Shown piece after piece: positions 1 to 64,000 of a stretch of 64,000 nt of DNA. The position numbers and the translations under genes are program-made. The notes below the pieces were generated by a model that was given only the letters and a program-made list of their open reading frames with translations, was not told the DNA's origin and did no database searches. Positions within the stretch are counted from its first letter, which is position 1; every line of letters begins with the position of its first letter. The stretch is from positions 140,956 to 204,955 of the forward strand of contig NZ_CAJQTX010000004.1 in NCBI RefSeq assembly GCF_907163085.1, in the 5' to 3' direction. The stretch comes from Candidatus Accumulibacter sp. ACC003. Lineage in GTDB: Bacteria; Pseudomonadota; Gammaproteobacteria; Burkholderiales; Rhodocyclaceae.

Positions 1-47
1 CGAGGCTCGACCGAGATGGAAAATAGCCTCAAGTACAAGCTTCGCGA

Positions 48-205
48 CCTTGCGCGCAAGGCTCTGAGCTTCGCGCGCAAGGCTCAGAGCTTTGCGCGCA
101 AGGTTCAAAGCCTTGAGGTGCGAGCCTCGCAGCCTTGCGCGTCGAGTAAAAAGCCTTGCCGGCAAGCCTTTTTGCTTTGCGCGCGAAGCTCAGAGCCTTG
201 CCGGG
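48..205. repeat. Degenerate 21-bp tandem repeat (about 8 units) encoding heptads such as LARKALS/FARKAQS
   Basis: Units like CCTTGCGCGCAAGGCTCTGAG, CTTCGCGCGCAAGGCTCAGAG, CTTTGCGCGCAAGGTTCAAAG at 21-bp period from 48; one unit (111-132) is 22 bp. Confidence 0.75.
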
Positions 206-520
206 ACAGTTCGCCGTGACGCCGATCGAGCAGAAAGCTTCGCCGCCGCGCTTAGCGGGCTGACGAACGCAGAAAAAAGGCTCGCCCGAAAACCAAGATG
301 GCTTGTGCATCGAGCAAAAAGCCTCGTTCTCGCCAATGCGGACTATCAACGCCGCGATAATCGGCTCGTCGTCGAGGCTCCAGGCTTGCGCCCTCGAGCC
401 CGGCGGCCGACCGCCATCGCCAAGCGGGGCAAGCGGCGACCGAAGAGTCTTTCTCGCGCGTCGGCAGAGCTTGCGCGTTGCTGTCGCCAAGCCTACGATC
501 GCCATACCCCTGCCTCATCC

Positions 521-1132
521 GTGGAGACCCACTTGTCCGCTGCACAGGCGCGAATCGTCGCATTGGCCTTGGCTCTGGGCGTCGTCGTCGCTGCCTGGCT
601 GCTTTTCGAGTTCGGCGAAACGACCAACCACAGTCAGGCGGCGGCCCCCTATCAAACACCGCCGACCAGCTCGCCATCGCCGCTCGTCGCCCCGCAAGCA
701 TCAGGCGGCCCACCACCGGCGCTGGCTGCTCCCGCAGACCTTGGTGCCCGACCTCCTGTTTCTGCCATCTACCAATGCAAGGGGCCGAACGGTAGGGCCT
801 TCCGGGACCATCCCTGCGCGAGCAATGAGAGCGAAGTGCATGTCTCGCCTGCCGGTCCGCCATCGACACCCGGCTACAGCCTGGCGCAGAGCAAGGCGAT
901 CGCCGACGAAATGGAAGCCGTAAGGCTGCGCGGCGAGGCGCAACAAAGATCGCGTCTGAGTCAGCCCGACAAGCCGGCGCAGAGGTCCAGGAGCAGCGAG
1001 TGTGCCGCGATTGACCAGGCGATTGCCGGTGTCGATTCCGTACTCCGGGCGCTGCACTCGGCTTCCCAGGGTGATTACTGGACAGCCGAACGCCGGGCCC
1101 TCACGGATCGGCGCTTTTCGATCGGCTGTTGA
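521..1132 (+). CDS. Membrane-anchored hypothetical protein with DUF4124-like IYQC..G..F.D.PC motif
   Basis: 3' part of ORF 92..1132: TM segment, Pro-rich linker, AIYQCKGPNGRAFRDHPC motif, helical C-terminus with paired Cys. Start (GTG 521) uncertain. Confidence 0.55.
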   Translation: METHLSAAQARIVALALALGVVVAAWLLFEFGETTNHSQAAAPYQTPPTSSPSPLVAPQASGGPPPALAAPADLGARPPVSAIYQCKGPNGRAFRDHPCASNESEVHVSPAGPPSTPGYSLAQSKAIADEMEAVRLRGEAQQRSRLSQPDKPAQRSRSSECAAIDQAIAGVDSVLRALHSASQGDYWTAERRALTDRRFSIGC

Positions 1133-1684
1133 GTGCTGCGCGGAGCGCTGAGACGGGTGGTGCCAGCAAGCCATCGGCAGGCGCGGCGATCGTGCCTTCC
1201 TGACGCCGACCGCGACGGCTTCTCGCTGCATCGAGGACAGCGAGGCGACGCCGCCGATCATGGGTAAGCAGGCCAAGCAGGCGACGAGGGTGACTTCGTC
1301 CTCTGCTCGATTGCTTTGATGCTCCCCATCGACGCATCGCAGACCTTGGCGACCGGCTGCTTTAGTGTTTTCAGCCTGATCGACGACCGGCGCTGCGGGT
1401 CTTCGGGCCTGCTCCTGAAAAGTCGCTATTTCGGGTCGTTTGCCACCGTACCGAGGAGTCGCTATTCTGCGAACCACCGCAGCCGCCAAGCCATGCGGCG
1501 TGCCGGATGCCACCGGCAGCGCCGCGAGCCTTGCTTGCTTTATTCAGACTGCCTTACAGGGCGAATTCATTTTTGCGAAAGCACGGCCATCCGCAAAGGT
1601 CGCACACGAGAGCCTGGCGCATTTGCGGCGTGATCTCGAAGGTCTGTTCACGCAAGCTCGCAACAAAGCACGGAAGGAAGAATC

Positions 1685-2188
1685 ATGACCACGAGCGTCA
1701 GCAAGAACACGATTTGCCTCTGGTACGACGGCTCTGCCCTGGATGCTGCGCGCTTCTATGCCGAGACCTTCCCGGACAGTGCGCTGGGCACTGTCCAGCG
1801 CGCGCCCGGCGACTATCCCGCGGGCCAGCAGGGCGATGTCCTGGTAGTCGAGTTCACCCTTATGGGTATCCCGTGCATCGGACTGAACGGCGGTCCGGGT
1901 ATCAAGCACAACGAGGCTTTCTCGTTCCAGGTTGCGACCGACGACCAGGCCGAAACCGACCGCTTGTGGAACGCGATCATCAGCAACGGCGGCCAGGAAA
2001 GCGCCTGCGGCTGGTGCAAGGACAGGTGGGGAGTGTCGTGGCAAATCACGCCACGCGCCCTGACGGCCGCGATTGCCGACCCCGACCGCGCCGCGGCCAA
2101 ACGAGCCTTCGCAGCGATGATGGAAATGACCAAGATCGACATTGCCGCCATCGAAGCGGCTCGGCGCGCTTGGTCGAGCCCGCGATAG
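1685..2188 (+). CDS. VOC / PhnB-like (3-demethylubiquinone-9 3-methyltransferase-like) protein
   Basis: TICLWYD..A.DAARFY, LNGGP, FSFQV..DDQAETDRLW, CGWCKDRWGVSWQI motifs; RBS GGAAG upstream. Confidence 0.9.
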   Translation: MTTSVSKNTICLWYDGSALDAARFYAETFPDSALGTVQRAPGDYPAGQQGDVLVVEFTLMGIPCIGLNGGPGIKHNEAFSFQVATDDQAETDRLWNAIISNGGQESACGWCKDRWGVSWQITPRALTAAIADPDRAAAKRAFAAMMEMTKIDIAAIEAARRAWSSPR

Positions 2189-2217
2189 TCAATTAATCAA
2201 CAGCGAGGAGCCAGGTC

Positions 2218-2625
2218 ATGAAAATCACCGTTGAAACGCTTGTCAATGCGCCCATCGGCAAGGTTTGGAGCGCCTACACCACGCCGGCGGACATCACGCA
2301 GTGGCATACCGCGTCCGATGATTGGCACACCACCAAAGCCACTGTCGATTTGCGCGAGGGTGGCGAGTTCTCATCGCGGATGGAAGCCAAAGACGGTAGC
2401 TTCGGCTTTGACTTCGCCGGGACGTATACGAGGATCGTGCCGCTGCAATTGCTTGAATATTCCTTCGGCGACCGTACGGGTGCTGTCGAATTCGTGCCTG
2501 GCGCCAACGGTGTAAGGGTGCGCTCGACCTTCGACGCCGAATCGGAAAACCCTGTGGAAATGCAGCGCCAGGGATGGCAGGCGATTCTGAATAATTTTGC
2601 CAAACACGTTGAAGCGAGCCCGTAG
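2218..2625 (+). CDS. SRPBCC / AHSA1-like domain protein
   Basis: KITVETLVNAPI.KVW.AYT.P.DI..W..ASDDWH, DLREGG.F.SRMEAKDGSFGFDF, QGWQAILNNF. Confidence 0.9.
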   Translation: MKITVETLVNAPIGKVWSAYTTPADITQWHTASDDWHTTKATVDLREGGEFSSRMEAKDGSFGFDFAGTYTRIVPLQLLEYSFGDRTGAVEFVPGANGVRVRSTFDAESENPVEMQRQGWQAILNNFAKHVEASP

Positions 2626-2626
2626 A

Positions 2627-2947
2627 GTAAAAGGCGCGTACGCGACTGACGAATCTCCCGTCTCGCCACTGCGGGAGGGCCGGGTGAGGCGGGGAAGTCA
2701 GGGAGCCTGCTCCCTGCCCGGCGGACGATTCCGGCGTGCCCGTCATTGCGAGCGCAGCGAAGCAATCCAGGGGTTTCCAGCGGCGGACCCAGCGGGGTGG
2801 CCCGGAAGGGACTACTGGACTGCCACGTCGCTACGCTCCTCGCAGTGACGGTGTCGCTGGCGCTTACGTGCAAGCCGGAATGCGCACCGCAAGTGAGAGG
2901 GAGCGGTCATGACTTTCATCATCGGGGGGTCTCAACATGTCATGACC
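2627..2947. repeat. Interrupted copy of a ~115-bp dispersed element containing a nested REP-like doublet (2741-2850)
   Basis: 2627-2694 and 2895-2947 match the two halves of 6556-6669; the middle holds CGTCATTGCGAG...CTCGCAGTGACG. Confidence 0.7.
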
Positions 2948-2989
2948 TTTGGAGTGAGCGAAGACGATTCACGCTCGCCGCGCTGGCCA

Positions 2990-3409
2990 CTACTTTTCGG
3001 GCACTTCGATATAGTGCGCGGCGAGCCACTCCCGATCGAGTTCCCAGCGCGCGTCCTTGATTCCGGGCTGCGCGAGGACGATCGCGCGCGCTTCGGCCTG
3101 CACTTCGCCGAGCAGCTTTTGCGCGGCGATGAACGCCGGATCGTTGGCGTCTTTGGTATTGATGTCCGGATAGAGGACGGCCAGCGCCTTGAACGCCGGT
3201 ACCTGGACGTTGCGCGGCGTACTGATGAAGGCCGTTTCGCCAGTGACTTTCAGGACCCGGAACTGGTAGGGGTAGCTCTTCAGCGGCGCGCTGCCCTGCG
3301 CCGCAATGACTGCGGTCAGCTGCCGAGAACGCGAATCGGGCGCGCGGATCAGCCAGTCGAGGCCGACGAGCAAGAGCACGATGATGATTATCCAGTAGCG
3401 CTTCTTCAC
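2990..3409 (-). CDS. Hypothetical protein with N-terminal membrane anchor
   Basis: 139-aa ORF, MKKRYWIIIIVLLLVGL anchor, 4-bp overlap with the upstream hydrolase stop. Confidence 0.75.
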   Translation of the reverse strand: MKKRYWIIIIVLLLVGLDWLIRAPDSRSRQLTAVIAAQGSAPLKSYPYQFRVLKVTGETAFISTPRNVQVPAFKALAVLYPDINTKDANDPAFIAAQKLLGEVQAEARAIVLAQPGIKDARWELDREWLAAHYIEVPEK

Positions 3410-4341
3410 CTTGCATCTCCTGTGCTGCGTTGCGAAAGTTCCTGGCTGTGGCGGTCGGCCAGTGGTCTGGTGGCCGCGTCGAGAAAGTCGATTACCGATG
3501 CGAAGTGGCGCTCGATTTCAGCGTATTGATCGTGGCTGCCAGGGATCAGCAGCAAGCGTACGCGCTCATCACGGCGCCTGGCAAAGATTTCCTGCGCGTC
3601 GCTGACCGGTACCGTTTCGTCGTCGCTGCCGTGTACCAGCAGCACCGGGCAGCTGGCCGCGCGGATCGTCTGGCGGGGGGCGATGTCCGCGAAACGCTGG
3701 CCGATGACGTGCTGGACGTAGTAGAGAATGTAGGCCCCCAGCGGCCAATAGGGAATCCGCCGCGCTTGCAGCCAGCGCCGCATGATCGCTGCCGGATCGG
3801 CGAAAGCCGCCAGCGTCACGGCGGCGATCAGGTCGTGCCGTTGGCTGGCGAGCAGCAAAGCCGCCGCCGCCCCGACCGAATGCCCGATGACCCCGACTCG
3901 CTGGGCATCGACTTCCGCCTGCGCGCGCAGCCAATCGACCGCGTGCGCCAGATCTTCGGCAAAGCGCGGCAGCGAAGCAAAGCTGTCGCCATCGCTGCGG
4001 CCGTGGCTGCGTGCGTCGAAGAAGAGCAGCGCGTAGCCTGCCCGGTGCAGGGGTTTGGCCAGCGGCAACATCATTTCGGCGTTGCCGCCCCAGCCATGCA
4101 CGATGGCCAGTGCCGGTGCGCCGTCGGCGGCCGGGATGAACCATCCGAAGAGCGTCTTGCCGCGCTCGCTGGCGATCGCCACCTGGCGCCACGCCAGGCC
4201 GTCGGGAACGCCGCTCTCGACCACGCGTGGCGCGGCCAGGCTGCGGCGAATCAGGTGATTGATGGCGAGCACGGCGACGACCGCGATCGACAGCAGCGCC
4301 AGCGCCGTAGACACGCCGCCCCAGGTGCTGGCCTCAGGCAT
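3406..4341 (-). CDS. Alpha/beta hydrolase
   Basis: HGWGGN oxyanion motif, GHSVG nucleophile elbow, HGSDDETVP, GSHD. Confidence 0.9.
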   Translation of the reverse strand: MPEASTWGGVSTALALLSIAVVAVLAINHLIRRSLAAPRVVESGVPDGLAWRQVAIASERGKTLFGWFIPAADGAPALAIVHGWGGNAEMMLPLAKPLHRAGYALLFFDARSHGRSDGDSFASLPRFAEDLAHAVDWLRAQAEVDAQRVGVIGHSVGAAAALLLASQRHDLIAAVTLAAFADPAAIMRRWLQARRIPYWPLGAYILYYVQHVIGQRFADIAPRQTIRAASCPVLLVHGSDDETVPVSDAQEIFARRRDERVRLLLIPGSHDQYAEIERHFASVIDFLDAATRPLADRHSQELSQRSTGDAR

Positions 4342-4746
4342 GCGGGTCGGCGCTGCCCGATTGCCCGAGCGGATCGCCGCCGACGGCCGGGCTAGCTGAC
4401 TTCAATCGCTTCGTCATGGTGGCCACTCGCCTTTCTACCCTCCGCTGCGTCCTTGTCAGTCCGACCGCGTGCCACGAATAATCAAAGTCCCCGCAAGAAC
4501 GCAAGCCTGAAGCAGCGCGCTCAAGGTCGCTGCGACGTCAGGAGCCGCCGCTTGCAGCGCGCGGGATATTGCGGCGAATGGTCGTTTGGCAATAGCGCGA
4601 CTGGCAGGAATGGGCGGTTAGGTAAAGCTCTGCACGACGACTCGAAAGGGACTTTCCTGTTGGCTGGACGCGGACCTTCGACGCCCAAGTCGAGAGCGCC
4701 GCCGCGCTGCTGGTCGCCTCCCGCTCGCCCGAGCTTGTGCCCTGGT

Positions 4747-4986
4747 TCATTTTGGGCGTTTGACGCATTCATATTTTCTGGGAATCCCGTCACTTTTTTT
4801 TTCGCCAGTGACTTTGATCTCTTCCTCGTCCTTGCAGCGACCGTCATTTTCTACGTAGACAATGGCCTCGAATGACAAAGTGTAGTTCTTCGGCAGCTCT
4901 TTGAGCACTTCTGTTTGACCGGCAACAAGGCTCCTGGCATTGCTGAGCATTAACAAGGCGACAAGCGATATTAGATATCTTTTCAT
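4747..4986 (-). CDS. Small secreted orphan protein (79 aa)
   Basis: MKRYLISLVALLMLSNARSLVAG signal-like N-terminus, two Cys; AT-richer than flanks; start chosen within ORF 4747..5070. Confidence 0.5.
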   Translation of the reverse strand: MKRYLISLVALLMLSNARSLVAGQTEVLKELPKNYTLSFEAIVYVENDGRCKDEEEIKVTGEKKSDGIPRKYECVKRPK

Positions 4987-5279
4987 TTCACTTCCCTCGC
5001 ATGACTTGTGTTTATGTAATTTCATATGACGAATATCGTTCACCCGCCGCCGAGAAATCACCCGCTTCAAGCGCTGCCGGATCGCGGACGCCGAGAGTGA
5101 TCACGTTGATTCTTCGCTTCAATAATCGATCGACACGTTTAACGCAGGTTTGAGCCGCCGTAATCTCATTCTTGAAGTTCACCTTCTCGGCGTTCCCCTG
5201 TGCCCGAGTAGGTGTCGCTTCGATCGTGTTTGAAATGTCGGGGCGCCAGCGAGGTAGATAAGTGGCACGATGGCCGGGA

Positions 5280-6314
5280 TCAATGCCTTCTCTCAAGCAG
5301 CTCTCGCACCGGCAGTGGGAGCAATCCCCGGAGCTTGCTGCTGATTATTTCCTCGTGTCGTTGCCAGACAATTCCGAGATAGATAACCGCCAGGCCAATG
5401 ATCGTCAGGACGAACGGAAACATCATGCTGTCCTTGAATACGCCGTAGGCCAAATGCCCAAGGTAGCCCGCCGCGCCAAGACCGCCGAACACGGCGAATA
5501 CCCGGCGCGAAAGCATGGCACCGACAACAATCAGTGTGAGGTTGATACACAGATAGAGGAATTTGCCGAGCTCACTGTCTGAACGCATCATCGACAAACC
5601 ACCCCAGAAGGCCATAACGCCAAACACGTAGAGCCAAAATGCATAGTCCTTGGCATGCCTGGTGCGCAGGTCCACCCAGAAGGCCAGCAGGACGATGAGC
5701 AAACCGAACCACAGCGATACGAGTTTTTGTAACTCCCATGTCAATTCGGCGTCGCCGAAAAGGAAGGGAGTCAAGTCCATACTCATGTACCAGAGCGTTA
5801 CCGCAATCGGCATGACCAGGAATGGCAGGCGGTAGCGCCACAGCATGATGGCGCCGGTCGCCAGCGTGGCGAATTCCATGAACATCCACCGCCAGTCAAT
5901 CAGCCGGTGGTAATCACGAAAAACCATCCCTTCGGCCCACCATCCCAGTGCGGCTTGCAAGCCGTAGATCGCCATCGGTGTGAGAACGACAACAAAGGTC
6001 GCCGTAAGGCCAGCGGGTATTGGCAAGCGGCTGCGGTGCAAGAAAAACTCCGTAAGCCACAGGCCTGCGCCGGCATAGGCCAGCGCGATGAAGAACAATC
6101 CCCATCCGCCGAATCGTTCCCAGCCTAGCGTCATGAACAGGCTCATTGCACCAATAGCGAGCAAGCCGCCGAGGTAGTGAAGAACGTGTGTGAAACGGAA
6201 ACTCGGCGTGTCCTTTCCGCGGTCGCTCAGGAATCGCCAAAGCAGCTCGGCCTGCTGCTCACTTATCAGGCCGTTTTCGCTTGCCTCCTTAAGGAGACCG
6301 CGGTTTATTTCCAT
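5280..6314 (-). CDS. DUF2157-like multi-pass membrane protein
   Basis: L.EA.E.GLIS.QQAE.LW.FL N-terminus followed by ~10 TM segments; start MEINRGLL. Confidence 0.8.
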   Translation of the reverse strand: MEINRGLLKEASENGLISEQQAELLWRFLSDRGKDTPSFRFTHVLHYLGGLLAIGAMSLFMTLGWERFGGWGLFFIALAYAGAGLWLTEFFLHRSRLPIPAGLTATFVVVLTPMAIYGLQAALGWWAEGMVFRDYHRLIDWRWMFMEFATLATGAIMLWRYRLPFLVMPIAVTLWYMSMDLTPFLFGDAELTWELQKLVSLWFGLLIVLLAFWVDLRTRHAKDYAFWLYVFGVMAFWGGLSMMRSDSELGKFLYLCINLTLIVVGAMLSRRVFAVFGGLGAAGYLGHLAYGVFKDSMMFPFVLTIIGLAVIYLGIVWQRHEEIISSKLRGLLPLPVRELLERRH

Positions 6315-6555
6315 GACAACTCCCAAGCCTGCACTGGCGCCGCGCCTTGCTCTTTGGAGCATCGAAAGGGTAAGGCGTTGGAATCGAAGCTCTTGTTGGA
6401 CGAAGCCGCTACGCGGCGAAAAGCGCACTGCTGTAGTCGTGTTGTTTCAAGGTGTGAGCTCACACCCAAGCCCGCAGCCGAGAATTATTCATGACGAATG
6501 CGAGCTTACCGCAAGATGCAAGACGTGTCCGCTGTCGCCAGCAGGAATTTTTAAT

Positions 6556-6669
6556 GTGAAAGTCGCGTATGCGACTCACGAATCTCCCTTCTCCCCACTG
6601 CGGGAGAAGGGCCGGAGAAGAGGGGGGTGGTCATGACTTTCGTGATCTGGGGTATCACATGTCATGACT
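6556..6669. repeat. Intact copy of ~115-bp dispersed palindromic element
   Basis: GTGAAAGTCGCGTATGCGACTCACGAATCTCCCTTCTCCCCACTGCGGGAGAAGGG...TCATGAC..GTCATGAC; internal hairpins; homologous to 2627-2947. Confidence 0.7.
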
Positions 6670-7014
6670 GTTAGCGGCTGAGTAATGTGGCACGGTTTGA
6701 CCAGCGAGGGCAGCTGAAAGCCAGTTCTCGACTCAACACACGCCGGCCTGTCGCCATTCGCGCGACGGTTGCGAACTCCGTCCCTTGCCTGGCTCGCTCG
6801 CTTCACCATCACCCAGCCGATCGTTGGCGTGCCGGACGATTTCTCTCGCCTGCCGCAATTGCCCGATCTGCGCGTCACCCATGCCGTGTCCAGCGATGGC
6901 CAGGGGCGAATGGCGTTCCCAAGGCGCCCGTCACTGGCCTCTCCCTCGACGCGCTCCGGCCGAATTCTTCTTCGCCGGCAATCGTGTCGGCTTCGCGTGG
7001 TGAAGACTACTGGC

Positions 7015-7030
7015 TGTCGCAAAGACGACA
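7015..7030 (+). promoter_or_regulatory. NifA upstream activator sequence
   Basis: TGT-CGCAAAGACG-ACA = TGT-N10-ACA, about 55 bp upstream of the -24 box. Confidence 0.8.
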
Positions 7031-7085
7031 AAGCGCCGCTTCCTGAAACGTCAATGAATTCAGAGCTTGTCGTGCGCTGAGCGGA

Positions 7086-7101
7086 TGGCACGGAGCTTGC
7101 A
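7086..7101 (+). promoter_or_regulatory. sigma54 -24/-12 promoter of iscA-nifU-nifS
   Basis: TGGCAC-GGAGC-TTGCA, full consensus match 32 bp before the iscA ATG. Confidence 0.9.
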
Positions 7102-7133
7102 GTGACTATCTCAGTCACCCTGGGAGAACGCAC

Positions 7134-7457
7134 ATGATCAATTTGACCCCTGCCGCCCTGGACGCGGTTCGGCGTTTCATTCGCGGTTCCGCGACGCCGG
7201 TTGCCGGCCTCCGTTTGACGGTCGCCGGCGGCGGCTGCTCTGGATTGCAGTACGGCATGAAGCTGGAGGCCGAGAAGGCCGACGACGATTGGCAAATGGA
7301 AGTGGCGGGCATCACGCTCCTGGTCGACGCGCTGACCTTTCCGATGGTGGACAACGTCACCATCGATTTCATCGACTCGCTGACCCATACCGGTTTCAGG
7401 TTCGACAACCCGAACGCCAGCGCGCAGTGTTCCTGCGGCTCGTCGTTCGCGGCGTGA
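7134..7457 (+). CDS. iscA: Nif-type IscA / HesB Fe-S carrier
   Basis: GGGCSGLQYGM and C-terminal CSCGSSF motifs; first gene of nifU operon. Confidence 0.93.
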   Translation: MINLTPAALDAVRRFIRGSATPVAGLRLTVAGGGCSGLQYGMKLEAEKADDDWQMEVAGITLLVDALTFPMVDNVTIDFIDSLTHTGFRFDNPNASAQCSCGSSFAA

Positions 7458-7469
7458 GGAGTAGCGGGC

Positions 7470-8441
7470 ATGTGGGAATACTCGGACAAGGTTCGCGAGC
7501 ACTTCTTCAATCCGCGCAACTCGGGGCCGCTGAAGGACGCCAACGGCATCGGCGATGTCGGCTCGATCCAGTGCGGCGACGCGCTGCGCCTGATGCTCAA
7601 GGTCGATGAGCAGAGCGAGATCATTGAGGACGCGCATTTTCAGACCTTCGGTTGCGGATCGGCGATTGCTTCGTCGTCGGCGCTGACCGAGATTATCAAG
7701 GGCATGACGCTGACGCAGGCGCTCGAGGTGTCGAACCAGAACATTGCCGACTACCTCGATGGCCTGCCTCCGGAGAAGATGCACTGCTCGGTGATGGGCC
7801 GCGAGGCGCTGCAGGCGGCGATCGCCAATTACCGCGGCGAGGAGTGGTCCGACGATCACGAAGAAGGGGCGCTGATCTGCAAGTGCTTCGCCGTCGATGC
7901 CGTCAAGATCGCCGACGTGGTCAATGCCAACCAGCTGAACACCGTCGAGGAAGTCACCTTCTACACCAAGGCCGGTGGCGGCTGCACCGCTTGCCACGAA
8001 GGCATCGAGGAGATCCTGGCCGGGATCAAGGCCGAACGCGCCGGCCCCGGCGAAGTCTCGCCGCCGCCGCTCGCTGCCGCTCTCACCGCGGCGCCGCTTG
8101 CCCCGGCGAACGCGTCGACCGTGCTGGTCCACGCGCCGACCGTGGCGGTGAGCACGCCGACTGCGGCGGTCAGCGCGCCACCCGCGCGACGCACGCTGGT
8201 GCAGAAAATCCGCAAGATCGAGGAGGTTCTCGAATCGGTCCGGCCAATGTTGCAGCGCGATCATGGTGACGTCGAACTGGCCGACGTTCAGGGCAAGACG
8301 ATCTACGTCACGCTCAAGGGTGCGTGCTCCGGCTGCATGATGGAAGTGGCGACGCTGGGTGGCATCCAGCAGAAGATGATCGAGGCGCTGGGCGAACTGG
8401 TGAAGGTTCTGCCGGTTTCGCACATGCCGGTCGAAGCCTGA
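7470..8441 (+). CDS. nifU: Fe-S cluster assembly scaffold NifU
   Basis: [32 protein letters not shown]; central ICKCF..GGGCTAC; C-terminal GACSGC. Confidence 0.97.
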
Positions 8442-8507
8442 TATTTGATCGCGGCGGCCGCCCACCGCCAACCGAGCTATCAACACAGAAGCCAAAGGAC
8501 TGGACCC

Positions 8508-9716
8508 ATGGAAGCGATCTATCTGGACAATAACGCGACGACGCGCTGCGACCCGGCTGTCGTCGAAGCGATGCTGCCGTTTTTCACCGAGCATTTCGGC
8601 AATGCCTCGTCGATTCATGCCTTCGGCAGCGAAGTCGGCAAGGCGCTCAAGAAGGCGCGCGGCCAGGTGCAGGCGCTGCTCGGTGCCGAGCATGACTCGG
8701 AGATCATCTTTACCTCCTGCGGTACCGAGTCGGATGCGACGGCGATCCTGTCCGCCTTGCGGGCACAGCCTGAGCGCAACACGGTGATCACCACCGCCGT
8801 TGAGCATCCGGCGGTCCTGACGCTCTGCGAGTGGCTCGAGAAGGAAGGCTATATCGTGCACAAGCTCAGGGTGGACAAGAAAGGCCGCCTTGACCTGGAC
8901 GAGTATCGCTCCTTGCTGAACGATCGCGTCGCCATCGTCTCGGCGATGTGGGCCAACAACGAAACCGGGACGCTCTTTCCAGTGCTCGAAATGGCCGAAA
9001 TGGCAGCCGCCAGGGGAGTCATGTTTCATACCGACGCGGTGCAGGCGGTGGGCAAGATTCCTGTCGATCTCAAGAACACCCGCATCGACATGCTCTCGCT
9101 TTCCGGCCACAAGCTGCACGCGCCAAAAGGCATCGGCGCGCTTTATCTACGCCGCGGCTGTCGCTTCCGGCCCTTGTTACGCGGCGGTCACCAGGAGCGC
9201 GGTCGTCGCGCCGGGACCGAGAACTCGGCGTCAATCATTGGCCTCGGCAAGGCCTGCGAGCTGGCCATCGAGCACATGGACGAAGAGAACACCACCGTCA
9301 GGTCGCTGCGCGACACGCTGGAAAAAGGCATCGTCAGCCAGATCGGACACTGTTTTCCGACCGGCGACATCGCCAGGCGCCTGCCCAATACCAGCAATAT
9401 TGCCTTCGAGTACGTCGAAGGCGAAGGCATTCTCCTGCTGTTGAACAAGCTGGGAATTGCCGGAAGTTCGGGTTCGGCCTGTACGTCGGGCTCGCTCGAG
9501 CCCTCGCACGTCATGCGCGCCATGGGTATTCCGTACACGGCGGCGCACGGCACCATCCGTTTCTCGTTGTCACGCTACAACACCGAGGCCGAGGTAAAGC
9601 GGGTGATCGAAGTCGTCCCGGGGATCATTGCCCAGCTCCGCAAGCTCTCACCGTACTGGTGCGACAAAGGGCCGGCGGCCAGCGTCGACGGCGCCTTTGC
9701 GCCGACTTATGCCTGA
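8508..9716 (+). CDS. nifS: Cysteine desulfurase NifS
   Basis: IYLDNNATT, HTDAVQAVGK, SGHKLH (PLP Lys), SSGSACTSGSLEPSHV. Confidence 0.97.
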   Translation: MEAIYLDNNATTRCDPAVVEAMLPFFTEHFGNASSIHAFGSEVGKALKKARGQVQALLGAEHDSEIIFTSCGTESDATAILSALRAQPERNTVITTAVEHPAVLTLCEWLEKEGYIVHKLRVDKKGRLDLDEYRSLLNDRVAIVSAMWANNETGTLFPVLEMAEMAAARGVMFHTDAVQAVGKIPVDLKNTRIDMLSLSGHKLHAPKGIGALYLRRGCRFRPLLRGGHQERGRRAGTENSASIIGLGKACELAIEHMDEENTTVRSLRDTLEKGIVSQIGHCFPTGDIARRLPNTSNIAFEYVEGEGILLLLNKLGIAGSSGSACTSGSLEPSHVMRAMGIPYTAAHGTIRFSLSRYNTEAEVKRVIEVVPGIIAQLRKLSPYWCDKGPAASVDGAFAPTYA

Positions 9717-9853
9717 CCGCGAGGCGGCGGGCCGGGAGGTGCTCTCGGTCCGCCGTCCGGCCTGAGCGCGCGCTGCCATGTGGCGTCGTTTTTTCCACCG
9801 CAGATGGCGCGGCGCTGACGAATCGGCCTGCTATGAGTGGTGCTCCTGCCCGG

Positions 9854-10711
9854 CTACGCGTTGCCTGGCAGATGCTTTCGCCCGGCTTCGGCTAGCAAGG
9901 ATTTGATCCAGGCGCGTTGTGCTTCGGCACGGCGTTGCTCGGTCAGTCGGTTGATGATTTTCTTGCGGATTTCGGCAAAGGGCGGCGTGCCGTTCGGGAG
10001 GATTTCGTCGCAGCGCAGGATGTGCAGGCCGATCTCTGATTCGACGACCTTGCTGATCTCGCGTTCGGCGAGCGCGAAGGCCGGCACTGCAAGCGCCGTG
10101 TAGAGCTGCTGGCGCTTGATAATTCCCAGTTGGCCATCTTCCATTGCGCTGGGGCAATGCGAATGGCGTCGCGCCGCGGCGCCGAATTGCCTCGCGGTCT
10201 CACGTTCCAGGGTGAGCCGTAGCGTTTCGAGCTGTTCCTCTGCCAGCGCTTTTTCGCGTTCGTCGTCGAAGGTAATCAGGATGTGCCGCAGCCGGCGTGC
10301 TTCCGGTCGCTCAAAGGCCTTCGGGTGCAGATGGTAGAAGATTTCGGCATCGACCGCGCTGACCGGGGCAAGCGCCGACGCGACCTTGTCGAGCAACGCC
10401 TCGACCAGTAGATCGCGTTCGACCGCCGTCGCCAGTTGTGCTTCGTCGAGGCCGATGCGCTGCAGTTCATCGGCCAGCTCCTGCCCGCTCGGGTAGCGCT
10501 GGCGGATCTCGGCCAGCCGCGTGGCCAGCGTCGCGCGTGGCACGACGACCGACGCCGCCTCGACGCTGGCCAGCAGGTGTTGCTCGATGCTCTGTTGTTT
10601 TCGGGCGACCGCCAGCAGACGCGTCTGTTCGGCTGCGGAGAGAGCGTCCGGGGTCTTCTGGAAAAGTCCCCAGGAGAGCTTCAGCTCAAGGTAGGGGTGT
10701 GGCATCGTCAT
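9854..10711 (-). CDS. nifM: Nitrogen fixation protein NifM (PpiC-type PPIase domain)
   Basis: RRLRHILIT, HSHCPSAMEDGQLG, ESEIGLHILRC; downstream of nifZ. Confidence 0.9.
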   Translation of the reverse strand: MTMPHPYLELKLSWGLFQKTPDALSAAEQTRLLAVARKQQSIEQHLLASVEAASVVVPRATLATRLAEIRQRYPSGQELADELQRIGLDEAQLATAVERDLLVEALLDKVASALAPVSAVDAEIFYHLHPKAFERPEARRLRHILITFDDEREKALAEEQLETLRLTLERETARQFGAAARRHSHCPSAMEDGQLGIIKRQQLYTALAVPAFALAEREISKVVESEIGLHILRCDEILPNGTPPFAEIRKKIINRLTEQRRAEAQRAWIKSLLAEAGRKHLPGNA

Positions 10712-11180
10712 TGTCCTTTGCCGCTCGAGATAATTCGTCCGGCCGTAGCGCATCCTCGGGAATTTGCAGCACGCGCCCGGCCAGGGCGTCGAAGTGCACC
10801 TGGTACGCGGCGCCGCCCGGCGCATCGCGGATCACCTTGACGACCTCGCCGACGGCGCCGGCGGCGACCAGCACGACGCCGCCGATCGCCAGGCTCTTGG
10901 CGGCGCAGACGCGGTCGCGAAACTCGAAGCGCGATGGCGCCCACGCTTCGTCGGCGCCGATCAGTTCTTCCTCGCGGCAACCGACGGTCCTGGCTTGGTC
11001 GAGAAAGTTCACCGCGTAGATGATCTGGTCCTGCAGGAAGGTGCCGATATCGACCACGTAGCCAATACTGCCGCGGCGGACCAGCGGTGCGCCCGAGTCC
11101 AGGCCCGGATAGGTGCCGTCATTGCGAACGTTACGCGTCAGGCGTACCGGCTCGCCGTAGTCCCAGCGCGCACCTCTCAC
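10686..11180 (-). CDS. nifZ: Nitrogen fixation protein NifZ
   Basis: GEPVRLTRNVRNDGTYPG, GTFLQDQIIY.V.F, VGCREEEL; GTG start overlaps nifW TGA. Confidence 0.92.
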   Translation of the reverse strand: MRGARWDYGEPVRLTRNVRNDGTYPGLDSGAPLVRRGSIGYVVDIGTFLQDQIIYAVNFLDQARTVGCREEELIGADEAWAPSRFEFRDRVCAAKSLAIGGVVLVAAGAVGEVVKVIRDAPGGAAYQVHFDALAGRVLQIPEDALRPDELSRAAKDNDDATPLP

Positions 11181-11518
11181 GGCTGCAAGACCTTGTCGAG
11201 CGGGACGAAGGAGCTCGTTCCGCCATCGGCCCTGGCGACGTGGTGAAAGACCGAAAAGACCTTCTCGGTGAGCGCGTCGGAAGCGACGAAATCCTGATAG
11301 GCACGCGCCAGCCACAAGCGGTAGACGGCGCGGAGTTCTTCGTCGTTGGCCGGCAGTTCGGCGGCTTGCTTGGCCAGATAGTCGTGAAAACGTTGCAGGA
11401 TGTGCAGGCGGTTCACCTGTACGACGGCAGGGTCGTAGGCAATTTCGAGGTAGTCGAGAAAGTCTTCGGCCGAGCTCAGATCGGCCAGCGCTTCGGTGAG
11501 CGGCAGGGGGTCATTCAT
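11177..11518 (-). CDS. nifW: Nitrogenase-stabilizing protein NifW
   Basis: LSSAEDFLDY..I.YDP.VV.VNRLHILQRF, AY.DFV.SDALTEKVF. Confidence 0.93.
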   Translation of the reverse strand: MNDPLPLTEALADLSSAEDFLDYLEIAYDPAVVQVNRLHILQRFHDYLAKQAAELPANDEELRAVYRLWLARAYQDFVASDALTEKVFSVFHHVARADGGTSSFVPLDKVLQP

Positions 11519-11528
11519 GGGTGTCTCC

Positions 11529-11849
11529 TCAGGCGGCGGCAGGGGTGAGTTGGGGTTCCTGGTCTTGCTCGAAGGCGTCGGCGACGGCCAGCAGCCTGGC
11601 GGCGCCGAACTGGTCGCGCTGGTCGAGCGCGGCAAGCTTGCGCAGTCGCGCACGCGATGCCGCGTTCTGCCCGAGGCGCAGCAGGACCACGCTCGCCGCC
11701 TTGAGTGCCAGCAGGTAGGCCCGCAGCAGCGCCGTTTCGGCGCTGGCCTGCCCGTATTCGTGCGCCGCCTGGGCCAGCAGCTCTTCGGCGGCAGCGGGCA
11801 GCGGCTCTTCGAAATAGAGCGTGCAGTCGGAGAAGTCGAGCAGGTCCAT
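11529..11849 (-). CDS. nif-associated orf8-like protein (cysE-nifW intergene), apparently internally shortened
   Basis: MDLLDF...LYFEEPLP..AE.LL..AA..YG...AE..LLRAYL joined directly to LALKAASVVLLRLG...D.RDQ.GAARLL; position between cysE and nifW. Confidence 0.7.
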   Translation of the reverse strand: MDLLDFSDCTLYFEEPLPAAAEELLAQAAHEYGQASAETALLRAYLLALKAASVVLLRLGQNAASRARLRKLAALDQRDQFGAARLLAVADAFEQDQEPQLTPAAA

Positions 11850-11856
11850 GGCCGTC

Positions 11857-12633
11857 TCAGTGCGTTGATTGGTGTTCGCAGCACAGGTCGCCTGCCGAAC
11901 AGCTGCCACATTGGCCGCTACGCTCGGCTGGCGGCGGTTCGTGGCGCAGTTCAGCGAGGTCTCGCTCGAGCGTTTCGATGCGCTCGACAAGGCAGGCGAT
12001 GGACTTGGCAACCGGGTCGGGCAACACGTTGTGATCGAGGTTGATGCCGTTCGCGGGGTGCTGGCCGCCGCCGCGCGTGGCGACCACGCGGCCGGGCACG
12101 CCGACCACCGTGCTGTCCGCCGGAACGTTCTTGACGACCACCGAGTTGGCGCCGACGCGGACACGTTCGCCAATCGATATCGGACCGAGAATCTTCGCGC
12201 CAGCGCCGACGATCGTACCGTTGGCCAGCGTCGGGTGGCGCCGGCCCTTGTTCCACGAGGTGCCGCCGAGCGTCACCCCGTGGTAGAGCGTGACGTCGTC
12301 ACCGATTCTGGCGGTCTCGCCGATCACCACCCCGGCGCCGTGGTCGATGAACAGGCGGCGGCCAATGCTCGCGCCGGGGTGAATATCGACGTTGGTCAGC
12401 GTCCGCCCGACGAAGGACAGCAAGCGGGCGCTGAAGCGCCAGTCGGATCGCCACAGACGGTGTGACATCCGGTGCGCCAGCAGCGCGTGCACACCGGGAT
12501 AGGTGGCGAGCACTTCCAGCTTCGAGCGCGCCGCGGGGTCGCGCTGGAAGACGCAGCCGAGGTCTTCCTTGAGAATCGTCCACAGGCCCGGTGCGGCCGC
12601 GTCGGCAATCGTCATGTTCAGCGCGTCAGGCAT
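11857..12633 (-). CDS. cysE: Serine O-acetyltransferase (nif-linked CysE)
   Basis: [45 protein letters not shown]; start may be 12633 or 12615. Confidence 0.95.
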
Positions 12634-13765
12634 GCTCGGCAGTCCTCGTCGAACCGAGCAGGAGCTGTAGGTCGGCGCTTTCCGGCGCCTGCTTGTTGGT
12701 CGCGACGAAGTGGCGAATGCGTGGCAGCAGCGCCTGTGCGTCGGCCTCGGCGAGGCTGATGCCAAGGCCGGCATAGACCGCCAGCACCGCCCGCGATCCC
12801 GAATGCTTGCCGAGTACGATGCGGTGCGTCTGGCCGACCTCCTGCGGGTCGAAGCCCTGATAGTTGTCCGGATTCTTCAACAGACCGTCTACGTGGATAC
12901 CCGCCTCGTGCGTGAAAGCGCCGGCGCCGACGACGCTCTTCTGCCACGCGACGGCGCGCCCCGAGGCGCTGGCAACCAGGCTGGAGAGCGCCGGGAAACC
13001 CCTGAGATCGACGCCCGTTTCGATGCCGTAGAGCTTTCTGAGTCCCATCACCACTTCCTCGAGAGCGGCGTTGCCGGCGCGTTCGCCGAGCCCGTTGACC
13101 GTCGTATTGACGTGCGTCGCACCGGCGCTGCAGGCGAGCAGCGTATTGGCCGTCGCCAGGCCGAGATCGTCGTGCGCGTGCATTTCGATTTCCAGCCCGC
13201 AGTTGCGGCGCAGCGCGCTGACCAGCGCGAAGGTGGCAAAGGGTTCGAGCACGCCGAGCGTGTCGGCGATGCGCAGGCGGCGGGCGCCGGCGTGTTCGGC
13301 CGTTTCGGCGAGCGCGCAGAGGAAGTCCGGGTCGGCCCGCGAGGCGTCCTCGCAACCGATGCACACTTCCAGCCCGAGGCTGAGCGCGTCAGCCACGAAG
13401 CGGGGCAGTTCGCGCCGTAGCCAGGCGCGGTCGCGGCGGAGTTTGTGGGCCAGGTGCTGGTCTGAGGCGGGTATCGAAATGTCGACCCGCTGGACGCCCA
13501 GATCGGCGCAGGCGGCGATGTCGGCGGCGCGCATGCGGGACCAGACCATCAGCCGTGGCGCCAGTCGCAGGGCGGCTACAGCGCGTATCGAGTCACGCTC
13601 TTCCTCGCCCATCGCCGGGATGCCGATCTCCAGTTCGGGAACGCCGATCGCCGCCAGCTGGCGAGCAATCTGCAGCTTTTCCGCCAGCGAGAAGGCCACG
13701 CCCGCCGACTGTTCGCCGTCGCGCAGGGTGGTGTCGTTGATCGTGACCGATGGCGGCTGCTTCAT
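12626..13765 (-). CDS. nifV: Homocitrate synthase NifV
   Basis: [54 protein letters not shown]. Confidence 0.97.
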
Positions 13766-13788
13766 GGCAATCTCCTTGCAGACAGTTA

Positions 13789-13804
13789 AGCAAGGTCAGT
13801 GCCA
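13789..13804 (-). promoter_or_regulatory. sigma54 -24/-12 promoter of nifV operon
   Basis: Minus strand TGGCAC-TGACC-TTGCT, 23 bp before the nifV ATG. Confidence 0.88.
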
Positions 13805-13865
13805 GGATCTAAGCCCTTGAAAAATGGTCAGCTTTGTTTCTCTTGCCGACGAATGTACGGTTTCG

Positions 13866-13881
13866 TGTGGCAAACGCTACA
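13866..13881. promoter_or_regulatory. NifA upstream activator sequence for nifV operon
   Basis: TGT-GGCAAACGCT-ACA = TGT-N10-ACA, about 60 bp upstream of the -24 box. Confidence 0.78.
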
Positions 13882-13980
13882 CGCTCGACGACATCTCGCC
13901 TCGCTGCTGGCGCGTGCCGCCGGGATGAGCAGGAGACGAGAGCTGAGCCACCGTTGAGCGGCGTCGGCAAGCGGCGAAGC

Positions 13981-14160
13981 TCAATGGCTGTGGTAGCACT
14001 CGATTGATGGGAAGTGCGCGGCGAAACGCGTGATCCACTCGAGCGCGGCGCTATCGCCGTCGAGTTCCCGACCTTCGACGCGCAGGACTTCCTGGCGATA
14101 GTGCTCGATATGCTGAACCTGCTCCACCATACGGGTGGCGAATGCGCGATCGGTTTCCAT
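13981..14160 (-). CDS. 59-aa protein below the ORF-track cutoff, resembling the C-terminal helical extension of PilZ-type proteins
   Basis: METDRAFATRMVEQVQHIEHYRQEVLRVEGRELDGDSAALEWITRFAAHFP...; RMVEQV.HIE.YR.EV...EGR.L...AA.EWI..A..FP pattern recognised from memory. Confidence 0.6.
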   Translation of the reverse strand: METDRAFATRMVEQVQHIEHYRQEVLRVEGRELDGDSAALEWITRFAAHFPSIECYHSH

Positions 14161-14282
14161 TTCAGTGCGACCTTTTACGCGTTGGCGGTAAGCCTTCAGA
14201 GCAAAAAGCGGGCCGCAACGTCTTATGCACTCAAAAACAAATGTTTAGCCTGTTTTTGATGGGGCACGGCCGCGGCCGCTGT

Positions 14283-14470
14283 AAAAATTATCGACATCTT
14301 CGCCAGGAATGCGGTGGCGCCCGCGCTGGTGGTGGGCGGCAACTGCAGCGCGACGGGCAGCGGTGGCGGGAATGCAGCGGGCAGCGCTCGCCGACGGCAG
14401 GCGGTGGCGGGTCGCGGCGCGTCGTATCGCTGCCGCTGGCGCTTGATTGCTGGCAGGGCTTACAGCACCT
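14283..14470. repeat. Diverged direct repeat, copy 1 (partner 15994-16184)
   Basis: AAAAATTATCGA(C/T)ATC(T/G)TCGCCAGGAATGCGGTG... shared start; both end GGCTTACAGCACCT (= hsp20 3' end). Confidence 0.75.
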
Positions 14471-14473
14471 CGG

Positions 14474-14557
14474 TTATCCACAGCTTGTGCACAAGCTGTG
14501 GATAGCAAGATCATCCCCAAGAGCTGTGGAAAGATCGTGGGACAGGCCTGTGGATAG
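14474..14557. promoter_or_regulatory. Cluster of five DnaA-box-like 9-mers including a perfect 30-bp palindrome
   Basis: TTATCCACA 14474, TTGTGCACA 14485, TGTGGATAG 14497, TGTGGAAAG 14525, TGTGGATAG 14549; palindrome TATCCACAGCTTGTG|CACAAGCTGTGGATA 14475-14504. Confidence 0.65.
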
Positions 14558-14795
14558 CACCCGGATCCTCTGGCAGCGGCAGGTCCGGCTGAGTGTGCCT
14601 ACACAATGGGCGATCCCTGCAGCGATTCACCTGTGGCGATCCGGCCCGATTCCTCTCCGGACGGGCCGATGGTGAAAGTTCGCCGGCGGCCTGGCAGGCG
14701 CTGAAGCGCCAGGCTGAAGCGTCGGCGGCGCAACTCGGCGACGCGCAGGCGAGGCTTGCCGGGCGCCACGGCGGACTCGCGGCATGCACCGACGC

Positions 14796-14832
14796 CGTCA
14801 TTGCGAGGAGGCAAAGCCGATGCGGCAATCCA
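14796..14832. repeat. Single REP-like unit
   Basis: CGTCATTGCGAGGAGGCAAAGCCGATGCGGCAATCCA, same family as 2741, 15501, 43070. Confidence 0.7.
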
Positions 14833-15120
14833 GCGCCACCCTCGGATTGACGCGCCGGCCAGGCGGATCGCCAGGGAATTGCAGCATCATGGAGCCGCCA
14901 CCGCCAGTTTCCGGCGACTTCGCGTCGGCGGCAACCTTGCTTTTTCGCAAGCTGATTCTGAGAGCCTATAGCGCCCGACACCGATTCTCATGACCCACCC
15001 CCCTGAGCCAGTGCCAATCCAGCACGAGCTCGACGCGCTCGCCAGCCTGCCTGGTGGGCCTATCCCCGCGGGCGCCGGGGAAACACCGGAGCGTATGGCC
15101 AATGCGGTGGACGGATCAAT

Positions 15121-15435
15121 CGATGCCGGAGATACAAGACGCCATGCCGACGATGGATCGTTCCATGAAAAAGATGGAACGATCCGTCCCAGCGATAGAA
15201 CGATCCATGAAAAAGATGGAACAGTCCATCTCGGCGATAGAACGATCGATGAAAAAGATGGAGCGATCCATCTCGGCGATAGAAAAATCGATGAAAAAGA
15301 TGCAACGGTTCATCTCGGCGATAGAGCGATCGATGAAAAATATGGAACGATCTATCCCAGCGATAGACGTTTCCATGTCGACGGTGGAAGCTTCCATCTC
15401 CCGGATGGAAATTTCCACCGCCAAGGTCGAGATTT
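15121..15435. repeat. 42-bp (2 x 21-bp) tandem array, 5 near-perfect plus degenerate flanking units
   Basis: C(C/G)ATGAAAAAGATGGAACGATCCATCTCGGCGATAGAACGAT at 15163, 15205, 15247, 15289, 15331; several frames open on both strands. Confidence 0.9.
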
Positions 15436-15439
15436 CGCA

Positions 15440-15872
15440 AAACCCGCCTGGCCAACGCTTCGCCACATACCGTTGAGCCCCGTTGAGCACCGTCGAGCCC
15501 CGTCACTGCGAGGAGCGTAGCGACGCGGCAGTCCAGTAGTGGCCTCCGACGACCGCGCTGGCTCGGCCGTTGCGAACCCCTGGATTGCTTCACTCCGTTC
15601 GCAATGACGAGCTGATGCGGCGGCCCGCCTGGAGCGCTTCGCGCCGTTCGCCACGATGACCCGACGCCGTCGATTGACTTCGCCGCGTTCGCTAAACCCG
15701 CCTGGCCAACGCTTCCCCACATACCGTCGAGTCCCGTTGAGCCCCGTCGATCCCCGTCACTGCGAGGAGCGTAGCGACGCGGCAGTCCAGTGGTCGCCTC
15801 CGACGACGGCGCTGGCGCGGCCGTTGCGAACCCCTGGATTGCTTCACTTCGTTCGCAATGACGAGCTGATGC
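15440..15872. repeat. Tandem duplication of a 179-bp unit containing a REP-like doublet
   Basis: 15440-15618 and 15694-15872 nearly identical; each has CGTCACTGCGAGGAGCGTAGCGACGCGGCAGTCCA...TGGATTGCTTCAC..CGTTCGCAATGACG. Confidence 0.88.
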
Positions 15873-15993
15873 TGCCCCAGCTGGTTCCGCCCTTGCAGCT
15901 TCTCCAGCTTCGGTGTCAGCGGACCTGGCAGTTCGTCTGAATCACCTTCTGGCGCTGCCTGATCAGTGCGCGTTTTGCCAGCGGCTCAGCTGG

Positions 15994-16184
15994 AAAAATT
16001 ATCGATATCGTCGCCAGGAATGCGGTGACGCCTGCGCTTCTGCTGAGCGGCAGCGCGGCGGGAACGCTACCGGCAGCGCTCGCCGATTGCCCGCTGTGGC
16101 GGCTCGCGGCGGGTCGTGTCGTTGCCGCCAGGATGGCCGGCAGGGCAGGGGGCGTACCCCCCGCCCTTGTGGCTTACAGCACCT
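15994..16184. repeat. Diverged direct repeat, copy 2 (overlaps hsp20 3' end and its downstream hairpin)
   Basis: See 14283-14470; GC hairpin AGGGCAGGGGG-CGTA-CCCCCCGCCCT at 16142-16167. Confidence 0.75.
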
Positions 16185-16548
16185 TGACCTGCACCTTGCG
16201 CGCTTGCGCGTGCTCGGCCTTGGGGATCACGAGCTTCAAGACCCCGTGCTTGAACTCGGCAGCGACCTTGCTCGCGTCGAGTTCCCTGGACAGCGTGAAC
16301 ACCCGCCGGTAACGCGGCCGGCCGACTTCGACGTGGCTGCTCTCCATGCCTTCGGGAATTTCCAGGTCGACCTCGCCTTCGATGGTCAAGGTGTCGCCTT
16401 CGACGTGCAGCTGCAGCTTGTCCTTCGGCACGCCCGCCAGGTCGGCAAAGAGCGTGATTCCCGAAGCATCCTCGATGACGTCGACCGGCGGCAGCAGCGC
16501 CGCGTCGTCGCGGCTGTCGGCTTTGCTGACAGTGTTGGTTTCAGACAT
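16174..16548 (-). CDS. Hsp20 / alpha-crystallin small heat-shock protein
   Basis: PPVDVIED, ADLAGV, LTIEGE, FTLSRELD, FKHGVLKL.IPK. Confidence 0.93.
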   Translation of the reverse strand: MSETNTVSKADSRDDAALLPPVDVIEDASGITLFADLAGVPKDKLQLHVEGDTLTIEGEVDLEIPEGMESSHVEVGRPRYRRVFTLSRELDASKVAAEFKHGVLKLVIPKAEHAQARKVQVKVL

Positions 16549-16560
16549 TTTCGATCCTCC

Positions 16561-16995
16561 TTACTGAATGGTGATGCGGCGTGCTTGAGTGTCTGCCTTG
16601 CGGCCGATGCTGATGCGCAGTACGCCATCGCGATACCGGGCTTCGACGGCGCTCGGATCGATGTCGTCGGGTAGCGTGACGACGCGGCGGAAACGGCCGG
16701 CAAAGCGCTCGTCGATATGGACGCTTGCCTTTTCGCCGGGTTGTTCCAGCTGGCGCTCGCCGGCGACGGTGAGCACGCCTTTTTCGATCTGCACGTCTAG
16801 CGTCGCCGGGTCGATTCCCGGCGCGAAGGCATAGACCTCGACGGAGCTGGCGGTGCCACCGACGTTCATCGCCGGGAAGCCGCCGCGGGCAACACCGCGA
16901 ATGCTCGGGGACACGCGGAAACCCTGCTGCATTTCACGCTGCAGCCGATCCAGCTCGGCTAACACGTCGCGGGGAAAGAGAGAGCGGTACATCAT
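16561..16995 (-). CDS. Hsp20 / alpha-crystallin small heat-shock protein
   Basis: FPAMNV, FAPGID, GVLTVAGER, ERFAGRF.R...LPDDID, YRDGVL.ISI. Confidence 0.93.
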   Translation of the reverse strand: MMYRSLFPRDVLAELDRLQREMQQGFRVSPSIRGVARGGFPAMNVGGTASSVEVYAFAPGIDPATLDVQIEKGVLTVAGERQLEQPGEKASVHIDERFAGRFRRVVTLPDDIDPSAVEARYRDGVLRISIGRKADTQARRITIQ

Positions 16996-17050
16996 GTTGA
17001 ATCCTCCATGCGCTTGGCTCAGGGCGCCAGGATTGGCGCTTCCCTGACAA

Positions 17051-17108
17051 ATTGGGGATTTTTTGCGCGACTTCAATATCTTGATATCGGACGCCGTCGC
17101 CACCATTT
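17051..17108. promoter_or_regulatory. Back-to-back sigma32-like promoters for hsp20 operon (minus) and cbpAM (plus)
   Basis: Minus: TTGAAG...CCCCAAT (17051-17076); plus: CTTGATA...CACCATTT (17080-17108), resembling CTTGAA-N13-17-CCCCATNT. Confidence 0.5.
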
Positions 17109-17149
17109 GCTATGGTTCGCCGATTGCAAGGATGGAGCGGGGATCGATC

Positions 17150-18106
17150 ATGGAATTCAAGGACTACTATCAGACGCTGGGCGTCGCGCGCGACGCCACG
17201 GCCGACGAAATCAAGAAGGCCTACAGGAAGCTGGCGCGCAAGTATCACCCGGACGTTTCCAAGGAAGCCGACGCGGAAGCGCAGATGAAGAACGTCAACG
17301 AGGCCAACGCCGTACTCTCGGACGTGGAAAAGCGCGCCGCCTACGATCAGTTGGGGCGCGGCTACCGGCCTGGGCAGGAGTTCCGCCCGCCGCCTGACTG
17401 GGACGCCGGTTTCGAGTTTTCGGGCCGCGGCGCGGCGCCCGGCGAAGGCGCCGATTTCTCGGACTTCTTCGCGGAAATGTTCGGTCGCACGGGCGGCGGT
17501 GCGCGCGGTTTCGGGGGCGGGCAGCGGACGCAATTCCAGGCGCGTGGCGAGGATCATCACGCCAAGGTGCTGCTCGACATCGAGGACGCTTTCAGCGGTG
17601 CGACCCGGCAAATCTCCTTGCGCGCGCCAAAGACCGACGCGCAGGGGCGCGTGACGTTGGCGACCCGCAACTTGAACGTCAGGATTCCGGAAGGTGTGCA
17701 CGCCGGCCAGATCATCCGTCTGGCCGGTCAGGGCGCGCCCGGATCCGGTGGCGCGTCGGCCGGCGACCTGATGCTGGAGGTCCAGTTCCGGCCGCACCAG
17801 CGCTTTCGTGCACACGGGCGCGACCTGCATCTGACGCTGCCCGTTGCCCCCTGGGAGGCGGCCCTCGGCGCGGCGGTCGAGGTGGACCTGCCGCAAGGCG
17901 GCGTCAAGGTACGCATCCCGGAAGGCACGCAGAGCGGACGGCAATTGCGGGTTCGCGGCAAGGGAATTCCGGGCGCTTCGCCGGGCGATCTGCTGCTCGA
18001 CATCCAGGTACGGCTACCGCCAGCCGATACGGCCAGGGCGCGAGAACTCTATGAAACCATGGCGCGGGAACTGGCATTCGACCCGCGTTCGCAGGGGAGG
18101 GAATGA
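17150..18106 (+). CDS. cbpA: DnaJ-class chaperone CbpA (J domain, no Zn finger)
   Basis: MEFKDYY..LGV, KYHPD, DFSDFF..MFG, GDL.LEV, VAPWEAALG. Confidence 0.92.
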   Translation: MEFKDYYQTLGVARDATADEIKKAYRKLARKYHPDVSKEADAEAQMKNVNEANAVLSDVEKRAAYDQLGRGYRPGQEFRPPPDWDAGFEFSGRGAAPGEGADFSDFFAEMFGRTGGGARGFGGGQRTQFQARGEDHHAKVLLDIEDAFSGATRQISLRAPKTDAQGRVTLATRNLNVRIPEGVHAGQIIRLAGQGAPGSGGASAGDLMLEVQFRPHQRFRAHGRDLHLTLPVAPWEAALGAAVEVDLPQGGVKVRIPEGTQSGRQLRVRGKGIPGASPGDLLLDIQVRLPPADTARARELYETMARELAFDPRSQGRE

Positions 18107-18109
18107 GCG

Positions 18110-18418
18110 ATGCGCGACGAGGAGATCCTGACCGGTAGCCCGATCGAAGACAGCTGGCTGACTCTCGAACAAATTGCCGCTGCGTGCCCTGTCGAAACGC
18201 ACTGGCTACGCTGCCGCCTGGAAGAGGGACTGATTCCGCACGCCGAGAGCGTTGCCGGCGTGTGGTGTTTTGCCAGCACCAGCGTCGTGCGGGTGCGGCG
18301 CATGCGCCAACTGGAGCGTGATTTCGACGCCGTGCCGGAGCTGGCGGCCTTGTTTGCCGACATGCTGGAAGAACTCGACGAGCTACGCGCGCGCGCCGCG
18401 AACGTCGGTCCAAGCTGA
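18110..18418 (+). CDS. cbpM: Chaperone modulator CbpM (MerR-like)
   Basis: LEEGLI, R.RR..QLERDFD..PELAAL..D.LEEL..LR; directly after cbpA. Confidence 0.85.
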   Translation: MRDEEILTGSPIEDSWLTLEQIAAACPVETHWLRCRLEEGLIPHAESVAGVWCFASTSVVRVRRMRQLERDFDAVPELAALFADMLEELDELRARAANVGPS

Positions 18419-18704
18419 GCCCGAGCGTCGGCGGTCAGCGGACCAAGCCAGCGAGCCTGGCGGCTGTCGGAGCACGACTCTTCGCTTGTTGCGCCCGACG
18501 ATTGCCGGCACGACTGACCGCTCGGGACGCTGCCAACGGGCGCCATTGCTACACGGTCCTGGCCGCCATGCCGACTCGCCAGTGAGCGTCTCGCCGTCGT
18601 CGTCGGTCTGACTCTGGCGCGGCGTTTGCTCAGTCCCAGCTAAGTCTGGCTGCGTACTCTTTGCATCACGCAACTTTCTGCGTGCAGCGAAAAGGAGTAC
18701 GAAC

Positions 18705-19058
18705 ATGAACAAGACCACCAAATTGGCGATCCTCGCCACGGCAATCGCCACCCTTGGCGGCGCCGCTTACGCCGCGAAATCCGGTGAAAACGACGCCCTG
18801 GCGATCAACCAGGCAAAAATCCCCATCGCTCAGGCAATCAGCATTGCCGAGAAGCAGCACAACGGCAAGGCCAGCCAGGCCGAGTTCGAGCACACCAAAC
18901 AGGGCGCGATCTATGAAGTCGAGGTTGTCGCCGGTGCCAAGGTCTTCGACGTCAAGGTCGATGCGGACAAGGGCACCATCCTGTCGTCGGCCGAGGACCT
19001 GGCCGACCGCCGCGAAGGCCACGAAGGCCGCGACGAAGAGCACGACGAAAAGGATTGA
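18705..19058 (+). CDS. Secreted PepSY-domain protein
   Basis: Signal peptide; IAQAI.IAE, YEVEV, V.VDA.KG.IL. Confidence 0.88.
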   Translation: MNKTTKLAILATAIATLGGAAYAAKSGENDALAINQAKIPIAQAISIAEKQHNGKASQAEFEHTKQGAIYEVEVVAGAKVFDVKVDADKGTILSSAEDLADRREGHEGRDEEHDEKD

Positions 19059-19221
19059 ACGCTCGGCTTTTCGCCGCGCCCGCAGCTGCCGCGCGGTAGC
19101 GGCGTTCTCGGTCGCCGATGTTCTGGCCCGTCCGTTCGGCGCCTCCTGCGGCGACCGATCGTCGTCTGGCCGAGCCGGCTTGATCAACACGACAACCGTC
19201 CAGCAAGGAGAATTTGCAAGC

Positions 19222-19980
19222 ATGACAACAACAACTGAACGCGCTTTGAGCAAAGTGCCCGAAGTGACATTGCTTTTCTGGATCATCAAGGTCGCCGCGA
19301 CCACTCTCGGCGAAACGGCCGGCGACGCGGTGTCGATGTCGATGGACCTGGGCTATCTGGTCGGAACGGTCATTTTCGCGGTGATTTTTCTGGCCGCCGT
19401 GATCGCCCAGATCAAGGTCCGGAATTTCCACCCGCTGCTGTACTGGACGACCATCATCGCGACCACTACCGTGGGAACAACACTGGCCGATTTCGCCGAT
19501 CGCTCGCTGGGCATCGGTTATGCCGGTGGCTCGACGCTGTTGTTGGCGCTGCTGATGGCCTCGCTCGCACTCTGGTACCGGACCTTGGGTTCGGTCGCCG
19601 TCGAGGCTATCAGCTCACCGAAAGCAGAAATGTTCTACTGGATCACGATCATGTTCTCGCAGACGCTCGGTACCGCGCTCGGAGACTGGACCGCGGGCAC
19701 GGCAGGGCTGGGCTATACCGGCAGCGCGCTGGTGTTTTCTGCCCTCCTGGGGGGCGTGGCCGCCGCTTACTTCTGGACGCAAATTTCGCGCACCGCGCTG
19801 TTCTGGGCCGCTTTCATCCTGACCCGGCCGCTTGGCGCGGTAGTCGGCGACCTGCTCGACAAACCGCTAGCATCCGGTGGCCTCGCACTGAGCCGGTATA
19901 GCGCATCGGCAGTACTCATCGCCTTCGTTTTGTCGATGCTCCTGCTGTTCAAGCAACGCCCCGCCCAGCGAGCTCATTGA
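19222..19980 (+). CDS. COG4705 / DUF347 repeat membrane protein
   Basis: SKVPEVTLLFWIIK..ATTLGET.GD, YW..I...T..GT..AD, FW.AFILTRPLGA..GD.LDKP...GGL.LSR. Confidence 0.9.
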   Translation: MTTTTERALSKVPEVTLLFWIIKVAATTLGETAGDAVSMSMDLGYLVGTVIFAVIFLAAVIAQIKVRNFHPLLYWTTIIATTTVGTTLADFADRSLGIGYAGGSTLLLALLMASLALWYRTLGSVAVEAISSPKAEMFYWITIMFSQTLGTALGDWTAGTAGLGYTGSALVFSALLGGVAAAYFWTQISRTALFWAAFILTRPLGAVVGDLLDKPLASGGLALSRYSASAVLIAFVLSMLLLFKQRPAQRAH

Positions 19981-20130
19981 TGCACGGGTGTTACGTCCGC
20001 CGCCGTCGGTTTCAACGCACACCGTTGACGATTTTCGGAAGGAGTCTGTCGCCCGGGTGCAGGCCTTCTGGCATGATGGTCTTTGCCGGGCGCTCGGGTG
20101 CGCGCTGAAGCGTTTTACGCAGGGGGTGCG

Positions 20131-20758
20131 ATGCGACTTCTGCTTGTCAAAGACGATCGGATGATGGGCGAAGCCGTGGCAGCGGCGCTGCAGGACGCGG
20201 CCCATGCCGTCGATTGGCTACGCGACGGACAGGTGGCGATTGATGCCCGCATAGTTCATCACCACGATATCGTACTGCTCGATCGTGGTTTGCCGAAGAC
20301 AGATGGCCTGCAGGTGTAGCGCATCGTTCGCGGTGGCAAAAGCAGTCGCTGTCGACGGCAAGACGGTGCCTTTGTCGGGGCGCGAATTCGCCCTTTTGCA
20401 TGCCCTGATGACCTTGGTGCGGAATCTCGTGGACGATGCAATCAACTACACGCCAGCGGGTGGCCGGTTCGACCTGCCCAGCGCCGTCGAAGGAGAGGGG
20501 GCTGTCATAGAGGTCAGCGACAACGGGCCCGGGGTCGCTCCGAGCGAGCGGGCACTGGTGTTCGAGCCGTTTCACCGGGTGTTGGGAAGTGACGAATCCG
20601 GCTCGGGACTCGGGCTCTCGATTGTCAAGGCGATCACTGATCGCTGCGCAGCTTCGCTCGCGCTGGACTACACGGACGTCGCCCAGTCCTCTGGATTGCG
20701 CGTGACGGTCTCCTTCCGCGGATCGGGGCGAAATGCCGACACGATCACTCAGCGCTAA
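20131..20758 (+). pseudogene. Collapsed OmpR/QseB-type response regulator plus sensor kinase remnant
   Basis: Receiver fragment MRLLLVKDD...LLDRGLP..DGLQV-stop (20131-20319); then V.LS.REFALL.AL fused to NLVDDAINYT..GG, DNGPG, GSGLGLSIV (HATPase_c). Confidence 0.85.
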
Positions 20759-21412
20759 GCGAGGGCTTGGTCGGACAGCGTGGCCGAGCATTGCGACCCT
20801 GGCCTCAGCGGTTAAAAAATGATCGCCGAAGCGCCGTCACGTCGAATCCCACCCGGCATATGGGTGCTCGGCTTGGTCAGCATGTTGATGGACATTTCTT
20901 CGGAAATGATCCACAGCCTGCTGCCGCTGTTCATGGTCACAAGCTTGGGGGCGAGTGCCTTCGTGGTTGGCCTGATTGAAGGTTTGGCCGAGGCTACGGC
21001 GTTGATCGTCAAGATCTTCTCGGGCGCACTGAGCGACTATCTTGGCCAACGCAAGGGCCTGGCCGTGTTTGGCTACGCGCTTGGAGCGCTGACCAAGCCG
21101 CTGTTCGCCATCGCTTCGTCGACCGGTCTCGTGCTCACAGCCCGTCTGCTCGATCGCGCTGGCAAGGGCATCCGTGGGGCACCGCGCGATGCCTTGGTGG
21201 CAGATATCGCACCCGCACATTTGCGCGGCGCGGCGTTCGGCCTGCGTCAGTCGCTCGACACCGTGGGCGCATTTCTTGGCCCTCTGCTGGCGGTGGGCCT
21301 GATGCTGATCTGGGCCAACGATTTCCGCGCGGTGTTCTGGGTGGCGGTGATCCCGGGGTTGATGGCGGTTGCCCTGCTGTTCTTCGGCCTGCGCGAACCT
21401 GAACACCAACTG

Positions 21413-23788
21413 CAGATTTCCTGATCCCGGCCGGGAATGTAGATAGAATTCCGGAATTGCACGTGGCACTTTATTTTGACGGCCATGATTTTCTTATGGC
21501 ATAAACCAAGCTTCGCTAGGAGTGCAAGGAGGAGCAGACGTTGAGGCAATCGTGGCTTCCAGGGTTTCCGGATGGTGCGCAGAAAGTGGGAGAAGGGTTG
21601 GCGATTCTGGAGAAGGATGGCCAAGCGATCTACTTTGTTGGGGGAGACAATTACTTCTCGCACCCCGTAGGAGACGACGCTGGCCGCAGGTTCGCTCTGA
21701 CCAGCCTGATGGAGAACGGGCACGTCAAGGCGGTCGAACTGGAAAGGCCACCGCTGTGCATCCCGCACCGCACGCTGATGAACTGGGTGGGACAAAGCCG
21801 CAAAGCCGGGCCATCGTCTTTCTTTCGACCGGCGGCGGCGAGCCGGCCGCGGATCATGACGCCGGACAAGAGTGCCGAATGCGCGCGGCTGTTGAGCGAG
21901 GGAAAGCGTCCTGCCGAAGTGGCACGGCAGGTGGGCGTCCAGGAGTGGACGCTGCGCAAGGCGATCCGGCGCCAGGGCGTGCCGCAGTTGGCCGCCTTGC
22001 CGCAAGAGGCAGGGGAGTTGGAAGCGGCGAGCACCAAGAGTGAGCGCAGCCGGGCGGATGCGGAAGCCGCCGCGGGGATGGGCACCGCCTGCACGCGCGC
22101 CGACGAGCGGATCCAAACGGCGCTGGGATTGGCGACCGGTGCGACGACGCGCTTCGAAGCGAGCCACGATGTGGCGATGGGGGGGCTGTTGGCCGGCTTG
22201 CCGGCCTTGTGCGCGAACGGGCTACTGACCGGCCTGGATCGCCATCTCAAGCTGCCCCGGGGATTCTACAGCGCCTTGCACATCCTTCTCGTCCTCGGCT
22301 TCATGGCCCTGGGGCGAATCAAGCGGCCGGAACATCTGCGACAAACCTCGCCCGGAGAACTCGGCAAAGTCATCGGCCTGGACCGGGTACCGGAAGTCCG
22401 CACCCTGCGGGAAAAGGTCCATCTGCTGGCCAAGACGGGTGACCCGGCAGCCTGGATGCGGGATCTCGCGAAGCTCTGGATGGAAAGCGAGCCAGAAGAA
22501 GCGGGTTACCTGTATGTCGATGGTCATGTTCGGGTGTATCACGGCGAGCAGGCCAGGCTGTCGAAGCGCTACGTCTCGCGCGAACGCCTGTGCCTGCGGG
22601 GCACCACCGACTACTGGGTTAACGATGCCCTGGGTCGCCCGTTCTTTGTGGTTTCGCAGCCGCTCAATGACGGACTCGCCGAGACCCTGCTCAAGGACAT
22701 CGTCCCCCAACTGCTGGAGATTGTCCCGGGACAGCCGACGCCGGCCGAACTGGACGCCGACCCGACCCTGCACCGGTTTGTCATGGTCTTCGATCGGGAA
22801 GGGGCCACCCAGAGTCTCCTCGGCAGACTCTGGAAACAGCGCATCGGCGCACTGACCTACCGCAAGAACGTCAAGGACCTCTGGTCCGAAGAGGTGTTTC
22901 AGGAACAGGAAGTCCATCTGCCGGCAGGCGGCAGCACCGGGATGAAACTCGCCATGCGCGAAACCCGACTCGGCACAGGCGATGGCAGCCTGGCCGTGAG
23001 CGAAGTTCGTCGGCTGACCCAGACGGGACATCAAACAGCCGTGATCACGACCGCCCGGCAACTCGGAAACACCACCATCGCTGGGCGGATGTTCGCCCGT
23101 TGGTGCCAGGAAAACTACTTCGCGTACATGATGGAACATTATGATATTGATGGGCTTATCGAGTACGGAGACGACTCTCTTCCCGGCACTCACCAGGTCG
23201 TTAACCCCCGCTGGCGGGAACTCGACAAGGCCGTCAGGCAAACCCGCCAGAGCGAAAGAAAACTGCAGGCCGCAATCGCCAGGACGGCCTTGAACGACGG
23301 CGGCGAAATCCAGAAAAACGCCGAGTCTGTCGAAGCACTGCAGGCCGTTCAGGAGGAGCTCAAGCGACTTTGCGCGGCGCGCAAGGCAAGCCCCCGAAAG
23401 GTGACGATCGACAGTCTGCCCGAGGCCGAGCGACCGACCCAACTGCCGCCGCTGAACAAGATGCTCTGCGATACCGTGAAAATGGTCGCCTACCGGGCCG
23501 AGACCGCCATGGTGGCGCTATTGCGCCGCCACTTGAAGAAGGAGGACGACGCACGTGCGCTCATTCGCGAATTGTTCGTTTCTTCCGCTGACATCGAACC
23601 GAACGCGCTAGCCAACACCCTGACCATCAAAATTCACCGGATGGCCAGCCCAGCTCATGATCGCGCTATCGCCGCGCTCCTCGAGGAACTCACCCTGCAA
23701 GATTTTCCGCATCCGGAAACCGGGGCAAGAATGACCTTCACTCTTGTCTGAAGTGCCAACCCGGTTTCCTCCGAGATCAGGAAATCTG
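21413..23788 (+). mobile_element. 2376-bp IS of uncertain family, copy 1
   Basis: 14-bp perfect IR CAGATTTCCTGATC/GATCAGGAAATCTG; 5-bp TSD AACTG (21408-21412, 23789-23793). Confidence 0.95.
21541..23751 (+). CDS. 736-aa DDE-type transposase with N-terminal HTH
   Basis: TTG start after AGGAGGAG; HTH (AEVARQVGV..TLRK); putative D/D/E in YVDGH, VFDREG, RWCQENYF. Confidence 0.85.
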   Translation: MRQSWLPGFPDGAQKVGEGLAILEKDGQAIYFVGGDNYFSHPVGDDAGRRFALTSLMENGHVKAVELERPPLCIPHRTLMNWVGQSRKAGPSSFFRPAAASRPRIMTPDKSAECARLLSEGKRPAEVARQVGVQEWTLRKAIRRQGVPQLAALPQEAGELEAASTKSERSRADAEAAAGMGTACTRADERIQTALGLATGATTRFEASHDVAMGGLLAGLPALCANGLLTGLDRHLKLPRGFYSALHILLVLGFMALGRIKRPEHLRQTSPGELGKVIGLDRVPEVRTLREKVHLLAKTGDPAAWMRDLAKLWMESEPEEAGYLYVDGHVRVYHGEQARLSKRYVSRERLCLRGTTDYWVNDALGRPFFVVSQPLNDGLAETLLKDIVPQLLEIVPGQPTPAELDADPTLHRFVMVFDREGATQSLLGRLWKQRIGALTYRKNVKDLWSEEVFQEQEVHLPAGGSTGMKLAMRETRLGTGDGSLAVSEVRRLTQTGHQTAVITTARQLGNTTIAGRMFARWCQENYFAYMMEHYDIDGLIEYGDDSLPGTHQVVNPRWRELDKAVRQTRQSERKLQAAIARTALNDGGEIQKNAESVEALQAVQEELKRLCAARKASPRKVTIDSLPEAERPTQLPPLNKMLCDTVKMVAYRAETAMVALLRRHLKKEDDARALIRELFVSSADIEPNALANTLTIKIHRMASPAHDRAIAALLEELTLQDFPHPETGARMTFTLV

Positions 23789-26482
23789 AACTGACGGCGA
23801 AGCGCAGCAATCCGATTCGGCGAGAGAACCTGAAACGGCTGGGTGCTTCGTATTGGTGGGTCGTGAGCATCGGCGCCGTGTTCACCATGGCTCGTTTCAG
23901 CGAGGCATTTCTCGTTCTACGTGCGCAGCAGAGCGGCATACCGCTGGCCCTGGTGCCGTTGCTCATGGTGGCGATGAATGTCGTCTATGCCGCGTCGGCC
24001 TACCCGTTTGGCAGGCTTTCCGATCGGCTGAGCCACAAGAAGCTGCTGGCACTTGGGATGATCGTCCTGATCGCCGCCGACTTGGTATTGGCCAGCGGCG
24101 TCCACTGGGCTGTCGTGCTTGCCGGTGTCGCCCTCTGGGGCATCCACATGGGCATCACTCAAGGCTTGCTGGCGACGATGGTTGCCGACACCGCTCCGGC
24201 CGACTTGCGCGGCACGGCGTTCGGGTTCTTCAGCCTGGTAAGCGGACTGGCGATGCTGCCGGCCAGCGTGCTGGCGGGGCTGCTGTGGGATCGGTTCGGC
24301 GCGTCATTTACCTTCTATGCAGGCGCGATGTTTTCCGCCCTTGCACTCCTGGGTCTGGCCTGGCAGCCAGCCATGCGAATGCGCAATGCCTAGCGTGCGG
24401 CAATGATCGAAAGACTCTTCGCCTCTATCCTGCCGTCCCTTGAGCACTTCCATTTGCTCGCTTACTGGCTGGCCTTCTTTACCGCCTTGCTCGAAACAGC
24501 ATTCGTGCTTGGTTTGCTACTGCCCGGTTCGACTCTCTTGCTCATGCTTGGCGCCCTGTCGGCCAGCGGCCATCTCGATTTCGGCGATCTGCTGTGGTTT
24601 GCGGTCGCCGGCGCTGTCCTTGGCGACAATTTCAACTACTGGTTGGGCCAACGCTATGGCAACAGGTGGCTGCGTGATGGCGTGTGCTTCCTGACGCCAG
24701 ATCATTTCGGGAAGGCACGCAGCTTCTTCGATCGGCATGGCGCAAAGAGTGTCTTTCTCGGGCGCTTCATCCCGAGCGTCAAGGAAATTGCGCCATTCGT
24801 GGCTGGCACTGTCGGCATGCCGCGCTACACGTTCATGCTCTGGAATGTCCTGGGTGCCATCGGCTGGGGCCTGCAGTGGGTCGGTGGCGGTTACTTGTTT
24901 GGGCAGTCGCTCAATTTGGCGCAGGCGTGGATGTCACGAGCGGGGATGGCGCTCGTCGTCGTCTTGCTGGTCTGGGCGCCGCTGTGGCTCTTGCAGCGCT
25001 TCGCCGTGCGCCATGGCGGAGCGGTATTGCAGGTGGCGGTTTCGCTCGCGCGCTCGATCGAGGCCGGCCTGGCCCGCAATCGCTATCTGCGCCGACTGGC
25101 GCGCCGCCATCCGGATGGCGTCCGTTTTTTCGTCGAGCGTGTCGATCGTGCCCATTTCAAAGGCCTGCCACTGACGCTTCTGGTACTGGCATTTGCCTTC
25201 GCCCTGGCCTTGTTCGCGGGCATTGCCGAGGACGTTGTCAACTCCGACCCAATCGTCGCGCTCGACCATGCCGCTGCCCAGTTGATCGCAGCGTTTCGCA
25301 CGCCCGCGGTCGTCTCCCCGGCGTTGTGGATTACCAGCCTCGGCGAGCCAGCGGTCGTCGGAGCCCTACTCGCGGTGGCCTGCCTGGTGCTCTGGCTGGC
25401 GAACCTGAACTACGCTGTCGCGGGCTTGCTGCTGTCCAGCCTTGGTGCAACGGCGTTCAGCTCGCTGGCCAAACTGGCCTTTCAGCGACCTCGGCCGGTT
25501 GCGGCTCTGTTGCTCGAATCGTCCTGGTCCTTCCCGAGTGGGCACGCCACCGCAGCCGTTGCCGTCTACGGTTTCCTGGGCTATCTCTTGATCCGCGGCA
25601 GCTCGACGTGGAAGACACAGGTGAGGCTATTCTTTGCCACCGGTGCCCTGATCGTGCTGGTCGGCCTGAGCCGCATCGTGCTCGGCGTGCATTATCTGAG
25701 CGATGTCTGGGCGGGCTACCTGATTGGAACTCTTTGGCTGATTGTCGGCATCAGCCTGAGCGAGGTCCTGACTGCCAGCGGCCGCATCAGCTGGCATGCT
25801 CCGAGCGTCCCGTGGCGAAGGACGGCGGCTCGCGGCCTCGCGTTTGTCGCCGCTGTCGGGTGCCTCGCCTATGCGTCTACCCGCAGGCTGCCGGCGGTTG
25901 CGCAGGTGACCGAGTTGAGCATCGAGCTCGATCGCCCGCTCGCCGAGCTGTTGCGCAGCCAGGCGCTCGCCAGCACGCTGACGATGCTTGGCCGGCCCGA
26001 GCAAGCGCTGAGCTTCGCCATCATCGAAGCGAACGCCGATGCCTTGTCCGCCCGCCTGCGTCGGTCGGGATGGCTGGCCGCCGACAAAGCCGATGCGCAG
26101 AACATGCTGCGTCTCGCCCGGCAAGGCCTGGATTACACCACGGCACCGCTGGCACCGGCTTTCTGGAACGGCCAGATGAACGACCTGGCGTTCGAACGGC
26201 CGCTTCAACAGGCAGAGAAGAAAGTGGTGGCGACCGTTCGTGTCTGGACCACGCCTTACCGGATCGGCCAGGATCGTCTATTCGTCGGCGTGGTGCGCGA
26301 ATACGATGGCATTCACTGGGGCGTGTTGCACACGATTTTGCCTGACGTGGATGCGGCGGCTGAAGGTTTCGTCGAGTCGCTCAAGAGCCCTGGACAGCGA
26401 TTAGACGCTTGCCTGCGACCATTGCTCGCGCCGATGGTCGGCAGCTACCTGATGGGCGGCCGTTTCTTCACCCGTGGGCAGT

Positions 26483-28390
26483 CACGGTAAATTTGTTCTC
26501 GTGCCGGGATCAAGGTGATACGTGGCCTGTAGAATTTTTGGTCATGCGCAGGTAGTCGAAGACCAATCGGATGTTGCGGTTGAGGTGGCGCATTTTTTCG
26601 GAAATGCTGGTTTTGCCGTCGGAGAAGTGGTGCAGGATTCCGACGGCAAAGCGGCGCAGGCGTGACATGTTCTCGGGTCCGTAACCAGTCCGAATACGGC
26701 TACGGTCCTCGTCGTAGTTCCAGTCGATGACGTAGTGACAGCGGTTCTCTATCGACCAATGGCCGCGATTGATGGCGAGGATTTGCTGTGGGCTGGCCTG
26801 TTCTGGAGGGCGACTGGTGATCCCGAGAGCGATTTCGTGCGTCCGCTTGCCGCTCTTCTTGTGCAGCACTTCGCGCTCGATCAAGAACACCTGGCCGACA
26901 TACGGGAAGTCGAGATAGGCGTTGAGGGCATTGCTGCACCAAATACGCCGAGTCTCGATCCGACCATGGTCAGGTGGCGAAACCGCCACGAAGTCTGCCC
27001 CCTTCCGATCCTGGAAGAGGAGCGCGATATCGGCTTGCAGTGTTGGCTGATTGCCTTTGACCGTGAAGTGATAGTGCGCCTTGCGCTCCACCAGGTAGGT
27101 CGCCAGCTTGCGCTGTGTCAGTAGCGCGTCGGCGGTGATGTCCTTGCCCTGAATATCGATCGCATCGAGCAGGGGTATGAACATCCCGATTTCATTGGTC
27201 TGCTTGAGCTCGTCCCCGCCATTTACGGGCAAGGTGCCGACTTTTTTTGGGTGTGACACACGCCGGTCTGATGCCCGACCACGCTCATGATGTGTGCTTG
27301 CTGACCGTGCTCGTCATGGGCATTGCGCATGGTCTTGCCGTCGACCGCCAGACTGGGGTCGTCTTGAGCATAGGCCTTGTTCCACTGCTGACACGCTTGA
27401 TCGAGCGCCATGGGATCGACACGGATCAGGACGTCACGAATGATGAACTCGCTGGGTACGCGGTAAACGCCCTTCTCGCGACGACAGCGGAAACGCTCGC
27501 GTGCTTTCGGTGTGAGGTCTTTGGCCCACCCGGCGATGGCTTTGTAGCCCCGCATTCCGCACAAGACCGCCGCCGTGGCGATGGCCAGAACGGCAGGAAG
27601 GGGGTGACGCCTTCCTTGCGCGCGCCGCGGGTCGGCGATGCCGGCAAAGAAATCGGGAAGCGTGCGCATCTGTTCGGCGGTGAGCATCATCCTGGGCGCT
27701 CCTGTGCGATAGCGGGGGTTGAGTATCGAGCGGGAAAGTTGGCCGCGAGCGTCCGCCTGCAAGGGGCGAACAAAGACAACTTTGGGCGACGTCGGGTGGG
27801 CGCTGTAGCCTTCTCGGGTGCGGCGAAAGCCTTGCGTCAGCCCCAGAGGCGTCCAGTTCGCGGCGCGATAGACGGTCCCCTGGAAGCGCGAGGGGTCCAC
27901 AAAGGTCTCCAGCAGTAACAGCGGCTTCCCGAAATGCGCCTGCCAATCCTCGGCGACCCGTCGCTCGCACAGCGAGAGCACCTTGGAGCCGAGATTGGGG
28001 TAATGCCAATCGGGAAGGATCAGAAAGCGACTGTTGTTGGCGACCAGGCCCAAGCGATCGTACTGATGCCGATAGTCCCAGCCGATCCAGCGGTCACGAA
28101 CGCCGCATTTCCAGGCCGCCGCAGAGAAACTCAGCAGGGCCGTCCACTTTTCGCCGTAGGTGGCCACGTACCAAAGCGTGTGCCCGATCTTCGCCAGGTC
28201 GCCCAGGTAGTGATGCTCTGCCATCAACTCCCGATAGCGAGCCTCTTCGCTCTTGCCCACCAAGCGAACACGCAATGCACCAAGAACGCTTTCCATGCGC
28301 CATTTATACGGACTTCCGGCGCAGATGTCCAGGGGGAAGAACTAACTGCTTGATTGCCCGTGCGTTGCCTGAGAGGACAAATCCACCCTG
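26483..28390 (-). mobile_element. ISAs1-family IS with DUF4338 domain, copy A (1908 bp)
   Basis: Imperfect IRs CAGGGTGGATTTGTCCTC / CACGGTAAATTTGTTCTC; 10-bp TSD CGTGGGCAGT (26473-26482, 28391-28400). Confidence 0.95.
26510..28296 (-). CDS. DUF4338-ISAs1 transposase fusion (two ORFs joined by predicted -1 frameshift, about 595 aa)
   Basis: ORF1 27223-28296 (DUF4338, DPR..QGRRH.L..VL, AVDGKT); ORF2 26510-27259 (NEI...PLLD..D, ITADALLTQ, HGRIETR, R.HW.IEN..H...D..Y.ED..R.R); A-AAA-AAG at 27247-27241. Confidence 0.85.
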
Positions 28391-28467
28391 CGTGGGCAGT
28401 TGTGGCTGCTTGACCCGGGCGACCACAGCGACCTCGCATGGCTGTGTGGCCAGCAAGGGCCAGGACC

Positions 28468-28695
28468 ATGAAAAACCAGTCCTTCGCAAAGAAACTACGC
28501 AATGCTCTCGTCGGCATCGGCTTGGCGTGGACCGAGGAACGGAATTTCCGTGTGCATGTGGCGCTCGGCCTCGCCACCCTGCTCGCCTTCGCGGTGCTTC
28601 GACCCACCGCCTTGTGGTGGGCTTTCATCGTGCTGTGCAGCGCGCTCGTGCTCGCCGCGCCTTTACTGACGTTATCGCAGATTGGTGCTGGCTAG
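28468..28695 (+). pseudogene. dgkA: Truncated diacylglycerol/undecaprenol kinase
   Basis: F...L.NA..GI..AW.EERNFRVH, then VLAA followed by unrelated sequence instead of the E..NTA.E motif; ATG overlaps the DedA-PAP2 stop. Confidence 0.8.
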
Positions 28696-28901
28696 CCGCC
28701 GGTAGTCCCTTGCGTGGCGCAGGCGTGCCGCAACGCGACTTGTCGTTCCCGGAGGGGCGCGTAGCCAGGTCTGGAATGCGCTCCTTCAAGCCTTCCGGCG
28801 CAGGCGCGCCTGTTGGTGGCCCACTCTTCAGTGCCGCTCCGAATGCGCTAGATTCGCGCGCAGCGGTCGGCAAGAATTTCAGCTGCCGGAAATCGCTGCC
28901 T

Positions 28902-30809
28902 CACGGTAAATTTGTTCTCGTGCCGGGATCAAGGTGATACGTGGCCTGTAGAATTTTTGGTCATGCGCAGGTAGTCGAAGACCAATCGGATGTTGCGGTT
29001 GAGGTGGCGCATTTTTTCGGAAATGCTGGTTTTGCCGTCGGAGAAGTGGTGCAGGATTCCGACGGCAAAGCGGCGCAGGCGTGACATGTTCTCGGGTCCG
29101 TAACCAGTCCGAATACGGCTACGGTCCTCGTCGTAGTTCCAGTCGATGACGTAGTGACAGCGGTTCTCTATCGACCAATGGCCGCGATTGATGGCGAGGA
29201 TTTGCTGTGGGCTGGCCTGTTCTGGAGGGCGACTGGTGATCCCGAGAGCGATTTCGTGCGTCCGCTTGCCGCTCTTCTTGTGCAGCACTTCGCGCTCGAT
29301 CAAGAACACCTGGCCGACATACGGGAAGTCGAGATAGGCGTTGAGGGCATTGCTGCACCAAATACGCCGAGTCTCGATCCGACCATGGTCAGGTGGCGAA
29401 ACCGCCACGAAGTCTGCCCCCTTCCGATCCTGGAAGAGGAGCGCGATATCGGCTTGCAGTGTTGGCTGATTGCCTTTGACCGTGAAGTGATAGTGCGCCT
29501 TGCGCTCCACCAGGTAGGTCGCCAGCTTGCGCTGTGTCAGTAGCGCGTCGGCGGTGATGTCCTTGCCCTGAATATCGATCGCATCGAGCAGGGGTATGAA
29601 CATCCCGATTTCATTGGTCTGCTTGAGCTCGTCCCCGCCATTTACGGGCAAGGTGCCGACTTTTTTTGGGTGTGACACACGCCGGTCTGATGCCCGACCA
29701 CGCTCATGATGTGTGCTTGCTGACCGTGCTCGTCATGGGCATTGCGCATGGTCTTGCCGTCGACCGCCAGACTGGGGTCGTCTTGAGCATAGGCCTTGTT
29801 CCACTGCTGACACGCTTGATCGAGCGCCATGGGATCGACACGGATCAGGACGTCACGAATGATGAACTCGCTGGGTACGCGGTAAACGCCCTTCTCGCGA
29901 CGACAGCGGAAACGCTCGCGTGCTTTCGGTGTGAGGTCTTTGGCCCACCCGGCGATGGCTTTGTAGCCCCGCATTCCGCACAAGACCGCCGCCGTGGCGA
30001 TGGCCAGAACGGCAGGAAGGGGGTGACGCCTTCCTTGCGCGCGCCGCGGGTCGGCGATGCCGGCAAAGAAATCGGGAAGCGTGCGCATCTGTTCGGCGGT
30101 GAGCATCATCCTGGGCGCTCCTGTGCGATAGCGGGGGTTGAGTATCGAGCGGGAAAGTTGGCCGCGAGCGTCCGCCTGCAAGGGGCGAACAAAGACAACT
30201 TTGGGCGACGTCGGGTGGGCGCTGTAGCCTTCTCGGGTGCGGCGAAAGCCTTGCGTCAGCCCCAGAGGCGTCCAGTTCGCGGCGCGATAGACGGTCCCCT
30301 GGAAGCGCGAGGGGTCCACAAAGGTCTCCAGCAGTAACAGCGGCTTCCCGAAATGCGCCTGCCAATCCTCGGCGACCCGTCGCTCGCACAGCGAGAGCAC
30401 CTTGGAGCCGAGATTGGGGTAATGCCAATCGGGAAGGATCAGAAAGCGACTGTTGTTGGCGACCAGGCCCAAGCGATCGTACTGATGCCGATAGTCCCAG
30501 CCGATCCAGCGGTCACGAACGCCGCATTTCCAGGCCGCCGCAGAGAAACTCAGCAGGGCCGTCCACTTTTCGCCGTAGGTGGCCACGTACCAAAGCGTGT
30601 GCCCGATCTTCGCCAGGTCGCCCAGGTAGTGATGCTCTGCCATCAACTCCCGATAGCGAGCCTCTTCGCTCTTGCCCACCAAGCGAACACGCAATGCACC
30701 AAGAACGCTTTCCATGCGCCATTTATACGGACTTCCGGCGCAGATGTCCAGGGGGAAGAACTAACTGCTTGATTGCCCGTGCGTTGCCTGAGAGGACAAA
30801 TCCACCCTG
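28902..30809 (-). mobile_element. ISAs1-family IS with DUF4338 domain, copy B (1908 bp)
   Basis: Same sequence and ORFs as copy A (28929-29678, 29642-30715); flanks ATCGCTGCCT / ATCGCTGCGT (9 of 10 match). Confidence 0.95.
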
Positions 30810-30984
30810 ATCGCTGCGTTGTTGAACTGGCTCATCCACACGGCTTATGTCATTATCGCGAACTCTTCTATTCGTCGATGCCGTCAGCGTGGCGCGGGCG
30901 GCGTGGCAATTTGCCGGGCCCGGCGGCAAGGCAGGTATTCCGTTCCAGTATGGATGACATCGTGACTTGGCAGGAACAGCGTGG

Positions 30985-32769
30985 ATGACTGATCACTTGC
31001 AGCGCCCCGAACTGGCGCGGGCGCTTCTGTCTTTTCGGCGAGCGTTCATCACCGTCGGCGCTTTCAGCTTATTTACCAATCTGCTGATGCTGACGCCGTC
31101 AATCTACATGTTGCAGCTCTACGATCGCGCGCTCGGCAGTCGCAATGAGACGACGCTGATGATGTTGACGCTGATCGCCGTTGGCTTGCTGGCGCTGATG
31201 TCTTTGCTCGAGTGGATCAGAGCTATGGTCCTGGTGCGTATCGGCGCGCGTCTCGATCTCGACATCAACAGCCGCGTCTTCGACGCGACTTTCGAACGTA
31301 ACCTGCGTCACGCCGGCCAGAACCCGGCGCAGGCTCTGCACGATCTGGCGTCGATGCGGCAGACGCTGACCGGCGCCGGCGTGGTTGCTCTGGCCGACGC
31401 ACCGTGGATGCCGATCTACGTGCTGGTCATCTTCATGCTGCACGCGCATCTCGGAGTTTTCGCGCTGATCGGAGTGCTGTTGCTGGTGACCCTGGCGATC
31501 ATCAACGAACGCGTTTCGGCAGCGCCGCTCGCTGAGGCCCAGAAACTCGGTATCGCTGCCAACGCGCAAGCCAACAGCCATCTGCGCAATGCCGAAGTGA
31601 TCGAAGCGATGGGCATGCTGCCGGCGATTCGTGGCCGTTGGTTCAGTTTGCATCAGAAGTTCCTGGTGCAGCAGGCGCTGGCCAGCGATCGCGCCGGCAT
31701 GCTCAACGCCATGACCCGTTTTGCACGCATCTCGCTGCAGTCGCTGGCGCTTGGCTACGGTGCCTGGTTGACCATCGCGGGCGAGATGACGGCGGGCATG
31801 ATGATTGCCGGCTCGATTCTGGTCGGGCGGGCGCTGGCGCCGGTCGAGGCGCTGATCGGTAACTGGAAGCAACTCGTTTCGGCGCGTGCCGCGTATCAGC
31901 GGCTGAGCGAACTGCTGCGCGTCTTTCCGGCACGCGTGGTCGGGATGCCCTTGCCCAGGCCGCTCGGCGACGTGCTCGTCGAGAATGCCGCCACCGCCGC
32001 ACCGGGAAGCAAGTTGCTGATCCTCAGGAACGTCAATTTCAAGCTCAAGGCCGGTGAGGTGGTAGCGATCATTGGCCCCAGCGCGTCCGGCAAGTCGACG
32101 CTGGCGCGTTTGCTGGTCGGGATCTGGCCAGCACTGGCCGGTTCGGTACGCCTCGACGGCTCGGAGATCTTCAAGTGGAACAAGGACGAGCTCGGTCCGT
32201 ATCTGGGTTATCTGCCACAGGACATCGAGTTGTTTGACGGCAGCGTCGCCGAGAATATTGCCCGTTTCGGCAAGGTCGACGCCGACCAAGTCCTCGCCGC
32301 GGCGCAGGCGGCGGGTGTGCACGAGCTGATTCTGCTGCTGCCGAATGGCTACGACACGCCTCTGGGCGACGCCGGCAGTGCGCTCTCGGGTGGCCAGAAG
32401 CAGCGCATTGCTCTGGCGCGCGCGCTCTATGGCGATCCGGCGCTGATTGTTCTCGACGAACCAAACTCCAACCTTGACGACCTCGGCGAGGCGGCGCTCG
32501 CCGAGACCATCCGGCGCCTGAAGGCGAAAAAGCGGACCGTCGTCATCGTTACCCACCGGATGACGACGCTGGCCGTCGCCGACAGCATTCTGGTGATGAA
32601 CGAGGGGACAGTGAAGGTACACTGTCCGCGCGACCAGGTGCTCGAGGCGATGCGCCCGCAGAACGCGACGAACGCCGCCGGTGCCGGACGCGCGCAGGCG
32701 GCGAACGGCTCGGCTCAGCGTATGGCAGCGACTGGTGCTCTGCCATCGGTGCCGGTTGTCGGCGCATGA
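30985..32769 (+). CDS. Type I secretion ABC ATPase/permease (PrtD/RsaD-like)
   Basis: NLLML...IYMLQ.YDR.L.SR...TL, GPSASGKSTLAR, LSGGQKQRIALARA, VLDEPNSNLD. Confidence 0.95.
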   Translation: MTDHLQRPELARALLSFRRAFITVGAFSLFTNLLMLTPSIYMLQLYDRALGSRNETTLMMLTLIAVGLLALMSLLEWIRAMVLVRIGARLDLDINSRVFDATFERNLRHAGQNPAQALHDLASMRQTLTGAGVVALADAPWMPIYVLVIFMLHAHLGVFALIGVLLLVTLAIINERVSAAPLAEAQKLGIAANAQANSHLRNAEVIEAMGMLPAIRGRWFSLHQKFLVQQALASDRAGMLNAMTRFARISLQSLALGYGAWLTIAGEMTAGMMIAGSILVGRALAPVEALIGNWKQLVSARAAYQRLSELLRVFPARVVGMPLPRPLGDVLVENAATAAPGSKLLILRNVNFKLKAGEVVAIIGPSASGKSTLARLLVGIWPALAGSVRLDGSEIFKWNKDELGPYLGYLPQDIELFDGSVAENIARFGKVDADQVLAAAQAAGVHELILLLPNGYDTPLGDAGSALSGGQKQRIALARALYGDPALIVLDEPNSNLDDLGEAALAETIRRLKAKKRTVVIVTHRMTTLAVADSILVMNEGTVKVHCPRDQVLEAMRPQNATNAAGAGRAQAANGSAQRMAATGALPSVPVVGA

Positions 32770-32785
32770 TTGGCGAGACTCGATA

Positions 32786-34174
32786 ATGGCAAACAACGTT
32801 TTTCAACGCCGGCGTACGGTCGACAGTGAGGTCACCGACGTCAACCCGATCGGCAGCGGCCAGGACGGCGAAGCGGCGGCGACGCTCGATATCAACCATG
32901 CTCGCGCCTCGCGCATCGGCTGGCTGGTGCTCGCCGTCGGTTTTGGCGGCTTCATGCTCTGGGCCGCCCTGGCGCCGCTCGACCAGGGCGTGCCGAGCAG
33001 CGGCCAAGTGGTCGTCACCGGCAATCGCAAGACCGTACAGAACCTCAGCCCGGGGATGGTCGAAGCGATCCTGGTCAAGGATGGCGACGAGGTTCGTCGC
33101 GGCGACGTGCTGGTGCGGCTCGACCCGACGACCGCGCGCTCGCAGTACGAGGTGGCGTACAGCCAATGGCTGGTTGTCAAAGCCGCCGAGGCGCGCCTGC
33201 TGGCCGACGTCCAGGGGCTGTCGGAGATCGCCTTTCCCGACGAGCTGTTGAAAGAAAAGGACGATCCACGAGCGGCCAGCGCGATGGCCGTCCAGAGCCA
33301 GTTGTTGCGGTCACGGCAAGCCGGCTTGCAGGCTGAGCTGGGCGCCTTGAAAAGCACCCTGGCGGGCTTGCAGTCGTACGCCAAGGGCCTGGATGCGGCC
33401 CGTCGCGCCAAGGAAGAACAGTCGGCGCTGCTCAAGGAAGAGCTCAAAGGGCTGCGGGAACTGGCCGCCGAGGGCTATCTGGCACGCAATCGCCTGTCCG
33501 AGCAAGAGCGCCTGCTGGCGCAACTCAGCGGTGCGATTTCCGAGGATCTCGGCAATCTCGGGCGTGCGCAGCAGGGAATCGGCGAAACCAGGATGCGCAT
33601 CATCGCGCGCCAGCAGGACTACCACAAGGAAGTCGAGAACGCGCTCGTCGAAGTGCAGAAGGAGGCCAGTAGTCTCGACAGTCGCATCAAGGGGCTGGCC
33701 TTCGAACTCGCCAATACCGACGTGCGCGCGCCGTCCGAGGGAATTATCGTCGGATTGACCGTGCACACCGTTGGCGGCGTGCTGGCGCAGGGGACGCCGC
33801 TGATGGACGTGGTGCCGAAGAACGAGCCGCTGCGCATCGACGTCCAGATCGCCACCACCTTGATCGACAAGGTCCGGCTGGGTCTGCCGGCCGAAATCAC
33901 CTTTCCGGCGTTCAACCAGAAGACGACGCCGCAGATTCCCGGCGAGTTCATCCAGGTCGCCGCCGACGCCACGGTCGATCCGCAAGGCCGCGTGCCGCCG
34001 TTCTACCGCGGCCAGGTGGTGGTCACCGCCGAGGGCATGAAGAAGCTGAAGTTGCACGAGATCAAGGCCGGCATGCCTGCCGAAGTATTCATCAGGACCG
34101 GCGAACGGACGATGCTGAACTATCTGTTCAAGCCGCTGCACGATCGCTTCAACTCGGCGTTGACCGAGGAGTGA
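32786..34174 (+). CDS. HlyD-family type I secretion membrane fusion protein
   Basis: GF..WA..APLD.GV...G.V.V, K.VQ...G.V..I.V.DGD.V, RAP..G.I, GMP.EVFI.TGERT.L.YL.KP. Confidence 0.95.
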   Translation: MANNVFQRRRTVDSEVTDVNPIGSGQDGEAAATLDINHARASRIGWLVLAVGFGGFMLWAALAPLDQGVPSSGQVVVTGNRKTVQNLSPGMVEAILVKDGDEVRRGDVLVRLDPTTARSQYEVAYSQWLVVKAAEARLLADVQGLSEIAFPDELLKEKDDPRAASAMAVQSQLLRSRQAGLQAELGALKSTLAGLQSYAKGLDAARRAKEEQSALLKEELKGLRELAAEGYLARNRLSEQERLLAQLSGAISEDLGNLGRAQQGIGETRMRIIARQQDYHKEVENALVEVQKEASSLDSRIKGLAFELANTDVRAPSEGIIVGLTVHTVGGVLAQGTPLMDVVPKNEPLRIDVQIATTLIDKVRLGLPAEITFPAFNQKTTPQIPGEFIQVAADATVDPQGRVPPFYRGQVVVTAEGMKKLKLHEIKAGMPAEVFIRTGERTMLNYLFKPLHDRFNSALTEE

Positions 34175-35505
34175 GCGTGCGAAATTGCTTTGCCAGGCTG
34201 GCGTGTTGCGCGCTGCTGTCGTCTTCGTCGGCGGTGTTCGCCGCCGGTCTGCTCGACGCCTATCGCGCGGCGCGGCAAAACGACCCCGCTTTCAGGGCCG
34301 CTCGCTACGAACGAGATGCCGGCCAGTATGCGGTCGACATCGGTCGTGCCGGCCTGTTGCCGACGCTTTCGATTACCGGTTCCTATGCCAAGAACGCCGG
34401 TGACCGCGAGTCTACGGTGGTCGATGTGACGCAGTCGCTCGACTACAACGACAAGCAGGCGGCGATTGTGCTACGGCAGCCCTTGTTCAACTACGACAGC
34501 TACGTGCGCTACCAGCAGGGTGGCGTCCAGGCCGCGTACAGCGATGCCGTTTTTGACCGCAAAGAGGCGGAGTTCGCCAGCAAGCTGGCCAGCGCCTATT
34601 TCGAGGTCTTGCTGGCGCAGGAAAAGCTGACCCTGACCGACGCCGAAATTGCCGCCTACGGCGCGCAGCGTGAACTCGCGCAGCGCCTGCTGCGCGGTGG
34701 CGAGGGAACGGTGACCGAGATCGCCGAGGCCGAATCGAGGCTGCAGTTCGCCCGTGCCGGTCGTGCCGAGGCGCTCGACCGCGTTGCCGTAACGAAGCGC
34801 GTCCTCGAAGGCCTCACCGGCAAACCGATGCGCGACCTGTGGGTGTTGCGCAAGGATTTCATCCCCACCGGCGTCGAGCCGCGCGGCCTTGACGAATGGA
34901 CTGCGCTGGCCCAGGACAATAGTCCCGAGATTCGCTCCAGGCGCAAGGTGCTCGAGCTGTCCAGCCTGGAAGTCGACCGCAATCGTGCGGGTCACCTGCC
35001 GCAACTGGACTTTGTGGCGCGCGCCATGAAAGCCGAAAACGAGACGATTTCGACGCTCAACCAGAAGAGCTCGATCAGGACTTACGGCGTGCAGCTCAAC
35101 GTGCCGCTGTTCGCCGGCGGTCGGGTGAACGCGCTCACCGAGCAGGCAGTCGCCAACCGTGGTCGCGCGCAGGCCGAGTTGGAGGTTGCCGTCAACGAGG
35201 TTCTGGTTGAGGTCGAGCGCCAGTTTCTCGCCGTCGAGACCGCGATTAGCCGGGTTGCCGCGTACAACAAGGCAGTCTCTGCCAGCCAGGTGGCCGTCAC
35301 CGGGACCAAGCGCGGCATGGCGGCTGGTATTCGGACGACAACCGACGTCCTCGACGCCGAACGGCGGATGTTTGTGGCCGAGCGCGATTTGGCGCAGGCG
35401 CGCTACGAGTCCCTGGTCAATACCTTGCTGCTGAAAGCGACGGCCGGAGCCCTGTCGGAACAAGCCATCGCCGAGATCGAGGCGCTGCTGGTGCCGCCTT
35501 ACTGA
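34171..35505 (+). CDS. TolC-family type I secretion outer membrane protein
   Basis: Signal peptide, Y.AAR.NDP, LRQPLFN, A.HLP.LD, G.RT..DVLDAE; GTG start overlaps upstream stop. Confidence 0.93.
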   Translation: MSVRNCFARLACCALLSSSSAVFAAGLLDAYRAARQNDPAFRAARYERDAGQYAVDIGRAGLLPTLSITGSYAKNAGDRESTVVDVTQSLDYNDKQAAIVLRQPLFNYDSYVRYQQGGVQAAYSDAVFDRKEAEFASKLASAYFEVLLAQEKLTLTDAEIAAYGAQRELAQRLLRGGEGTVTEIAEAESRLQFARAGRAEALDRVAVTKRVLEGLTGKPMRDLWVLRKDFIPTGVEPRGLDEWTALAQDNSPEIRSRRKVLELSSLEVDRNRAGHLPQLDFVARAMKAENETISTLNQKSSIRTYGVQLNVPLFAGGRVNALTEQAVANRGRAQAELEVAVNEVLVEVERQFLAVETAISRVAAYNKAVSASQVAVTGTKRGMAAGIRTTTDVLDAERRMFVAERDLAQARYESLVNTLLLKATAGALSEQAIAEIEALLVPPY

Positions 35506-35731
35506 CCGCCAGCCAGGCGCGCGACGCTGCAGCGCGCGGCTTCAATCGGTCGGCTGGCTGACGTCCACTGGGCTTGATCCGGAGTCGCCGCTAAGATTGC
35601 CTTAAGGATGCGCCGCTATAGTGGCTCTGTGCTCGCGGGTCGAGCCAGCGTTGGCGCCGGCGACGAAAGCCGAACTTCCGGGATAACCAACGCCTTCCTT
35701 ATTCCGCAATTCTTGACGAGAGACCATTCGA

Positions 35732-36061
35732 ATGAACAAGCAAGCTGCGTTTTCCGCCGCCACCCTGTTGGCGATCACCCTCACTCTGGCCGTTCCTGCG
35801 GTCGCCGCCGATAGCGCAGGCGCGGCCGTGGCAGGCGCCCCGATGACCGCTGCGGCGGCCGCGCCAGCGGCAGAGGTCACCAGGGACCAGGCCGTCGCGA
35901 TGGCCTTGAAGGCGCACCCCGGCGAAGTCAGTAAAGTCTACCAGGACACCAAGAAGGGCAAGAAAACCTGGGAAGTGAAGATCAAAGGCGCCGATGGCAA
36001 GAAGTGGGAGCTGCACTACGAAATCAAGAGCGGCGCTCTGGTCTCCGAAGAAGGCAAGTAA
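35732..36061 (+). CDS. Secreted PepSY-domain protein
   Basis: Signal peptide, Ala-rich linker, TRDQA..MAL..HPG.V, WEV.I, WE.....KSG.LV. Confidence 0.8.
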   Translation: MNKQAAFSAATLLAITLTLAVPAVAADSAGAAVAGAPMTAAAAAPAAEVTRDQAVAMALKAHPGEVSKVYQDTKKGKKTWEVKIKGADGKKWELHYEIKSGALVSEEGK

Positions 36062-36138
36062 GCGCGCCGCCATCGGCTTCGCGATCAATTGACGTAGCCG
36101 CCGGCGGCACGCCGGCTGCTACGATGGAGGCTTTGCAC

Positions 36139-36750
36139 ATGCGTTCGATCGATTCGCAACAGGTCCAGGTCTGGGACCCGCTGCTCCGCCTGTTCCACTG
36201 GACGCTGCTGGCTGCTTTCAGCGCTGCGTATTTCTCGGAAGGCGATGCCTTCGAAGCGCTCCAGGACCGTCTCAGCGGTGAGTTCATCCAGAGCGTGCAC
36301 GTCTGGGCCGGCTATCTGATTGCCGGGCTATTGCTGCTTCGCCTGATGTGGGGCTTCGTGGGCCCGCGCCATGCCCGCTTCAGCGACTTTGTCCGGCGCC
36401 CGAGCACGACTCTCGCTTATCTCAAGGGCGTGCTGACGCTGCGCGCGCCACGTTACCTCGGACACAATCCCGCCGGCGGCGCGATGATCGTCGTCCTGCT
36501 GCTCAGCCTGACGGCGACCATCGTTTCGGGCCTGGCGCTTTACGGTGCCGACCAGGGACTGGGGCCGCTGGCCGGGCTGCTGGCGGCGAGCGGCGGCGCG
36601 AGCATCGATGCCATCAGGGAAACGCACGAAGCGGCGACCAACTGCACGCTGTTGCTGATCGCCGGACACCTGCTCGGCGTGCTCTGGGAAAGTCTCCTAC
36701 ACCGCGAGAACCTCGTCCGCGCGATGATCACCGGCCGCAAACGCGCCTGA
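36139..36750 (+). CDS. Cytochrome b/b6-domain membrane protein (Ni/Fe-hydrogenase cyt b-like)
   Basis: VWD..LRLFHW, H.W.GY, R..WGF.G..HARFSDF, GHNP.GG, HE, H..GV..ES..HRENLV.AM.TG.K. Confidence 0.88.
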   Translation: MRSIDSQQVQVWDPLLRLFHWTLLAAFSAAYFSEGDAFEALQDRLSGEFIQSVHVWAGYLIAGLLLLRLMWGFVGPRHARFSDFVRRPSTTLAYLKGVLTLRAPRYLGHNPAGGAMIVVLLLSLTATIVSGLALYGADQGLGPLAGLLAASGGASIDAIRETHEAATNCTLLLIAGHLLGVLWESLLHRENLVRAMITGRKRA

Positions 36751-36978
36751 TGGCATCCGCCCATGCGCAACGATCACGACAGCGGCTACAAATTTCTCTT
36801 CTCCACCCCGGAGCTGGTGCGCGACCTGATCATCGGCTTTATTCCCGATCAGTGGCTGCACAGCCTGGACTACAGCACCCTCGAGCGGGTTCCCGGCAGC
36901 TATGTCAGCGAAGACTTTCGCTACCGCGCCGACGATATCGTCTGGCGGGTCAGGGTCGGTGGCGACTGGGTCTACCTT

Positions 36979-39354
36979 CAGATTTCCTGATCTCGGAGGA
37001 AACCGGGTTGGCACTTCAGACAAGAGTGAAGGTCATTCTTGCCCCGGTTTCCGGATGCGGAAAATCTTGCAGGGTGAGTTCCTCGAGGAGCGCGGCGATA
37101 GCGCGATCATGAGCTGGGCTGGCCATCCGGTGAATTTTGATGGTCAGGGTGTTGGCTAGCGCGTTCGGTTCGATGTCAGCGGAAGAAACGAACAATTCGC
37201 GAATGAGCGCACGTGCGTCGTCCTCCTTCTTCAAGTGGCGGCGCAATAGCGCCACCATGGCGGTCTCGGCCCGGTAGGCGACCATTTTCACGGTATCGCA
37301 GAGCATCTTGTTCAGCGGCGGCAGTTGGGTCGGTCGCTCGGCCTCGGGCAGACTGTCGATCGTCACCTTTCGGGGGCTTGCCTTGCGCGCCGCGCAAAGT
37401 CGCTTGAGCTCCTCCTGAACGGCCTGCAGTGCTTCGACAGACTCGGCGTTTTTCTGGATTTCGCCGCCGTCGTTCAAGGCCGTCCTGGCGATTGCGGCCT
37501 GCAGTTTTCTTTCGCTCTGGCGGGTTTGCCTGACGGCCTTGTCGAGTTCCCGCCAGCGGGGGTTAACGACCTGGTGAGTGCCGGGAAGAGAGTCGTCTCC
37601 GTACTCGATAAGCCCATCAATATCATAATGTTCCATCATGTACGCGAAGTAGTTTTCCTGGCACCAACGGGCGAACATCCGCCCAGCGATGGTGGTGTTT
37701 CCGAGTTGCCGGGCGGTCGTGATCACGGCTGTTTGATGTCCCGTCTGGGTCAGCCGACGAACTTCGCTCACGGCCAGGCTGCCATCGCCTGTGCCGAGTC
37801 GGGTTTCGCGCATGGCGAGTTTCATCCCGGTGCTGCCGCCTGCCGGCAGATGGACTTCCTGTTCCTGAAACACCTCTTCGGACCAGAGGTCCTTGACGTT
37901 CTTGCGGTAGGTCAGTGCGCCGATGCGCTGTTTCCAGAGTCTGCCGAGGAGACTCTGGGTGGCCCCTTCCCGATCGAAGACCATGACAAACCGGTGCAGG
38001 GTCGGGTCGGCGTCCAGTTCGGCCGGCGTCGGCTGTCCCGGGACAATCTCCAGCAGTTGGGGGACGATGTCCTTGAGCAGGGTCTCGGCGAGTCCGTCAT
38101 TGAGCGGCTGCGAAACCACAAAGAACGGGCGACCCAGGGCATCGTTAACCCAGTAGTCGGTGGTGCCCCGCAGGCACAGGCGTTCGCGCGAGACGTAGCG
38201 CTTCGACAGCCTGGCCTGCTCGCCGTGATACACCCGAACATGACCATCGACATACAGGTAACCCGCTTCTTCTGGCTCGCTTTCCATCCAGAGCTTCGCG
38301 AGATCCCGCATCCAGGCTGCCGGGTCACCCGTCTTGGCCAGCAGATGGACCTTTTCCCGCAGGGTGCGGACTTCCGGTACCCGGTCCAGGCCGATGACTT
38401 TGCCGAGTTCTCCGGGCGAGGTTTGTCGCAGATGTTCCGGCCGCTTGATTCGCCCCAGGGCCATGAAGCCGAGGACGAGAAGGATGTGCAAGGCGCTGTA
38501 GAATCCCCGGGGCAGCTTGAGATGGCGATCCAGGCCGGTCAGTAGCCCGTTCGCGCACAAGGCCGGCAAGCCGGCCAACAGCCCCCCCATCGCCACATCG
38601 TGGCTCGCTTCGAAGCGCGTCGTCGCACCGGTCGCCAATCCCAGCGCCGTTTGGATCCGCTCGTCGGCGCGCGTGCAGGCGGTGCCCATCCCCGCGGCGG
38701 CTTCCGCATCCGCCCGGCTGCGCTCACTCTTGGTGCTCGCCGCTTCCAACTCCCCTGCCTCTTGCGGCAAGGCGGCCAACTGCGGCACGCCCTGGCGCCG
38801 GATCGCCTTGCGCAGCGTCGACTCCTGGACGCCCACCTGCCGTGCCACTTCGGCAGGACGCTTTCCCTCGCTCAACAGCCGCGCGCATTCGGCACTCTTG
38901 TCCGGCGTCATGATCCGCGGCCGGCTCGCCGCCGCCGGTCGAAAGAAAGACGATGGCCCGGCTTTGCGGCTTTGTCCCACCCAGTTCATCAGCGTGCGGT
39001 GCGGGATGCACAGCGGTGGCCTTTCCAGTTCGACCGCCTTGACGTGCCCGTTCTCCATCAGGCTGGTCAGAGCGAACCTGCGGCCAGCGTCGTCTCCTAC
39101 GGGGTGCGAGAAGTAATTGTCTCCCCCAACAAAGTAGATCGCTTGGCCATCCTTCTCCAGAATCGCCAACCCTTCTCCCACTTTCTGCGCACCATCCGGA
39201 AACCCTGGAAGCCACGATTGCCTCAACGTCTGCTCCTCCTTGCACTCCTAGCGAAGCTTGGTTTATGCCATAAGAAAATCATGGCCGTCAAAATAAAGTG
39301 CCACGTGCAATTCCGGAATTCTATCTACATTCCCGGCCGGGATCAGGAAATCTG
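36979..39354 (-). mobile_element. 2376-bp IS, copy 2 (transposase 37016-39226)
   Basis: Same 14-bp IR; 5-bp TSD ACCTT (36974-36978, 39355-39359). Confidence 0.95.
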
Positions 39355-40080
39355 ACCTTTATCTGCTGCTCGAATTCCAGAGCAGCGTCGACCGCTACAT
39401 GGCGCTGCGCATGATGGTCTATGTCGGGCTGCTCTATCAGGACCTTATCAAGCGGGGCGAGGTTCTCGCCGACGGTCGCCTGCCGCCGGTCCTGCCGATT
39501 GTTCTCTACAACGGCAGCCAGCGCTGGACGGCGTCAAACGACGTTTTTGAATTGATTCCGCCGGTTCCGGGGCTGGTCGATCAGTTCAAGCCCCGCTTGA
39601 AGTACCTGCTGATCGACGAAAACGCCTATACCGACGACGAACTGGCCTCGCTCAATAACCTGGTCGCGGCCGTCTTCCGCATCGAACACCCGCCGTCGCC
39701 GGCCGCCATCGGCGTCCTGCTCGGTCTGCTCGACGAGTGGCTGGTCGACCGGCCCGACCTGCGTCGGATGTTTGCCCTCTGGATTCGGGCCACATTGATG
39801 CGCAAGGCGGAATATCGTATCGTGTTGCCTCAGATCGACGATTTACAGGAGCTGAATGTCATGTTGGCCGAACGACTCGAACAATGGGCGCACGCCTACA
39901 AGGCCGAAGGAAAAGCCGAGGGAAAAGCCGAGGGTGAAGCGCTGGCCTTGCAGAAGCTCCTCCAGAGGCGTTTTGGTACCGTACCGTCGCCGGTTCTGGC
40001 AATGATCTCTGCGGCGTCCCTTGAACAGGTCGTAAGTATTCGGCCAACCCGTAGTGAGCCAGCGCCGTTGGCGAGGCCGG

Positions 40081-40938
40081 TTAGCGGCAGAGGATTGATC
40101 GGAAGGCTCTGTGAAGGGGATAGAGCCAGATATCCTTGATCGGGAGGATGGGCTTGCTGGTGGGGCACTTCTTGCCTCGGCCGGCGGTTTGGCCGACCTT
40201 GATCCAGTTGGCGGCCTGGTAGCAGGTGCCGCGATGGCGGGGGGTCTCGACGAAGGTTTCGAGCAGCACGGGGCGGTAACCGTAGCGCGCCAGCCAGTCC
40301 TTGGGCAGTTGCCGCTGCATGAGCGAGAGGATCTTGGAGGCCAGGCCCTTGCACTGGATCCAGGGCAGGATCAGAAAGCGGGCATTGTTCACCACCAGTT
40401 GCAGGTTCCTTTGTCGCTGCTCATCGTGCCAACCGATGAATTGCTCGCGCGCGGCGAGTTTCCAGGCGCTGGCGGCGAAGCTGAGCAAGGCGACGAGTGT
40501 CTCGCCGGCGAAGACGAAGTATCGGCTCTGACTGCCGGCCATGGGCGTGTGGCCGAGATAGTGGTAACGAGCGATGTACTCGTTCCACAGACGCGAGTTC
40601 GCCGAACCGACGACCTGTCGCACCGAGAGAGGCGGCAGTTCATGCACCGGCTGAGTGAGCAAGGGTTGTGGATCGGTGGCGTGCGTGGGCCGATACTCGG
40701 GTTGGCGAGGAGCGGTCCGTCGTGCAGCCGGCAGGGTGAGCAGGCCGTCGGCTTGCATGCGCAGCATGGCCACCCGGCAGGTCATATCCTTCAGCTCACC
40801 ATTGGGCTTGCGCCAGTCGAAGAGCTCGCACACCTGACGCGAGAGTTGTGCGCGGCTGGCGCCGGGAGGGGCCTCGATCAGGCCGCGGATCGTCTGCAGT
40901 TCGTCGGCGGTAAAGTGGCGCCCGCAATAAGGCTTCAC
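40081..40938 (-). CDS. DUF4338 (DruA-like) domain protein
   Basis: HYLG, L.F.A.AWK...R..FIGW, VNN.RFLILPW, LASK.L, LLETFV....GT.Y.AANW..VG.T.GRG; GTG start overlaps tnpC TGA. Confidence 0.85.
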   Translation of the reverse strand: MKPYCGRHFTADELQTIRGLIEAPPGASRAQLSRQVCELFDWRKPNGELKDMTCRVAMLRMQADGLLTLPAARRTAPRQPEYRPTHATDPQPLLTQPVHELPPLSVRQVVGSANSRLWNEYIARYHYLGHTPMAGSQSRYFVFAGETLVALLSFAASAWKLAAREQFIGWHDEQRQRNLQLVVNNARFLILPWIQCKGLASKILSLMQRQLPKDWLARYGYRPVLLETFVETPRHRGTCYQAANWIKVGQTAGRGKKCPTSKPILPIKDIWLYPLHRAFRSILCR

Positions 40939-42647
40939 GAGCTATCGATGGAAGGTGTCTGATTGACCGGGATGGCACGCATCTGGGCCAGACGATCGGT
41001 CGCCATCGCCCAGGGCAGAAAGGCGCTCAAGTCCGCTGGTGGCTGGTTGCCGTTGGCGGCGCAGGCTTCCAGATAAGCCGTCAGCCAGATGCGCGGGTTG
41101 ATTCCCCACAAGCGCAGCGTCAGCAGCAAGCTGAACATCGTCGCGGCGAGTGCGCCGGACCAGAGACTGCCCGACCCATAGAAGTTCTTGCGTGCGACCA
41201 CCGGCGTGCGCTGTGCGCGCTCGGCGGCATTATTGTCCATCGCCACCTCGGGGCGGTCGACAAAGACGGTCAGGCCGGACCAATGTTTGCGCATGCTTCG
41301 CAGCACCTTGCTCGCCGGCATTTTGAGCGCCGGGTTCGCCAGTTCGCTTTCCCGTTGACTGGCCATTTGCGTGATCGCCTGCCGCAAGGCGCGGTCGCGT
41401 TCGGCCCACTGTACTGGGTCGCTACGGACTTCCAGGCGCCGTCCATTCAAGTGGTAGAGCTGAGCGATCTGCTCGACCCAGGCCAGTGCCCAGTCCGCGA
41501 GCTCCGGATGGGCGTTGGCCAGTTCCAGGAAATCACGCCGCTGATGTGCCCAGCAGAAAGCCAGAATGAAGTGGTCAAGGACTCGCGCGAGCTTCTTGTA
41601 GGCCGAATAGCGATCACAGATGATGACTCCTCCGGCGCTACCGGAGAGCTCCCGGATCGGCACCGCCGCCGAGCGGCTCGGGTCGAGCACGAAGTGGATG
41701 ACCGATGGGCCGTGGAACACCCAGAAATACCAGCGATGTCCGACCTTCCCTTCGGTCTCGGCAAAAACCCGCCAGCGAGTCTCGTCCGCGTGCCACTGTT
41801 TCTCGCGACGCAGTCGGCCAAGCAGTGCTTCTTCAAGCGGCTCGAACAGCGGCGCCAAGGCACGAAGTCCGCCGGCCACCGTTCCTGCCGAAAGCCTCAG
41901 TTGGTGGTCGGACCAGTCTCGTAGAAGCCGATGCGTCGGCTGACCGTACAAGAACTTCGACAGCAGCAAGTGCACCCAAATCGACACGCCGTACTTTCCA
42001 CGCGGGATCAATCGTGCCGGCGGTGGCGCGGTCAGAATGCCGCGGGCGCCCGGGCACTGACAGGTCCGCCGGTAGCGCCGCCGGCAGATCTTCCGGCGGT
42101 AGGCTTTGACCTCGATCTCGAGAACTTCACTGTCTTCTGTGCCGGGAAAGTCGACGTAGCTCAGACCACAGTCCGGGCAATGCGGGCAGTCGATGTCGAT
42201 GACCTCGATCTGCGTCGGCAAGTGGCTTTCCGGATTCCGCCCGTGACCCGTTGCTCCCGGTTGATGACCTCGACCCCGCGACGACTTCTGGTCTGCTGCC
42301 GGGTTCTTCTCGGCTCCCGAAGAGCGTTCTGACTTGCGACCAAACAGGCGTTTTTGCAGATCGCGGATCCGGCCCTGGGCCTGCTCGAGCTCGCTACGCA
42401 AGGCCGCCTCACGCGCCGCCGCTTGCTCCGCCGCACGCGCCATTTCCACCCGATGAGCGGCCTCCGATTCCGCCAAACGGACCAGCGCTTGCCGATGTTG
42501 GCTGCGCCAGAAGTTGGCCTCCCAACGGAGCTTGATTTCCTGCTCCTTGGTCAACGTCACCAACACCTCGGCGAACGGCGCCACTTGGCGGTGACTTGCC
42601 GCCGATCCTCCGCAGATAATGTCCGTAGCCGTGCCCATGCGCCGCAT
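40935..42647 (-). CDS. tnpC: IS66 transposase TnpC
   Basis: N-terminal coiled coil (LFGRKSE), Zn ribbon CP.CG..C.C, HADET.W, .CD.YSAY, CWAH.RR.F, DNN.AERA.R; start codon uncertain. Confidence 0.9.
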   Translation of the reverse strand: MRRMGTATDIICGGSAASHRQVAPFAEVLVTLTKEQEIKLRWEANFWRSQHRQALVRLAESEAAHRVEMARAAEQAAAREAALRSELEQAQGRIRDLQKRLFGRKSERSSGAEKNPAADQKSSRGRGHQPGATGHGRNPESHLPTQIEVIDIDCPHCPDCGLSYVDFPGTEDSEVLEIEVKAYRRKICRRRYRRTCQCPGARGILTAPPPARLIPRGKYGVSIWVHLLLSKFLYGQPTHRLLRDWSDHQLRLSAGTVAGGLRALAPLFEPLEEALLGRLRREKQWHADETRWRVFAETEGKVGHRWYFWVFHGPSVIHFVLDPSRSAAVPIRELSGSAGGVIICDRYSAYKKLARVLDHFILAFCWAHQRRDFLELANAHPELADWALAWVEQIAQLYHLNGRRLEVRSDPVQWAERDRALRQAITQMASQRESELANPALKMPASKVLRSMRKHWSGLTVFVDRPEVAMDNNAAERAQRTPVVARKNFYGSGSLWSGALAATMFSLLLTLRLWGINPRIWLTAYLEACAANGNQPPADLSAFLPWAMATDRLAQMRAIPVNQTPSIDSS

Positions 42648-43021
42648 GGTGCCGGATTTCCGCTGCTGTGTCCAGTTCAGATCTCCGGGCTGCCCGCCAA
42701 TCGCTGACGGAAGCTCGCCCACCAAAAAAACCGGGGCTACGGGTTCACCGAATACTTACAACAGGTCGACCTTTGGCTCGATCAAGTATTTGACGCGGCA
42801 AGCCTCGACGACATCTTCGGGCCAAACGGCTCCTGAAACGGTGCAAAAGAAGGCGTCTCCTTGAGTAGCGCTTGATCGCAGCCGCGATCAGCCCGCTTGC
42901 TGTCGGTCGCTGCAAAAAGAGCGTGCAACGCGCTTCGCGGCTTCCGCAGCCCCACTGGAGACAAGCCAGAAGCGCAGCGGAAAGCATGGCGATAGCCTCC
43001 TTCGAGAGCCTTGTCATTCCC

Positions 43022-43104
43022 TGGATTGCTTCGCTGCGCTCGCCATGACGGCGACGCGGCCGCCAGCGCCGTCACTGCGAGGAGCCCAGCGACGCGGCAG
43101 TCCA
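43022..43104. repeat. REP-like doublet in tail-to-tail arrangement
   Basis: TGGATTGCTTCGCTGCGCTCGCCATGACG (43022-43050) and CGTCACTGCGAGGAGCCCAGCGACGCGGCAGTCCA (43070-43104). Confidence 0.75.
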
Positions 43105-43261
43105 CGCACCGGCGGCGCACAACGTTTAGATGGCCTTGTACTGCAGCTCGGTGTGCAAGCAGCACCGCCAGCTCCTGCGGACGCAACACGATTGGCGGCC
43201 TGGACTTCGCGTGCTGCCTACCGGAAATTCGTCCATTCGCCATTCACGAATAGCCATTCGC

Positions 43262-46200
43262 CACGGTAAATTTGTTCTCGTGCCGGGATCAAGGTGATAC
43301 GTGGCCTGTAGAATTTTTGGTCATGCGCAGGTAGTCGAAGACCAATCGGATGTTGCGGTTGAGGTGGCGCATTTTTTCGGAAATGCTGGTTTTGCCGTCG
43401 GAGAAGTGGTGCAGGATTCCGACGGCAAAGCGGCGCAGGCGTGACATGTTCTCGGGTCCGTAACCAGTCCGAATACGGCTACGGTCCTCGTCGTAGTTCC
43501 AGTCGATGACGTAGTGACAGCGGTTCTCTATCGACCAATGGCCGCGATTGATGGCGAGGATTTGCTGTGGGCTGGCCTGTTCTGGAGGGCGACTGGTGAT
43601 CCCGAGAGCGATTTCGTGCGTCCGCTTGCCGCTCTTCTTGTGCAGCACTTCGCGCTCGATCAAGAACACCTGGCCGACATGCGGGAAGTCGAGATAGGCG
43701 TTGAGGGCATTGCTGCACCAAATACGCCGAGTCTCGATCCGACCATGGTCAGGTGGCGAAACCGCCATGAAGTCTGCCCCCTTCCGATCCTGGAAGAGGA
43801 GCGCGATATCGGCTTGCAGTGTTGGCTGATTGCCTTTGACCGTGAAGTGATAGTGCGCCTTGCGCTCCACCAGGTAGGTCGCCAGCTTGCGCTGTGTCAG
43901 TAGCGCGTCGGCGGTGATGTCCTTGCCCTGAATATCGATCGCATCGAGCAGGGGTATGAACATCCCGATTTCATTGGTCTGCTTGAGCTCGTCCCCGCCA
44001 TTTACGGGCAAGGTGCCGACTTTTTTTGGGTGTGGCACACGCCGGTCTGATGCCCGACCACACTCATGATGTGCGTTTGCTGACCGTGCTCGTCATGGGC
44101 ATTGCGCATGGTCTTGCCGTCGACCGCCAGACTGGGGTCGTCTTGAGCATAGGCCTTGTTCCACTGCTGACACGCTTGGTCGAGTGCCGTGGGATCGACG
44201 CGGATCAGGACGTCACGAATGATGAACTCGCTGGGTACGCGGTAAACGCCCTTCTCGCGACGACAGCGGAAACGCTCGCGTGCTTTCGGTGTGAGGTCTT
44301 TGGCCCACCCGGCGATGGCTTTGTAGCCCTGCATTCCGCACAACGCCGCCGCCGTGGCGATGGCCAGCACGGCCGGCAGGGGATGGCGTCTTCCTTCAGA
44401 TTTCCTGATCTCGGAGGAAACCGGGTTGGCACTTCAGACAAGAGTGAAGGTCATTCTTGCCCCGGTTTCCGGATGCGGAAAATCTTGCAGGGTGAGTTTC
44501 TCGAGGAGCGCGGCGATAGCGCGATCATGAGCTGGGCTGGCCATCCGGTGAATTTTGATGGTCAGGGTGTTGGCTAGCGCGTTCGGTTCGATGTCAGCGG
44601 AAGAAACGAACAATTCGCGAATGAGCGCACGTGCGTCGTCCTCCTTCTTCAAGTGGCGGCGCAATAGCGCCACCATGGCGGTCTCGGCCCGGTAGGCGAC
44701 CATTTTCACGGTATCGCAGAGCATCTTGTTCAGCGGCGGCAGTTGGGTCGGTCGCTCGGCCTCGGGCAGACTGTCGATCGTCACCTTTCGGGGGCTTGCC
44801 TTGCGCGCCGCGCAAAGTCGCTTGAGCTCCTCCTGAACGGCCTGCAGTGCTTCGACAGACTCGGCGTTTTTCTGGATTTCGCCGCCGTCGTTCAAGGCCG
44901 TCCTGGCGATTGCGGCCTGCAGTTTTCTTTCGCTCTGGCGGGTTTGCCTGACGGCCTTGTCGAGTTCCCGCCAGCGGGGGTTAACGACCTGGTGAGTGCC
45001 GGGAAGAGATTCGTCTCCGTACTCGATAAGCCCATCAATATCATAATGTTCCATCATGTACGCGAAGTAGTTTTCCTGGCACCAACGGGCGAACATCCGC
45101 CCAGCGATGGTGGTGTTTCCGAGTTGCCGGGCGGTCGTGATCACGGCTGTTTGATGTCCCGTCTGGGTCAGCCGACGAACTTCGCTCACGGCCAGGCTGC
45201 CATCGCCTGTGCCGAGTCGGGTTTCGCGCATGGCGAGTTTCATCCCGGTGCTGCCGCCTGCCGGCAGATGGACTTCCTGTTCCTGAAACACCTCTTCGGA
45301 CCAGAGGTCCTTGACGTTCTTGCGGTAGGTCAGTGCGCCGATGCGCTGTTTCCAGAGTCTGCCGAGGAGACTCTGGGTGGCCCCTTCCCGATCGAAGACC
45401 ATGACAAACCGGTGCAGGGTCGGGTCGGCGTCCAGTTCGGCCGGCGTCGGCTGTCCCGGGACAATCTCCAGCAGTTGGGGGACGATGTCCTTGAGCAGGG
45501 TCTCGGCGAGTCCGTCATTGAGCGGCTGCGAAACCACAAAGAACGGGCGACCCAGGGCATCGTTAACCCAGTAGTCGGTGGTGCCCCGCAGGCACAGGCG
45601 TTCGCGCGAGACGTAGCGCTTCGACAGCCTGGCCTGCTCGCCGTGATACACCCGAACATGACCATCGACATACAGGTAACCCGCTTCTTCTGGCTCGCTT
45701 TCCATCCAGAGCTTCGCGAGATCCCGCATCCAGGCTGCCGGGTCACCCGTCTTGGCCAGCAGATGGACCTTTTCCCGCAGGGTGCGGACTTCCGGTACCC
45801 GGTCCAGGCCGATGACTTTGCCGAGTTCTCCGGGCGAGGTTTGTCGCAGATGTTCCGGCCGCTTGATTCGCCCCAGGGCCATGAAGCCGAGGACGAGAAG
45901 GATGTGCAAGGCGCTGTAGAATCCCCGGGGCAGCTTGAGATGGCGATCCAGGCCGGTCAGTAGCCCGTTCGCGCACAAGGCCGGCAAGCCGGCCAACAGC
46001 CCCCCCATCGCCACATCGTGGCTCGCTTCGAAGCGCGTCGTCGCACCGGTCGCCAATCCCAGCGCCGTTTGGATCCGCTCGTCGGCGCGCGTGCAGGCGG
46101 TGCCCATCCCCGCGGCGGCTTCCGCATCCGCCCGGCTGCGCTCACTCTTGGTGCTCGCCGCTTCCAATTCCCCTGCCTCTTGCGGCAAGGCGGCCAACTG

Positions 46201-47550
46201 CGGCACGCCCTGGCGCCGGATCGCCTTGCGCAGCGTCGACTCCTGGACGCCCACCTGCCGTGCCACTTCGGCAGGACGCTTTCCCTCGCTCAACAGCCGC
46301 GCGCATTCGGCACTCTTGTCCGGCGTCATGATCCGCGGCCGGCTCGCCGCCGCCGGTCGAAAGAAAGACGATGGCCCGGCTTTGCGGCTTTGTCCCACCC
46401 AGTTCATCAGCGTGCGGTGCGGGATGCACAGCGGTGGCCTTTCCAGTTCGACCGCCTTGACGTGCCCGTTCTCCATCAGGCTGGTCAGAGCGAACCTGCG
46501 GCCAGCGTCGTCTCCTACGGGGTGCGAGAAGTAATTGTCTCCCCCAACAAAGTAGATCGCTTGGCCATCCTTCTCCAGAATCGCCAACCCTTCTCCCACT
46601 TTCTGCGCACCATCCGGAAACCCTGGAAGCCACGATTGCCTCAACGTCTGCTCCTCCTTGCACTCCTAGCGAAGCTTGGTTTATGCCATAAGAAAATCAT
46701 GGCCGTCAAAATAAAGTGCCACGTGCAATTCCGGAATTCTACCTACATTCCCGGCCGGGATCAGGAAATCTGTCCTTGCGCGCGCCGCGGGTCGGCGATG
46801 CCGGTAAAGAAATCGGGAAGCGTGCGCATCTGTTCGGCGGTGAGCATCATCCTGGGCGCTCCTGTGCGATAGCGGGGGTTGAGTATCGAGCGGGAAAGTT
46901 GGCCGCGAGCGTCCGCCTGCAAGGGGCGAACAAAGACAACTTTGGGCGACGTCGGGTGGGCGCTGTAGCCTTCTCGGGTGCGGCGAAAGCCTTGCGTCAG
47001 CCCCAGAGGCGTCCAGTTCGCGGCGCGATAGACGGTCCCCTGGAAGCGCGAGGGGTCCACAAAGGTCTCCAGCAGTAACAGCGGCTTCCCGAAATGCGCC
47101 TGCCAATCCTCGGCGACCCGTCGCTCGCACAGCGAGAGCACCTTGGAGCCGAGATTGGGGTAATGCCAATCGGGAAGGATCAGAAAGCGACTGTTGTTGG
47201 CGACCAGGCCCAAGCGATCGTACTGATGCCGATAGTCCCAGCCGATCCAGCGGTCACGAACGCCGCATTTCCAGGCCGCCGCAGAGAAACTCAGCAGGGC
47301 CGTCCACTTTTCGCCGTAGGTGGCCACGTACCAAAGCGTGTGCCCGATCTTCGCAAGGTCGCCCAGGTAGTGATGCTCTGCCATCAACTCCCGATAGCGA
47401 GCCTCTTCGCTCTTGCCCACCAAGCGAACACGCAATGCACCAAGAACGCTTTCCATGCGCCATTTATACGGACTTCCGGCGCAGATGTCCAGGGGGAAGA
47501 ACTAACTGCTTGATTGCCCGTGCGTTGCCTGAGAGGACAAATCCACCCTG
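43262..47550 (-). mobile_element. ISAs1-DUF4338 IS, copy C, interrupted by the 2376-bp IS
   Basis: 10-bp TSD AGCCATTCGC (43252-43261, 47551-47560); 4289 bp = 1908 + 2376 + 5. Confidence 0.95.
44397..46772 (-). mobile_element. 2376-bp IS, copy 3, nested in ISAs1 copy C (transposase 44434-46644)
   Basis: Same IR; 5-bp TSD TCCTT (44392-44396, 46773-46777). Confidence 0.95.
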
Positions 47551-47568
47551 AGCCATTCGCGACCGGGA

Positions 47569-47597
47569 TTGACTTCGCTTGCCGCTTGCGGGGATAC
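47569..47597 (+). promoter_or_regulatory. sigma70-like promoter
   Basis: TTGACT-N17-GATACT. Confidence 0.6.
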
Positions 47598-47603
47598 TCC
47601 CCA

Positions 47604-47790
47604 AGGTACCGTCGAAGCCCCGCTGCCAGCCCGGCCGCGCCTTTCAGAGGCGTGAATCCGCACAGGAGTAGGGATCTCCCCGGCCCGTAGTGGGCGTTGG
47701 GGCGGTGCCGCGGCGGTCTCTGGTGGCCAAGGGGGCAAACGCCAGTCGCCGCGGGAGCATGCACCTACCGCGACCGTCATGGTACGTACC
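47604..47790 (+). ncRNA. Candidate structured RNA or long leader (family not recognised)
   Basis: Begins about 6 nt after the -10; GGTAC/GTACC end pairing, GCCCC/GGGGC, GCCC/GGGC, GGCCG/CGGCC nested stems, hairpins CGCCT-TTCAG-AGGCG and CGCGGCG...CGCCGCG. Confidence 0.35.
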
Positions 47791-47902
47791 GCGTGCTACT
47801 CCGCAAGAGGCGACAGCCAGACTCGGCTGCTTGTTGGTGCTGGCCAGTGGTTTGCCCCGGCGTGTTTTCGATCCACAAACTGAACGAAATCGGGGCTCAA
47901 TC

Positions 47903-48838
47903 ATGGCAATACTCAAGCAATTCGACGAACTGGTGGTGACGTCGCGGCCCGGGCAAGCGGGCGGCGCGCGTCTGCACGAGATGCGCGAGAAAAGCGTTCG
48001 CTGTCTCGGTCCGCATGGTCTACACCGGATGGCCTACAGCGAATGGGGCGACCCGGCCAATAGCCGCGTCCTGGTCTGCGTGCACGGCCTGACGCGTAAC
48101 GGCCGCGACTTCGACGTCCTGGCCAACGCGCTGGCCAGCGATTACCGCGTGATCTGTCCGGACATCGTCGGCCGTGGCCTGAGCGATCGCTTGTATTTTC
48201 CCGACGACTACGCCTTGCCGACCTACGCCAACGACATTGTCACGCTGATCGCGCGCCTCGGTGTCGAGTCGGTGCACTGGCTGGGAACGTCGATGGGCGG
48301 CCTGATCGGCATGTTCCTGGCCAGCCTGCCCGGTTCGCCGATCAGCCGTATGGTGCTCAACGACGTTGGGCCGCTGATCGCTCTGGATGCCCTGCAAAGG
48401 ATTGGCGAATACCTCGGCAAGGCGCCGGATTTCGCCAATCTCGACGAGGCCGAAGCCTACGTGCGGACGGTCTGTGCGCCTTTCGGAGCGCTGACCGACA
48501 TGCAGTGGCGGTTCATGACCGTCGTCGGCACGCGCGCGAAGGTTGATGGCGGCTTCGAGATGAACTACGACCGCCAGATCGCGCTGCCGTACCAGAAGGC
48601 TTTCCTCGACGCCAAGGAGATCAGCCTGTGGCCGATGTACGACGCCATCCGCTGCCCGACGATGGTTCTGCGCGGCGCACAATCGGACATTCTGCTGCAC
48701 GACACGGCCGTCGAGATGACGACCCGCGGACCGCAGGCGAAGCTCGTCGAAGTGCCGGCGGTCGGGCACGCGCCGATGTTCCTTGACGAGCCGCAGGTCC
48801 GCGCTGTGCAGGACTTTCTGCTCGCCGATCGCGGCTGA
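47903..48838 (+). CDS. Alpha/beta hydrolase
   Basis: CVHGLTRNGRDF, PD..GRG.S, GTSMGG, LNDVGP, GHAP; start 47903 or 47981. Confidence 0.9.
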   Translation: MAILKQFDELVVTSRPGQAGGARLHEMREKSVRCLGPHGLHRMAYSEWGDPANSRVLVCVHGLTRNGRDFDVLANALASDYRVICPDIVGRGLSDRLYFPDDYALPTYANDIVTLIARLGVESVHWLGTSMGGLIGMFLASLPGSPISRMVLNDVGPLIALDALQRIGEYLGKAPDFANLDEAEAYVRTVCAPFGALTDMQWRFMTVVGTRAKVDGGFEMNYDRQIALPYQKAFLDAKEISLWPMYDAIRCPTMVLRGAQSDILLHDTAVEMTTRGPQAKLVEVPAVGHAPMFLDEPQVRAVQDFLLADRG

Positions 48839-48897
48839 GTAGCGCGGCTTGCCGTGCGGATCGCTTTGCCGACCGGCAGCGGCGCCGTGCGCCTGCC

Positions 48898-48952
48898 GCA
48901 ATTCATGCAATTCGTGCAATTCATGCAATTCGTGCAATTCGTGCAATTCGTG
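48898..48952. repeat. 9-bp tandem repeat (GCAATTCRT x6)
   Basis: Six consecutive units ending 18 bp before the next ATG. Confidence 0.92.
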
Positions 48953-48969
48953 AAACGCGCCTCGCCACG

Positions 48970-50514
48970 ATGAACCTGGCGCAGCTCCTTGCCCGCAGCG
49001 CCCGGGTTTTCCCCGGGCGCGCCGCGGTCGCGCTCGGCGCGCGCGAGGTCTACTCGTACGGCGAACTATTCCACCGCGTCGCGGCGATCGCCGGCGCGTT
49101 GCGCAGCGCTGTCGGTGGCTGCGGTCTGCAGCCCGGCGATCGGGTGGCGCTGTTCATGGCCAATTGCCCGGAGTACCTCGAGCTGCTCTACGGCATCTGG
49201 CACGCTGGCCTGGTGGCGGTGCCGATCAACAACAAACTGCATCCGCGCGAAGTTGCGTTCATTCTCGAGAGTTCGGCCGCGTCGCTGCTCTTCGTCGCTG
49301 GCGACCGAAGCGCAGCGGCGCCGATGTGGAGCGACAGTACGCCAGGCCTGCGTGTCGTTTCCGTCGACGAGCCGGCGTACCGGCAGCTCGCCAGCGTCGC
49401 CCCGATCGACGTCGTCGCGCGGGCGCCCGACGACCTGGCGTGGCTGTTCTACACTTCCGGGACGACCGGGCGGCCGAAGGGCGTGATGCTCTCGCAGCGC
49501 AACCTGCTGGCGATGACGCTCTGTTATTTCACCGACGTCGACCAGGCCACTGGCGCCGACAGCATCGTCTATGCGGCGCCGATGTCGCACGGCGCCGGCA
49601 TGTACAACTTTGCGCATGTGCTGGTCGGCGCTCGCCACGTCGTTCCCGAGTCGGGCGGTTTCGACGTCGCCGAGATCATGGCGCTGTCGCGGCACTACCG
49701 CCAGGTCTCGCTGTTCGCCGCGCCGACGATGGTGCACCGGCTGGTCGAGCACGTTGCCGAACACGGCGTCGATTGCAGTGGCATCAAGACCCTCGTCTAC
49801 GGCGGTGGCCCGATGTATCTCGAGGACATTCGGCGCGCGCTCGCGGTTCTCGGTGACCGGCTGGTGCAAATCTACGGCCAGGGCGAGAGCCCGATGACGA
49901 TCACCGCGCTGGCGCGGCAGCACCTCGCCGATCGCGCACACCCGCGCTATCGCCAACGGCTGCTGTCGGTCGGCGTCGCGCACAGCGTCGTCGAGGTCAT
50001 GGTCGCTGCGGCCGACGGCCAGCCGCTGCCCGTCGGCAGCGCTGGCGAGGTCCTGGTGCGCGGCGAAACGGTGATGCTGGGTTATTGGCGCGACGCCGAG
50101 GCGACCGCGGCGACGCTGCGCGACGGCTGGCTGCATACCGGCGACGTCGGCGTTCTCGATGACGATGGCTTCCTGACTCTGAAGGACCGCTCCAAGGACG
50201 TGATCATCAGCGGCGGCGCCAACATTTATCCGCGCGAGGTTGAGGAAGTTCTGCTGCGGCACGCCGCGGTCGCCGAGGTTTCGGTGGTCGGTCGGCCGAG
50301 TGCCGAGTGGGGCGAGGACGTCGTCGCTTTCGTCGTCTGCCGGCCGGCGATGCTGGCGGCAAACGCCGAGCTCGATCAACTGTGCCTGGAATCGATTGCG
50401 CGCTTCAAGCGCCCGGAGGACTATATTTTTGTCGCGGCGCTGCCCAAGAACAACTACGGCAAGGTGCTCAAGAGCGAGCTGCGACGTCACTGGAAGGTAA
50501 TCGGGGAGGATTGA
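48970..50514 (+). CDS. AMP-binding acyl-CoA synthetase
   Basis: YTSGTTGRPKG, YGQGE, LHTGDVG, DRSKDVIISGG.NIYPREVE, KNNYGK. Confidence 0.93.
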   Translation: MNLAQLLARSARVFPGRAAVALGAREVYSYGELFHRVAAIAGALRSAVGGCGLQPGDRVALFMANCPEYLELLYGIWHAGLVAVPINNKLHPREVAFILESSAASLLFVAGDRSAAAPMWSDSTPGLRVVSVDEPAYRQLASVAPIDVVARAPDDLAWLFYTSGTTGRPKGVMLSQRNLLAMTLCYFTDVDQATGADSIVYAAPMSHGAGMYNFAHVLVGARHVVPESGGFDVAEIMALSRHYRQVSLFAAPTMVHRLVEHVAEHGVDCSGIKTLVYGGGPMYLEDIRRALAVLGDRLVQIYGQGESPMTITALARQHLADRAHPRYRQRLLSVGVAHSVVEVMVAAADGQPLPVGSAGEVLVRGETVMLGYWRDAEATAATLRDGWLHTGDVGVLDDDGFLTLKDRSKDVIISGGANIYPREVEEVLLRHAAVAEVSVVGRPSAEWGEDVVAFVVCRPAMLAANAELDQLCLESIARFKRPEDYIFVAALPKNNYGKVLKSELRRHWKVIGED

Positions 50515-50516
50515 AG

Positions 50517-51320
50517 ATGGGCGGACGCTTGCAGGACAAGGTGGCCATCGTCACCGGCAGCGGTTCGGTTGGGCCGGGCTGGGGCAACGGCAAGGCGATG
50601 TCGGTGCTCTTCGCGCGCGAGGGCGCGCAGGTGGTCGGCGCCGATATCGACGGCGCGGCGGCGGCGGCGACGCAACAAGTGATCAGCGACGAAGGCGGTC
50701 ACAGCATTGCCGTCGTCGCCGACGTGACGCTGGCCGCCGACGTCGAGCGGCTGGTCGCGACCACGCTCGACACCTACGGACGCATCGACATCCTGGTCAA
50801 CAACGTCGGCATCGCGATCGTTGGTGGCCCGGCAGAACTCGACGAGGCGACCTGGGATCGTCTGATGTCGGTCAACGTCAAGAGCGCCTACCTGACGTGT
50901 CATCACGTCTTGCCGGTGATGATCCGCCAGCACGCCGGGGCAATCGTTAACAACGCCTCGGTCGCCGTACGCGGCTGGGCCGGCGTCAACTATGGCTTCT
51001 ATGCGGCGAGCAAAGGGGCGATGGTGGCGATGACGCGGACCATGGCCATCCGGCACGCGCCCGACGGCATCCGCGCCAACTGCGTCCTGCCCGGGCTGAT
51101 GAATACGCCATTGGTGCATGCCGCACTGACGCGTGTTTATGGCGACGAGGGCGATATCGCCAACCTGATCCGCACGCGCGACGCGCAGTGCCCGATGGGG
51201 CACATGGGCGACGCCTGGGATACCGCCTACGCGGCGCTGTTCCTGGCCTCCGACGAGGCCAAGTACATTACCGCCACCGAGTTGCTGGTCGATGGCGGGC
51301 TGTCGGCACGCTTCGCGTGA
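50517..51320 (+). CDS. Short-chain dehydrogenase/reductase
   Basis: KVAIVTG.G, ILVNN.G, NNAS, YAASKG, IRAN...PG.M.TP, ..VDGG. Confidence 0.93.
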   Translation: MGGRLQDKVAIVTGSGSVGPGWGNGKAMSVLFAREGAQVVGADIDGAAAAATQQVISDEGGHSIAVVADVTLAADVERLVATTLDTYGRIDILVNNVGIAIVGGPAELDEATWDRLMSVNVKSAYLTCHHVLPVMIRQHAGAIVNNASVAVRGWAGVNYGFYAASKGAMVAMTRTMAIRHAPDGIRANCVLPGLMNTPLVHAALTRVYGDEGDIANLIRTRDAQCPMGHMGDAWDTAYAALFLASDEAKYITATELLVDGGLSARFA

Positions 51321-51386
51321 CAGCGAGTTTGCCGAGGCGGTGATGGCGTTTTCGCGCTTGCCTGGCCCGCCGATCCTCGGCGCTGC

Positions 51387-53213
51387 TCAGCTGGCGTCGG
51401 CGGTCGGGCTATCGCCGAGAGCGTCTTCCTGCTGCTGCAGCAGCCACATCTGCGCGTAGAGCCCGGCGGCCTCGAGTAGCTGCTGGTGCGAGCCGCGTTC
51501 GACGATGCGGCCGGCGTCCATCACCAGAATCTGGTCGGCGTTCATGATCGTCGACAGGCGGTGCGCGATGACCAGCGTCGTACGGCCGCGCGCCGCGTTG
51601 TCGAGGCTGCCCTGGATCGCTTTTTCGGTTTTCGAGTCGAGCGCCGACGTGGCTTCGTCGAAAATCAGCAGCGGCGGGTTTTTCAACAGCGCGCGGGCGA
51701 TCGCCACGCGCTGCTTTTCGCCGCCCGAGAGTTTCAGGCCACGTTCGCCAACCCGCGTTTCATAGCCATCGGGAAGCAGTTCGATGAAGCGTGTAAGCTG
51801 CGCGGCTGCCGCCGCCGCCAGCACCTCTTCGCGGCTGGCGTCGGGGCGACCGTACTGAATGTTGTAGAAGATGCTGTCGTTGAACAGCACGGTGTCCTGC
51901 GGAACGATGCCGATCGCGGCCCGCAGGCTCGCCTGCGTCAATTGGCGAAGGTCGCTGCCGTTGACCAGGATATGGCCGCTGTCGATGTCGTAGAAGCGGT
52001 AGAGCAGGCGTGCCAGCGTCGACTTCCCCGACCCGGACTCGCCGACGATGGCGACGCTGCCGCCGGCCGGAACGCTGAAGTCGACCTCGTGCAGGATCTG
52101 GCGCTTCTTTTCGTAGGAAAAATCTACCCCGGCAAAGCGGATGTACACCGGTCCTGCGGCGAGTTCAACGGCGTTCGGTGCGTCGGCAACTTCGCGGTTG
52201 ACGGCCAGGAGGTCGAACATGCGCTCGATGTCGGTCAGCGCCTGGCGGATTTCGCGGTACACCACGCCGAGGAAGTTGAGCGGCATGTAGAGCTGAATCA
52301 GGAAAGCGTTGACCAGCACCAGGTCGCCGATGGTCATCGTGCCGTCGACGACGCCACTTGCGGCGCGCCACATCATCGCCGTGACGCCCAGCGCGATACT
52401 CAGTTGCTGGCCGAGATTGAGCCACGACAGCGAGATCCGGCTTTTCGTCGCCGCGTCTTCCCACTCGGCCATGCGCTGATCGTAGCGCCTGGCCTCGTAG
52501 TCCTCGTTGTTGAAATACTTCACCGTTTCGTAGTTGATCAGGCTGTCGATGGCGCGTGTGTTGGCCGCCGAATCGGTCTCGTTGACCTTGCGGCGGATGC
52601 TGATTCGCCAGTCGCTGACCTTGACGGTGAACACGATGTAGGTCGCCAGCGACGCCAGCGCGATGAGGACGAAGACGCTGTCGTAGCGAGCAAAGAGGAT
52701 CGCCAGGACGAGGCCGATTTCGATCAGCGTCGGCAGGATCGAATAAAGCGTGTAGCTGATCAGATTGGCGATCGCGCGGCTGCCACGTTCGATGTCCCGC
52801 GAAACGCCACCGGTCTCACGATGCAGATGGAAGCGCAGCGACAGTTCGTGCAGGTGGCGAAAGACATCGAGGGCAATCCGGCGCACGGCACGCTGGGTGA
52901 CGCGGGCGAAGAGGATCTCGCGCAGTTCGGTGAACAGCGCGCTGGAGAAGCGCAGCGCCCCGTAGAGCAGGAGTAGCAGTGCTGGCAAGCTCAGCGCCTG
53001 CTGCGTGCTGCTCAGGGCGTCGATCATCTCCTTGAAAACCAGCGGTACGCCGACCGTCGCCAGTTTGGCGGCGACCAGGCACGAGAGCGCCAGAAGCACC
53101 CGCCACTTGTACTGCCAGAGATAGGGAACGAGCTTGTTAACGGTCAGCCAGAGATGCGCGTCGGCAGGCGGACGCTGGTCGATGGCCGGGGCGGCGGTGG
53201 TGGAACGGCGCAT
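51387..53213 (-). CDS. ABCB-family (Atm1-like) ABC transporter
   Basis: LSLRFHL.RETG, DSLINYETVKYF, GESGSGKST, VPQDTVLFN, LSGGEKQRVAIAR. Confidence 0.93.
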   Translation of the reverse strand: MRRSTTAAPAIDQRPPADAHLWLTVNKLVPYLWQYKWRVLLALSCLVAAKLATVGVPLVFKEMIDALSSTQQALSLPALLLLLYGALRFSSALFTELREILFARVTQRAVRRIALDVFRHLHELSLRFHLHRETGGVSRDIERGSRAIANLISYTLYSILPTLIEIGLVLAILFARYDSVFVLIALASLATYIVFTVKVSDWRISIRRKVNETDSAANTRAIDSLINYETVKYFNNEDYEARRYDQRMAEWEDAATKSRISLSWLNLGQQLSIALGVTAMMWRAASGVVDGTMTIGDLVLVNAFLIQLYMPLNFLGVVYREIRQALTDIERMFDLLAVNREVADAPNAVELAAGPVYIRFAGVDFSYEKKRQILHEVDFSVPAGGSVAIVGESGSGKSTLARLLYRFYDIDSGHILVNGSDLRQLTQASLRAAIGIVPQDTVLFNDSIFYNIQYGRPDASREEVLAAAAAAQLTRFIELLPDGYETRVGERGLKLSGGEKQRVAIARALLKNPPLLIFDEATSALDSKTEKAIQGSLDNAARGRTTLVIAHRLSTIMNADQILVMDAGRIVERGSHQQLLEAAGLYAQMWLLQQQEDALGDSPTADAS

Positions 53214-53308
53214 GGGGGTGATGGCGGGCGGTGGTTTTCGAGCGCTCGAGTATGCCCTCTCTTGGCGTGCGCGGTCTCGATGACGATAGCCAAAGGTCGA
53301 AAAAAGCC

Positions 53309-53354
53309 TTGCCTTCGTCGTACTCTGCCCCTAACATTAAAACGAACGTTTGAA
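53309..53354 (+). promoter_or_regulatory. sigma70 promoter and PsrA-type operator upstream of the TetR gene
   Basis: TTGCCT-N17-TAACAT followed by TTAAAACGAACGTTTGAA (53337-53354). Confidence 0.7.
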
Positions 53355-53418
53355 CGATAACCACCTCCCGGCTTGTCCTGGACTTCTCGAGCCGCAACAT
53401 TCGTGGCCCCTTGATCAC

Positions 53419-54174
53419 ATGCCCGACCAGAAAAACAATTACGACACCCGCGAACGCATCCTCGATGTCGCCGAGCGACTGTTCATGGAAAACGGCTACG
53501 AAGGGACGTCGATGCGCGTCGTTACCAGTGCCGCCGAAGTGAACCTGGCGGCGGTCAACTACCACTTTGGATCCAAGGAGGCGCTGCTCTGCGCCGTTTT
53601 CCGGCGCCGCCTGGGCTGGTTGAACGGCGAGCGTTTGCGCGCCCTCGACGTCCTCGAGGAGCAGGCTGGCGAGACGTCGCCGAAGCCTTCGCAGATCCTC
53701 GAAGCCTTTTTCGGCACCTTGCTGCGAATGGGCGAGGATCAGTCGCTGGGCGGCATGACCTTCTTGCGTCTGCTCGGCCGAACGCTGACCGAGCCGGCCG
53801 GATTCATTCGCACCTTCTTTGCCAGCGAGTACGCGGAAGTGATCGCTCGTTACAAGCAGGCGCTCTTCCGCGCGCTGCCCGACGTCCCGAAAGCGGAGAT
53901 CGTCTGGCGGCTGCATTTCATGCTCGGCGCCATGTCGTACGCCATCGCCGGAACCGATGTCCTGCAGGTGGTTACCGGCTGCGAGCTCGGCGACCTCGCC
54001 GGCGAAAGCTCCGACGTTGATGCCGACGATGACTCGGCGCTCGCCCGGCGCCTTTCGCAGCGGCTGATGCCCTTCCTGCTTGGCGGTTTGCGGGCCCCTT
54101 TGTCGTTGACCACGCCGTCACTCACTGCCAGCCCCGCGTCGGCCAGCGACGGCGACCTGCAACCTGAAATCTGA
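53419..54174 (+). CDS. TetR-family regulator (PsrA-like) of beta-oxidation genes
   Basis: TRERILD.AE.LF...G...TS.R.VT..A.VNLAAVNYHFGSKEAL; upstream of fadE. Confidence 0.88.
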   Translation: MPDQKNNYDTRERILDVAERLFMENGYEGTSMRVVTSAAEVNLAAVNYHFGSKEALLCAVFRRRLGWLNGERLRALDVLEEQAGETSPKPSQILEAFFGTLLRMGEDQSLGGMTFLRLLGRTLTEPAGFIRTFFASEYAEVIARYKQALFRALPDVPKAEIVWRLHFMLGAMSYAIAGTDVLQVVTGCELGDLAGESSDVDADDDSALARRLSQRLMPFLLGGLRAPLSLTTPSLTASPASASDGDLQPEI

Positions 54175-54190
54175 AATAGGAGAAACAGCC

Positions 54191-56377
54191 ATGTTCTTGA
54201 CGATCGTCTTGCTGCTCATCGGGCTCTGCCTGGCGGGAATTGCCGTGCTGGTCAGCGTTCGGCCGTGGCGGCGCGAACTGATCAGTCGCCGCATTTTCGC
54301 CACCTACAAGCGAATTCTGCCGCAGATGTCTGATACCGAGCGTGAAGCGCTCGAGGCCGGCACGGTGTGGTGGGACGGCGAACTGTTCCGCGGCAACCCC
54401 GACTGGAGCAAGCTGTTGGCGTATCCGGTCCCCAAATTGAGCGCCGAAGAGCAGTCTTTCATGGACCACGAGGTCGAACACGCGTGTGCGCTGGTTGACG
54501 ACTGGCAGGTCACCAGCGAATTGTACGATCTACCACCCGAGGCCTGGCGCTACATCAAGGACAAGGGTTTTCTCGGGATGATCATTCCGAAGCGCTACGG
54601 CGGGCTGGAGTTCTCCGCTTTCGCGCATTCGCAGGTGGTCACCAAGCTGTCGACGCGTTGCTCGGCGCTGTCGGTATCGGTGATGGTTCCGAACTCGCTC
54701 GGCCCCGCCGAACTGTTGTTGCACTATGGTACCGAGGCGCAGAAAGAGCATTACCTGCCGCGCCTGGCCAGGGGCATCGAGGTGCCGGCCTTCGCGCTGA
54801 CCAGTCCGTGGGCAGGTTCCGATGCCGGTTCGATACCCGACGTCGGGATCGTCTGCAAAGGGATTTGGCACGGTAAGGAAGTTGTCGGCATGCGGGTGAC
54901 CTGGGACAAGCGCTACATCACGCTCGGCCCGGTGTGCACCATCCTCGGTCTGGCTTTTCACATGTACGACCCGGACGGCCTGCTCGGCAGCAAGAAGCAT
55001 CTTGGCATCACCTGCGCGCTGGTGCCGCGCGACACGCCTGGCGCCGACATCGGTCGCCGGCACGTGCCGCTGAACGCGATGTTCATGAATGGTCCGACCC
55101 GCGGCCAGGACGTATTCATGCCTTTGGACTACGTGATCGGCGGTCCGGCGATGGTCGGTCAGGGCTGGCGGATGCTGATGGAGTGTCTGGCGGCGGGTCG
55201 CTCGATCTCGCTGCCCTCGTCGAATGCCGGCATGGCGCAATTGACCGCACGCACCGTTGGTGGCTACGCGCGCGTGCGCAGCCAGTTCAAGATGGCGATC
55301 GGGCGCTTCGAAGGAGTCGAGGAACCGCTGACACGGATCGGCGCCTACACCTACATGATGAACGCCGTACGCACGATGACTGCCGGTGCCATCGATCTCG
55401 GCGAAAAGCCATCGGTGGTTTCGGCGATCGCCAAATACCACGTCACCGAGCTTGCCCGGCAGGTGGTCAATGACGGCATGGACATCGTCGGCGGCAAGGG
55501 GATTTGCCTTGGCCCGTCGAATTTCATCGGCCGCGCCTATCAGCAGCTACCGATCGGCATTACCGTCGAAGGAGCCAACATCTTGACGCGCAGCATGATC
55601 CTCTTCGGGCAGGGCGCCATTCGCTGCCATCCGTACGTGTTGAAGGAAATGCAATCGGCCTACGATGCCGACGCCGAACGCGGCCTTAATGATTTCGACG
55701 AGGCCTTTTTTGGGCACGCGGCTTACACCATCAAGCACGGTTTCGGTGCCTTCGCCAAGGGGCTCACCGGTTCGCATTTCGTCTCGGCACCCGACAACGT
55801 GGCGCCTGAAACGCGGCGTTACTATCAGCAACTGACGCGCTTTTCGTCGGCTTTCGCTTTCCTCGCCGACATTTCCATGCTGACGCTGGGTGGCGAACTG
55901 AAACGTCGCGAAAAGCTCTCGGCGCGCCTGGGCGACATCCTGTCGATGCTCTATCTGTGCTCGGCGACGCTCAAGCGTTACGAGTCGGAAGGGCGTCAGC
56001 AGGCCGATGCGCCGCTGATGCACTGGGCGATGTGGGATACCATGTACAAGGCGCAGATGGCTTTCGACGGCGTCATCGCCAATTTCCCGGTGCGCTGGAT
56101 CGGGCGTCTGCTCTACCGAATCGTTTTCCCACTCGGCCACCCTTACGACGTTCCCTCGGACCGCATCGGCCATCAGGTCGCCAAGCTGCTGATCGAGCCG
56201 TCGGCTGCGCGTGACCGTTTGACTGCCGAAACCTACCTGCCAAAAGTCGCCAGCGAGGCCGTCGGTGCGGTCGAACTGGCGCTGCTGGCGACGATCGCCG
56301 CCGAGCCGATCGAAGCCAGGCTTCGCGCGGCGGAGAAAAGTGGTGCGCTTGCCGATAATCCGCAAGCCAACGTCCGC
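54191..56377 (+). pseudogene. fadE: FadE-type acyl-CoA dehydrogenase, 3' end replaced by anomalous DNA
   Basis: EALEAGTVWWDGELF, VMVPNSLGP.ELL, FALT.P.AGSDAG, KRYITL.P, EGANILTR; family similarity stops at NPQANVR and read-through to 56476 is not protein-like. Confidence 0.85.
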
Positions 56378-57140
56378 CTATCCTCTAGCCACTGCACTTT
56401 ACGCGGCTTTCATCGCCTGCCAGTGATCGTCTCACCGTCCGGCCGATTACCGCGGTGCCGCCCCAAGCGGCGGTAATGAGTTGCTGCTGTACTCTCATTA
56501 TCGTTTCGACAGATTTTCCCCTACCTACCTGGGGCGCGCACACGCAACAAGCGCTGGTCTCCACAAAGCGAGGCCGCGTAGATTCGCCCGCCTGGCAAGC
56601 GAGCCCAGGGACCGGCCATCGCTCGGGTTCCCGTTTGCCAGCCCATTGCCCCCGGGTGGGCTGCACTAGGGAGTCAACTTTATTCCCATCATATACCTAG
56701 AGAATGTGTACATGTAAAGGATACTTCAAGTGGTATTCCCAACCTGTTCGTACTTCGTCTTACTTTTGGTCAGCCAAGGAGCTATCCGCCCCGTTTCCGA
56801 GAGCGGACTTCTTTGCGGTGTCCGCCTGGTCGCGGTCTTCCTTGACCTGACTAAGTTGATTATCTTGGTTGTCTGGCGCTGTTACAGGTGCTTATGGCGC
56901 CTGCTCTTGTTCGCGGCTAGGATCACCCATGTTCCGGGCGTGCAGTCAACTGGTGGCTTGCGGGCAAGTTGTGCTTCATGCGCTGTCGCCATGCGCCCGC
57001 TCGCATGTTACTCGTAGTCGTATGGTGCGGACTGGTTGCTCACAGGACCATCGCCAGAACGCTATCAGCCGTCGTCCCTTTTTGCCGAGGAGCTGCGTCG
57101 CGTTGCAACTTGCATGCTGGGTTCCACCCGGTTTTAAATT
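56378..57140. other. About 760-bp anomalous non-coding segment
   Basis: No credible ORF, AT-rich core, four CTAG (56385, 56666, 56697, 56917), no IR or TSD; breaks two genes. Confidence 0.8.
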
Positions 57141-57943
57141 TCGGCTTGCTGAAAGGGCTGACCGATCCGAATATCGGGCTGCTGATGGGGCAGACCGCTG
57201 AAAACATCGCCTGGCGCTTCGGCATTACGCGGCACGACATGGATCAGTTCAGCGTCGCTAGCCACCAGCGTGCCGTCGCCGCGCGTGCTGGCGGCCGGCT
57301 CGACGAGATCGTGCCGCTGGTCGATGCGCAGGGCAAGGTCTATGGCCAAGACGACGGCGTGCGCGCCGATTCGAGCGTCGCCGGGCTGAGCAAGCTGAAA
57401 CCTTTTTTCGACCGCCGCTACGGTCGCGTGACGCCGGGCAACAGCTCGCAGATCAGCGACGGTGCGGCCTGGCTGATCCTGGCTTCCGAGGCGGCAGTCG
57501 AGAGATGGCAGCTACAAGCTCTGGGCAAGATCACCGATAGCCAGTGGGCCGGCCTCGACCCGGCGCAGATGGGCCTTGGCCCGGTGCACGCGGCGACGCC
57601 GATACTCCTGCGCCATGGGCTCGGGCTCGACGATATCGACCTCTGGGAGATCAACGAGGCCTTCGCTGCGCAGGTCCTTGGCTGCCTCGCGGCCTGGGAG
57701 TCGGACGCCTACTGCCGTGAACAGCTGGCTCTGCCGGCCGCGCTGGGTGTCCTGCCGCGGGCGCGTCTCAACGTCGACGGCGGCGCGGTGGCCGTCGGTC
57801 ACCCGGTCGGTGCGTCGGGCGCGCGCATCGTTCTACACCTGCTGCACGCCTTGCGCGCCGCCAACGCCAGGCGCGGTATGGCGACGATCTGCATCGGCGG
57901 CGGCCAGGGCGGCGCGATGCTGCTTGAAACGATCGACCGATGA
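57141..57943 (+). pseudogene. 3' half of acetyl-CoA C-acyltransferase (thiolase)
   Basis: GLTDP...LMGQTAE, NSSQISDGA, EINEAFA, GHP.GASG.R, CIGGGQG present; N-terminal half with the nucleophile Cys is absent. Confidence 0.88.
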
Positions 57944-59892
57944 CGGACACAGGAGAAAAACACATGCACAGCGATGCCACCAGCTACGAGCATTGGCAGG
58001 TCGAAGTCGACGCCGCGGGCCTGGTCTGGGTGACGCTCGACAAAGCCGGCGAATCGACCAACTCGCTGTCGAGCGCCGTGCTGAGCGAACTGTCGTTGCT
58101 GCTCGACGGCTTCGACCGCAGTCCGCCACGCGGACTGATCTTCCGTTCCGGGAAGTCGGCCGGATTCATTGCCGGCGCCGATATTCAGGAGTTCACCAGG
58201 CTCGATACGCCGGCCAAAGGCGTCGAGCTGGTCAGGCGTGGCTGGGATCTTTTCAATCGCCTGGCCAGTGTCACGTATCCGACGTTGGCGCTGGTCCGAG
58301 GTCATTGCCTGGGTGGTGGTCTCGAGCTGGCGCTGGCGTGTCGCTACCTGCTGGCCGTCGACGAGCCGGCGACGCGGATGGGCCTACCGGAAGTGATGCT
58401 CGGAATCGTTCCCGGCTGGGGCGGCATGTTGCGCCTGCCGCAACGGATCGGCGCACAGGCGGCGCTGGACATGATGCTCACCGGCAAGAGCGTCGACGCC
58501 AAGCGCGCCAAACGCCTGGGACTGGCTGACGACTGCGTACCGCTGCGCGTGATGGACAACGCCGCCGCCATGCTGCTGCTCGCCGACCAGGCGCGTCGGA
58601 CGCTGTCGCCGCTGCAGCGCCTGCTCAACGGACCCTTGCGCGGTCTGGCGGCGCGGGCGGCGAGAAAGCAGGTCGCCAAGCGCGCGCGCGTCGAGCATTA
58701 TCCGGCACCCTACGCGATCATCGACATCTGGGAAAAGCACCACGGTAACGCGCTGGCCGCACCGGCGCTGATCGACAGCATCGTGCGTTCGCCAACGGCT
58801 CGCAATCTGGTGCGCGTTTTCTTCATGCAGGAGCGCCTCAAGGGTTTCGGCAAGGGCAGTACTTACCAGGCGCAACGCGTTCACGTCGTCGGCGCCGGCG
58901 TCATGGGCGGCGACATCGCCGCCTGGTGCGCGCTGCGTGGGCTGACGGTCACCCTGCAGGATCAAGGGGTCGAATGCATCGCACCGGCGCTGCAGCGCGC
59001 CTATGCGACCTTTCGGCAGCGGATCAAGGAACCGCTCGAACTGCGCAACGCCATGGACCGCCTGATTCCGGACCCCGAAGGGCACGGCGCCAGGAGCGCC
59101 GACGTGGTCATCGAGGCGATCTTCGAGAACCTCGAGGCCAAGCGCGCGCTCCTCCAGCAGCTCGACGCGCTGATCAGGCCCGACGCGGTGTTGGCGACCA
59201 ATACCTCGAGCCTCAGGATTGAGGATTTGCACGGCGTGCTGGCCAATTCGGCGCGCCTGGTCGGCATTCACTTCTTCAACCCGGTGGCCCGCATGCCGCT
59301 GGTCGAAGTGGTCGCCGCGGCCGGCGCCGATCCCGAGATGCTGCAGCGCGCCACGGCCTTCGTCAAACAGATCGACCGTCTGCCGCTGCCGGTGAACAGC
59401 GCGCCGGGTTTCCTGGTCAATGCCGTTCTCGGGCCCTACATGCTGGCCGCCATGCGGGCCGTCGACGAGGGGTTGGCGCCGGCGACCATCGACGCAGCGA
59501 TGCTGGCCTTCGGCATGCCGATGGGGCCGATCGAGCTGGTGGACATGGTCGGGCTCGACGTGGCGATGGCCGCTGGCCGGAGCCTCGCCGGCGACGACGG
59601 CGAGCCGCCGAGCTGTCTGCGCGAACGCTTTGCTGCCGGGCAGCTCGGCAAGAAGACGGGCCAGGGCTTATACGCCTACCGCCAGGGCAAGGCGATCAAG
59701 GGCAAGGCTGGCGCGGTGCCGGCCGGGCTTGCCGAGCGCCTGCTCGAGCCGCTCCTCGAACGCACGCAGCAACTGGTCAGCGACGGCGTCGTCGCCGACG
59801 CCGACCTGGCCGACGCTGGCGTTATTTTCGGCACCGGTTTCGCACCATTTACCGGCGGGCCGCTCAATTATCTACGCAATCGGCACGCCTGA
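57940..59892 (+). CDS. Enoyl-CoA hydratase / 3-hydroxyacyl-CoA dehydrogenase (FadJ-like)
   Basis: FIAGADI, CLGGGLELALAC, LPEV.LG..PGWGG, VGAGVMGGDIA, EAI.E, NTSS, HFFNP. Confidence 0.93.
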   Translation: MTDTGEKHMHSDATSYEHWQVEVDAAGLVWVTLDKAGESTNSLSSAVLSELSLLLDGFDRSPPRGLIFRSGKSAGFIAGADIQEFTRLDTPAKGVELVRRGWDLFNRLASVTYPTLALVRGHCLGGGLELALACRYLLAVDEPATRMGLPEVMLGIVPGWGGMLRLPQRIGAQAALDMMLTGKSVDAKRAKRLGLADDCVPLRVMDNAAAMLLLADQARRTLSPLQRLLNGPLRGLAARAARKQVAKRARVEHYPAPYAIIDIWEKHHGNALAAPALIDSIVRSPTARNLVRVFFMQERLKGFGKGSTYQAQRVHVVGAGVMGGDIAAWCALRGLTVTLQDQGVECIAPALQRAYATFRQRIKEPLELRNAMDRLIPDPEGHGARSADVVIEAIFENLEAKRALLQQLDALIRPDAVLATNTSSLRIEDLHGVLANSARLVGIHFFNPVARMPLVEVVAAAGADPEMLQRATAFVKQIDRLPLPVNSAPGFLVNAVLGPYMLAAMRAVDEGLAPATIDAAMLAFGMPMGPIELVDMVGLDVAMAAGRSLAGDDGEPPSCLRERFAAGQLGKKTGQGLYAYRQGKAIKGKAGAVPAGLAERLLEPLLERTQQLVSDGVVADADLADAGVIFGTGFAPFTGGPLNYLRNRHA

Positions 59893-60157
59893 CGCCATGC
59901 CCGACAAGTACCCCGTCCTTCCGTCGGCGTGATGCCGGCTGACGCGAAACGCCAGCCGACGCCGCCGATTGCCATAAAAGTCACCGAGGCGGCGCTCAGC
60001 GATGTTGCAATAAACCAACACGGTGATGAAAAGTTGTCGCCAAACGCCCGTTAACTGAAGATTTTTTTTGACACTGAGCCTTAGCATGCGGCTGTAAACC
60101 ATTACTAGGGTGTGGCCAAAGAACCACACCCAGCTCACATCCACGGGGGAGTCCAAA

Positions 60158-61480
60158 ATGTCACAGCAGATTTCAATGAAGTTGCTCCCGGCGCTCTTGC
60201 TGGTGGCGTTTTCGGGTACTGCCGGCGCGTCCGGTTTTCAGTTGCTGGAGCAGGGCAGTGGTCTGGGCAACGCCTACGCCGGTTCGGCGGCCAAGGCCAG
60301 CGACGCCAGCACGATCTTCTGGAATCCGGCCGGCATGACGCAGCTGCAGGCGCGCGAGGTTTCCGGTGGCCTGACGGCCGTGCGGCCGAGCTTCAAGTTC
60401 GATGATCAGGGTTCCCAGACCGGCGTCTTCAGCGCTGGTGGGCCGGCCCTGGCGGGTAACGGTGGCGATGCCGGCAGCTGGGCGTTTATCCCCAATGGCT
60501 ATGTCTCGTGGGCCTTGAACAAGGATTTGTACGTGGGGCTGGGAATCGGCGGACCGTTTGGTTTGGCGACCAAGTACGACAAGCCTTGGAAGGGCAGTGC
60601 TCAGTCGGATGAATTCGACATCGAGACAATCAACATCAACCCGTCGATCGCCTATCGGGTCAACGAAAAGGTTTCGCTGGGTGCTGGCGTCAGCTGGCAG
60701 AAGATCAAGGCCGATTACTATCGGCAAGCGGCAGATGCTTCTCAAGGGGGTCTTGCCCTACCTGCGGTGCAGTCTCATATGAGCATTGATGACGATGCCT
60801 GGGGCTGGAACATTGGTGCCTTGTTTACCCTGTCGCCGGCGACCAAGGTCGGCCTGTCATACCGCTCGGCAATCCAGTATCACACCGATGGCAAGATCAC
60901 GCTGAGCGGCGATACGGCGGCGGGCAACGCAGCCGCCGCTGTCCTGAGTTCCCCAGCCTTTGGTCGTGCAAGCGACGTGAAGGCAGACCTCAAGGTGCCC
61001 GACACCTTCGTTCTGAGCGTGACGCAACAGTTGAGTGATCGCTGGGAGATGCTCGGCGACGTGTCGTGGACCGGCTGGAGTTCGATCCAGAATGTGAACA
61101 TCATCCGGACTTCTGGAGTGCTCAACGGTCAGCCTGCCGAGATCCTTCCGGCGGATTTCCAGGACACCTGGCGCGTTGCACTGGGCGCCAACTACAAGTA
61201 CACGGATAGCATCAAGTTCATGTTCGGGATAGCCTACGATCAGACGCCCGTGAAGAACGCGACAGCTCGGCTGACTTCTCTTCCAGATAACGATCGCACG
61301 TGGTTCACGGTTGGTACGCAGTGGAAGCCAGCAAAGGAGCAGACTGTCGAACTTGGCGCTGCCTACCTGTATATCCCGACTACCAATATCAACCATTCGA
61401 CAACTGCAGGCGGCACCGTAATCGGCAACTACGACTCCAGCGTCTGGATTCTCGGAGCGCAGTACTCGCTGGCCTTCTGA
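60158..61480 (+). CDS. fadL: Long-chain fatty acid outer membrane transporter (FadL/OmpP1)
   Basis: Signal peptide, GFQL.EQ.SGLGNAYAG.AA...DAST...NPAGM, NINP..AY, PD.DR.W, C-terminal F. Confidence 0.92.
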   Translation: MSQQISMKLLPALLLVAFSGTAGASGFQLLEQGSGLGNAYAGSAAKASDASTIFWNPAGMTQLQAREVSGGLTAVRPSFKFDDQGSQTGVFSAGGPALAGNGGDAGSWAFIPNGYVSWALNKDLYVGLGIGGPFGLATKYDKPWKGSAQSDEFDIETININPSIAYRVNEKVSLGAGVSWQKIKADYYRQAADASQGGLALPAVQSHMSIDDDAWGWNIGALFTLSPATKVGLSYRSAIQYHTDGKITLSGDTAAGNAAAAVLSSPAFGRASDVKADLKVPDTFVLSVTQQLSDRWEMLGDVSWTGWSSIQNVNIIRTSGVLNGQPAEILPADFQDTWRVALGANYKYTDSIKFMFGIAYDQTPVKNATARLTSLPDNDRTWFTVGTQWKPAKEQTVELGAAYLYIPTTNINHSTTAGGTVIGNYDSSVWILGAQYSLAF

Positions 61481-61500
61481 TCGCCTCCTGGCCCTCGAAA

Positions 61501-61527
61501 AAGCTCCGTCGCCCGGGGCTTTTTTTT
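61501..61527 (+). terminator. Rho-independent terminator after fadL
   Basis: AAGCTCCG-TCGCC-CGGGGCTT stem followed by a T run. Confidence 0.75.
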
Positions 61528-61581
61528 CGCCCCGAATTGGCCAGGGGCGTGCCTCGGCAGGCTTGATTTCCCGGCGCTTGC

Positions 61582-61626
61582 TTGACGAAGACGATCGGCA
61601 AGGTATAATTCAAACGTTCGTTTTAA
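61582..61626 (+). promoter_or_regulatory. sigma70 promoter and PsrA-type operator upstream of the second hydroxyacyl-CoA dehydrogenase
   Basis: TTGACG-N16-TATAAT, then TTCAAACGTTCGTTTTAA (61609-61626), exact reverse complement of 53337-53354. Confidence 0.8.
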
Positions 61627-61695
61627 CTCTGCGCCAGTGCCACAGGGGTGCTCCCGGCGGGCGTGAACGACTCAACCCAGACCAAGGAGGATAGC

Positions 61696-64000
61696 TTGAG
61701 CAACTTCATCGTACGCAAGGCCGCGGTACTCGGCGCGGGTGTGATGGGCGCGCAGATTGCCGCGCATCTCGCCAATGCCGAAGTGCCGGTGCTGCTTTTC
61801 GACCTGCCAGCCCGGGAAGGCGACGCCAACGCGATCGTCAACCGCGCCATCGAAGGACTCCGCAAGCTCGAACCGTCGCCGCTGGCCAGCAAGGATCGTA
61901 TCGCCTACATCGACGCGGCCAATTACGCGCAGCACCTCGAGCAACTGCGCGACTGTGACCTGATCATCGAGGCGATCGCCGAGAAGACCGAGTGGAAAGA
62001 CGATCTGTATCGCCAGATCGCCCCCTTCGTGTCGCCCGACGCGATCATCGCCTCGAACACCTCGGGCCTGTCGATCAACCGGCTGTCGGAAGGTTTGCCC
62101 GAGGCCTTGCGTTCGCGCTTCTGTGGCATTCACTTCTTCAATCCGCCGCGCTACATGCACCTGGTCGAGCTGATCGCGACGCGCCGTAGCGATCCCGAGC
62201 TGCTCGATAATCTCGAATCGTGGCTGGTTTCGCGTCTCGGTAAGGGCATCGTTCGCGCGCTCGACACGCCGAACTTTGTCGCCAATCGCGTCGGCGTTTT
62301 CTCGATGCTGGCGGTGATCCATCATACGCAGCGGCTGGGACTCGGTTTCGACCTCGTCGATGCGCTGACCGGTCCGATCATCGGCCGCCCGAAGAGCGCC
62401 ACCTACCGAACCGCCGACGTCGTCGGTCTCGATACCCTGGCGCACGTCATCAAGACCATGCAGGACACCCTGCCCGACGACCCCTGGCATGGCCATTACG
62501 CCGTTCCGGAATGGCTGGCGGCCTTGATCGCCAAGGGTGCGCTCGGCCAGAAGACGCGCTGCGGCATCTTCCGCAAGGACGGACGCGCGATCAAGGTCCT
62601 CGACCTCGCCGCGCAGGACTATCGTGAGAGCGCTGCCGAGATTGATCCGGCGGTGCTGGCGATCCTCAAGAATCGCGATCCGGCCGAGAAGTTCGCGCAG
62701 CTGCGCGCCAGCGAGCATCCGCAGGCGCTCTTCCTGTGGTCGATCTTCCGCGACATCTTTCATTACGCGGCCTTTCACCTTGCCGGCATCGCCGACAATG
62801 CCCGCGATGTCGACCTGGCGATGCGCTGGGGTTTCGGCTGGACGCAGGGTCCGTTCGAGAGCTGGCAGGCGGCTGGCTGGTCGGCGATCGCCGCAGCGGT
62901 CAAGGCCGACGTCGAGGCCGGCCGGGCGATGAGCACGGCGGCGTTGCCGGCGTGGGTCTTCGGCCAGGTCGCACAGAACGGCGTGCATACGCCGCAGGGA
63001 TCGTACTCGGCAAGCGCCGACGCGTATCGACCGCGCTCGAGCTTACCGGTCTATCGCCGTCAGATTTTCCCCGAGCGGGTGTTGAGCGAACGCGCGGTCG
63101 CCGGCTCGACGGTGTGGGAAAACGAAGGCGTGCGCCTATGGACGCTGCCCGAGCTTGACGACGGCGTCGCCATCGTCAGCGTCAAGACCAGGAACCATAC
63201 GCTCGGGCGGCAGGTGATCGTCGGCCTGCAGGAAGCCGTAGCGCGTGCCGAGGCTGATTTCAGCGCCTTGGTGCTGTGGCACGAAGCACCGTTCGCCTTC
63301 GGTGCGAACCTCAAGGAAGTCACCGAGGCGATCGCCGCTGGCGAGTTCGATTTGCTGGAGAAGTTCGTTGGCGAGTTCCAGAACGCGTCGATGGCGCTGA
63401 AATACGCCAAGGTGCCGGTGATCGCCGCCGTACAGGGCCTGGCGCTGGGCGGCGGCTGCGAGTTCCTGATGCACGCCGCCAAGCGGGTGATCCTGCTCGA
63501 GAGTTACATCGGCCTGGTCGAAGCCGGTGTCGGTCTGATCCCGGCTGGCGGTGGCTGCAAGGAGTTCGCGATCCGCGCCGCGCACTACGCGGCGAAGGCC
63601 GCCGGCAACGATCCCTTCGAGTTCATCCAGCCGGTGTTCATGACCATCGCCATGGCAACGGTCTCGAAGAGCGGCGCGCAGGCCCGCGAACTCGGCTTCG
63701 CGCTTGACTCGGACAAGATCGTCTTCAACGCCAACGAACTGCTCTACGTCGCGCTGCGCGAGGCGCGCGGACTCGCCGACGCCGGCTACTACCCGCGCCT
63801 GTCGCCGCGCCGGGTCAAGGTCGCCGGCCGCAGCGGCATCGCCAACTGCGAAATGATCCTGGCCAACATGAAAGAGGGCGGCATGATTTCGGCACACGAC
63901 TACGCGGTCGCCAAAGCCGCCGCCACCGCGCTCTGCGGCGGCGACGTCGAGACCGGCTCGCTGGTCGACGAGCAGTGGCTGTTGAGCGTCGAGCGGCAGC
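61696..64000 (+). CDS. 3-hydroxyacyl-CoA dehydrogenase / enoyl-CoA hydratase (FadN-like), runs off the window end
   Basis: TTG start after AAGGAGG; AVLGAGVMGAQIAAH, SNTSG, HFFNPPRYM.LVE, F.ANR.G, LGGGCE, GLVE.GVG..P.GGG; no stop before 64000. Confidence 0.92.
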   Translation, partial: MSNFIVRKAAVLGAGVMGAQIAAHLANAEVPVLLFDLPAREGDANAIVNRAIEGLRKLEPSPLASKDRIAYIDAANYAQHLEQLRDCDLIIEAIAEKTEWKDDLYRQIAPFVSPDAIIASNTSGLSINRLSEGLPEALRSRFCGIHFFNPPRYMHLVELIATRRSDPELLDNLESWLVSRLGKGIVRALDTPNFVANRVGVFSMLAVIHHTQRLGLGFDLVDALTGPIIGRPKSATYRTADVVGLDTLAHVIKTMQDTLPDDPWHGHYAVPEWLAALIAKGALGQKTRCGIFRKDGRAIKVLDLAAQDYRESAAEIDPAVLAILKNRDPAEKFAQLRASEHPQALFLWSIFRDIFHYAAFHLAGIADNARDVDLAMRWGFGWTQGPFESWQAAGWSAIAAAVKADVEAGRAMSTAALPAWVFGQVAQNGVHTPQGSYSASADAYRPRSSLPVYRRQIFPERVLSERAVAGSTVWENEGVRLWTLPELDDGVAIVSVKTRNHTLGRQVIVGLQEAVARAEADFSALVLWHEAPFAFGANLKEVTEAIAAGEFDLLEKFVGEFQNASMALKYAKVPVIAAVQGLALGGGCEFLMHAAKRVILLESYIGLVEAGVGLIPAGGGCKEFAIRAAHYAAKAAGNDPFEFIQPVFMTIAMATVSKSGAQARELGFALDSDKIVFNANELLYVALREARGLADAGYYPRLSPRRVKVAGRSGIANCEMILANMKEGGMISAHDYAVAKAAATALCGGDVETGSLVDEQWLLSVERQ

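Follow-up and report, generated by a model that had tools for sequence, protein, structure and literature searches.

Mom of bacteriophage Mu (PF25680; PDB 8bv8) modifies adenine at N6 in double-stranded DNA and depends on Gly-tRNA(Gly) to do so. Another family, PF14236 (DUF4338), owes its name to the type I Druantia protein DruA (PADLOC PDLC00002). Among insertion sequences (IS), the ISAs1 family (ISfinder) measures about 1.2–1.5 kb and encodes a single-ORF transposase with a DDE_Tnp_1_assoc HTH, and in IS1 and IS3 the truncated products tied to frameshifting are classic repressors. To our knowledge, DDE transposases rarely carry accessory domains of enzymatic kind, and we know of none that modifies nucleic acid. 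Residues H58, Y59, R111, S124, D149, R151 and Y159 are essential to Mom, as is an HTH-like insertion at residues ~175–209; Mom is an anti-restriction enzyme, and enzymes of its type bind aminoacyl-tRNA (PMC13219725). The GNAT nature of DUF4338 has already been published, and DUF4338 is also found fused to DndF (PMC10853773).

The stretch analysed here (the window, 64,000 nucleotides of Candidatus Accumulibacter sp. ACC003) contains two recently active IS families, one of ISAs1 type and one of IS66 type, each with an integral, selected PF14236 module of GNAT fold (Table 1). A previous sequence-only reading had placed DUF4338 at the N-terminus of the ISAs1 transposase and in a separate gene coupled to the IS66 tnpC, and both placements were confirmed; the motifs that it quoted (HYLG, AAWK..R..IGW, NN.RFLILP and LETFV....GT.Y.AANW...G.T.G) were all found, in invariant columns. 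The 285-aa protein of the IS66-type element and the ISAs1 protein share 41% identity over 187 aa (E = 7e-39), a likeness far beyond chance, and both exceed the PF14236 gathering threshold of 27 bits.

Table 1. Module-bearing insertion sequences and associated features in the window (TSD, target-site duplication; IR, inverted repeat).
Feature	Position	Strand	Details
ISAs1-type copy A	26483..28390	-	Intact, 1908 bp; = G000:C4:167438-169345
Copy A TSD	26473-26482 + 28391-28400		CGTGGGCAGT, 10 bp
Copy A ORF1	27223..28296	-	357 aa; PF14236 E 2.7e-25, 89.6 bits, residues 8-157
Copy A slippery heptamer A-AAA-AAG	27241..27247	-	Zero-frame CAA AAA AAG; -1 shift joins ORF1 and ORF2
Copy A ORF2	26510..27259	-	-1 frame; ISAs1 transposase DDE catalytic core
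ISAs1-type copy B	28902..30809	-	100% identical to copy A over 1908 bp
Copy B ORFs	29642-30715; 28929-29678		ORF1; ORF2
Copy B A-AAA-AAG	29660-29666
Copy B TSD			ATCGCTGCCT / ATCGCTGCGT, = ATCGCTGC[C/G]T, 10 bp
PF21804-type IS, second copy	36979-39354		TSD ACCTT
IS66-family IS	40032..42759	-	2728 bp; IRs GTAAGTATTCGG(CC/TG)AACCCGTAG, i.e. GTAAGTATTCGG..CCCGTAG
IS66-type TSD	40024-40031 + 42760-42767		AACAGGTC, 8 bp
wHTH + GNAT gene	40081..40938	-	285 aa; PF14236 E 2.9e-40, 138.7 bits
tnpC	40935..42725	-	IS66 DDE transposase, 596 aa; PF03050 E 2.3e-58; NF033517 E 2.1e-88
ISAs1-type copy C	43262-47550		Split by other IS at 44397-46772; TSD AGCCATTCGC, 10 bp
Copy C, DDE-side part	43262..44396	-	ORF2 43289-44038; ORF1 tail 44002-44370
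Copy C A-AAA-AAG	44020-44026
PF21804-type IS	44397..46772	-	2376 bp; 736-aa transposase; within copy C; 5-bp TSD TCCTT
Copy C, GNAT-side part	46773..47550	-	ORF 46761-47456; PF14236 E 8.2e-26, 91.3 bits

The terminal inverted repeats of every ISAs1-type copy are imperfect (CACGGTAAATTTGTTCTC / CAGGGTGGATTTGTCCTC). With CAGGG-type ends, a 10-bp duplication, matches to DDE_Tnp_1_assoc and DDE_Tnp_1 and, after joining of the two frames, a full-length match to the NCBIfam ISAs1 model NF033564 (positions 1–115 in ORF1 and 119–314 in ORF2), the element belongs to the ISAs1 family. It differs from classical members in an N-terminal GNAT domain of ~190 aa, which brings it to 1.9 kb. This domain (~residues 4–189 of ORF1) is devoid of a wHTH and sits ahead of the transposase's own DDE_Tnp_1_assoc HTH, which is followed by the first strands of the DDE core. 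Copy C, which differs from copy A at 21 aligned positions (~1%), was inactivated by the insertion of the PF21804-type IS. This last element is unconnected with the GNAT module.

A further difference from classical ISAs1, and a likeness to IS1 and IS3, is that the transposase is split by a conserved A-AAA-AAG −1 frameshift site. The heptamer lies in the overlap of the two ORFs, six codons before the end of ORF1 in copy A, and is conserved at the nucleotide level in three phyla, including Nitrosomonas and Acidobacteria relatives; together with the joining of the two halves, these are the features of programmed −1 frameshifting of the IS1/IS3 type. The 120 ORF1 homologues listed (down to 68% identity) are nearly all ~350–370 aa long, and a TQKK tail is common to the 12 aligned ones (12/12). 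Since A-AAA-AAG stands where the −1 frame enters the DDE core, two products are predicted for the ISAs1 type, a short GNAT-HTH protein and the full-length GNAT-HTH-DDE transposase.

The IS66-type element has the module as a gene of its own, placed 3' of tnpC and translationally coupled to it; the TGA stop of tnpC overlaps the GTG start of the module gene (GTGA). The 285-aa protein has a helical N-terminal domain (residues 11–63) and a GNAT domain (residues 104–284). The IS66 DDE TnpC (DDE_Tnp_IS66), the GTAAG-type repeats and the 8-bp duplication are shared with canonical IS66 elements (tnpA-tnpB-tnpC) and with the ISBst12 group (tnpC only), both of which differ in the coupled wHTH and GNAT gene. 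Unlike canonical IS66, the element is devoid of tnpA and tnpB, for which the 34 bp between the tnpC start and the inverted repeat leave no room, and the ORFs beyond this repeat gave no Pfam match. In relatives the GNAT gene lies ahead of tnpC or is fused with it, as in the TnpC-GNAT fusion proteins P0246 and P0249. When the genome's two IS66-type subfamilies are compared, dN/dS is as low in the module (0.17) as in tnpC (0.22), so the module is under selection.

Genome-wide, 83 PF14236 matches in five architectures were detected. The three module-bearing IS types are represented by 23 (ISAs1), 28 (IS66-type) and 16 full-length copies, of which 21, 26 and 16 are flanked by perfect duplications of the usual length (10, 8 and 9 bp, respectively), one further ISAs1 copy having a 9-bp duplication; inspection by eye of the duplications of the 67 copies revealed no target consensus. 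The module is an integral component of the IS and no passenger: it lies inside the inverted repeats with the transposase as its sole companion, and fusion, GTGA coupling and ATGA coupling all occur. The GNAT tree tracks the transposase family, with the ISAs1 clade supported at 100/100, the clade of the window's IS66-type element at 98/97 and 28 label changes as opposed to 46.6 with shuffled labels. The independent capture by two DDE families that had been proposed gains support and proved too modest a claim: the two domains fall in separate, well-supported clades, and public sequences show fusion or coupling of the module to no fewer than seven lineages of DDE transposases, with hosts from more than 12 phyla and an ANME-2 archaeon among them (in the phylum scan with alignment three candidates were scored per genome, and copies per genome are lower bounds). 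At E ≤ 1e-3 the module is matched by 9423 clusters (50% identity). A transposase was found by BLAST within 600 bp in 47 of 80 loci from GTDB species, and 8 of 10 further neighbours tested were transposases.

The AlphaFold models of both proteins are GNAT folds (pLDDT 86 and 80), and the structure search (Foldseek) that the earlier reading had proposed as a check returned 113 and 220 matches in the PDB (E ≤ 1e-3), the best 50 listed per model being all GNAT-type acyltransferases. For ISAs1 ORF1, Mom (8bv8) ranks first and second (E = 1.2e-8; next match 3e-6), while for the 285-aa model it takes rank 12 among many similar GNAT matches and is not singled out. Among 30 members, the Pfam Mom model is the sole other family matched (28 at E ≤ 0.1, lowest E = 6.4e-6), and neither Acetyltransf_* nor other GNAT families gave a match at this threshold; the scores lie under the Mom gathering threshold of 27.1 bits (best score listed 24.6 bits, E = 2.3e-5, for the member P0202; 15.2 bits for the 285-aa protein). 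Alignment with hhalign to the Mom alignment (E = 3e-4, probability 40%) pairs H58/Y59, S124, D149 and Y159 of Mom with invariant residues of the module; with single sequences the match to Mu Mom is weak (E = 0.008, probability 5%), and a phmmer search of the PDB sequences with the 285-aa protein gave no meaningful match. Mom, suggested before from a motif (SFAD...G.VYQA.NF) that is indeed present in the Mu protein, is thus the nearest characterised relative.

A closer look at the alignment shows that the residues essential to the Mom family have counterparts in the module. Among 134 cluster representatives, H126 is kept in 131, Y127 in 108, S201 in 132 and Y240 in 130, and position 231 is acidic in 118; R187 (133) and R234 (107), the equivalents of R111 and R151, were assigned by eye, as hhalign has gaps there. 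Mom and the module have F-[AV]-[DE] and G-x-x-Y-x-A-x-N-[FW] in common as motifs, and in the loop before helix α3 N-x-x-S replaces the canonical CoA pyrophosphate loop Q/R-x-x-G-x-G/A, the glycine position being N in 85 of the representatives, H in 17 and G in only 16 (N121, invariant, in Mom). One difference is the HTH-like insertion between strands β6 and β7 of Mom, which is absent from the module, where only ~15 residues separate the T-x-G-R-G turn from the last strand. The module has an N-terminal wHTH or a transposase fusion instead, and it is encoded by insertion sequences and not by a phage.

DruA is the other relative, with which the IS proteins share the Pfam family (hhalign E = 6e-7 over 151 columns), an N-terminal wHTH-like region and the R-Y...R-D-x-x-I-G-W block. 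Bona fide DruA proteins (n = 4, 383–460 aa) differ in having no H-Y, a glycine in place of the serine, no acidic residue after F-V and an insertion of ~45 aa that the IS proteins do not have; their genes belong to a druA-E operon, whereas those of the IS proteins are accompanied by a transposase alone. Neither the DruA nor the Mom profile finds the other, and the IS clade therefore bridges both. Our literature search found no mechanism for DruA, which is not mentioned by name in two Koonin-lab papers on Druantia and CoCoNuT.

The reading that we prefer, with a probability of roughly 0.45, is that the module is a putative catalytically active Mom-type acyl- or aminoacyl-transferase which is tethered to DNA, modifies nucleic acid and controls transposition. 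Since it is devoid of Mom's DNA-binding insertion, it would be brought to DNA by the wHTH or by the DNA-binding domains of the transposase. There it might covalently modify nucleic acid, most likely a DNA base at or near the ends of the element or at its target, with aminoacyl-tRNA, as in Mom, or acyl-CoA as the donor. Such a mark, or the short GNAT-HTH product bound to the ends, could then control transposition through timing, copy-number control or target immunity. Purely by analogy of mechanism, transposition would be tuned by a mark at the ends, as with Dam on IS10/IS50, or by a truncated DNA-binding protein that arises when no frameshift takes place, as with InsA/OrfA of IS1/IS3; unlike in the Dam case, the element itself would encode the putative marking enzyme, whose chemistry would be other than methylation. 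The conservation of residues might also mean a role in binding and not in catalysis.

A non-catalytic GNAT scaffold for end recognition, multimerisation or ligand sensing, with the short GNAT-HTH protein as an end-binding repressor, is rather unlikely. It would account for the missing insertion, essential in Mom, it has the established precedent of the truncated-product repressors of IS1/IS3, and DruA, closer by profile than Mom, no longer has the H, S and acidic residues and might be non-catalytic too; the counterparts of H, R and S in 131–133 of the 134 representatives, across five architectures with an overall identity of 33–41%, are nevertheless hard to explain in this way. We regard as quite unlikely an ordinary acetyl-CoA-dependent acetyltransferase of proteins or small molecules that acts on the transposase or on a host factor, for instance a nucleoid protein, given that the loop glycine is a minority residue at a position resembling N121 of Mom and that the Pfam matches of the 30 members are to Mom and not to Acetyltransf_* families, even though many of the top Foldseek matches are protein N-acetyltransferases (RimI, NatF, HP0935, KKT23), along with SpeG, and the IS66-type loop Q-C-K-G-L-A fits the canonical motif.

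The option of a defence system, raised in the sequence-only reading, found no support. Carriage of the module as defence or counter-defence cargo, be it a Druantia-like sensor or a broad Mom-like anti-restriction modifier, would fit the Pfam family common to DruA, the anti-restriction role of Mom and the DndF fusion, but is improbable: the window has no DruB-E or other defence genes, the genes that flank the IS coding for a type I secretion system, cytochrome b561 and hydrolases, and because DruB-E are absent the defence reading is unsupported. The PADLOC DruA model (407 positions) matches the IS proteins at E = 3e-3 to 2e-4 over ~50 residues or not at all, as opposed to 1e-78 to 5e-196 for true DruA in other genomes, and at E ≤ 1e-20 it has no match in the host genome. 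The module, moreover, lies within the IS, is fused in frame to transposases and co-diverges with them, and 83 copies in a single genome is the behaviour of an IS and not of cargo. An addiction module, in which a GNAT toxin of the TacT/AtaT type would acylate charged tRNA and so stabilise the IS, is highly improbable despite the GNAT fold and the binding of aminoacyl-tRNA by Mom-type enzymes, since elements of 1.9–2.8 kb have no room for a small antitoxin-like gene, a toxin present in 83 copies could hardly be tolerated and GNAT toxins are absent among the best 50 structural matches listed per model. The toxin-antitoxin and defence readings were both rejected, their partner genes being missing.

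With Mom as the nearest studied relative, many bacterial transposons may not only cut and paste nucleic acid but also mark it chemically; on the link between module and transposons our literature search found no paper. If the Mom-type module is active, it would represent a new layer of transposition control, the recently solved chemistry of Mom would gain a second branch, in cells, and there would be a concrete, testable hypothesis for DruA of Druantia. An extended form of this reading, which we hold to be speculative and unlikely in its entirety, is that IS of at least seven DDE families encode a Mom-type enzyme that would write a bulky base mark at their ends or target from charged tRNA or another acyl donor, as a self-encoded, cis-acting epigenetic switch, and that DruA would be a derived, possibly inactivated offshoot for DNA recognition. 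The module was seen in only 2 of 72,556 sequenced plasmids, and this near-absence may explain why it escaped study. The genome examined here, in which the module has 83 copies and five architectures, offers a natural test bed.

The domain shared by the two IS families of the window was identified as PF14236 (DruA, formerly DUF4338), with matches at E 2.9e-40 for the 285-aa protein of the IS66-type element and at E 2.7e-25 for ORF1 of the ISAs1-type elements. The two proteins share 41% identity across 187 residues (E 7e-39), and all the motifs that a sequence-only reading had quoted as common to both families lie in columns that are invariant in an alignment of 30 sequences covering five architectures. 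Taken together, these results confirm that observation. This GNAT domain, with or without a wHTH, is referred to here as the module.

The elements of the window were delimited by repeat finding and base-by-base comparison (see table). The three ISAs1-type elements (copies A, B and C) end in imperfect inverted repeats (CACGGTAAATTTGTTCTC / CAGGGTGGATTTGTCCTC), each is surrounded by its own 10-bp target duplication, and copy C differs from copy A at 21 aligned positions (~1%). The IS66-type element contains an IS66 tnpC (596 aa), the stop codon of which overlaps the GTG start of the 285-aa gene (GTGA). The start of tnpC is just 34 bp away from the inverted repeat, so tnpA and tnpB are absent. 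The genes around and between the elements encode a type I secretion system, cytochrome b561, a PAP2/LssY protein and hydrolases, and no druB-E-like gene was found among them.

Insertion elements delimited in the window
Feature	Position	Length	Remarks
ISAs1-type copy A	26483-28390	1908 bp	identical to copy B
ISAs1-type copy B	28902-30809	1908 bp	identical to copy A
PF21804-transposase IS, second copy	36979-39354	2376 bp	5-bp duplication ACCTT
IS66-type element	40032-42759		23-bp IRs beginning GTAAGTATTCGG; 8-bp duplication AACAGGTC
ISAs1-type copy C	43262-47550		split by another IS
PF21804-transposase IS within copy C	44397-46772	2376 bp	5-bp duplication TCCTT

Several minor features were seen in and around these elements. 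The stop codon of a gene for a 695-aa VTT/PAP2/LssY-type membrane protein (24403-26490, +) lies within the left inverted repeat of copy A, and thus the insertion replaced the last residues of the gene. Of the 21 positions at which copies A and C differ, nine are concentrated within ~60 bp adjoining the nested IS (44330-44389; 27551-27610 in copy A), a pattern resembling a short patch of gene conversion from another variant. The PF21804 IS, with 18 full-length copies in the host genome, encodes a 736-aa Transposase_29 protein with an N-terminal HTH between inverted repeats CAGATTTCCTGATC.... A YhgA/Rpn-like putative transposase remnant (PF04754 + DUF4351; 39399-40139, +) was apparently truncated 5' by the PF21804 IS and overrun 3' by the IS66-type element, in a region of IS pile-up.

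The AlphaFold2 models, which are confident (pLDDT 86.3 and 80.2), place the module among the GNAT proteins, and the 285-aa protein is predicted to comprise a three-helix N-domain (residues 11–63), a linker and a GNAT fold (104–284). The likeness to GNAT folds and to Mom of phage Mu that had been proposed from sequence was borne out by Foldseek searches of the PDB. Among 113 matches of the 285-aa model at E<=1e-3, the top 50 are all GNAT-type acyltransferases and Mom (8bv8_B) is the 12th (E 8e-5); for the ORF1 model, the two best matches are the Mom chains (E 1.2e-8 and 8.2e-7), ahead of a third match at 3e-6. The Pfam Mom family PF25680 is the only other family matched recurrently, with E<=0.1 for 28 of 30 members (lowest 6.4e-6); one strong match scores 24.6 bits, below the threshold of 27.1 bits. 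A profile-profile comparison with a 30-member Mom alignment (E 3e-4, probability 40%, 118 columns) pairs His126/Tyr127 of the module with His58/Tyr59 of Mom, Ser201 with Ser124, Glu231 with Asp149 and Tyr240 with Tyr159, while Arg187 (NN[AS]RFLI) was matched by eye to Arg111 of Mom (ELNRMW). Mutagenesis has shown that His58/Tyr59, Arg111, Ser124, Asp149 and Tyr159 are needed in Mom (PMC13219725), and the counterparts are nearly invariant among 134 cluster representatives of the module (His in 131, Arg in 133, Ser in 132, an acidic residue in 118 and Tyr in 130). The module is thus a GNAT fold with Mom-like residues.

Of 400 genomes of the class, 6 encode genuine DruA by the PADLOC model. This DruA aligns with the transposon-borne PF14236 proteins (the IS clade) at E 6e-7 by hhalign, but lacks both the His-Tyr pair and an acidic residue after the F-V position, has a glycine in place of the serine, and carries a ~45-residue insertion at the site of the HTH-like insertion of Mom. 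Because neither the DruA nor the Mom profile finds the other in profile comparison, whereas the IS clade matches both, this clade is the link between the two. Its putative active site is closer to that of Mom than to that of DruA and its proteins are barely matched by the PADLOC DruA model, so that the database name "Druantia protein DruA" is misleading for the IS genes. Directly upstream of a genuine druA in one genome (L007, 2897-4036, -) lies a gene for a 379-aa protein with several CxxC pairs.

The ISAs1 transposase is predicted to be made via a conserved -1 frameshift, by either ribosomal or transcriptional slippage. ORF1 (357 aa) encodes the GNAT, then the DDE_Tnp_1_assoc HTH and the first strands of the core, and ORF2, in the -1 frame with an overlap of 37 nt, encodes the DDE core; ORF1 matches positions 1-115 of the NCBIfam ISAs1 model and ORF2 positions 119-314. 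In each of the three copies of the window the overlap holds CAA AAA AAG, a classical slippery heptamer (A-AAA-AAG), and the same bases recur in relatives from Nitrosomonas (an isolate, 74% identity) and Acidobacteria (a MAG, 71% identity). Nearly all of the best 120 ORF1 homologues (identity down to 68%) are ~350-370 aa long, and a TQKK-plus-six-residue tail ends 12 of 12 aligned homologues. The split is a trait of the family and not a mutation. Such a site is expected to yield the GNAT-HTH protein abundantly and the full-length transposase more rarely.

PF14236 has 83 matches in the host genome (5.39 Mb, 13 contigs). BLAST with the window elements as queries found 23 full-length ISAs1-type copies, 21 with a perfect 10-bp duplication and one more with 9 bp, and 28 IS66-type copies in two subfamilies 94% identical (perfect 8-bp duplication in 26). 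A third module-bearing element of 2816 bp, present in 16 copies, all with 9-bp duplications, carries a 311-aa wHTH+GNAT gene ATGA-coupled to a downstream ISAs1-type transposase, and the module is also fused N-terminally to two Tn5/IS4-like transposases (778 and 741 aa). These elements are active IS, and in them the module is physically linked to the transposase through fusion or coupling.

The module is integral to these elements and under purifying selection: between the IS66-type subfamilies dN/dS is 0.17 for the module (0.16 within its GNAT) and that of tnpC is 0.22. When 134 GNAT domains are placed in a maximum-likelihood tree, they group by transposase family, with 28 label changes against 46.6 after shuffling (none of 200 shuffles was as low) and with support of 100/100 for the ISAs1 fusion clade and 98/97 for the window's IS66-type clade. 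The tree also requires several switches between transposase families, and the GNAT domains of the two ISAs1-type elements of the host are unrelated to each other in it.

A full scan of 1.84 billion cluster representatives found the module in 9423 clusters at E<=1e-3. In Pfam scans of long matches its fusion partners were IS66 TnpC (C-terminal) and Tn5-like, IS630 (DDE_3), ISAzo13 and DDE_Tnp_1 transposases; the one non-transposase fusion (P0365, 594 aa) joins wHTH+GNAT to an adenylate/guanylate cyclase domain, and its GNAT has a transposase-fused one as sister in the tree (100/99 support). At 80 loci in GTDB species, spanning more than a dozen phyla and including one ANME-2 archaeon, tnpC lies directly upstream in 39 and another reference transposase within 600 bp in 8; eight of 10 further neighbours tested are transposases, including IS66 on either side, a DDE_5 protein and a DUF4277+DDE_Tnp_1 protein. 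Among 72,556 plasmid records only 2 hold a relative, whose annotation reads "DUF4338 domain-containing protein" or "ISAs1 family transposase". Two MAGs, Candidatus Methanogaster (ANME-2) and Gracilibacteria (CPR), hold close relatives of the 285-aa protein at 54-57% identity, where a binning error is possible.

As to function, the reading we favor, at a probability a little under one half (about 0.45), is that the module would be an active transferase, brought to DNA, that controls transposition by modifying nucleic acid at the element or close to it. Mom has a DNA-binding HTH-like insertion that the module lacks, and the module may thus depend on its own wHTH or on the DNA-binding domains of the transposase. 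A Mom-like, aminoacyl-tRNA-dependent base modification would be a specific version of this scheme, which we consider improbable. The rival explanations take the module for a non-catalytic scaffold, for an ordinary acetyl-CoA protein acetyltransferase, for defence or anti-restriction cargo, or for a GNAT toxin.

The architectures are already visible in domain databases, and DUF4338 was stated to be a GNAT by Aravind's group for DndF fusions (PMC10853773); no literature linking DUF4338 or Mom-like GNATs to transposases was found. New here are the IS66 form in which two genes are translationally coupled, the frameshift conserved in the ISAs1 clade, the 83 copies and five architectures within one genome, the dN/dS estimate and the three-way profile result that sets the IS clade between DruA and Mom.

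Further observations concern insertion sites in the host genome (G000). A tandem array of 21-bp units (GAGCCTTGACTTCGAAGCTCA) at G000:C4:61426-66700, with similar arrays on contigs C8 and C11, is a target of both ISAs1-type elements, inserted in the same register and orientation (chance ~1 in 42) with duplications GCTTCGAAGT and GCTTCGAAG, which may point to a preference of both for the palindrome CTTCGAAG. At G000:C5:159399-163224 an ISAs1-type IS dimer lies head to tail with one common 10-bp duplication (CCTGGGCAAG) as sole spacer, and two IS66-type copies are adjacent in similar fashion at G000:C1:246277-251727. One 20-bp target (GCCAGGAAAACTACTTCGCG) holds IS66-type copies at three loci (G000:C7:78364, C7:535743 and C11:40338), being either part of another repeated element or the result of segmental duplications.

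Follow-up and report, generated by a model that had tools for sequence, protein, structure and literature searches.

RESULTS

A two-frame insertion sequence of the ISAs1 type

The window, that is, the whole stretch of 64,000 nucleotides of Candidatus Accumulibacter sp. ACC003 DNA that was analysed, contains three copies of an insertion sequence (IS) on the minus strand, whose alignments are all free of gaps. Copy C is 98.3% identical to copy A by self-BLAST and is split by another IS, an insertion of ~2.37 kb with a 5-bp duplication. The ends of the element form an imperfect inverted repeat of ~18 to 20 bp, common to all copies, and copy A is flanked by a target duplication (actgcccacg on the element strand) that is identical on both sides. 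The features referred to below are the following.

26483..28390, minus strand: IS copy A (1908 bp), a DruA/DUF4338-ISAs1-type insertion sequence (self-BLAST)
28902..30809, minus strand: IS copy B, 100% identical to copy A, with A7G at 29660-29667 (self-BLAST)
43262..44396, minus strand: 3' part of IS copy C (ORF2 and the end of ORF1), with A7G at 44020-44027 (self-BLAST)
46773..47550, minus strand: 5' part of IS copy C (self-BLAST)
28371..28390, minus strand: left terminal inverted repeat of copy A (CAGGGTGGATTTGTCCTCTC on the element strand; ends of all copies compared)
26483..26503, minus strand: right terminal inverted repeat of copy A (ends of all copies compared)
26473..26482, no strand: 10-bp target-site duplication of copy A, first side (partner at 28391-28400)
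28391..28400, no strand: 10-bp target-site duplication of copy A, second side (partner at 26473..26482)
27223..28296, minus strand: ORF1, 357 aa, ending QKK-SAPCP-stop (ORF translation)
27241..27247, minus strand: slippery heptamer A_AAA_AAG in the phase of ORF1, forming A7G with the preceding A at 27248
26510..27241, minus strand: ORF2, the −1-frame part that the shift would join to ORF1 (stop codon 26512..26510)

Around the slip site, the minus strand of copy A reads CAC ACC CAA AAA AAG TCG GCA CCT TGC CCG TAA, with the A7G run at 27248..27241. ORF1 stops five codons past the slip site, the −1 frame continues as KKVGTLPVNGG... and is open as far as 26510, and the conceptual ORF1-ORF2 fusion is 595 aa long. 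The heptamer has the form X_XXY_YYZ in the phase of the upstream ORF and ORF2 overlaps it in the −1 frame, which is the layout of IS1/IS3-type frameshift sites. A first-pass annotation of this DNA had proposed a frameshift here, describing an ORF1 that reads CAA AAA AAG and a −1 frame that continues into KKVGTLPV, exactly as in the sequence. The positions it gave for the site in the three copies (27241-27248, 29660-29667, and 44020-44027) are right, and its predicted products of 357 and 595 aa match ORF1 and the conceptual fusion in size. The slip site is also intact in the diverged patch of copy C.

The split lies within the predicted catalytic domain

Pfam places DruA/DUF4338 (PF14236) at residues 8 to 157 and DDE_Tnp_1_assoc at residues 215 to 305 of ORF1, and it assigns ORF2 to DDE_Tnp_1. 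The curated NCBIfam model of ISAs1 transposases, NF033564 (314 positions; cut-off, 70 bits), matches ORF1 with 50.8 bits over model positions 1 to 115 (ORF1 residues 236 to 351), ORF2 alone with 135.7 bits over positions 119 to 314, and an unsplit relative, P0128, with 169 bits over positions 2 to 313. By this model, the transposase belongs to ISAs1. The earlier description of ORF1 as a 357-aa, DUF4338-dominated protein captured the DUF4338/DruA domain but passed over the DDE_Tnp_1_assoc region, the first ~115 of the 314 ISAs1 model positions, and the first catalytic Asp.

Residues D319-G320-K321 of ORF1 (in AVDGKT) are invariant in the homologue alignment, ORF2 carries the motifs ITADAL and HWSIEN, and the D-G-K and D-A columns are invariant in unsplit relatives too. 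We take the series DGK ... ADA ... HWxIEN to be the DDE triad, with D319 as the first Asp, the second Asp in ITADAL, and the Glu in HWSIEN. Since the first Asp lies in ORF1 and the second Asp and the Glu lie in ORF2, only the 595-aa fusion would have the full D-D-E triad. In the structural model of P0128 (601 aa; mean pLDDT, 80), the counterpart of Q-K-K ends strand 3 of the RNase-H-like core and precedes helix 1 and the strand bearing the second Asp. On this predicted fold, the slip site is therefore located within the catalytic domain and not between domains, inside the core and past the first Asp.

The Pfam Mom family is also matched by 12 of 20 ORF1 homologues, and DUF4338 has been read as a GNAT-like domain (PMC10853773). 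Taken together, the Mom matches and the published reading support an acetyltransferase-like (GNAT/Mom-like) fold for the N-terminal DruA domain of ORF1; a PDB sequence search with the ORF1 profile returned no match. We considered and rejected the identification of ORF1 as the Druantia defence protein DruA, with which it has the domain PF14236 alone in common. Indeed, Druantia DruA is a stand-alone gene in an operon with the DruE helicase, whereas ORF1 sits inside a 23-copy IS and would be fused by frameshifting to a DDE transposase.

Copies across the host genome

The nearest locus and the sequencing runs that contain this DNA suggest that the host is an Accumulibacter-like bacterium, probably of activated sludge. 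Its genome (5.39 Mb in 13 contigs; 63.5% G+C) holds 23 full-length copies of the element at 98.4 to 100% identity, plus fragments, and almost all of the full-length copies lie between 10-bp target duplications that differ from copy to copy. The run is A7G in 22 of them and A6G in 1, and none of the 23 carries a fused ORF1-ORF2. The A6G copy (C5:711551-713457) was considered as a possible fusion and rejected, as it drops into the third frame and stops soon after. Given the recent, distinct target duplications and the lack of any fused copy in the genome, the split gene must supply the transposase; judging from these flanking sequences, split copies have transposed recently and the element is active. 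A search of a plasmid collection yielded just short, distant ISAs1 matches.

The slip site is conserved in homologous elements

The best 120 ORF1 protein homologues (69 to 97% identity) are nearly all 355 to 357 aa long and end in ...TQKK followed by ~5 variable residues. Among species-representative genomes, at least 575 related stretches were detected, and the 80 best of these (61 to 96% identity) were analysed as loci; by their record titles, and with the caveats of MAG binning, these 80 belong to Betaproteobacteria, Gammaproteobacteria, Desulfobacterota, Acidobacteriota, Nitrospira, Gemmatimonadota, and other groups. Both parts are present in 77 loci, in 73 of which ORF2 lies in the −1 frame; L079, L083, and L090 lack ORF2 and are not among the 77. 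At the four exceptions, the heptamer is mutated to CAAAAAGAG (L047), a 1-nt deletion leaves A6G (L105), or A7G is kept and the ORF2 match starts ~70 residues in and in a different frame (L039 and L092), which is most simply a secondary indel. All seven of these loci were considered as alternative architectures and are read instead as decayed copies.

Across 60 distinct homologous sequences, C-A7-G is 100% conserved, including the three wobble positions of CAA, AAA, and AAG, whereas neighbouring wobble positions vary by 30 to 60% in the same sequences; the conservation of the run is thus far beyond chance. Upstream of the site, variability peaks at the third positions of frame 0, and downstream it peaks at those of frame −1, so that purifying selection switches frame exactly at the slip site. 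One homologue has a −1-frame stop as near as 3 codons upstream; therefore, only the 9 nt ending at AAG are open in both frames in all homologues. Of the 60 sequences, 46 have the 0-frame stop 5 codons past AAG and 8 have it directly after AAG, and the wobble base of GTA is kept in 83% of sequences although the host is G+C-rich. This conserved stop near the site would fit selection for an ORF1 tail that is short and defined.

The length of the run is more variable among further relatives. Two independent contigs in which ORF2 is intact, and one 46%-identical relative, have A6G (CCA AAA AAG; L124-L126); other distant relatives have A8G, A8T (L049), A10G in GAA AAA AAA AAG (L128), or A9C in GGC AAA AAA AAA C (L130). 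All of these variants, down to 43% identity, keep an in-phase X_XXY_YYZ heptamer and the requirement for a −1 shift. Conservation of the run in homologous elements, which the first-pass annotation had proposed as a check, is thereby borne out, both in the 73 loci and in these more remote relatives.

The same data bear on whether the two frames merely reflect an inactivating frameshift in a decaying element or a homopolymer error of assembly. One genomic copy is indeed A6G and in the wrong frame, and some loci are clearly decayed, with L047 and L105 changed at the run and L039 and L092 off-frame farther into ORF2. However, the same state is found in 22 of 23 genomic copies and in 73 of 77 foreign loci, copies are bordered by fresh, distinct target duplications, and purifying selection persists in the −1 frame past the site. 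An independently assembled contig from one DNA run (perhaps of the source sample) and contigs from two RNA-library runs span the site with A7 and no indel, minor species being invisible in contigs; one of these contigs is a 95%-identical variant. The homopolymer error envisaged beforehand does not appear in them. Decay or error is refuted by the conservation data, and we consider it next to impossible.

Unsplit relatives and the case for a single polypeptide

Many relatives at or below 53% identity have one undivided ORF of 585 to 606 aa, which aligns without a break across the junction (...Q-K-x-V-x...NEI...ADAL). In a "quick" maximum-likelihood tree, midpoint-rooted and with the site columns included, the site-bearing proteins form one clade (SH-aLRT, 99), within which P0128 is nested as the sole unsplit member. 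The DNA of P0128 at the site reads CAA AAA AAA ACC, an in-frame A9. Had homologues mostly run in one continuous frame, the proposed shift would have lost its ground; this is not so, and the in-frame A9 was found in a single close relative, P0128.

Recoding would be dispensable if ORF1 and ORF2 were made as separate polypeptides, the second by reinitiation or from an internal start, and assembled into a split transposase. Copy A does have an in-frame GTG at 27259, upstream in ORF2, and gene callers annotate relatives as two genes. Yet neither this GTG nor its context is conserved in homologues, and a Shine-Dalgarno-like motif is absent. Moreover, according to the P0128 model, the chain would be cut at the end of core strand 3, between the first and the second Asp, and single-chain relatives align through that junction. 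The absolute nucleotide conservation of the slippery run would also be left unexplained. We regard the production of two separate chains as very improbable and hold, with high confidence, that programmed recoding of some kind takes place at this site.

Ribosomal frameshifting and transcriptional slippage

A whole-genome ARAGORN scan of the host found a single tRNA-Lys gene, with anticodon UUU, and no tRNA-Lys with anticodon CUU. In four of five other host genomes, tRNA-Lys matches were only UUU, in a BLAST search with the host's own gene that is too insensitive to prove CUU absence. A_AAA_AAG is most shift-prone where tRNA-Lys(UUU), which pairs weakly with AAG, is the sole tRNA-Lys (PMC5009743; also PMC4066793); in Thermus, with its two Lys tRNAs, polymerase slippage takes the place of the ribosomal shift (PMC5009743).

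Folding of the 50 nt downstream, another check proposed at the outset, gave no support for a stimulator: the 50 to 60 nt past the site hold no conserved stimulatory structure. RNAalifold predicted zero pairs for 56 sequences from −7 to +62. A 6-bp hairpin, TGCCCG-TAG-CGGGCA, whose arms are Leu-Pro and Gly codons, pairs in 68% of cells versus 66.5% in shuffles and shows no covariation, and folding of +4..+44 gives a minimum free energy no lower than in control windows from the same elements (median percentile, 0.40). A 7-bp hairpin that includes two G-U pairs is possible in copy A, 6 nt past the site, but is not conserved. Likewise, no Shine-Dalgarno-like motif is present 4 to 20 nt upstream of the site in 60 sequences. 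In E. coli, heptamers without stimulators shift at 2 to 10 times a background of about 0.05% (PMC4066793). Since neither a downstream structure nor an upstream Shine-Dalgarno-like element is conserved, a low shift yield is expected, and the frameshift efficiency is probably low.

The 595-aa fusion could also arise in transcription, the polymerase adding one A to A7, alone or alongside a ribosomal shift: the resulting A8 mRNA would encode the same product, with an identical Q-K-K-V-G junction. Sites of this kind are typically long homopolymers (about 8 to 9 or more) that conserve their length and not their phase and that show mixed run lengths in RNA. The tract is a homopolymer, some relatives have A8 to A10, of which A9-A10 runs would be prone to polymerase slippage, and the single-ORF relative P0128 carries A9 in this place. 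In another clade of the family, the split falls at T4C7, a tract resembling a polymerase-slippage site, and slippage would also fit with the lack of a conserved ribosomal stimulator. Against this, the heptamer phase, which matters to ribosomes and not to polymerase, is always preserved, whereas the run length, from A6 to A10, is not. The arrangement is kept in the intact A6 relatives (CCA AAA AAG in two independent contigs), and A6 is poor for polymerase slippage while still forming a perfect heptamer, so these variants speak for the ribosome. The host has tRNA-Lys(UUU) only, and the RNA-library contigs over the site carry A7 with no indel, albeit as contigs, in which a minor species is invisible. 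The G that follows the run also opens a conserved Val codon, so that its conservation favours neither mechanism. The constant phase of a run of varying length, the A6G variants, and the sole tRNA-Lys(UUU) thus favour the ribosome over the polymerase. We consider −1 ribosomal frameshifting on A_AAA_AAG specifically to be probable and transcriptional slippage to be rather unlikely.

DISCUSSION

A model for transposase expression

Under ribosomal −1 frameshifting, standard translation would yield the 357-aa ORF1 protein, comprising the DruA domain, the helical DDE_Tnp_1_assoc region, and core strands 1 to 3 with the first Asp. A minority of ribosomes would move back one base on A_AAA_AAG, the P- and A-site tRNA-Lys(UUU) re-pairing from AAA-AAG to AAA-AAA, and translation in the −1 frame would then give the 595-aa Q-K-K-V-G-T-L-P-V... 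protein, the putative transposase. An inefficient shift, of the order of 1% or less, would keep the transposase scarce, and we infer that the site sets the ratio of ORF1 protein to transposase. By analogy with IS1 and IS3, the abundant ORF1 protein would probably be a regulator or competitor at the IS ends; like IS1 InsA and IS3 OrfA, this default product may bind the ends and restrain transposition, the rare fusion being the transposase.

Comparison with known recoded genes

This layout is reminiscent of IS1 (insA / insA-B', A_AAA_AAC), in which a −1 slip on an A-rich heptamer joins a short upstream product to the catalytic part and for which, as here, no RNA stimulator is established (PMC4066793). 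The IS1 shift is of low efficiency and leaves the upstream product as the default, as we propose for our element. However, IS1 encodes a transposase of another family, its site lies between the DNA-binding and the catalytic parts and not inside the catalytic core past the first Asp, and the ORF1 of our element is 357 aa long with an enzyme-like, GNAT/Mom-like domain. The IS3 family (IS911, IS150, and IS3; OrfA / OrfAB) has the identical A_AAA_AAG and the same −1 overlap layout, with the fusion as transposase, as inferred from a review (PMC5009743). It differs in its transposase family, in the position of the site in the protein, and in its stimulators, which are a hairpin or pseudoknot, typically 5 to 9 nt past the site, and in many cases also a Shine-Dalgarno-like element before it; neither is conserved here. 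E. coli dnaX (gamma/tau) likewise slips on A_AAA_AAG and depends on a sole tRNA-Lys(UUU), which is also the state of our host, but it has strong 5' and 3' stimulators and ~50% shifting, and its shifted product is the shorter one whereas that of the element would be the longer. A homopolymer tract also links two frames of one gene in a Roseiflexus IS630-family element and in Thermus dnaX; there, the polymerase realigns on tracts that are longer or composite (A9, T5C5), whereas the element conserves an in-phase heptamer and occurs in A6 variants.

Canonical ISAs1 members, as described in ISfinder, are 1.2 to 1.5 kb long and have one uninterrupted ORF of about 300 to 380 aa. With ISAs1 itself and the E. 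coli H-repeat type, the element shares an NF033564-type DDE transposase, short imperfect terminal inverted repeats, and a 10-bp target duplication within the family range of 8 to 10 bp. In contrast to these, it measures 1908 bp, spreads its transposase over two frames, and bears an additional DruA/GNAT-like domain of ~200 aa at the N terminus; it is therefore a member of a distinct ISAs1 subgroup and not a canonical one.

A 2016 review of recoding lists frameshifting for the IS1, IS3, IS5, and IS630 families only (PMC5009743). ISAs1 is absent from that review, as well as from the GeneTack survey and from the heptamer survey with its supplements (PMC4066793), and our full-text literature search, which did not extend to ISfinder, retrieved no description of recoding in ISAs1 or DUF4338-DruA transposases. 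We would thus be dealing with a classical mechanism in a transposase family for which the searched literature holds no earlier description, at an unusual site inside the catalytic core.

Implications

If this reading holds, a widespread DruA/GNAT-domain ISAs1 subgroup would join the IS families with known frameshifting, and the slip would occur at an unusual position, within the catalytic core rather than between the DNA-binding and catalytic domains. It also bears on annotation: the names "DUF4338 domain-containing protein" and "Druantia anti-phage system protein DruA" have been given to hundreds to thousands of ORF1 homologues, whose partners are entered as separate or broken transposase genes. 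Such pairs are most probably the two halves of one recoded transposase, which concerns the counts of both defence systems and pseudogenes. In addition, the element, being clean, stimulator-free, and naturally active (23 copies), offers a test system for a bare A_AAA_AAG and for an enzyme-like upstream product.

We further speculate that the poly-A tract could play a double role, holding the transposase-to-ORF1 ratio low as a ribosomal slip site and flipping lineages between split and fused states as a mutable contingency tract. In this reading, the default ORF1 product would be more than a DNA-binding repressor, namely an enzyme-like protein of Mom/GNAT fold with a stub of the core (strands 1 to 3 and the first Asp); the stub could poison transposase assemblies, or the enzyme-like domain could modify DNA at the IS ends. 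We deem this proposal rather doubtful; if true, neither IS1 nor IS3 would offer a precedent for such control of transposition. Hints of a contingency tract are the A6 genomic copy, the in-frame A9 of P0128 within the split clade, and the relatives with A8 to A10.

Candidate recoding sites in relatives and elsewhere in the genome

The closest single-ORF relative of the split DruA/DUF4338-ISAs1 transposase is P0128, a protein of 601 aa, whose gene carries an in-frame C-A9-C run at the exact homologous spot (L110, 2520-2560). A run of this length should slip during transcription, and therefore the unsplit form might also yield truncated products. Alternatively, the in-frame run of this contig may be an assembly error.

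A second tract was found within the same family. In a separate clade of DruA-ISAs1 transposases (P0151, P0158, P0170, P0189, P0203, and others), the proteins stop at about 440 to 460 aa with the C terminus ...F(S/P)PS. The metagenome contig encoding P0189 has a T4C7 tract at this level (L131, 1690-1760), read GCT TTT CCC CCC TCA, beyond which the +1 frame carries the remaining transposase (..KGHGRIEERRIW..). The tract is a candidate for a second, different recoding site of the family, with more the look of a site of polymerase slippage.

In the host genome, A8 runs also occur in other multicopy contexts on many contigs (e.g., C1:34071, C1:198503, C2:528490, and C4:404992). The context GGGCT-A8-CATTTCGCC is present in at least nine places and CTGGCT(C/G)-A8-GTCTGG in several. 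The genome is rich in IS elements, and such contexts probably represent slip sites belonging to other IS families.

Public sources give homologues of ORF1 (P0047, P0050, and P0087) the name "Druantia anti-phage system protein DruA", although these proteins form the upstream half of a transposase encoded by an IS. The naming is likely a systematic misannotation.

Arrangement of the IS copies

The features surrounding or interrupting the copies in the window are as follows.

24403-26490, gene for a 695-aa VTT/PAP2/LssY_C membrane protein, with copies A and B just downstream
About 36979-39350, further copy of the ~2.37-kb IS
44397-46772, ~2.37-kb IS that splits ISAs1 copy C (5-bp duplication)

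Copies A and B (26483-30809) are independent insertions, lying in the same orientation 511 bp apart and with differing target duplications. Outside the window, the head-to-tail pair at C5:159399-163224 is an IS-TSD-IS tandem dimer: its spacer is exactly the 10-bp target duplication cttgcccagg, which is also found on the outer flanks. The copies at C4:257665-259572 and C4:278561-280469, also outside the window, have identical flanks and target duplications; the pair reflects a ~21-kb segmental duplication or an assembly duplicate rather than two insertions. The ~2.37-kb IS interrupting copy C encodes a 736-aa protein with the Pfam domains Transposase_29 and HTH_23.

Follow-up and report, generated by a model that had tools for sequence, protein, structure and literature searches.

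A two-gene IS66-family insertion sequence in an Accumulibacter-like genome encodes a DUF4338 protein that is probably a dedicated accessory factor of transposition

The window, by which we mean the whole 64,000-nucleotide stretch of DNA that was analyzed, contains at positions 40032-42759 an IS66-family element of 2,728 bp with GTAAG at its termini (Table 1). Both of its ends open with GTAAGTATTCGG..., so the IS66-type 5'-GTAA terminus is present. A first-pass annotation of the sequence had described the inverted repeats and the 8-bp target-site duplication as perfect; this is true of the duplication, which reads AACAGGTC on both sides, but the two repeats agree at 21 of 23 positions, the mismatches being positions 13-14. 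When the flanks were joined with a single copy of the duplication, a 233-aa Rpn/Transposase_31-like open reading frame with a normal C-terminus was obtained.

Table 1. Features of the IS66-family element and of its insertion site (positions in the window)
Feature	Position	Strand	Remarks
Interrupted target gene, 5' part (Rpn/YhgA-like, Transposase_31 + DUF4351)	39399..40031	+	Pfam matches
Target-site duplication, 8 bp, left copy	40024..40031	.	AACAGGTC; identical to 42760-42767
Left terminal inverted repeat (IRL, gene-distal end)	40032..40054	+	GTAAGTATTCGGCCAACCCGTAG; same terminus in 28/28 genomic copies
DUF4338/DruA-family gene	40081..40938	-	285 aa, GTG start; PF14236 at 2.9e-40
GTGA overlap of DUF4338 start (GTG) and tnpC stop (TGA)	40935-40938	-	4 nt shared
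tnpC, IS66-family DDE transposase	40935..42647	-	570 aa from ATG at 42647; PF03050, NF033517
Right terminal inverted repeat (IRR, tnpC-proximal end)	42737..42759	-	reverse complement GTAAGTATTCGGTGAACCCGTAG
Target-site duplication, 8 bp, right copy	42760..42767	.	AACAGGTC; identical to 40024-40031
Interrupted target gene, last 22 codons	42768-42836	+	continuation beyond element

The transposase gene was recognized by PF03050 (2.3e-58) and by the NF033517 equivalog (297 bits; cut-off 180). Its open frame reaches a TTG at 42725 (40935..42725), and the ATG at 42647 is the most likely start because one of the two subfamilies of the element described below, subfamily B, has a stop codon upstream of this ATG. 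The product of the second gene matches PF14236 (DruA/DUF4338) at 138.7 bits against a gathering cut-off of 27. The annotation had placed the end of this gene 48 bp from the inverted repeat; it does end close by, but measured from the stop codon the distance is 49 nt to the element's outer end and 26 nt to the repeat's inner edge. The reported absence of tnpA and tnpB was borne out, as the element has tnpC and the DUF4338 gene, with only 112 nt ahead of tnpC; elsewhere in the genome PF05717 (TnpB) was found only at two canonical IS66 copies. A promoter and terminator scan of the element returned neither on the coding strand.

There are 28 full-length copies of the element in the genome, which form two subfamilies (7 copies with an identity of 98-100% and 21 with 94%); one of the other copies is 100% identical to that in the window. 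Perfect 8-bp duplications, differing in sequence, flank 26 of the 28 copies, and no target-site consensus was evident across the 28 duplications. Reconstructed empty sites correspond to unoccupied paralogous sequences with 100% identity over 800 bp. The proposal that the unit moved in this form thus proved correct: at least 28 copying events in this genome have involved the whole 2.7-kb unit, DUF4338 gene included. Both open reading frames are intact in every one of the 28 copies, and tnpC and the DUF4338 gene are under similar purifying selection (between-subfamily dN/dS of 0.19 and 0.17, respectively, at a dS of about 0.17-0.18). The genome holds 83 DUF4338 copies in all, on four element types, and the two-gene elements account for over 1% of its sequence.

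The same gene arrangement recurs in other genomes. Of 80 related loci, drawn from many phyla, 70 have an IS66 transposase directly upstream of the DUF4338 gene (65 with a TnpC found by tblastn and five more by Pfam). The translational coupling of the 285-aa DUF4338 gene through a GTGA overlap, noted in the first-pass annotation, is seen both in the window and among these relatives, where 54 of the 65 measurable loci retain a 4-nt ATGA or GTGA overlap, down to 47% protein identity. A search for tnpC-DUF4338 pairs bounded by GTAA...TTAC, as the annotation had suggested, returned 29 loci in other genomes, whose repeats share the consensus GTAA(A/G)(T/C)ATTCGGTGAACCCGT; a perfect 8-bp duplication was present at 13 of the 29. 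TnpA or TnpB matches were lacking in 77 of the 80 related loci. One related lineage, L089, has tnpB, DUF4338 and tnpC together, so that the replacement of tnpA and tnpB by a DUF4338 gene describes the window element but does not hold as a general rule. TnpB_IS66 is missing from two of the eight genomes that carry the element; therefore the element does not depend on the canonical helpers, and we rejected a requirement for canonical TnpA/TnpB supplied in trans.

In a tree of TnpC sequences, a long branch (support 100/98) separates the tnpA/tnpB-linked transposases from those linked to DUF4338; the base of the latter is without resolution, and we do not claim that they are monophyletic. A plasmid collection yielded only two records with a relative of the DUF4338 protein, a best TnpC match of 32% identity and no annotated, named relative. 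The DUF4338 family itself is large, with 13,099 cluster representatives at E<=0.001 and 2,314 at E<=1e-30 among 1.84 billion representatives. At present, annotation labels elements of this kind as an 'IS66 family transposase' and a 'DUF4338 domain-containing protein' and no more.

The DUF4338 module is also joined to transposases in a single polypeptide. We found in-frame fusions of the IS66 DDE domain to DruA, of 743-883 aa and with the gene order unchanged, as well as fusions of DruA/DUF4338 to Tn5-like, DDE_Tnp_1 and DDE_3 transposases; these fusion proteins are metagenome gene calls, some of which may be frame errors at the overlap. Altogether, transposases of the ISAs1, Tn5/IS4 and IS630 types have the module either fused to them or next to them. 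Two Tn5-linked copies (L080 and L076) nest within the IS66-linked clade with support of 100/98 and thus represent a partner swap. In some DUF4338 proteins the fusion partner is a non-transposase domain (cyclase, MORN repeats), and the family is therefore not confined to transposons. An N-terminal domain of about 75 aa occurs in the IS66, Tn5-fused and separate-ORF forms; its absence from the ISAs1 version, which had been remarked on from the window alone, is upheld by the ISAs1-fused form, in which the DruA profile match begins at residue 8 (profile position 50).

The DUF4338 protein was modelled with AlphaFold2 (pLDDT 86) as a three-helix N-terminal domain (residues ~1-72) joined by a variable linker to a GNAT-fold core (residues ~104-285). 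Of 101 PDB matches that Foldseek returned at E<=1e-3, the best 50 are all GNAT-fold proteins. Mom (8bv8) ranks eighth and has the highest query TM-score (0.43) among the PDB matches listed; FeeM and RimI, which are other GNATs, score as high as Mom. Against viral models there were 48 GNAT-fold matches at E<=1e-3, with a named Mom at rank 5 (E 1.2e-7). As modelled, then, the DUF4338 protein has a GNAT fold, and DUF4338 has been classed as a GNAT by Krishnan et al. (PMC10853773). At the sequence level, the Pfam Mom family is matched by 24 of 32 family members (best E 3e-5) and other GNAT families by none of the 32. The window protein itself scores 15.2 bits against this family (PF25680; E 0.017), below the gathering cut-off of 27.1, and the sole PHROG match is 'Mom-like DNA modification protein' (6e-6). 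Profile-profile alignment of the DUF4338 and Mom families gave an E of 0.0034 at an hhalign probability of 9.5%, and when the PDB was searched by sequence, neither the protein nor the family profile returned more than chance-level matches. Mom is the nearest characterised relative of the DUF4338 protein, at a similarity below family thresholds.

The Mom active site comprises H58, Y59, R111, S124, D149, R151 and Y159 (PMC13219725). In the profile-profile alignment, H58/Y59, S124, D149 and Y159 correspond to H126/Y127, S201, E/D231 and Y240 of the DUF4338 family; H126/Y127, S201 and Y240 are invariant in all 32 sequences, and residue 231 is E or D in 30 of the 32. R234 lies at most one position from Mom R151 and, together with an A-A-N-W motif, is invariant across the 32 sequences, which are 45-94% identical; Mom R111 falls in an alignment gap and has no clear counterpart. 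The acyl-CoA pyrophosphate-binding motif of GNATs, Q/R-x-x-G-x-G/A after strand 4, is kept only in part at positions 195-200, with Q, K or R first in 26 of 32 sequences, G198 in 17 and A200 in all 32. Mom also contains a helix-turn-helix-like (HTH-like) insertion (residues ~175-209) that is essential for its activity; it is absent from the DUF4338 protein, the alignment stopping near Mom residue 170, and in the model the approximately 35 residues beyond the aligned part form two strands and a short helix. The N-terminal 78 residues, modelled alone (pLDDT 81), gave no significant structural match (best E about 1); the top non-significant neighbours are all winged-helix DNA binders, which suggests that this predicted domain may be a winged helix.

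The window holds an intact, recently active two-gene IS66 insertion sequence. Because the gene overlap is kept across phyla, and because in-frame fusions join the module to IS66, Tn5/IS4, ISAs1 and IS630-type transposases, we consider it likely that the DUF4338 protein is a dedicated and probably enzymatic accessory factor rather than cargo. Its synthesis would proceed by termination-reinitiation and keep pace with that of the transposase. The two proteins would work together, probably as parts of a single complex on the ends of the transposon or on the target, and the N-terminal helical domain of the DUF4338 protein probably binds nucleic acid. As counterparts of most residues required in Mom are kept, the GNAT domain is probably catalytically active. 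Phage Mu Mom is an aminoacyl-tRNA-dependent DNA adenine modifier, and the most likely activity of the DUF4338 protein would be acyl or aminoacyl transfer, with DNA or a protein of the transposition complex as acceptor, so as to control or enable transposition. It is conceivable, although fairly doubtful, that DUF4338 proteins are Mom-type, acyl-CoA- or aminoacyl-tRNA-dependent nucleic-acid transferases, portable among at least four or five unrelated DDE families, which chemically mark the ends of the transposon, the donor DNA or the target DNA and in this way control when the element moves or shield the element from host defenses; DruA would then be their relative on the defense side.

An enzymatic role has to be weighed against one in which the GNAT fold is a scaffold only. 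The DUF4338 protein would then be a non-catalytic DNA-binding or regulatory subunit, involved in recognition of the inverted repeats, complex assembly or inhibition, and comparable in function to the small accessory proteins that other insertion sequences encode. We regard this as unlikely, although several observations accord with it: the small N-terminal helical domain is conserved, with winged-helix DNA binders as its only top (non-significant) neighbours; the GNAT cofactor-loop motif is only partly kept, as seen at G198; paralogues in the same genome have lost residues that are 'invariant' among the 32 sequences, H-Y being changed to H-P in the 324-aa and 741-aa forms; and linkage and fusions fit such a subunit as well as they fit an enzyme. 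However, S201, H126/Y127, R234, Y240 and A-A-N-W, all invariant in the 32, coincide with residues of Mom catalysis. Moreover, the ISAs1-fused form lost the N-terminal domain yet kept the GNAT core, which suggests that the essential function resides in the core.

Conservation across phyla of a 4-nt overlap with tnpC, in-frame fusion to at least four transposase families and a constraint equal to that on tnpC across 28 copies are not what would be expected of cargo, and it is quite improbable that the DUF4338 gene is a passenger with a defense-related or otherwise host-beneficial role. Such a role might be read from its membership of PF14236, which Pfam names DruA after the Druantia type I defense protein, and insertion sequences, IS66 relatives among them, can carry extra genes; on a Stutzerimonas plasmid, for example, a pRiA4b ORF-3 family gene stands just after tnpC. 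The PADLOC model of Druantia DruA, however, matches the window protein only weakly (14.6 bits, E 0.0033, over 49 residues), and genes for DruB-E cannot be present, since the DUF4338 gene lies inside the inverted repeats. Finally, the GNAT fold could belong to a toxin like the tRNA-acetylating TacT/AtaT, stabilizing the element by addiction, and the structural relatives with which Mom has been discussed include GNATs that act on tRNA (PMC13219725). This is hardly credible, as the element has no antitoxin-sized gene, fusion of a toxin to transposases makes no sense, and the 28 intact copies, among 83 DUF4338 copies overall, are found in a complete genome; we rejected the toxin-antitoxin reading on the lack of a partner gene and the high copy number.

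The preferred reading, that of a dedicated accessory factor, bears on a process that is still poorly understood, namely the transposition of IS66-family elements and the roles of their accessory proteins. In a large, cross-phylum IS66 group an enzyme-like partner stands where the usual ones would be, and this partner is common to Tn5/IS4-, ISAs1- and IS630-type transposases. In full-text searches of the literature we found no paper linking DUF4338 or DruA with transposons: DUF4338 appears in four papers, of which none concerns transposons, no match among those listed paired DruA with a transposase, and papers on ISBst12 and IS66 made no mention of a DUF4338-type gene. A requirement for the partner would make it a GNAT-fold transposition cofactor serving unrelated transposase families, of which none is described in the literature searched; it would also provide a concrete biochemical hypothesis for DUF4338/DruA in Druantia type I and carry the chemistry newly described for Mom beyond phages. 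Should the reading as Mom-type transferases be true, it would offer a testable idea for the function of Druantia DruA.

Canonical IS66-family elements (IS66, IS679 and ISEc8) have the gene order tnpA-tnpB-tnpC. The window element resembles them in its IS66-type DDE transposase, GTAAG ends, 8-bp duplication and ATGA-type gene overlaps; ISEc8, our positive control, has ends GTAAGCGTACAGC... and an 8-bp duplication. Unlike them, it is without tnpA and tnpB and has a DUF4338 gene 3' of tnpC; its TnpC shares only 28-32% identity with the canonical protein, and its inverted-repeat consensus diverges from the canonical one after GTAA. The ISBst12 group (ISBst12, ISDge4) likewise has a transposase without tnpA/tnpB, GTAA-type ends and an 8-bp duplication (PMC12898284). 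By the description of that group, its members have a single open reading frame, whereas the window element adds a coupled second one, intact in 28 of 28 copies; the transposases differ in length as well, at 570 aa compared with 449 aa in ISDge4.

The same GNAT module, joined to a DDE transposase, is present as an unremarked N-terminal DUF4338 domain in proteins that NCBI annotates as 'ISAs1 family transposase' or 'IS4 family transposase', such as the window's own ISAs1-type copies and the match on a Thiodictyon plasmid. There DUF4338 is a domain of the transposase, whereas in the window element it is a separate, coupled protein encoded downstream of an unrelated transposase; the ISAs1 form also lacks the N-terminal helical domain that the window protein has. 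DruA of Druantia type I and the window protein belong to one Pfam family (PF14236, formerly DUF4338), but the latter has 285 aa compared with the 407 positions of the PADLOC DruA model, and its gene is multi-copy, lies within inverted repeats with tnpC as its sole neighbour and is never beside DruB-E; none of DruB, DruC, DruD and the DruE helicase accompanies it inside the element. Phage Mu Mom (PDB 8BV8), a GNAT-superfamily, glycyl-tRNA-dependent DNA adenine modifier, has the GNAT fold in common with the modelled DUF4338 protein, and its Y-Q-A-x-N motif has a counterpart there. The two proteins differ in that the DUF4338 protein has an N-terminal helical domain of its own and is missing Mom's HTH-like insertion; Mom, too, comes from an element whose replication proceeds by DDE transposition.

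The element ends in GTAAGTATTCGGCCAACCCGTAG and (as reverse complement) GTAAGTATTCGGTGAACCCGTAG, which are identical at 21 of 23 positions and have GTAAGTATTCGG as terminal sequence. A perfect 8-bp direct repeat, AACAGGTC, flanks the element on both sides. Joining the flanks with a single copy of this repeat restored a 233-aa Rpn/YhgA-like frame; therefore, the insertion split a gene. The target gene (Rpn/YhgA-like nuclease family; window 39399-40031) is also truncated on its 5′ side and is adjoined by a 736-aa Transposase_29 gene (37016-39226); the region is one of nested insertion sequences. The first gene of the element, tnpC, encodes an IS66-type transposase (PF03050, 2.3e-58; NF033517, 297 bits, cut-off 180). 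Its longest frame opens with a TTG at 42725; because a second subfamily of copies has a stop codon in the leader that follows this TTG, we took the ATG at 42647 as the likely start, which would give a protein of 570 aa. An overlap of tnpC with the DUF4338 gene had been noted in the first-pass annotation, and the four bases GTGA are indeed common to the tnpC stop and the DUF4338 start.

Position of the element, its second gene and other DUF4338-carrying transposons (C5, C7 and C12 are contigs of the genome that carries the window)
Feature	Position	Strand	Description
IS66-family element	window 40032-42759	minus (both genes)	2,728 bp
DUF4338 gene	window 40938..40081	minus	285 aa; GTG start; PF14236 (DruA, formerly DUF4338), 2.9e-40
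ISAs1-type element, DUF4338 as N-terminus of the transposase	window 26510-28296, 28929-30715, 43289 onward		~27 copies in genome, 3 in window
2,820-bp element, separate DUF4338 gene before an ISAs1-type transposase gene	e.g. C5:413310-416129		~20 copies in genome, none in window
Tn5-like transposases, complete DUF4338 module at N-terminus	C7:34379-36601, C12:5631-6116, C7:570488-572821		741 and 778 aa

Close relatives of the element were found in Candidatus Accumulibacter genomes. Full-length copies number 28 in the genome examined here (5.39 Mb, 13 contigs). Seven are 98-100% identical to the window copy, including one exact match, and the other 21 make up a 2,716-bp subfamily at 94% identity. 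Perfect 8-bp duplications, every one different in sequence, flank 26 of the 28 copies, and no target consensus is evident across the duplications in this genome. One of the copies without a perfect duplication is accounted for: it directly abuts the end of another copy. Several copies lie in other repeated elements, and the empty sites reconstructed for them correspond to unoccupied paralogues at 100% identity over 800 bp. The copy number, the duplications and the matching empty sites bear out the earlier proposal that the unit moved in this form. Neither reading frame is disrupted in any of the 28 copies. Comparison of the two subfamilies gives dN/dS values of 0.19 (tnpC) and 0.17 (DUF4338 gene) at dS 0.17-0.18; constraint on the second gene is as strong as on tnpC. 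These data describe an active two-gene IS66-family element.

Two copies, one per subfamily, are 7 bp apart (C1:246277-249004 and C1:249012-251727), and their flanks fit insertion of the first into an 8-bp target that includes the first base (G) of the inverted repeat of the second. Three copies, drawn from both subfamilies (C7:78364, C7:535743 and C11:40338), have a common 8-bp target, AAAACTAC, and sit in different copies of a repeat with ~25 unoccupied paralogues; this triple use reflects either a local hot spot or coincidence. The copy at C7:557072-559823 reaches 2,752 bp because 24 extra nucleotides lie in frame in the coiled-coil region of its tnpC, the open frame of which is 614 aa.

Relatives were then sought in one genome per prokaryotic species. 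There were 227 confirmed DUF4338 relatives, and the best 80 of the 227 loci were analyzed. These 80 come from Beta- and Gammaproteobacteria, Thermodesulfobacteriota, Planctomycetota, Verrucomicrobiota, Spirochaetota, Acidobacteriota, Gemmatimonadota and Bacillota. An IS66 transposase is directly upstream on the same strand in 65 of the 80 by tblastn and in five more by Pfam, and the ATGA/GTGA overlap is retained in 54 of 65 measurable loci, to as low as 47% protein identity. The first-pass annotation had called for a search for tnpC-DUF4338 pairs bounded by GTAA...TTAC; at 29 of the 80 loci, inverted repeats of the consensus GTAA(A/G)(T/C)ATTCGGTGAACCCGT enclose the pair. The elements at these 29 loci are ~2.5-3.0 kb long (most 2.6-2.85 kb), the DUF4338 stop is mostly 25-83 bp from the element end, and at 13 of them the 8-bp duplication is perfect. 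Together with the dN/dS values, this shows the DUF4338 gene to be a conserved, coupled gene under selection. It had also been described as standing instead of tnpA and tnpB. This is true of the window element, which has no room for either; however, one lineage has the reversed gene order, and one of its members, L089, has tnpB as well, so that the DUF4338 gene does not strictly replace tnpA/tnpB. TnpB_IS66 is missing from two of eight genomes carrying the element, and therefore the canonical helpers are not generally required in trans.

Several transposase families have the DUF4338 module as a partner, either next to the transposase or fused to it. PF14236 has 83 matches in this genome. In the ISAs1-type element, the first ORF (357 aa) combines a DUF4338 core that lacks the helical N-terminal domain with DDE_Tnp_1_assoc; the DDE core (249 aa) comes next in the -1 frame. 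The overlap holds CAA AAA AAG, a classic A_AAA_AAG -1 slippery heptamer (27241-27248), at which a programmed frameshift would yield the full transposase. In the 2,820-bp element, a DUF4338 gene (~310 aa) with the N-terminal domain lies upstream of, and overlaps, an ISAs1-type gene (DDE_Tnp_1_assoc and DDE_Tnp_1); in this paralogue H-Y has become H-P and A-A-N-W has become A-A-G-W. The Tn5-like fusions have the domains Tnp_DNA_bind, DDE_Tnp_1 and Dimer_Tnp_Tn5. At two of the best 80 of 227 loci, L080 and L076, the position of TnpC is taken by a Tn5-like transposase. A maximum-likelihood tree places the DUF4338 proteins of both inside the IS66-linked clade (100/98), which shows a partner swap. 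When 1.84 billion cluster representatives were searched with a profile, 13,099 proteins matched at E<=0.001, of which 2,314 reached E<=1e-30; 10 long matches were sampled. Three are in-frame fusions of IS66 transposase and DUF4338 (743-883 aa) that keep the gene order of the window; others are fusions to Tn5-like, DDE_Tnp_1 and IS630-type DDE_3 transposases. In two of the 10, DUF4338 is joined to an adenylate/guanylate cyclase (P0335, 594 aa) and to MORN repeats (P0298, 560 aa); therefore the family is not exclusive to transposons. These two may be chimeric gene calls or instances of the module serving a non-transposon role, and some of the sampled fusions could be gene-calling or sequencing errors.

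An AlphaFold2 model of the DUF4338 protein, made from 32 relatives (mean pLDDT 86), shows a variable linker that joins a three-helix N-terminal domain (residues ~1-72) to an alpha/beta core. At E<=1e-3 Foldseek returned 101 PDB matches; each of the 50 listed has a GNAT fold, with FeeM, a Coxiella acetyltransferase and RimI at the top. Mom (8bv8), the phage Mu DNA modifier, ranks eighth with the highest query TM-score (0.43). The core is thus a GNAT fold, as the domain has been called previously (PMC10853773). Viral models match more strongly (to 7.5e-9), with a named Mom fifth at 1.2e-7. Many phage proteins of ~400-700 aa that match the GNAT core (e.g. BFVD A0A8S5PXW9, A0A6J5LAL1, I7KLM9) are annotated as endonuclease-like or homing endonucleases, which suggests that further mobile-DNA enzymes carry Mom-like GNAT domains. 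The N-terminal domain taken alone had no significant structural match; its top, non-significant neighbors are all winged-helix DNA-binding domains.

By sequence, Mom is the only other family detected, with similarity below family thresholds. Pfam PF25680 (Mom) is matched by 24 of the 32 relatives (best E 3e-5), whereas none of the 32 matches any other acetyltransferase family in Pfam. The sole PHROG match is 'Mom-like DNA modification protein' (6e-6), and a profile-to-profile comparison with a Mom family alignment built for this analysis gave E 0.0034 and a probability of 9.5%. The active-site residues of Mom are H58, Y59, R111, S124, D149, R151 and Y159 (PMC13219725). H58/Y59, S124 and Y159 (the last with the Q-A-x-N next to it) align with H126/Y127, S201 and Y240, which are conserved in 32/32 relatives; R234, also conserved in 32/32, aligns to within one position of R151, and D149 aligns with E/D231 (30/32). 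In contrast, R111 falls in a gap, and the essential HTH-like insertion of Mom is absent. Against the PADLOC model of genuine Druantia DruA, the protein scores only 14.6 bits. We infer that the DUF4338 protein acts alongside the transposase as an accessory factor and probably has transferase activity, with chemistry like that of Mom. One possibility is that the element marks its own ends or its target and in this way controls transposition, by analogy with the control of IS10 and IS50 by Dam. Less probable alternatives are a purely structural role, a defence-related passenger and a toxin.

A full-text literature search returned no paper linking DUF4338/DruA to transposons. The IS66 family has a further recurrent fourth gene, for a 'plasmid pRiA4b ORF-3 family protein': in a canonical tnpA-tnpB-tnpC element (L106, Stutzerimonas stutzeri plasmid NZ_CP078510.1 63730-65820) it lies 3 bp after tnpC, and similar Pseudomonas aeruginosa plasmids occur. 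By the criteria tested, the window element belongs to the IS66 family, but it lacks the tnpA/tnpB that define the canonical group and departs from the single ORF that defines the ISBst12 group. Its transposase shares 28-32% identity with canonical TnpC, and a long supported branch sets it apart from the tnpA/tnpB-linked transposases.

Follow-up and report, generated by a model that had tools for sequence, protein, structure and literature searches.

A 763-bp garbled stretch between fadE and a thiolase gene in a deposited Candidatus Accumulibacter genome is very probably a local assembly error

The 763 bp that interrupt fadE and the adjacent thiolase gene in the deposited metagenome-assembled genome of Candidatus Accumulibacter sp. 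ACC003 are, with a probability that we put at roughly 0.92, a local sequence error, and both genes are almost certainly intact in the organism. This stretch, hereafter the patch, is present in the public record and missing from independent assemblies; it derives colinearly from the native sequence, and it is noise-like. The artefact is demonstrated from the contigs of independent samples, as opposed to the source data. The window (the whole 64,000-nucleotide stretch that was analysed) is part of C4, a contig of 630,420 bp, in a genome comprising 13 contigs and 5.39 Mb that protein hits assign to Candidatus Accumulibacter. A preliminary description, based on the letters of the window, had considered a misassembly or other artefact at least as likely as biology, and this has been borne out: at the site of the patch, the independent assemblies carry native sequence that is in frame.

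RESULTS AND DISCUSSION

The fadE-thiolase locus as assembled

The FadE reading frame (54191-56476) clearly belongs to its family (1136 bits), but, as assembled, about 50 C-terminal residues are absent, which we attribute to the artefact. The NCBIfam profiles PRK09463 and PRK13026 are matched over positions 1-684 of 726 and 4-723 of 777, respectively, with family similarity ending at around residue 726-730, and Pfam ACDH_C is covered over 1-244 of its 284 positions. Beyond codon 729, there follow 32 residues that bear no relation to FadE and then a stop, giving a product of 761 aa. Given that FadE comprises 782-783 aa in relatives, about 54 aa are absent here, rather than the about 90 aa that had been supposed; the genuine part is 92% identical to 783-aa FadE proteins of Accumulibacter. 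On the other side of the patch, the thiolase frame is covered by NCBIfam PRK08170 only from position 165 (165-433 of 434), beginning ...GLLKGLTDP, and Pfam Thiolase_N is present only from position 134 of 260; as assembled, the frame does not present an N-terminal domain with the catalytic cysteine. Thiolases of Accumulibacter relatives have 429 aa, of which about 162 aa, including the catalytic N-terminal part, are absent here (in agreement with an earlier estimate of about 160 aa), and the remainder is 89% identical to them. The gene halves beside the patch (729 and 267 codons) contain neither stops nor frameshifts. The FadJ/FadB-like gene that follows is recognized by NCBIfam PRK11154 (E 1.6e-132) and by Pfam ECH_1, 3HCDH_N and 3HCDH.

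Table 1. Coordinates of the features discussed, in window positions
Feature	Position	Strand	Remarks
fadE (acyl-CoA dehydrogenase), genuine part	54191..56377	+	codons 1-729 of about 783
Garbled patch (763 bp)	56378..57140	+	copy, with many errors, of native fadE 3' end, spacer and thiolase 5' end
Remnant of last about 50 fadE codons	56401..56582	+	nhmmer, profile 11 to about 165 = patch 24-205
Remnant of the organism's own fadE-thiolase spacer	56589..56640	+	native contig piece and 30-mer alignment
Remnant of thiolase ribosome-binding site and start (AAAGGA..GTGG.ATTCC.CA.CC.GT)	56707..56747	+	end of first nhmmer hit, profile about 235-269
Remnant of thiolase N-terminal domain coding sequence	56943..57059	+	nhmmer and blastn
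Last about 47 patch bases, equivalent to 30 native bases	57094..57140	+	loose contig ends, X1 and X3
Acetyl-CoA C-acetyltransferase (thiolase), genuine part	57141..57943	+	about residues 163-429
FadJ/FadB-like enoyl-CoA hydratase / 3-hydroxyacyl-CoA dehydrogenase	57940..59892	+	intact; next operon gene
ISAs1-type copies A and B	26483-27617 and 28902-30036		

Borders of the patch and its native counterpart

DNA similarity to about 50 relatives (18 same-genus genomes together with metagenome loci) breaks at 56377 and restarts at 57141, within 0-9 bases; both borders are seen in all 18 of the same-genus genomes, and the aligned flanks share 71-89% identity (range across the about 50 relatives). 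Thus, the loss of FadE similarity after codon 729 and the return of the thiolase at GLLKGLTDP, both noted at the outset, are confirmed by the profiles and by the DNA of the relatives, and the coordinates first assigned to the segment (Table 1) are exact, since relatives and independent contigs break there. Between the borders, the relatives have a native piece of 684-866 bp, mostly about 740-757 bp; with 763 bp in the patch, the original phrase 'equal-length substitution' is descriptively right. At those columns with at least 90% agreement among 30 relatives, the window agrees at 97-98% in both flanks, compared with 46% in the patch.

Residual homology inside the patch

The segment had been taken for alien DNA, but this is wrong, as it is colinear with the native fadE end, spacer, thiolase start and thiolase body. 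A sensitive blastn comparison with the orthologous pieces gave colinear matches: about 180 nt of the fadE end align at 68-69% identity and, in the thiolase part, 104 nt align to L004 at 74%. With an nhmmer profile built from the native piece of 30 relatives, positions 11-269 correspond to patch 24-370 (E 1e-11), with correct order and offsets, and positions 576-692 to patch 566-682 (E 9e-4), again colinear. Local alignment scores of the patch against the native pieces are 43-74, versus 25-26 +/- 3 for random genome segments (null maximum 40), and the unit-cost global identity to relatives is 0.585-0.60, versus 0.565 +/- 0.01 for random segments, i.e. 2-3.5 sd above. Relative to the profile, the fadE remnant contains 26 inserted and no deleted bases (nhmmer), and the native fadE stop, TAG, is recognizable at 56579-56581, albeit out of frame. 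In the middle of the patch, over about 200 bp (roughly 56750-56940), there is no demonstrable homology. A protein search of the six frames of the patch with the native FadE C-terminus and thiolase N-terminus found nothing significant, as is to be expected from indel noise.

The patch also harbours an imperfect 19-nt direct repeat (TATTCCCA...) at 56681-56699 and 56734-56752, 53 nt apart; the latter copy aligns to the native thiolase start, and the former may have arisen by stuttering, through a second reading of those native bases. Separately, comparison of the reversed, complemented and reverse-complemented segment with the orthologous pieces revealed no inversion and no data-handling flip.

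Composition of the patch and search for a donor

Under a 5th-order Markov model of the genome itself, the log-likelihood of the patch is -1.409 per base, compared with a genome mean of -1.290 +/- 0.041, which places it at the 0.9th percentile of the genome; shuffles of the patch itself give -1.448 +/- 0.014, and the two flanks -1.290 and -1.253. The k-mer content is, therefore, close to random for the composition and unshaped by the genome. The tetranucleotide CTAG is avoided in the genome (20 sites in 64 kb), and its four occurrences in the patch compare with 0.24 expected from the rate of the window and, by arithmetic, about 2.7 in random sequence of the same composition. The base composition also departs from that of the orthologous pieces: G is lower (0.27, against 0.35), T is higher (0.27, against 0.18), and A and C are unchanged. 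Hence, the initial remark that four CTAG sites set the segment apart from the rest of the window holds, with a likelihood in the lowest 0.9% of the genome, and the proposed k-mer comparison with the genome and shuffled controls, when run, put the patch near its own shuffles and in the lowest 1% of the genome.

Neither terminal inverted repeats nor a target-site duplication mark the patch, and its ORFs do not exceed 110 aa, consistent with what had been read from the sequence initially; it also lacks a transposase and a second copy in the 5.39-Mb genome. Rfam, the plasmid and phage collections and 400 genomes of the order yielded neither a match nor a donor, and the core of the patch has no exact match in the species-representative genome collection. 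A BLASTN search of the segment had been advised in case it hit a known element with matching ends; none was found, and blastn instead gave the colinear native homology. Two kinds of weak match were set aside as chance: a sub-threshold hit to the Rfam family CRISPR-DR20 (18.7 bits against 42, E 0.75), and two 28-30-nt matches to unrelated genomes of the order (E about 3e-4).

Contigs from independent metagenomes

A k-mer search of public runs identified 20 holders in 9 studies, all of them metagenomes of wastewater, sludge or bioreactors; no run contains more than 0.51 of the sampled 31-mers of the query, of which the two flanks make up 56%. Logan contigs from four runs (X1-X4), representing four studies, were aligned to the region. 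Those of X1, X2 and X3 follow the left flank with 0-3 mismatches, break at 56377 and continue with 517-542 unlike bases, whereas similarity in X1-X4 begins exactly at 57141, with 0-1 mismatches, preceded by 233 (X1) and 202 (X3) unlike bases. The flanks of X1 are identical to the window, with 0 mismatches over 211 and 1260 bases. None of the contigs from X1-X4 crosses the patch; the sole exception to the break is a short piece, about 18 nt as judged from the depth ratio, which aligns again with its end at 56606; it comes from the same native contigs in X1, X2 and X3.

The loose ends of these contigs provide a direct view of the native sequence. In X1 and X3, the last 30 loose bases before 57141 read in frame as RPVQLLSPV and continue to IGLLKGLTDP, the native thiolase reading that relatives also have. 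When this true 30-mer is aligned to the window, 27 of its 30 bases are kept, with 13 or more extra window bases; for the true 30-mer after 56606, 29 of 30 are kept, with 7 extra window bases and 0 substitutions. Random genome targets scored as high as the true 30-mers in 0 and 2 of 2000 cases (0 for the spacer 30-mer). No full same-strain native sequence emerged when metagenome contigs were scanned for exact patterns; a scan of related loci peaked at relatives with 95% amino-acid identity, and a short-fragment protein search peaked at 88% identity. The same-strain true sequence used is thus limited to the two 30-base loose ends and the piece of about 18 nt.

Two further observations arise from these contigs. 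Across four unrelated wastewater, bioreactor or sludge studies, the fadE, thiolase and fadJ-like contigs show 0-3 mismatches per piece (pieces matched in 55400-58400, of several hundred to 1260 bases each), and so essentially the same strain is widespread. Moreover, contigs from X1 and from X3 terminate at the same distance beyond 56377 (517 bases), so that the graph breaks recurrently in the 5' region of the thiolase gene.

An assembly error versus a real change

The patch displays three properties by which an assembly error is recognized: it is missing from independent assemblies with identical flanks, it is derived colinearly from the native sequence with differences that are dominated by indels, and its k-mers are near-random and unshaped by the genome. 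Judged from the alignments, the pattern is one of insertion-dominated error and not of evolutionary divergence, the patch being the true sequence with many inserted bases and larger losses in the middle. Natural divergence cannot yield such a patch, given that the flanks are identical over >1 kb.

That foreign or scrambled DNA of 763 bp has truly replaced the end of fadE and the start of the thiolase gene, inactivating the operon in this strain, is very improbable. The sequence does stand in the deposited genome, its borders are base-precise and its length is near native; yet X1, with flanks that lack a single mismatch, has native sequence there, and identical flanks leave no time for about 50% divergence and dozens of indels. 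Furthermore, colinearity with the native sequence means that the patch is not foreign; it lacks inverted repeats, a target-site duplication, an ORF and any known element, and no donor emerged from the 400 genomes of the order or from the plasmid and phage collections. The flanking gene halves, without stops or frameshifts, are also unlike those of decaying pseudogenes. We regard as still more remote a very recent and localized error-prone resynthesis of the 763 bp (e.g. by low-fidelity, slippage-prone break repair) that left the flanks untouched. Consequently, the suggestion that the β-oxidation operon is disabled finds no evidence in the organism, where independent contigs are native and in frame.

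The error already resides in the deposited record. In the public protein collection there are two aberrant entries with precomputed Pfam hits: a 761-aa FadE that ends in the 32 aberrant residues, and a truncated thiolase of 277 aa, the latter a gene call made independently of this analysis. Each lies on a contig of 630,420 bp, which is the length of C4; the patch therefore belongs to the deposited assembly and was not added afterwards. An alteration of the segment after deposition, for instance a control planted on purpose or an edit made in handling the genome copy, is accordingly most unlikely. It was raised in the preliminary description as an artificial edit, and the near-native length and exact borders would suit it; the genome copy and the window do not differ, which speaks neither for nor against it. 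However, not only are both products in the public collection, with the last 32 residues of FadE translated from the patch, but the differences from the native sequence are insertion-biased and patchy, and not uniform.

Likely cause of the error

Most likely, the patch would be a stretch of one low-quality long read, introduced as draft sequence or gap-fill; later polishing would have failed because accurate reads no longer align to so garbled a stretch. Long reads were probably used in the assembly, as three 100%-identical copies of a 2.4-kb IS element are resolved in the window, and the break of the short-read graphs 517 bases past 56377 in X1 and X3 makes a gap there plausible in a short-read assembly. 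An insertion bias would fit raw single-molecule reads; for raw long reads, an error of 13-15% per base is usually quoted. Several features sit less comfortably with an assembly error: the patch is noisier than a typical raw long read (identity 0.585-0.60), about 200 bp in its middle have no demonstrable homology, and no second patch of the same kind was found. Near-equal length is also odd for insertion-dominated noise, and requires compensating deletions in the middle of the patch.

A less likely, though not negligible, origin is a garbled consensus of co-occurring Accumulibacter strains or species, or of thiolase paralogues, that zig-zags between them and gains bases. The short-read graphs of X1 and X3 break at the same native position, which makes the region a recurrent branch point, and the imperfect 19-nt duplicate of the thiolase-start motif is such as a stuttering consensus might give. 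Microdiversity is, moreover, known to disturb Accumulibacter assemblies (PMC9311429, summary), an effect that would favour a mixed consensus here. Against this, a consensus of real sequences should keep mostly real k-mers, whereas the likelihood of the patch is close to that of its shuffles; relatives match the patch at about 60% at most, and parts of it have no homology at all.

The remainder of the genome

Screens based on GC3 and on 3-periodicity were far too unspecific to reveal further patches (847 and 1162 hits, respectively). A screen of ORF-free gaps with low Markov likelihood yielded 54 candidates, with the patch among the most extreme. Six of these were compared with five relatives, and none of the six shows the patch signature: three belong to accessory regions where synteny is slight or absent, and at the other three the alignments of relatives run naturally through the gap or beside it. 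These six atypical ORF-free regions are natural. Across about 250 kb aligned to a relative's 291-kb contig, no equal-length break of about 700 bp or more occurs other than the patch; for five other equal-gap candidates, from the comparison with G001, ORF maps are uninterpretable at this G+C content. Overall, the assembly seems accurate elsewhere, with the patch as a rare event and not a sign of a pervasive problem.

A number of side observations concern other parts of the genome. Copy C of the ISAs1-type element (43262-44396) differs from the identical copies A and B (Table 1) by 19 substitutions and no gaps in 1135 nt (98.3%), and its 3' part (46773-47550) by 2 differences in 778; this is ordinary divergence and not patch-like noise. 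Within L112, a unit of about 140 nt (L112:315-455; G000 contig C2, about 558,114-558,254) matches the relative G001 on both strands, in >50 places and at 71-98% identity, and also a few places in G018 and G014; a second unit (L112:1632-1766) is found on several contigs at 85-92%; both look like MITE- or REP-like dispersed repeats of Accumulibacter. Finally, L110 (G000 C2:3100-6000) contains a gap of 490 bp (C2:4338-4828) that is free of ORFs of 150 codons or more and has atypical k-mers; four of five relatives align end to end with the surrounding region at 74-75%, and the gap may be a conserved non-coding or RNA-coding stretch.

Implications for use of the genome

In this species-representative genome, the garbled 763 bp make two β-oxidation genes look truncated, and it would be wrong to read the locus as a loss of β-oxidation in this Accumulibacter species. 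The consequences extend to the public protein collections, which contain the derived FadE with its 32-residue nonsense tail and the 277-aa thiolase fragment. The stretch deserves to be flagged as an assembly error and is of low biological interest. The signs by which such a patch may be recognized are a loss of similarity that is base-precise in all relatives and leaves the length nearly equal, colinear remnants with an insertion bias, near-random k-mers and independent contigs that diverge exactly at the borders.

Comparison with known systems

Superficially, the locus resembles the insertion of an IS or MITE with an adjacent deletion, in that two neighbouring genes are truncated with unrelated-looking DNA between them, and the window does hold several active IS elements. 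The patch differs in lacking terminal inverted repeats, a target-site duplication, a transposase and any other genomic copy, and in being colinear with the native sequence; it does not belong among mobile-element insertions. It shares with pseudogene decay the stops and frameshifts that break both reading frames, but here the damage is limited to 763 bp with base-precise borders, the rest of the two genes (729 and 267 codons) is undamaged, with 89-92% identity to functional relatives, and the flanks are identical to those of samples with the native version.

The closest parallel is provided by Accumulibacter metagenomes in which the junctions that hybrid metaSPAdes assembly took from long reads were error-rich because they went unpolished (Adler et al. 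2022, PMC9311429, section 16). The patch departs from these junctions in that its noise exceeds 13-15% per base, with parts that are unrecognizable, and in that a single example was found in the scanned part of the genome. Otherwise, the resemblance is extensive: like them, the patch is a short, very inaccurate stretch between accurate flanks, its errors are indel-rich and frame-breaking, it is missing from short-read-derived contigs of the same organism, and it sits where short-read graphs break.
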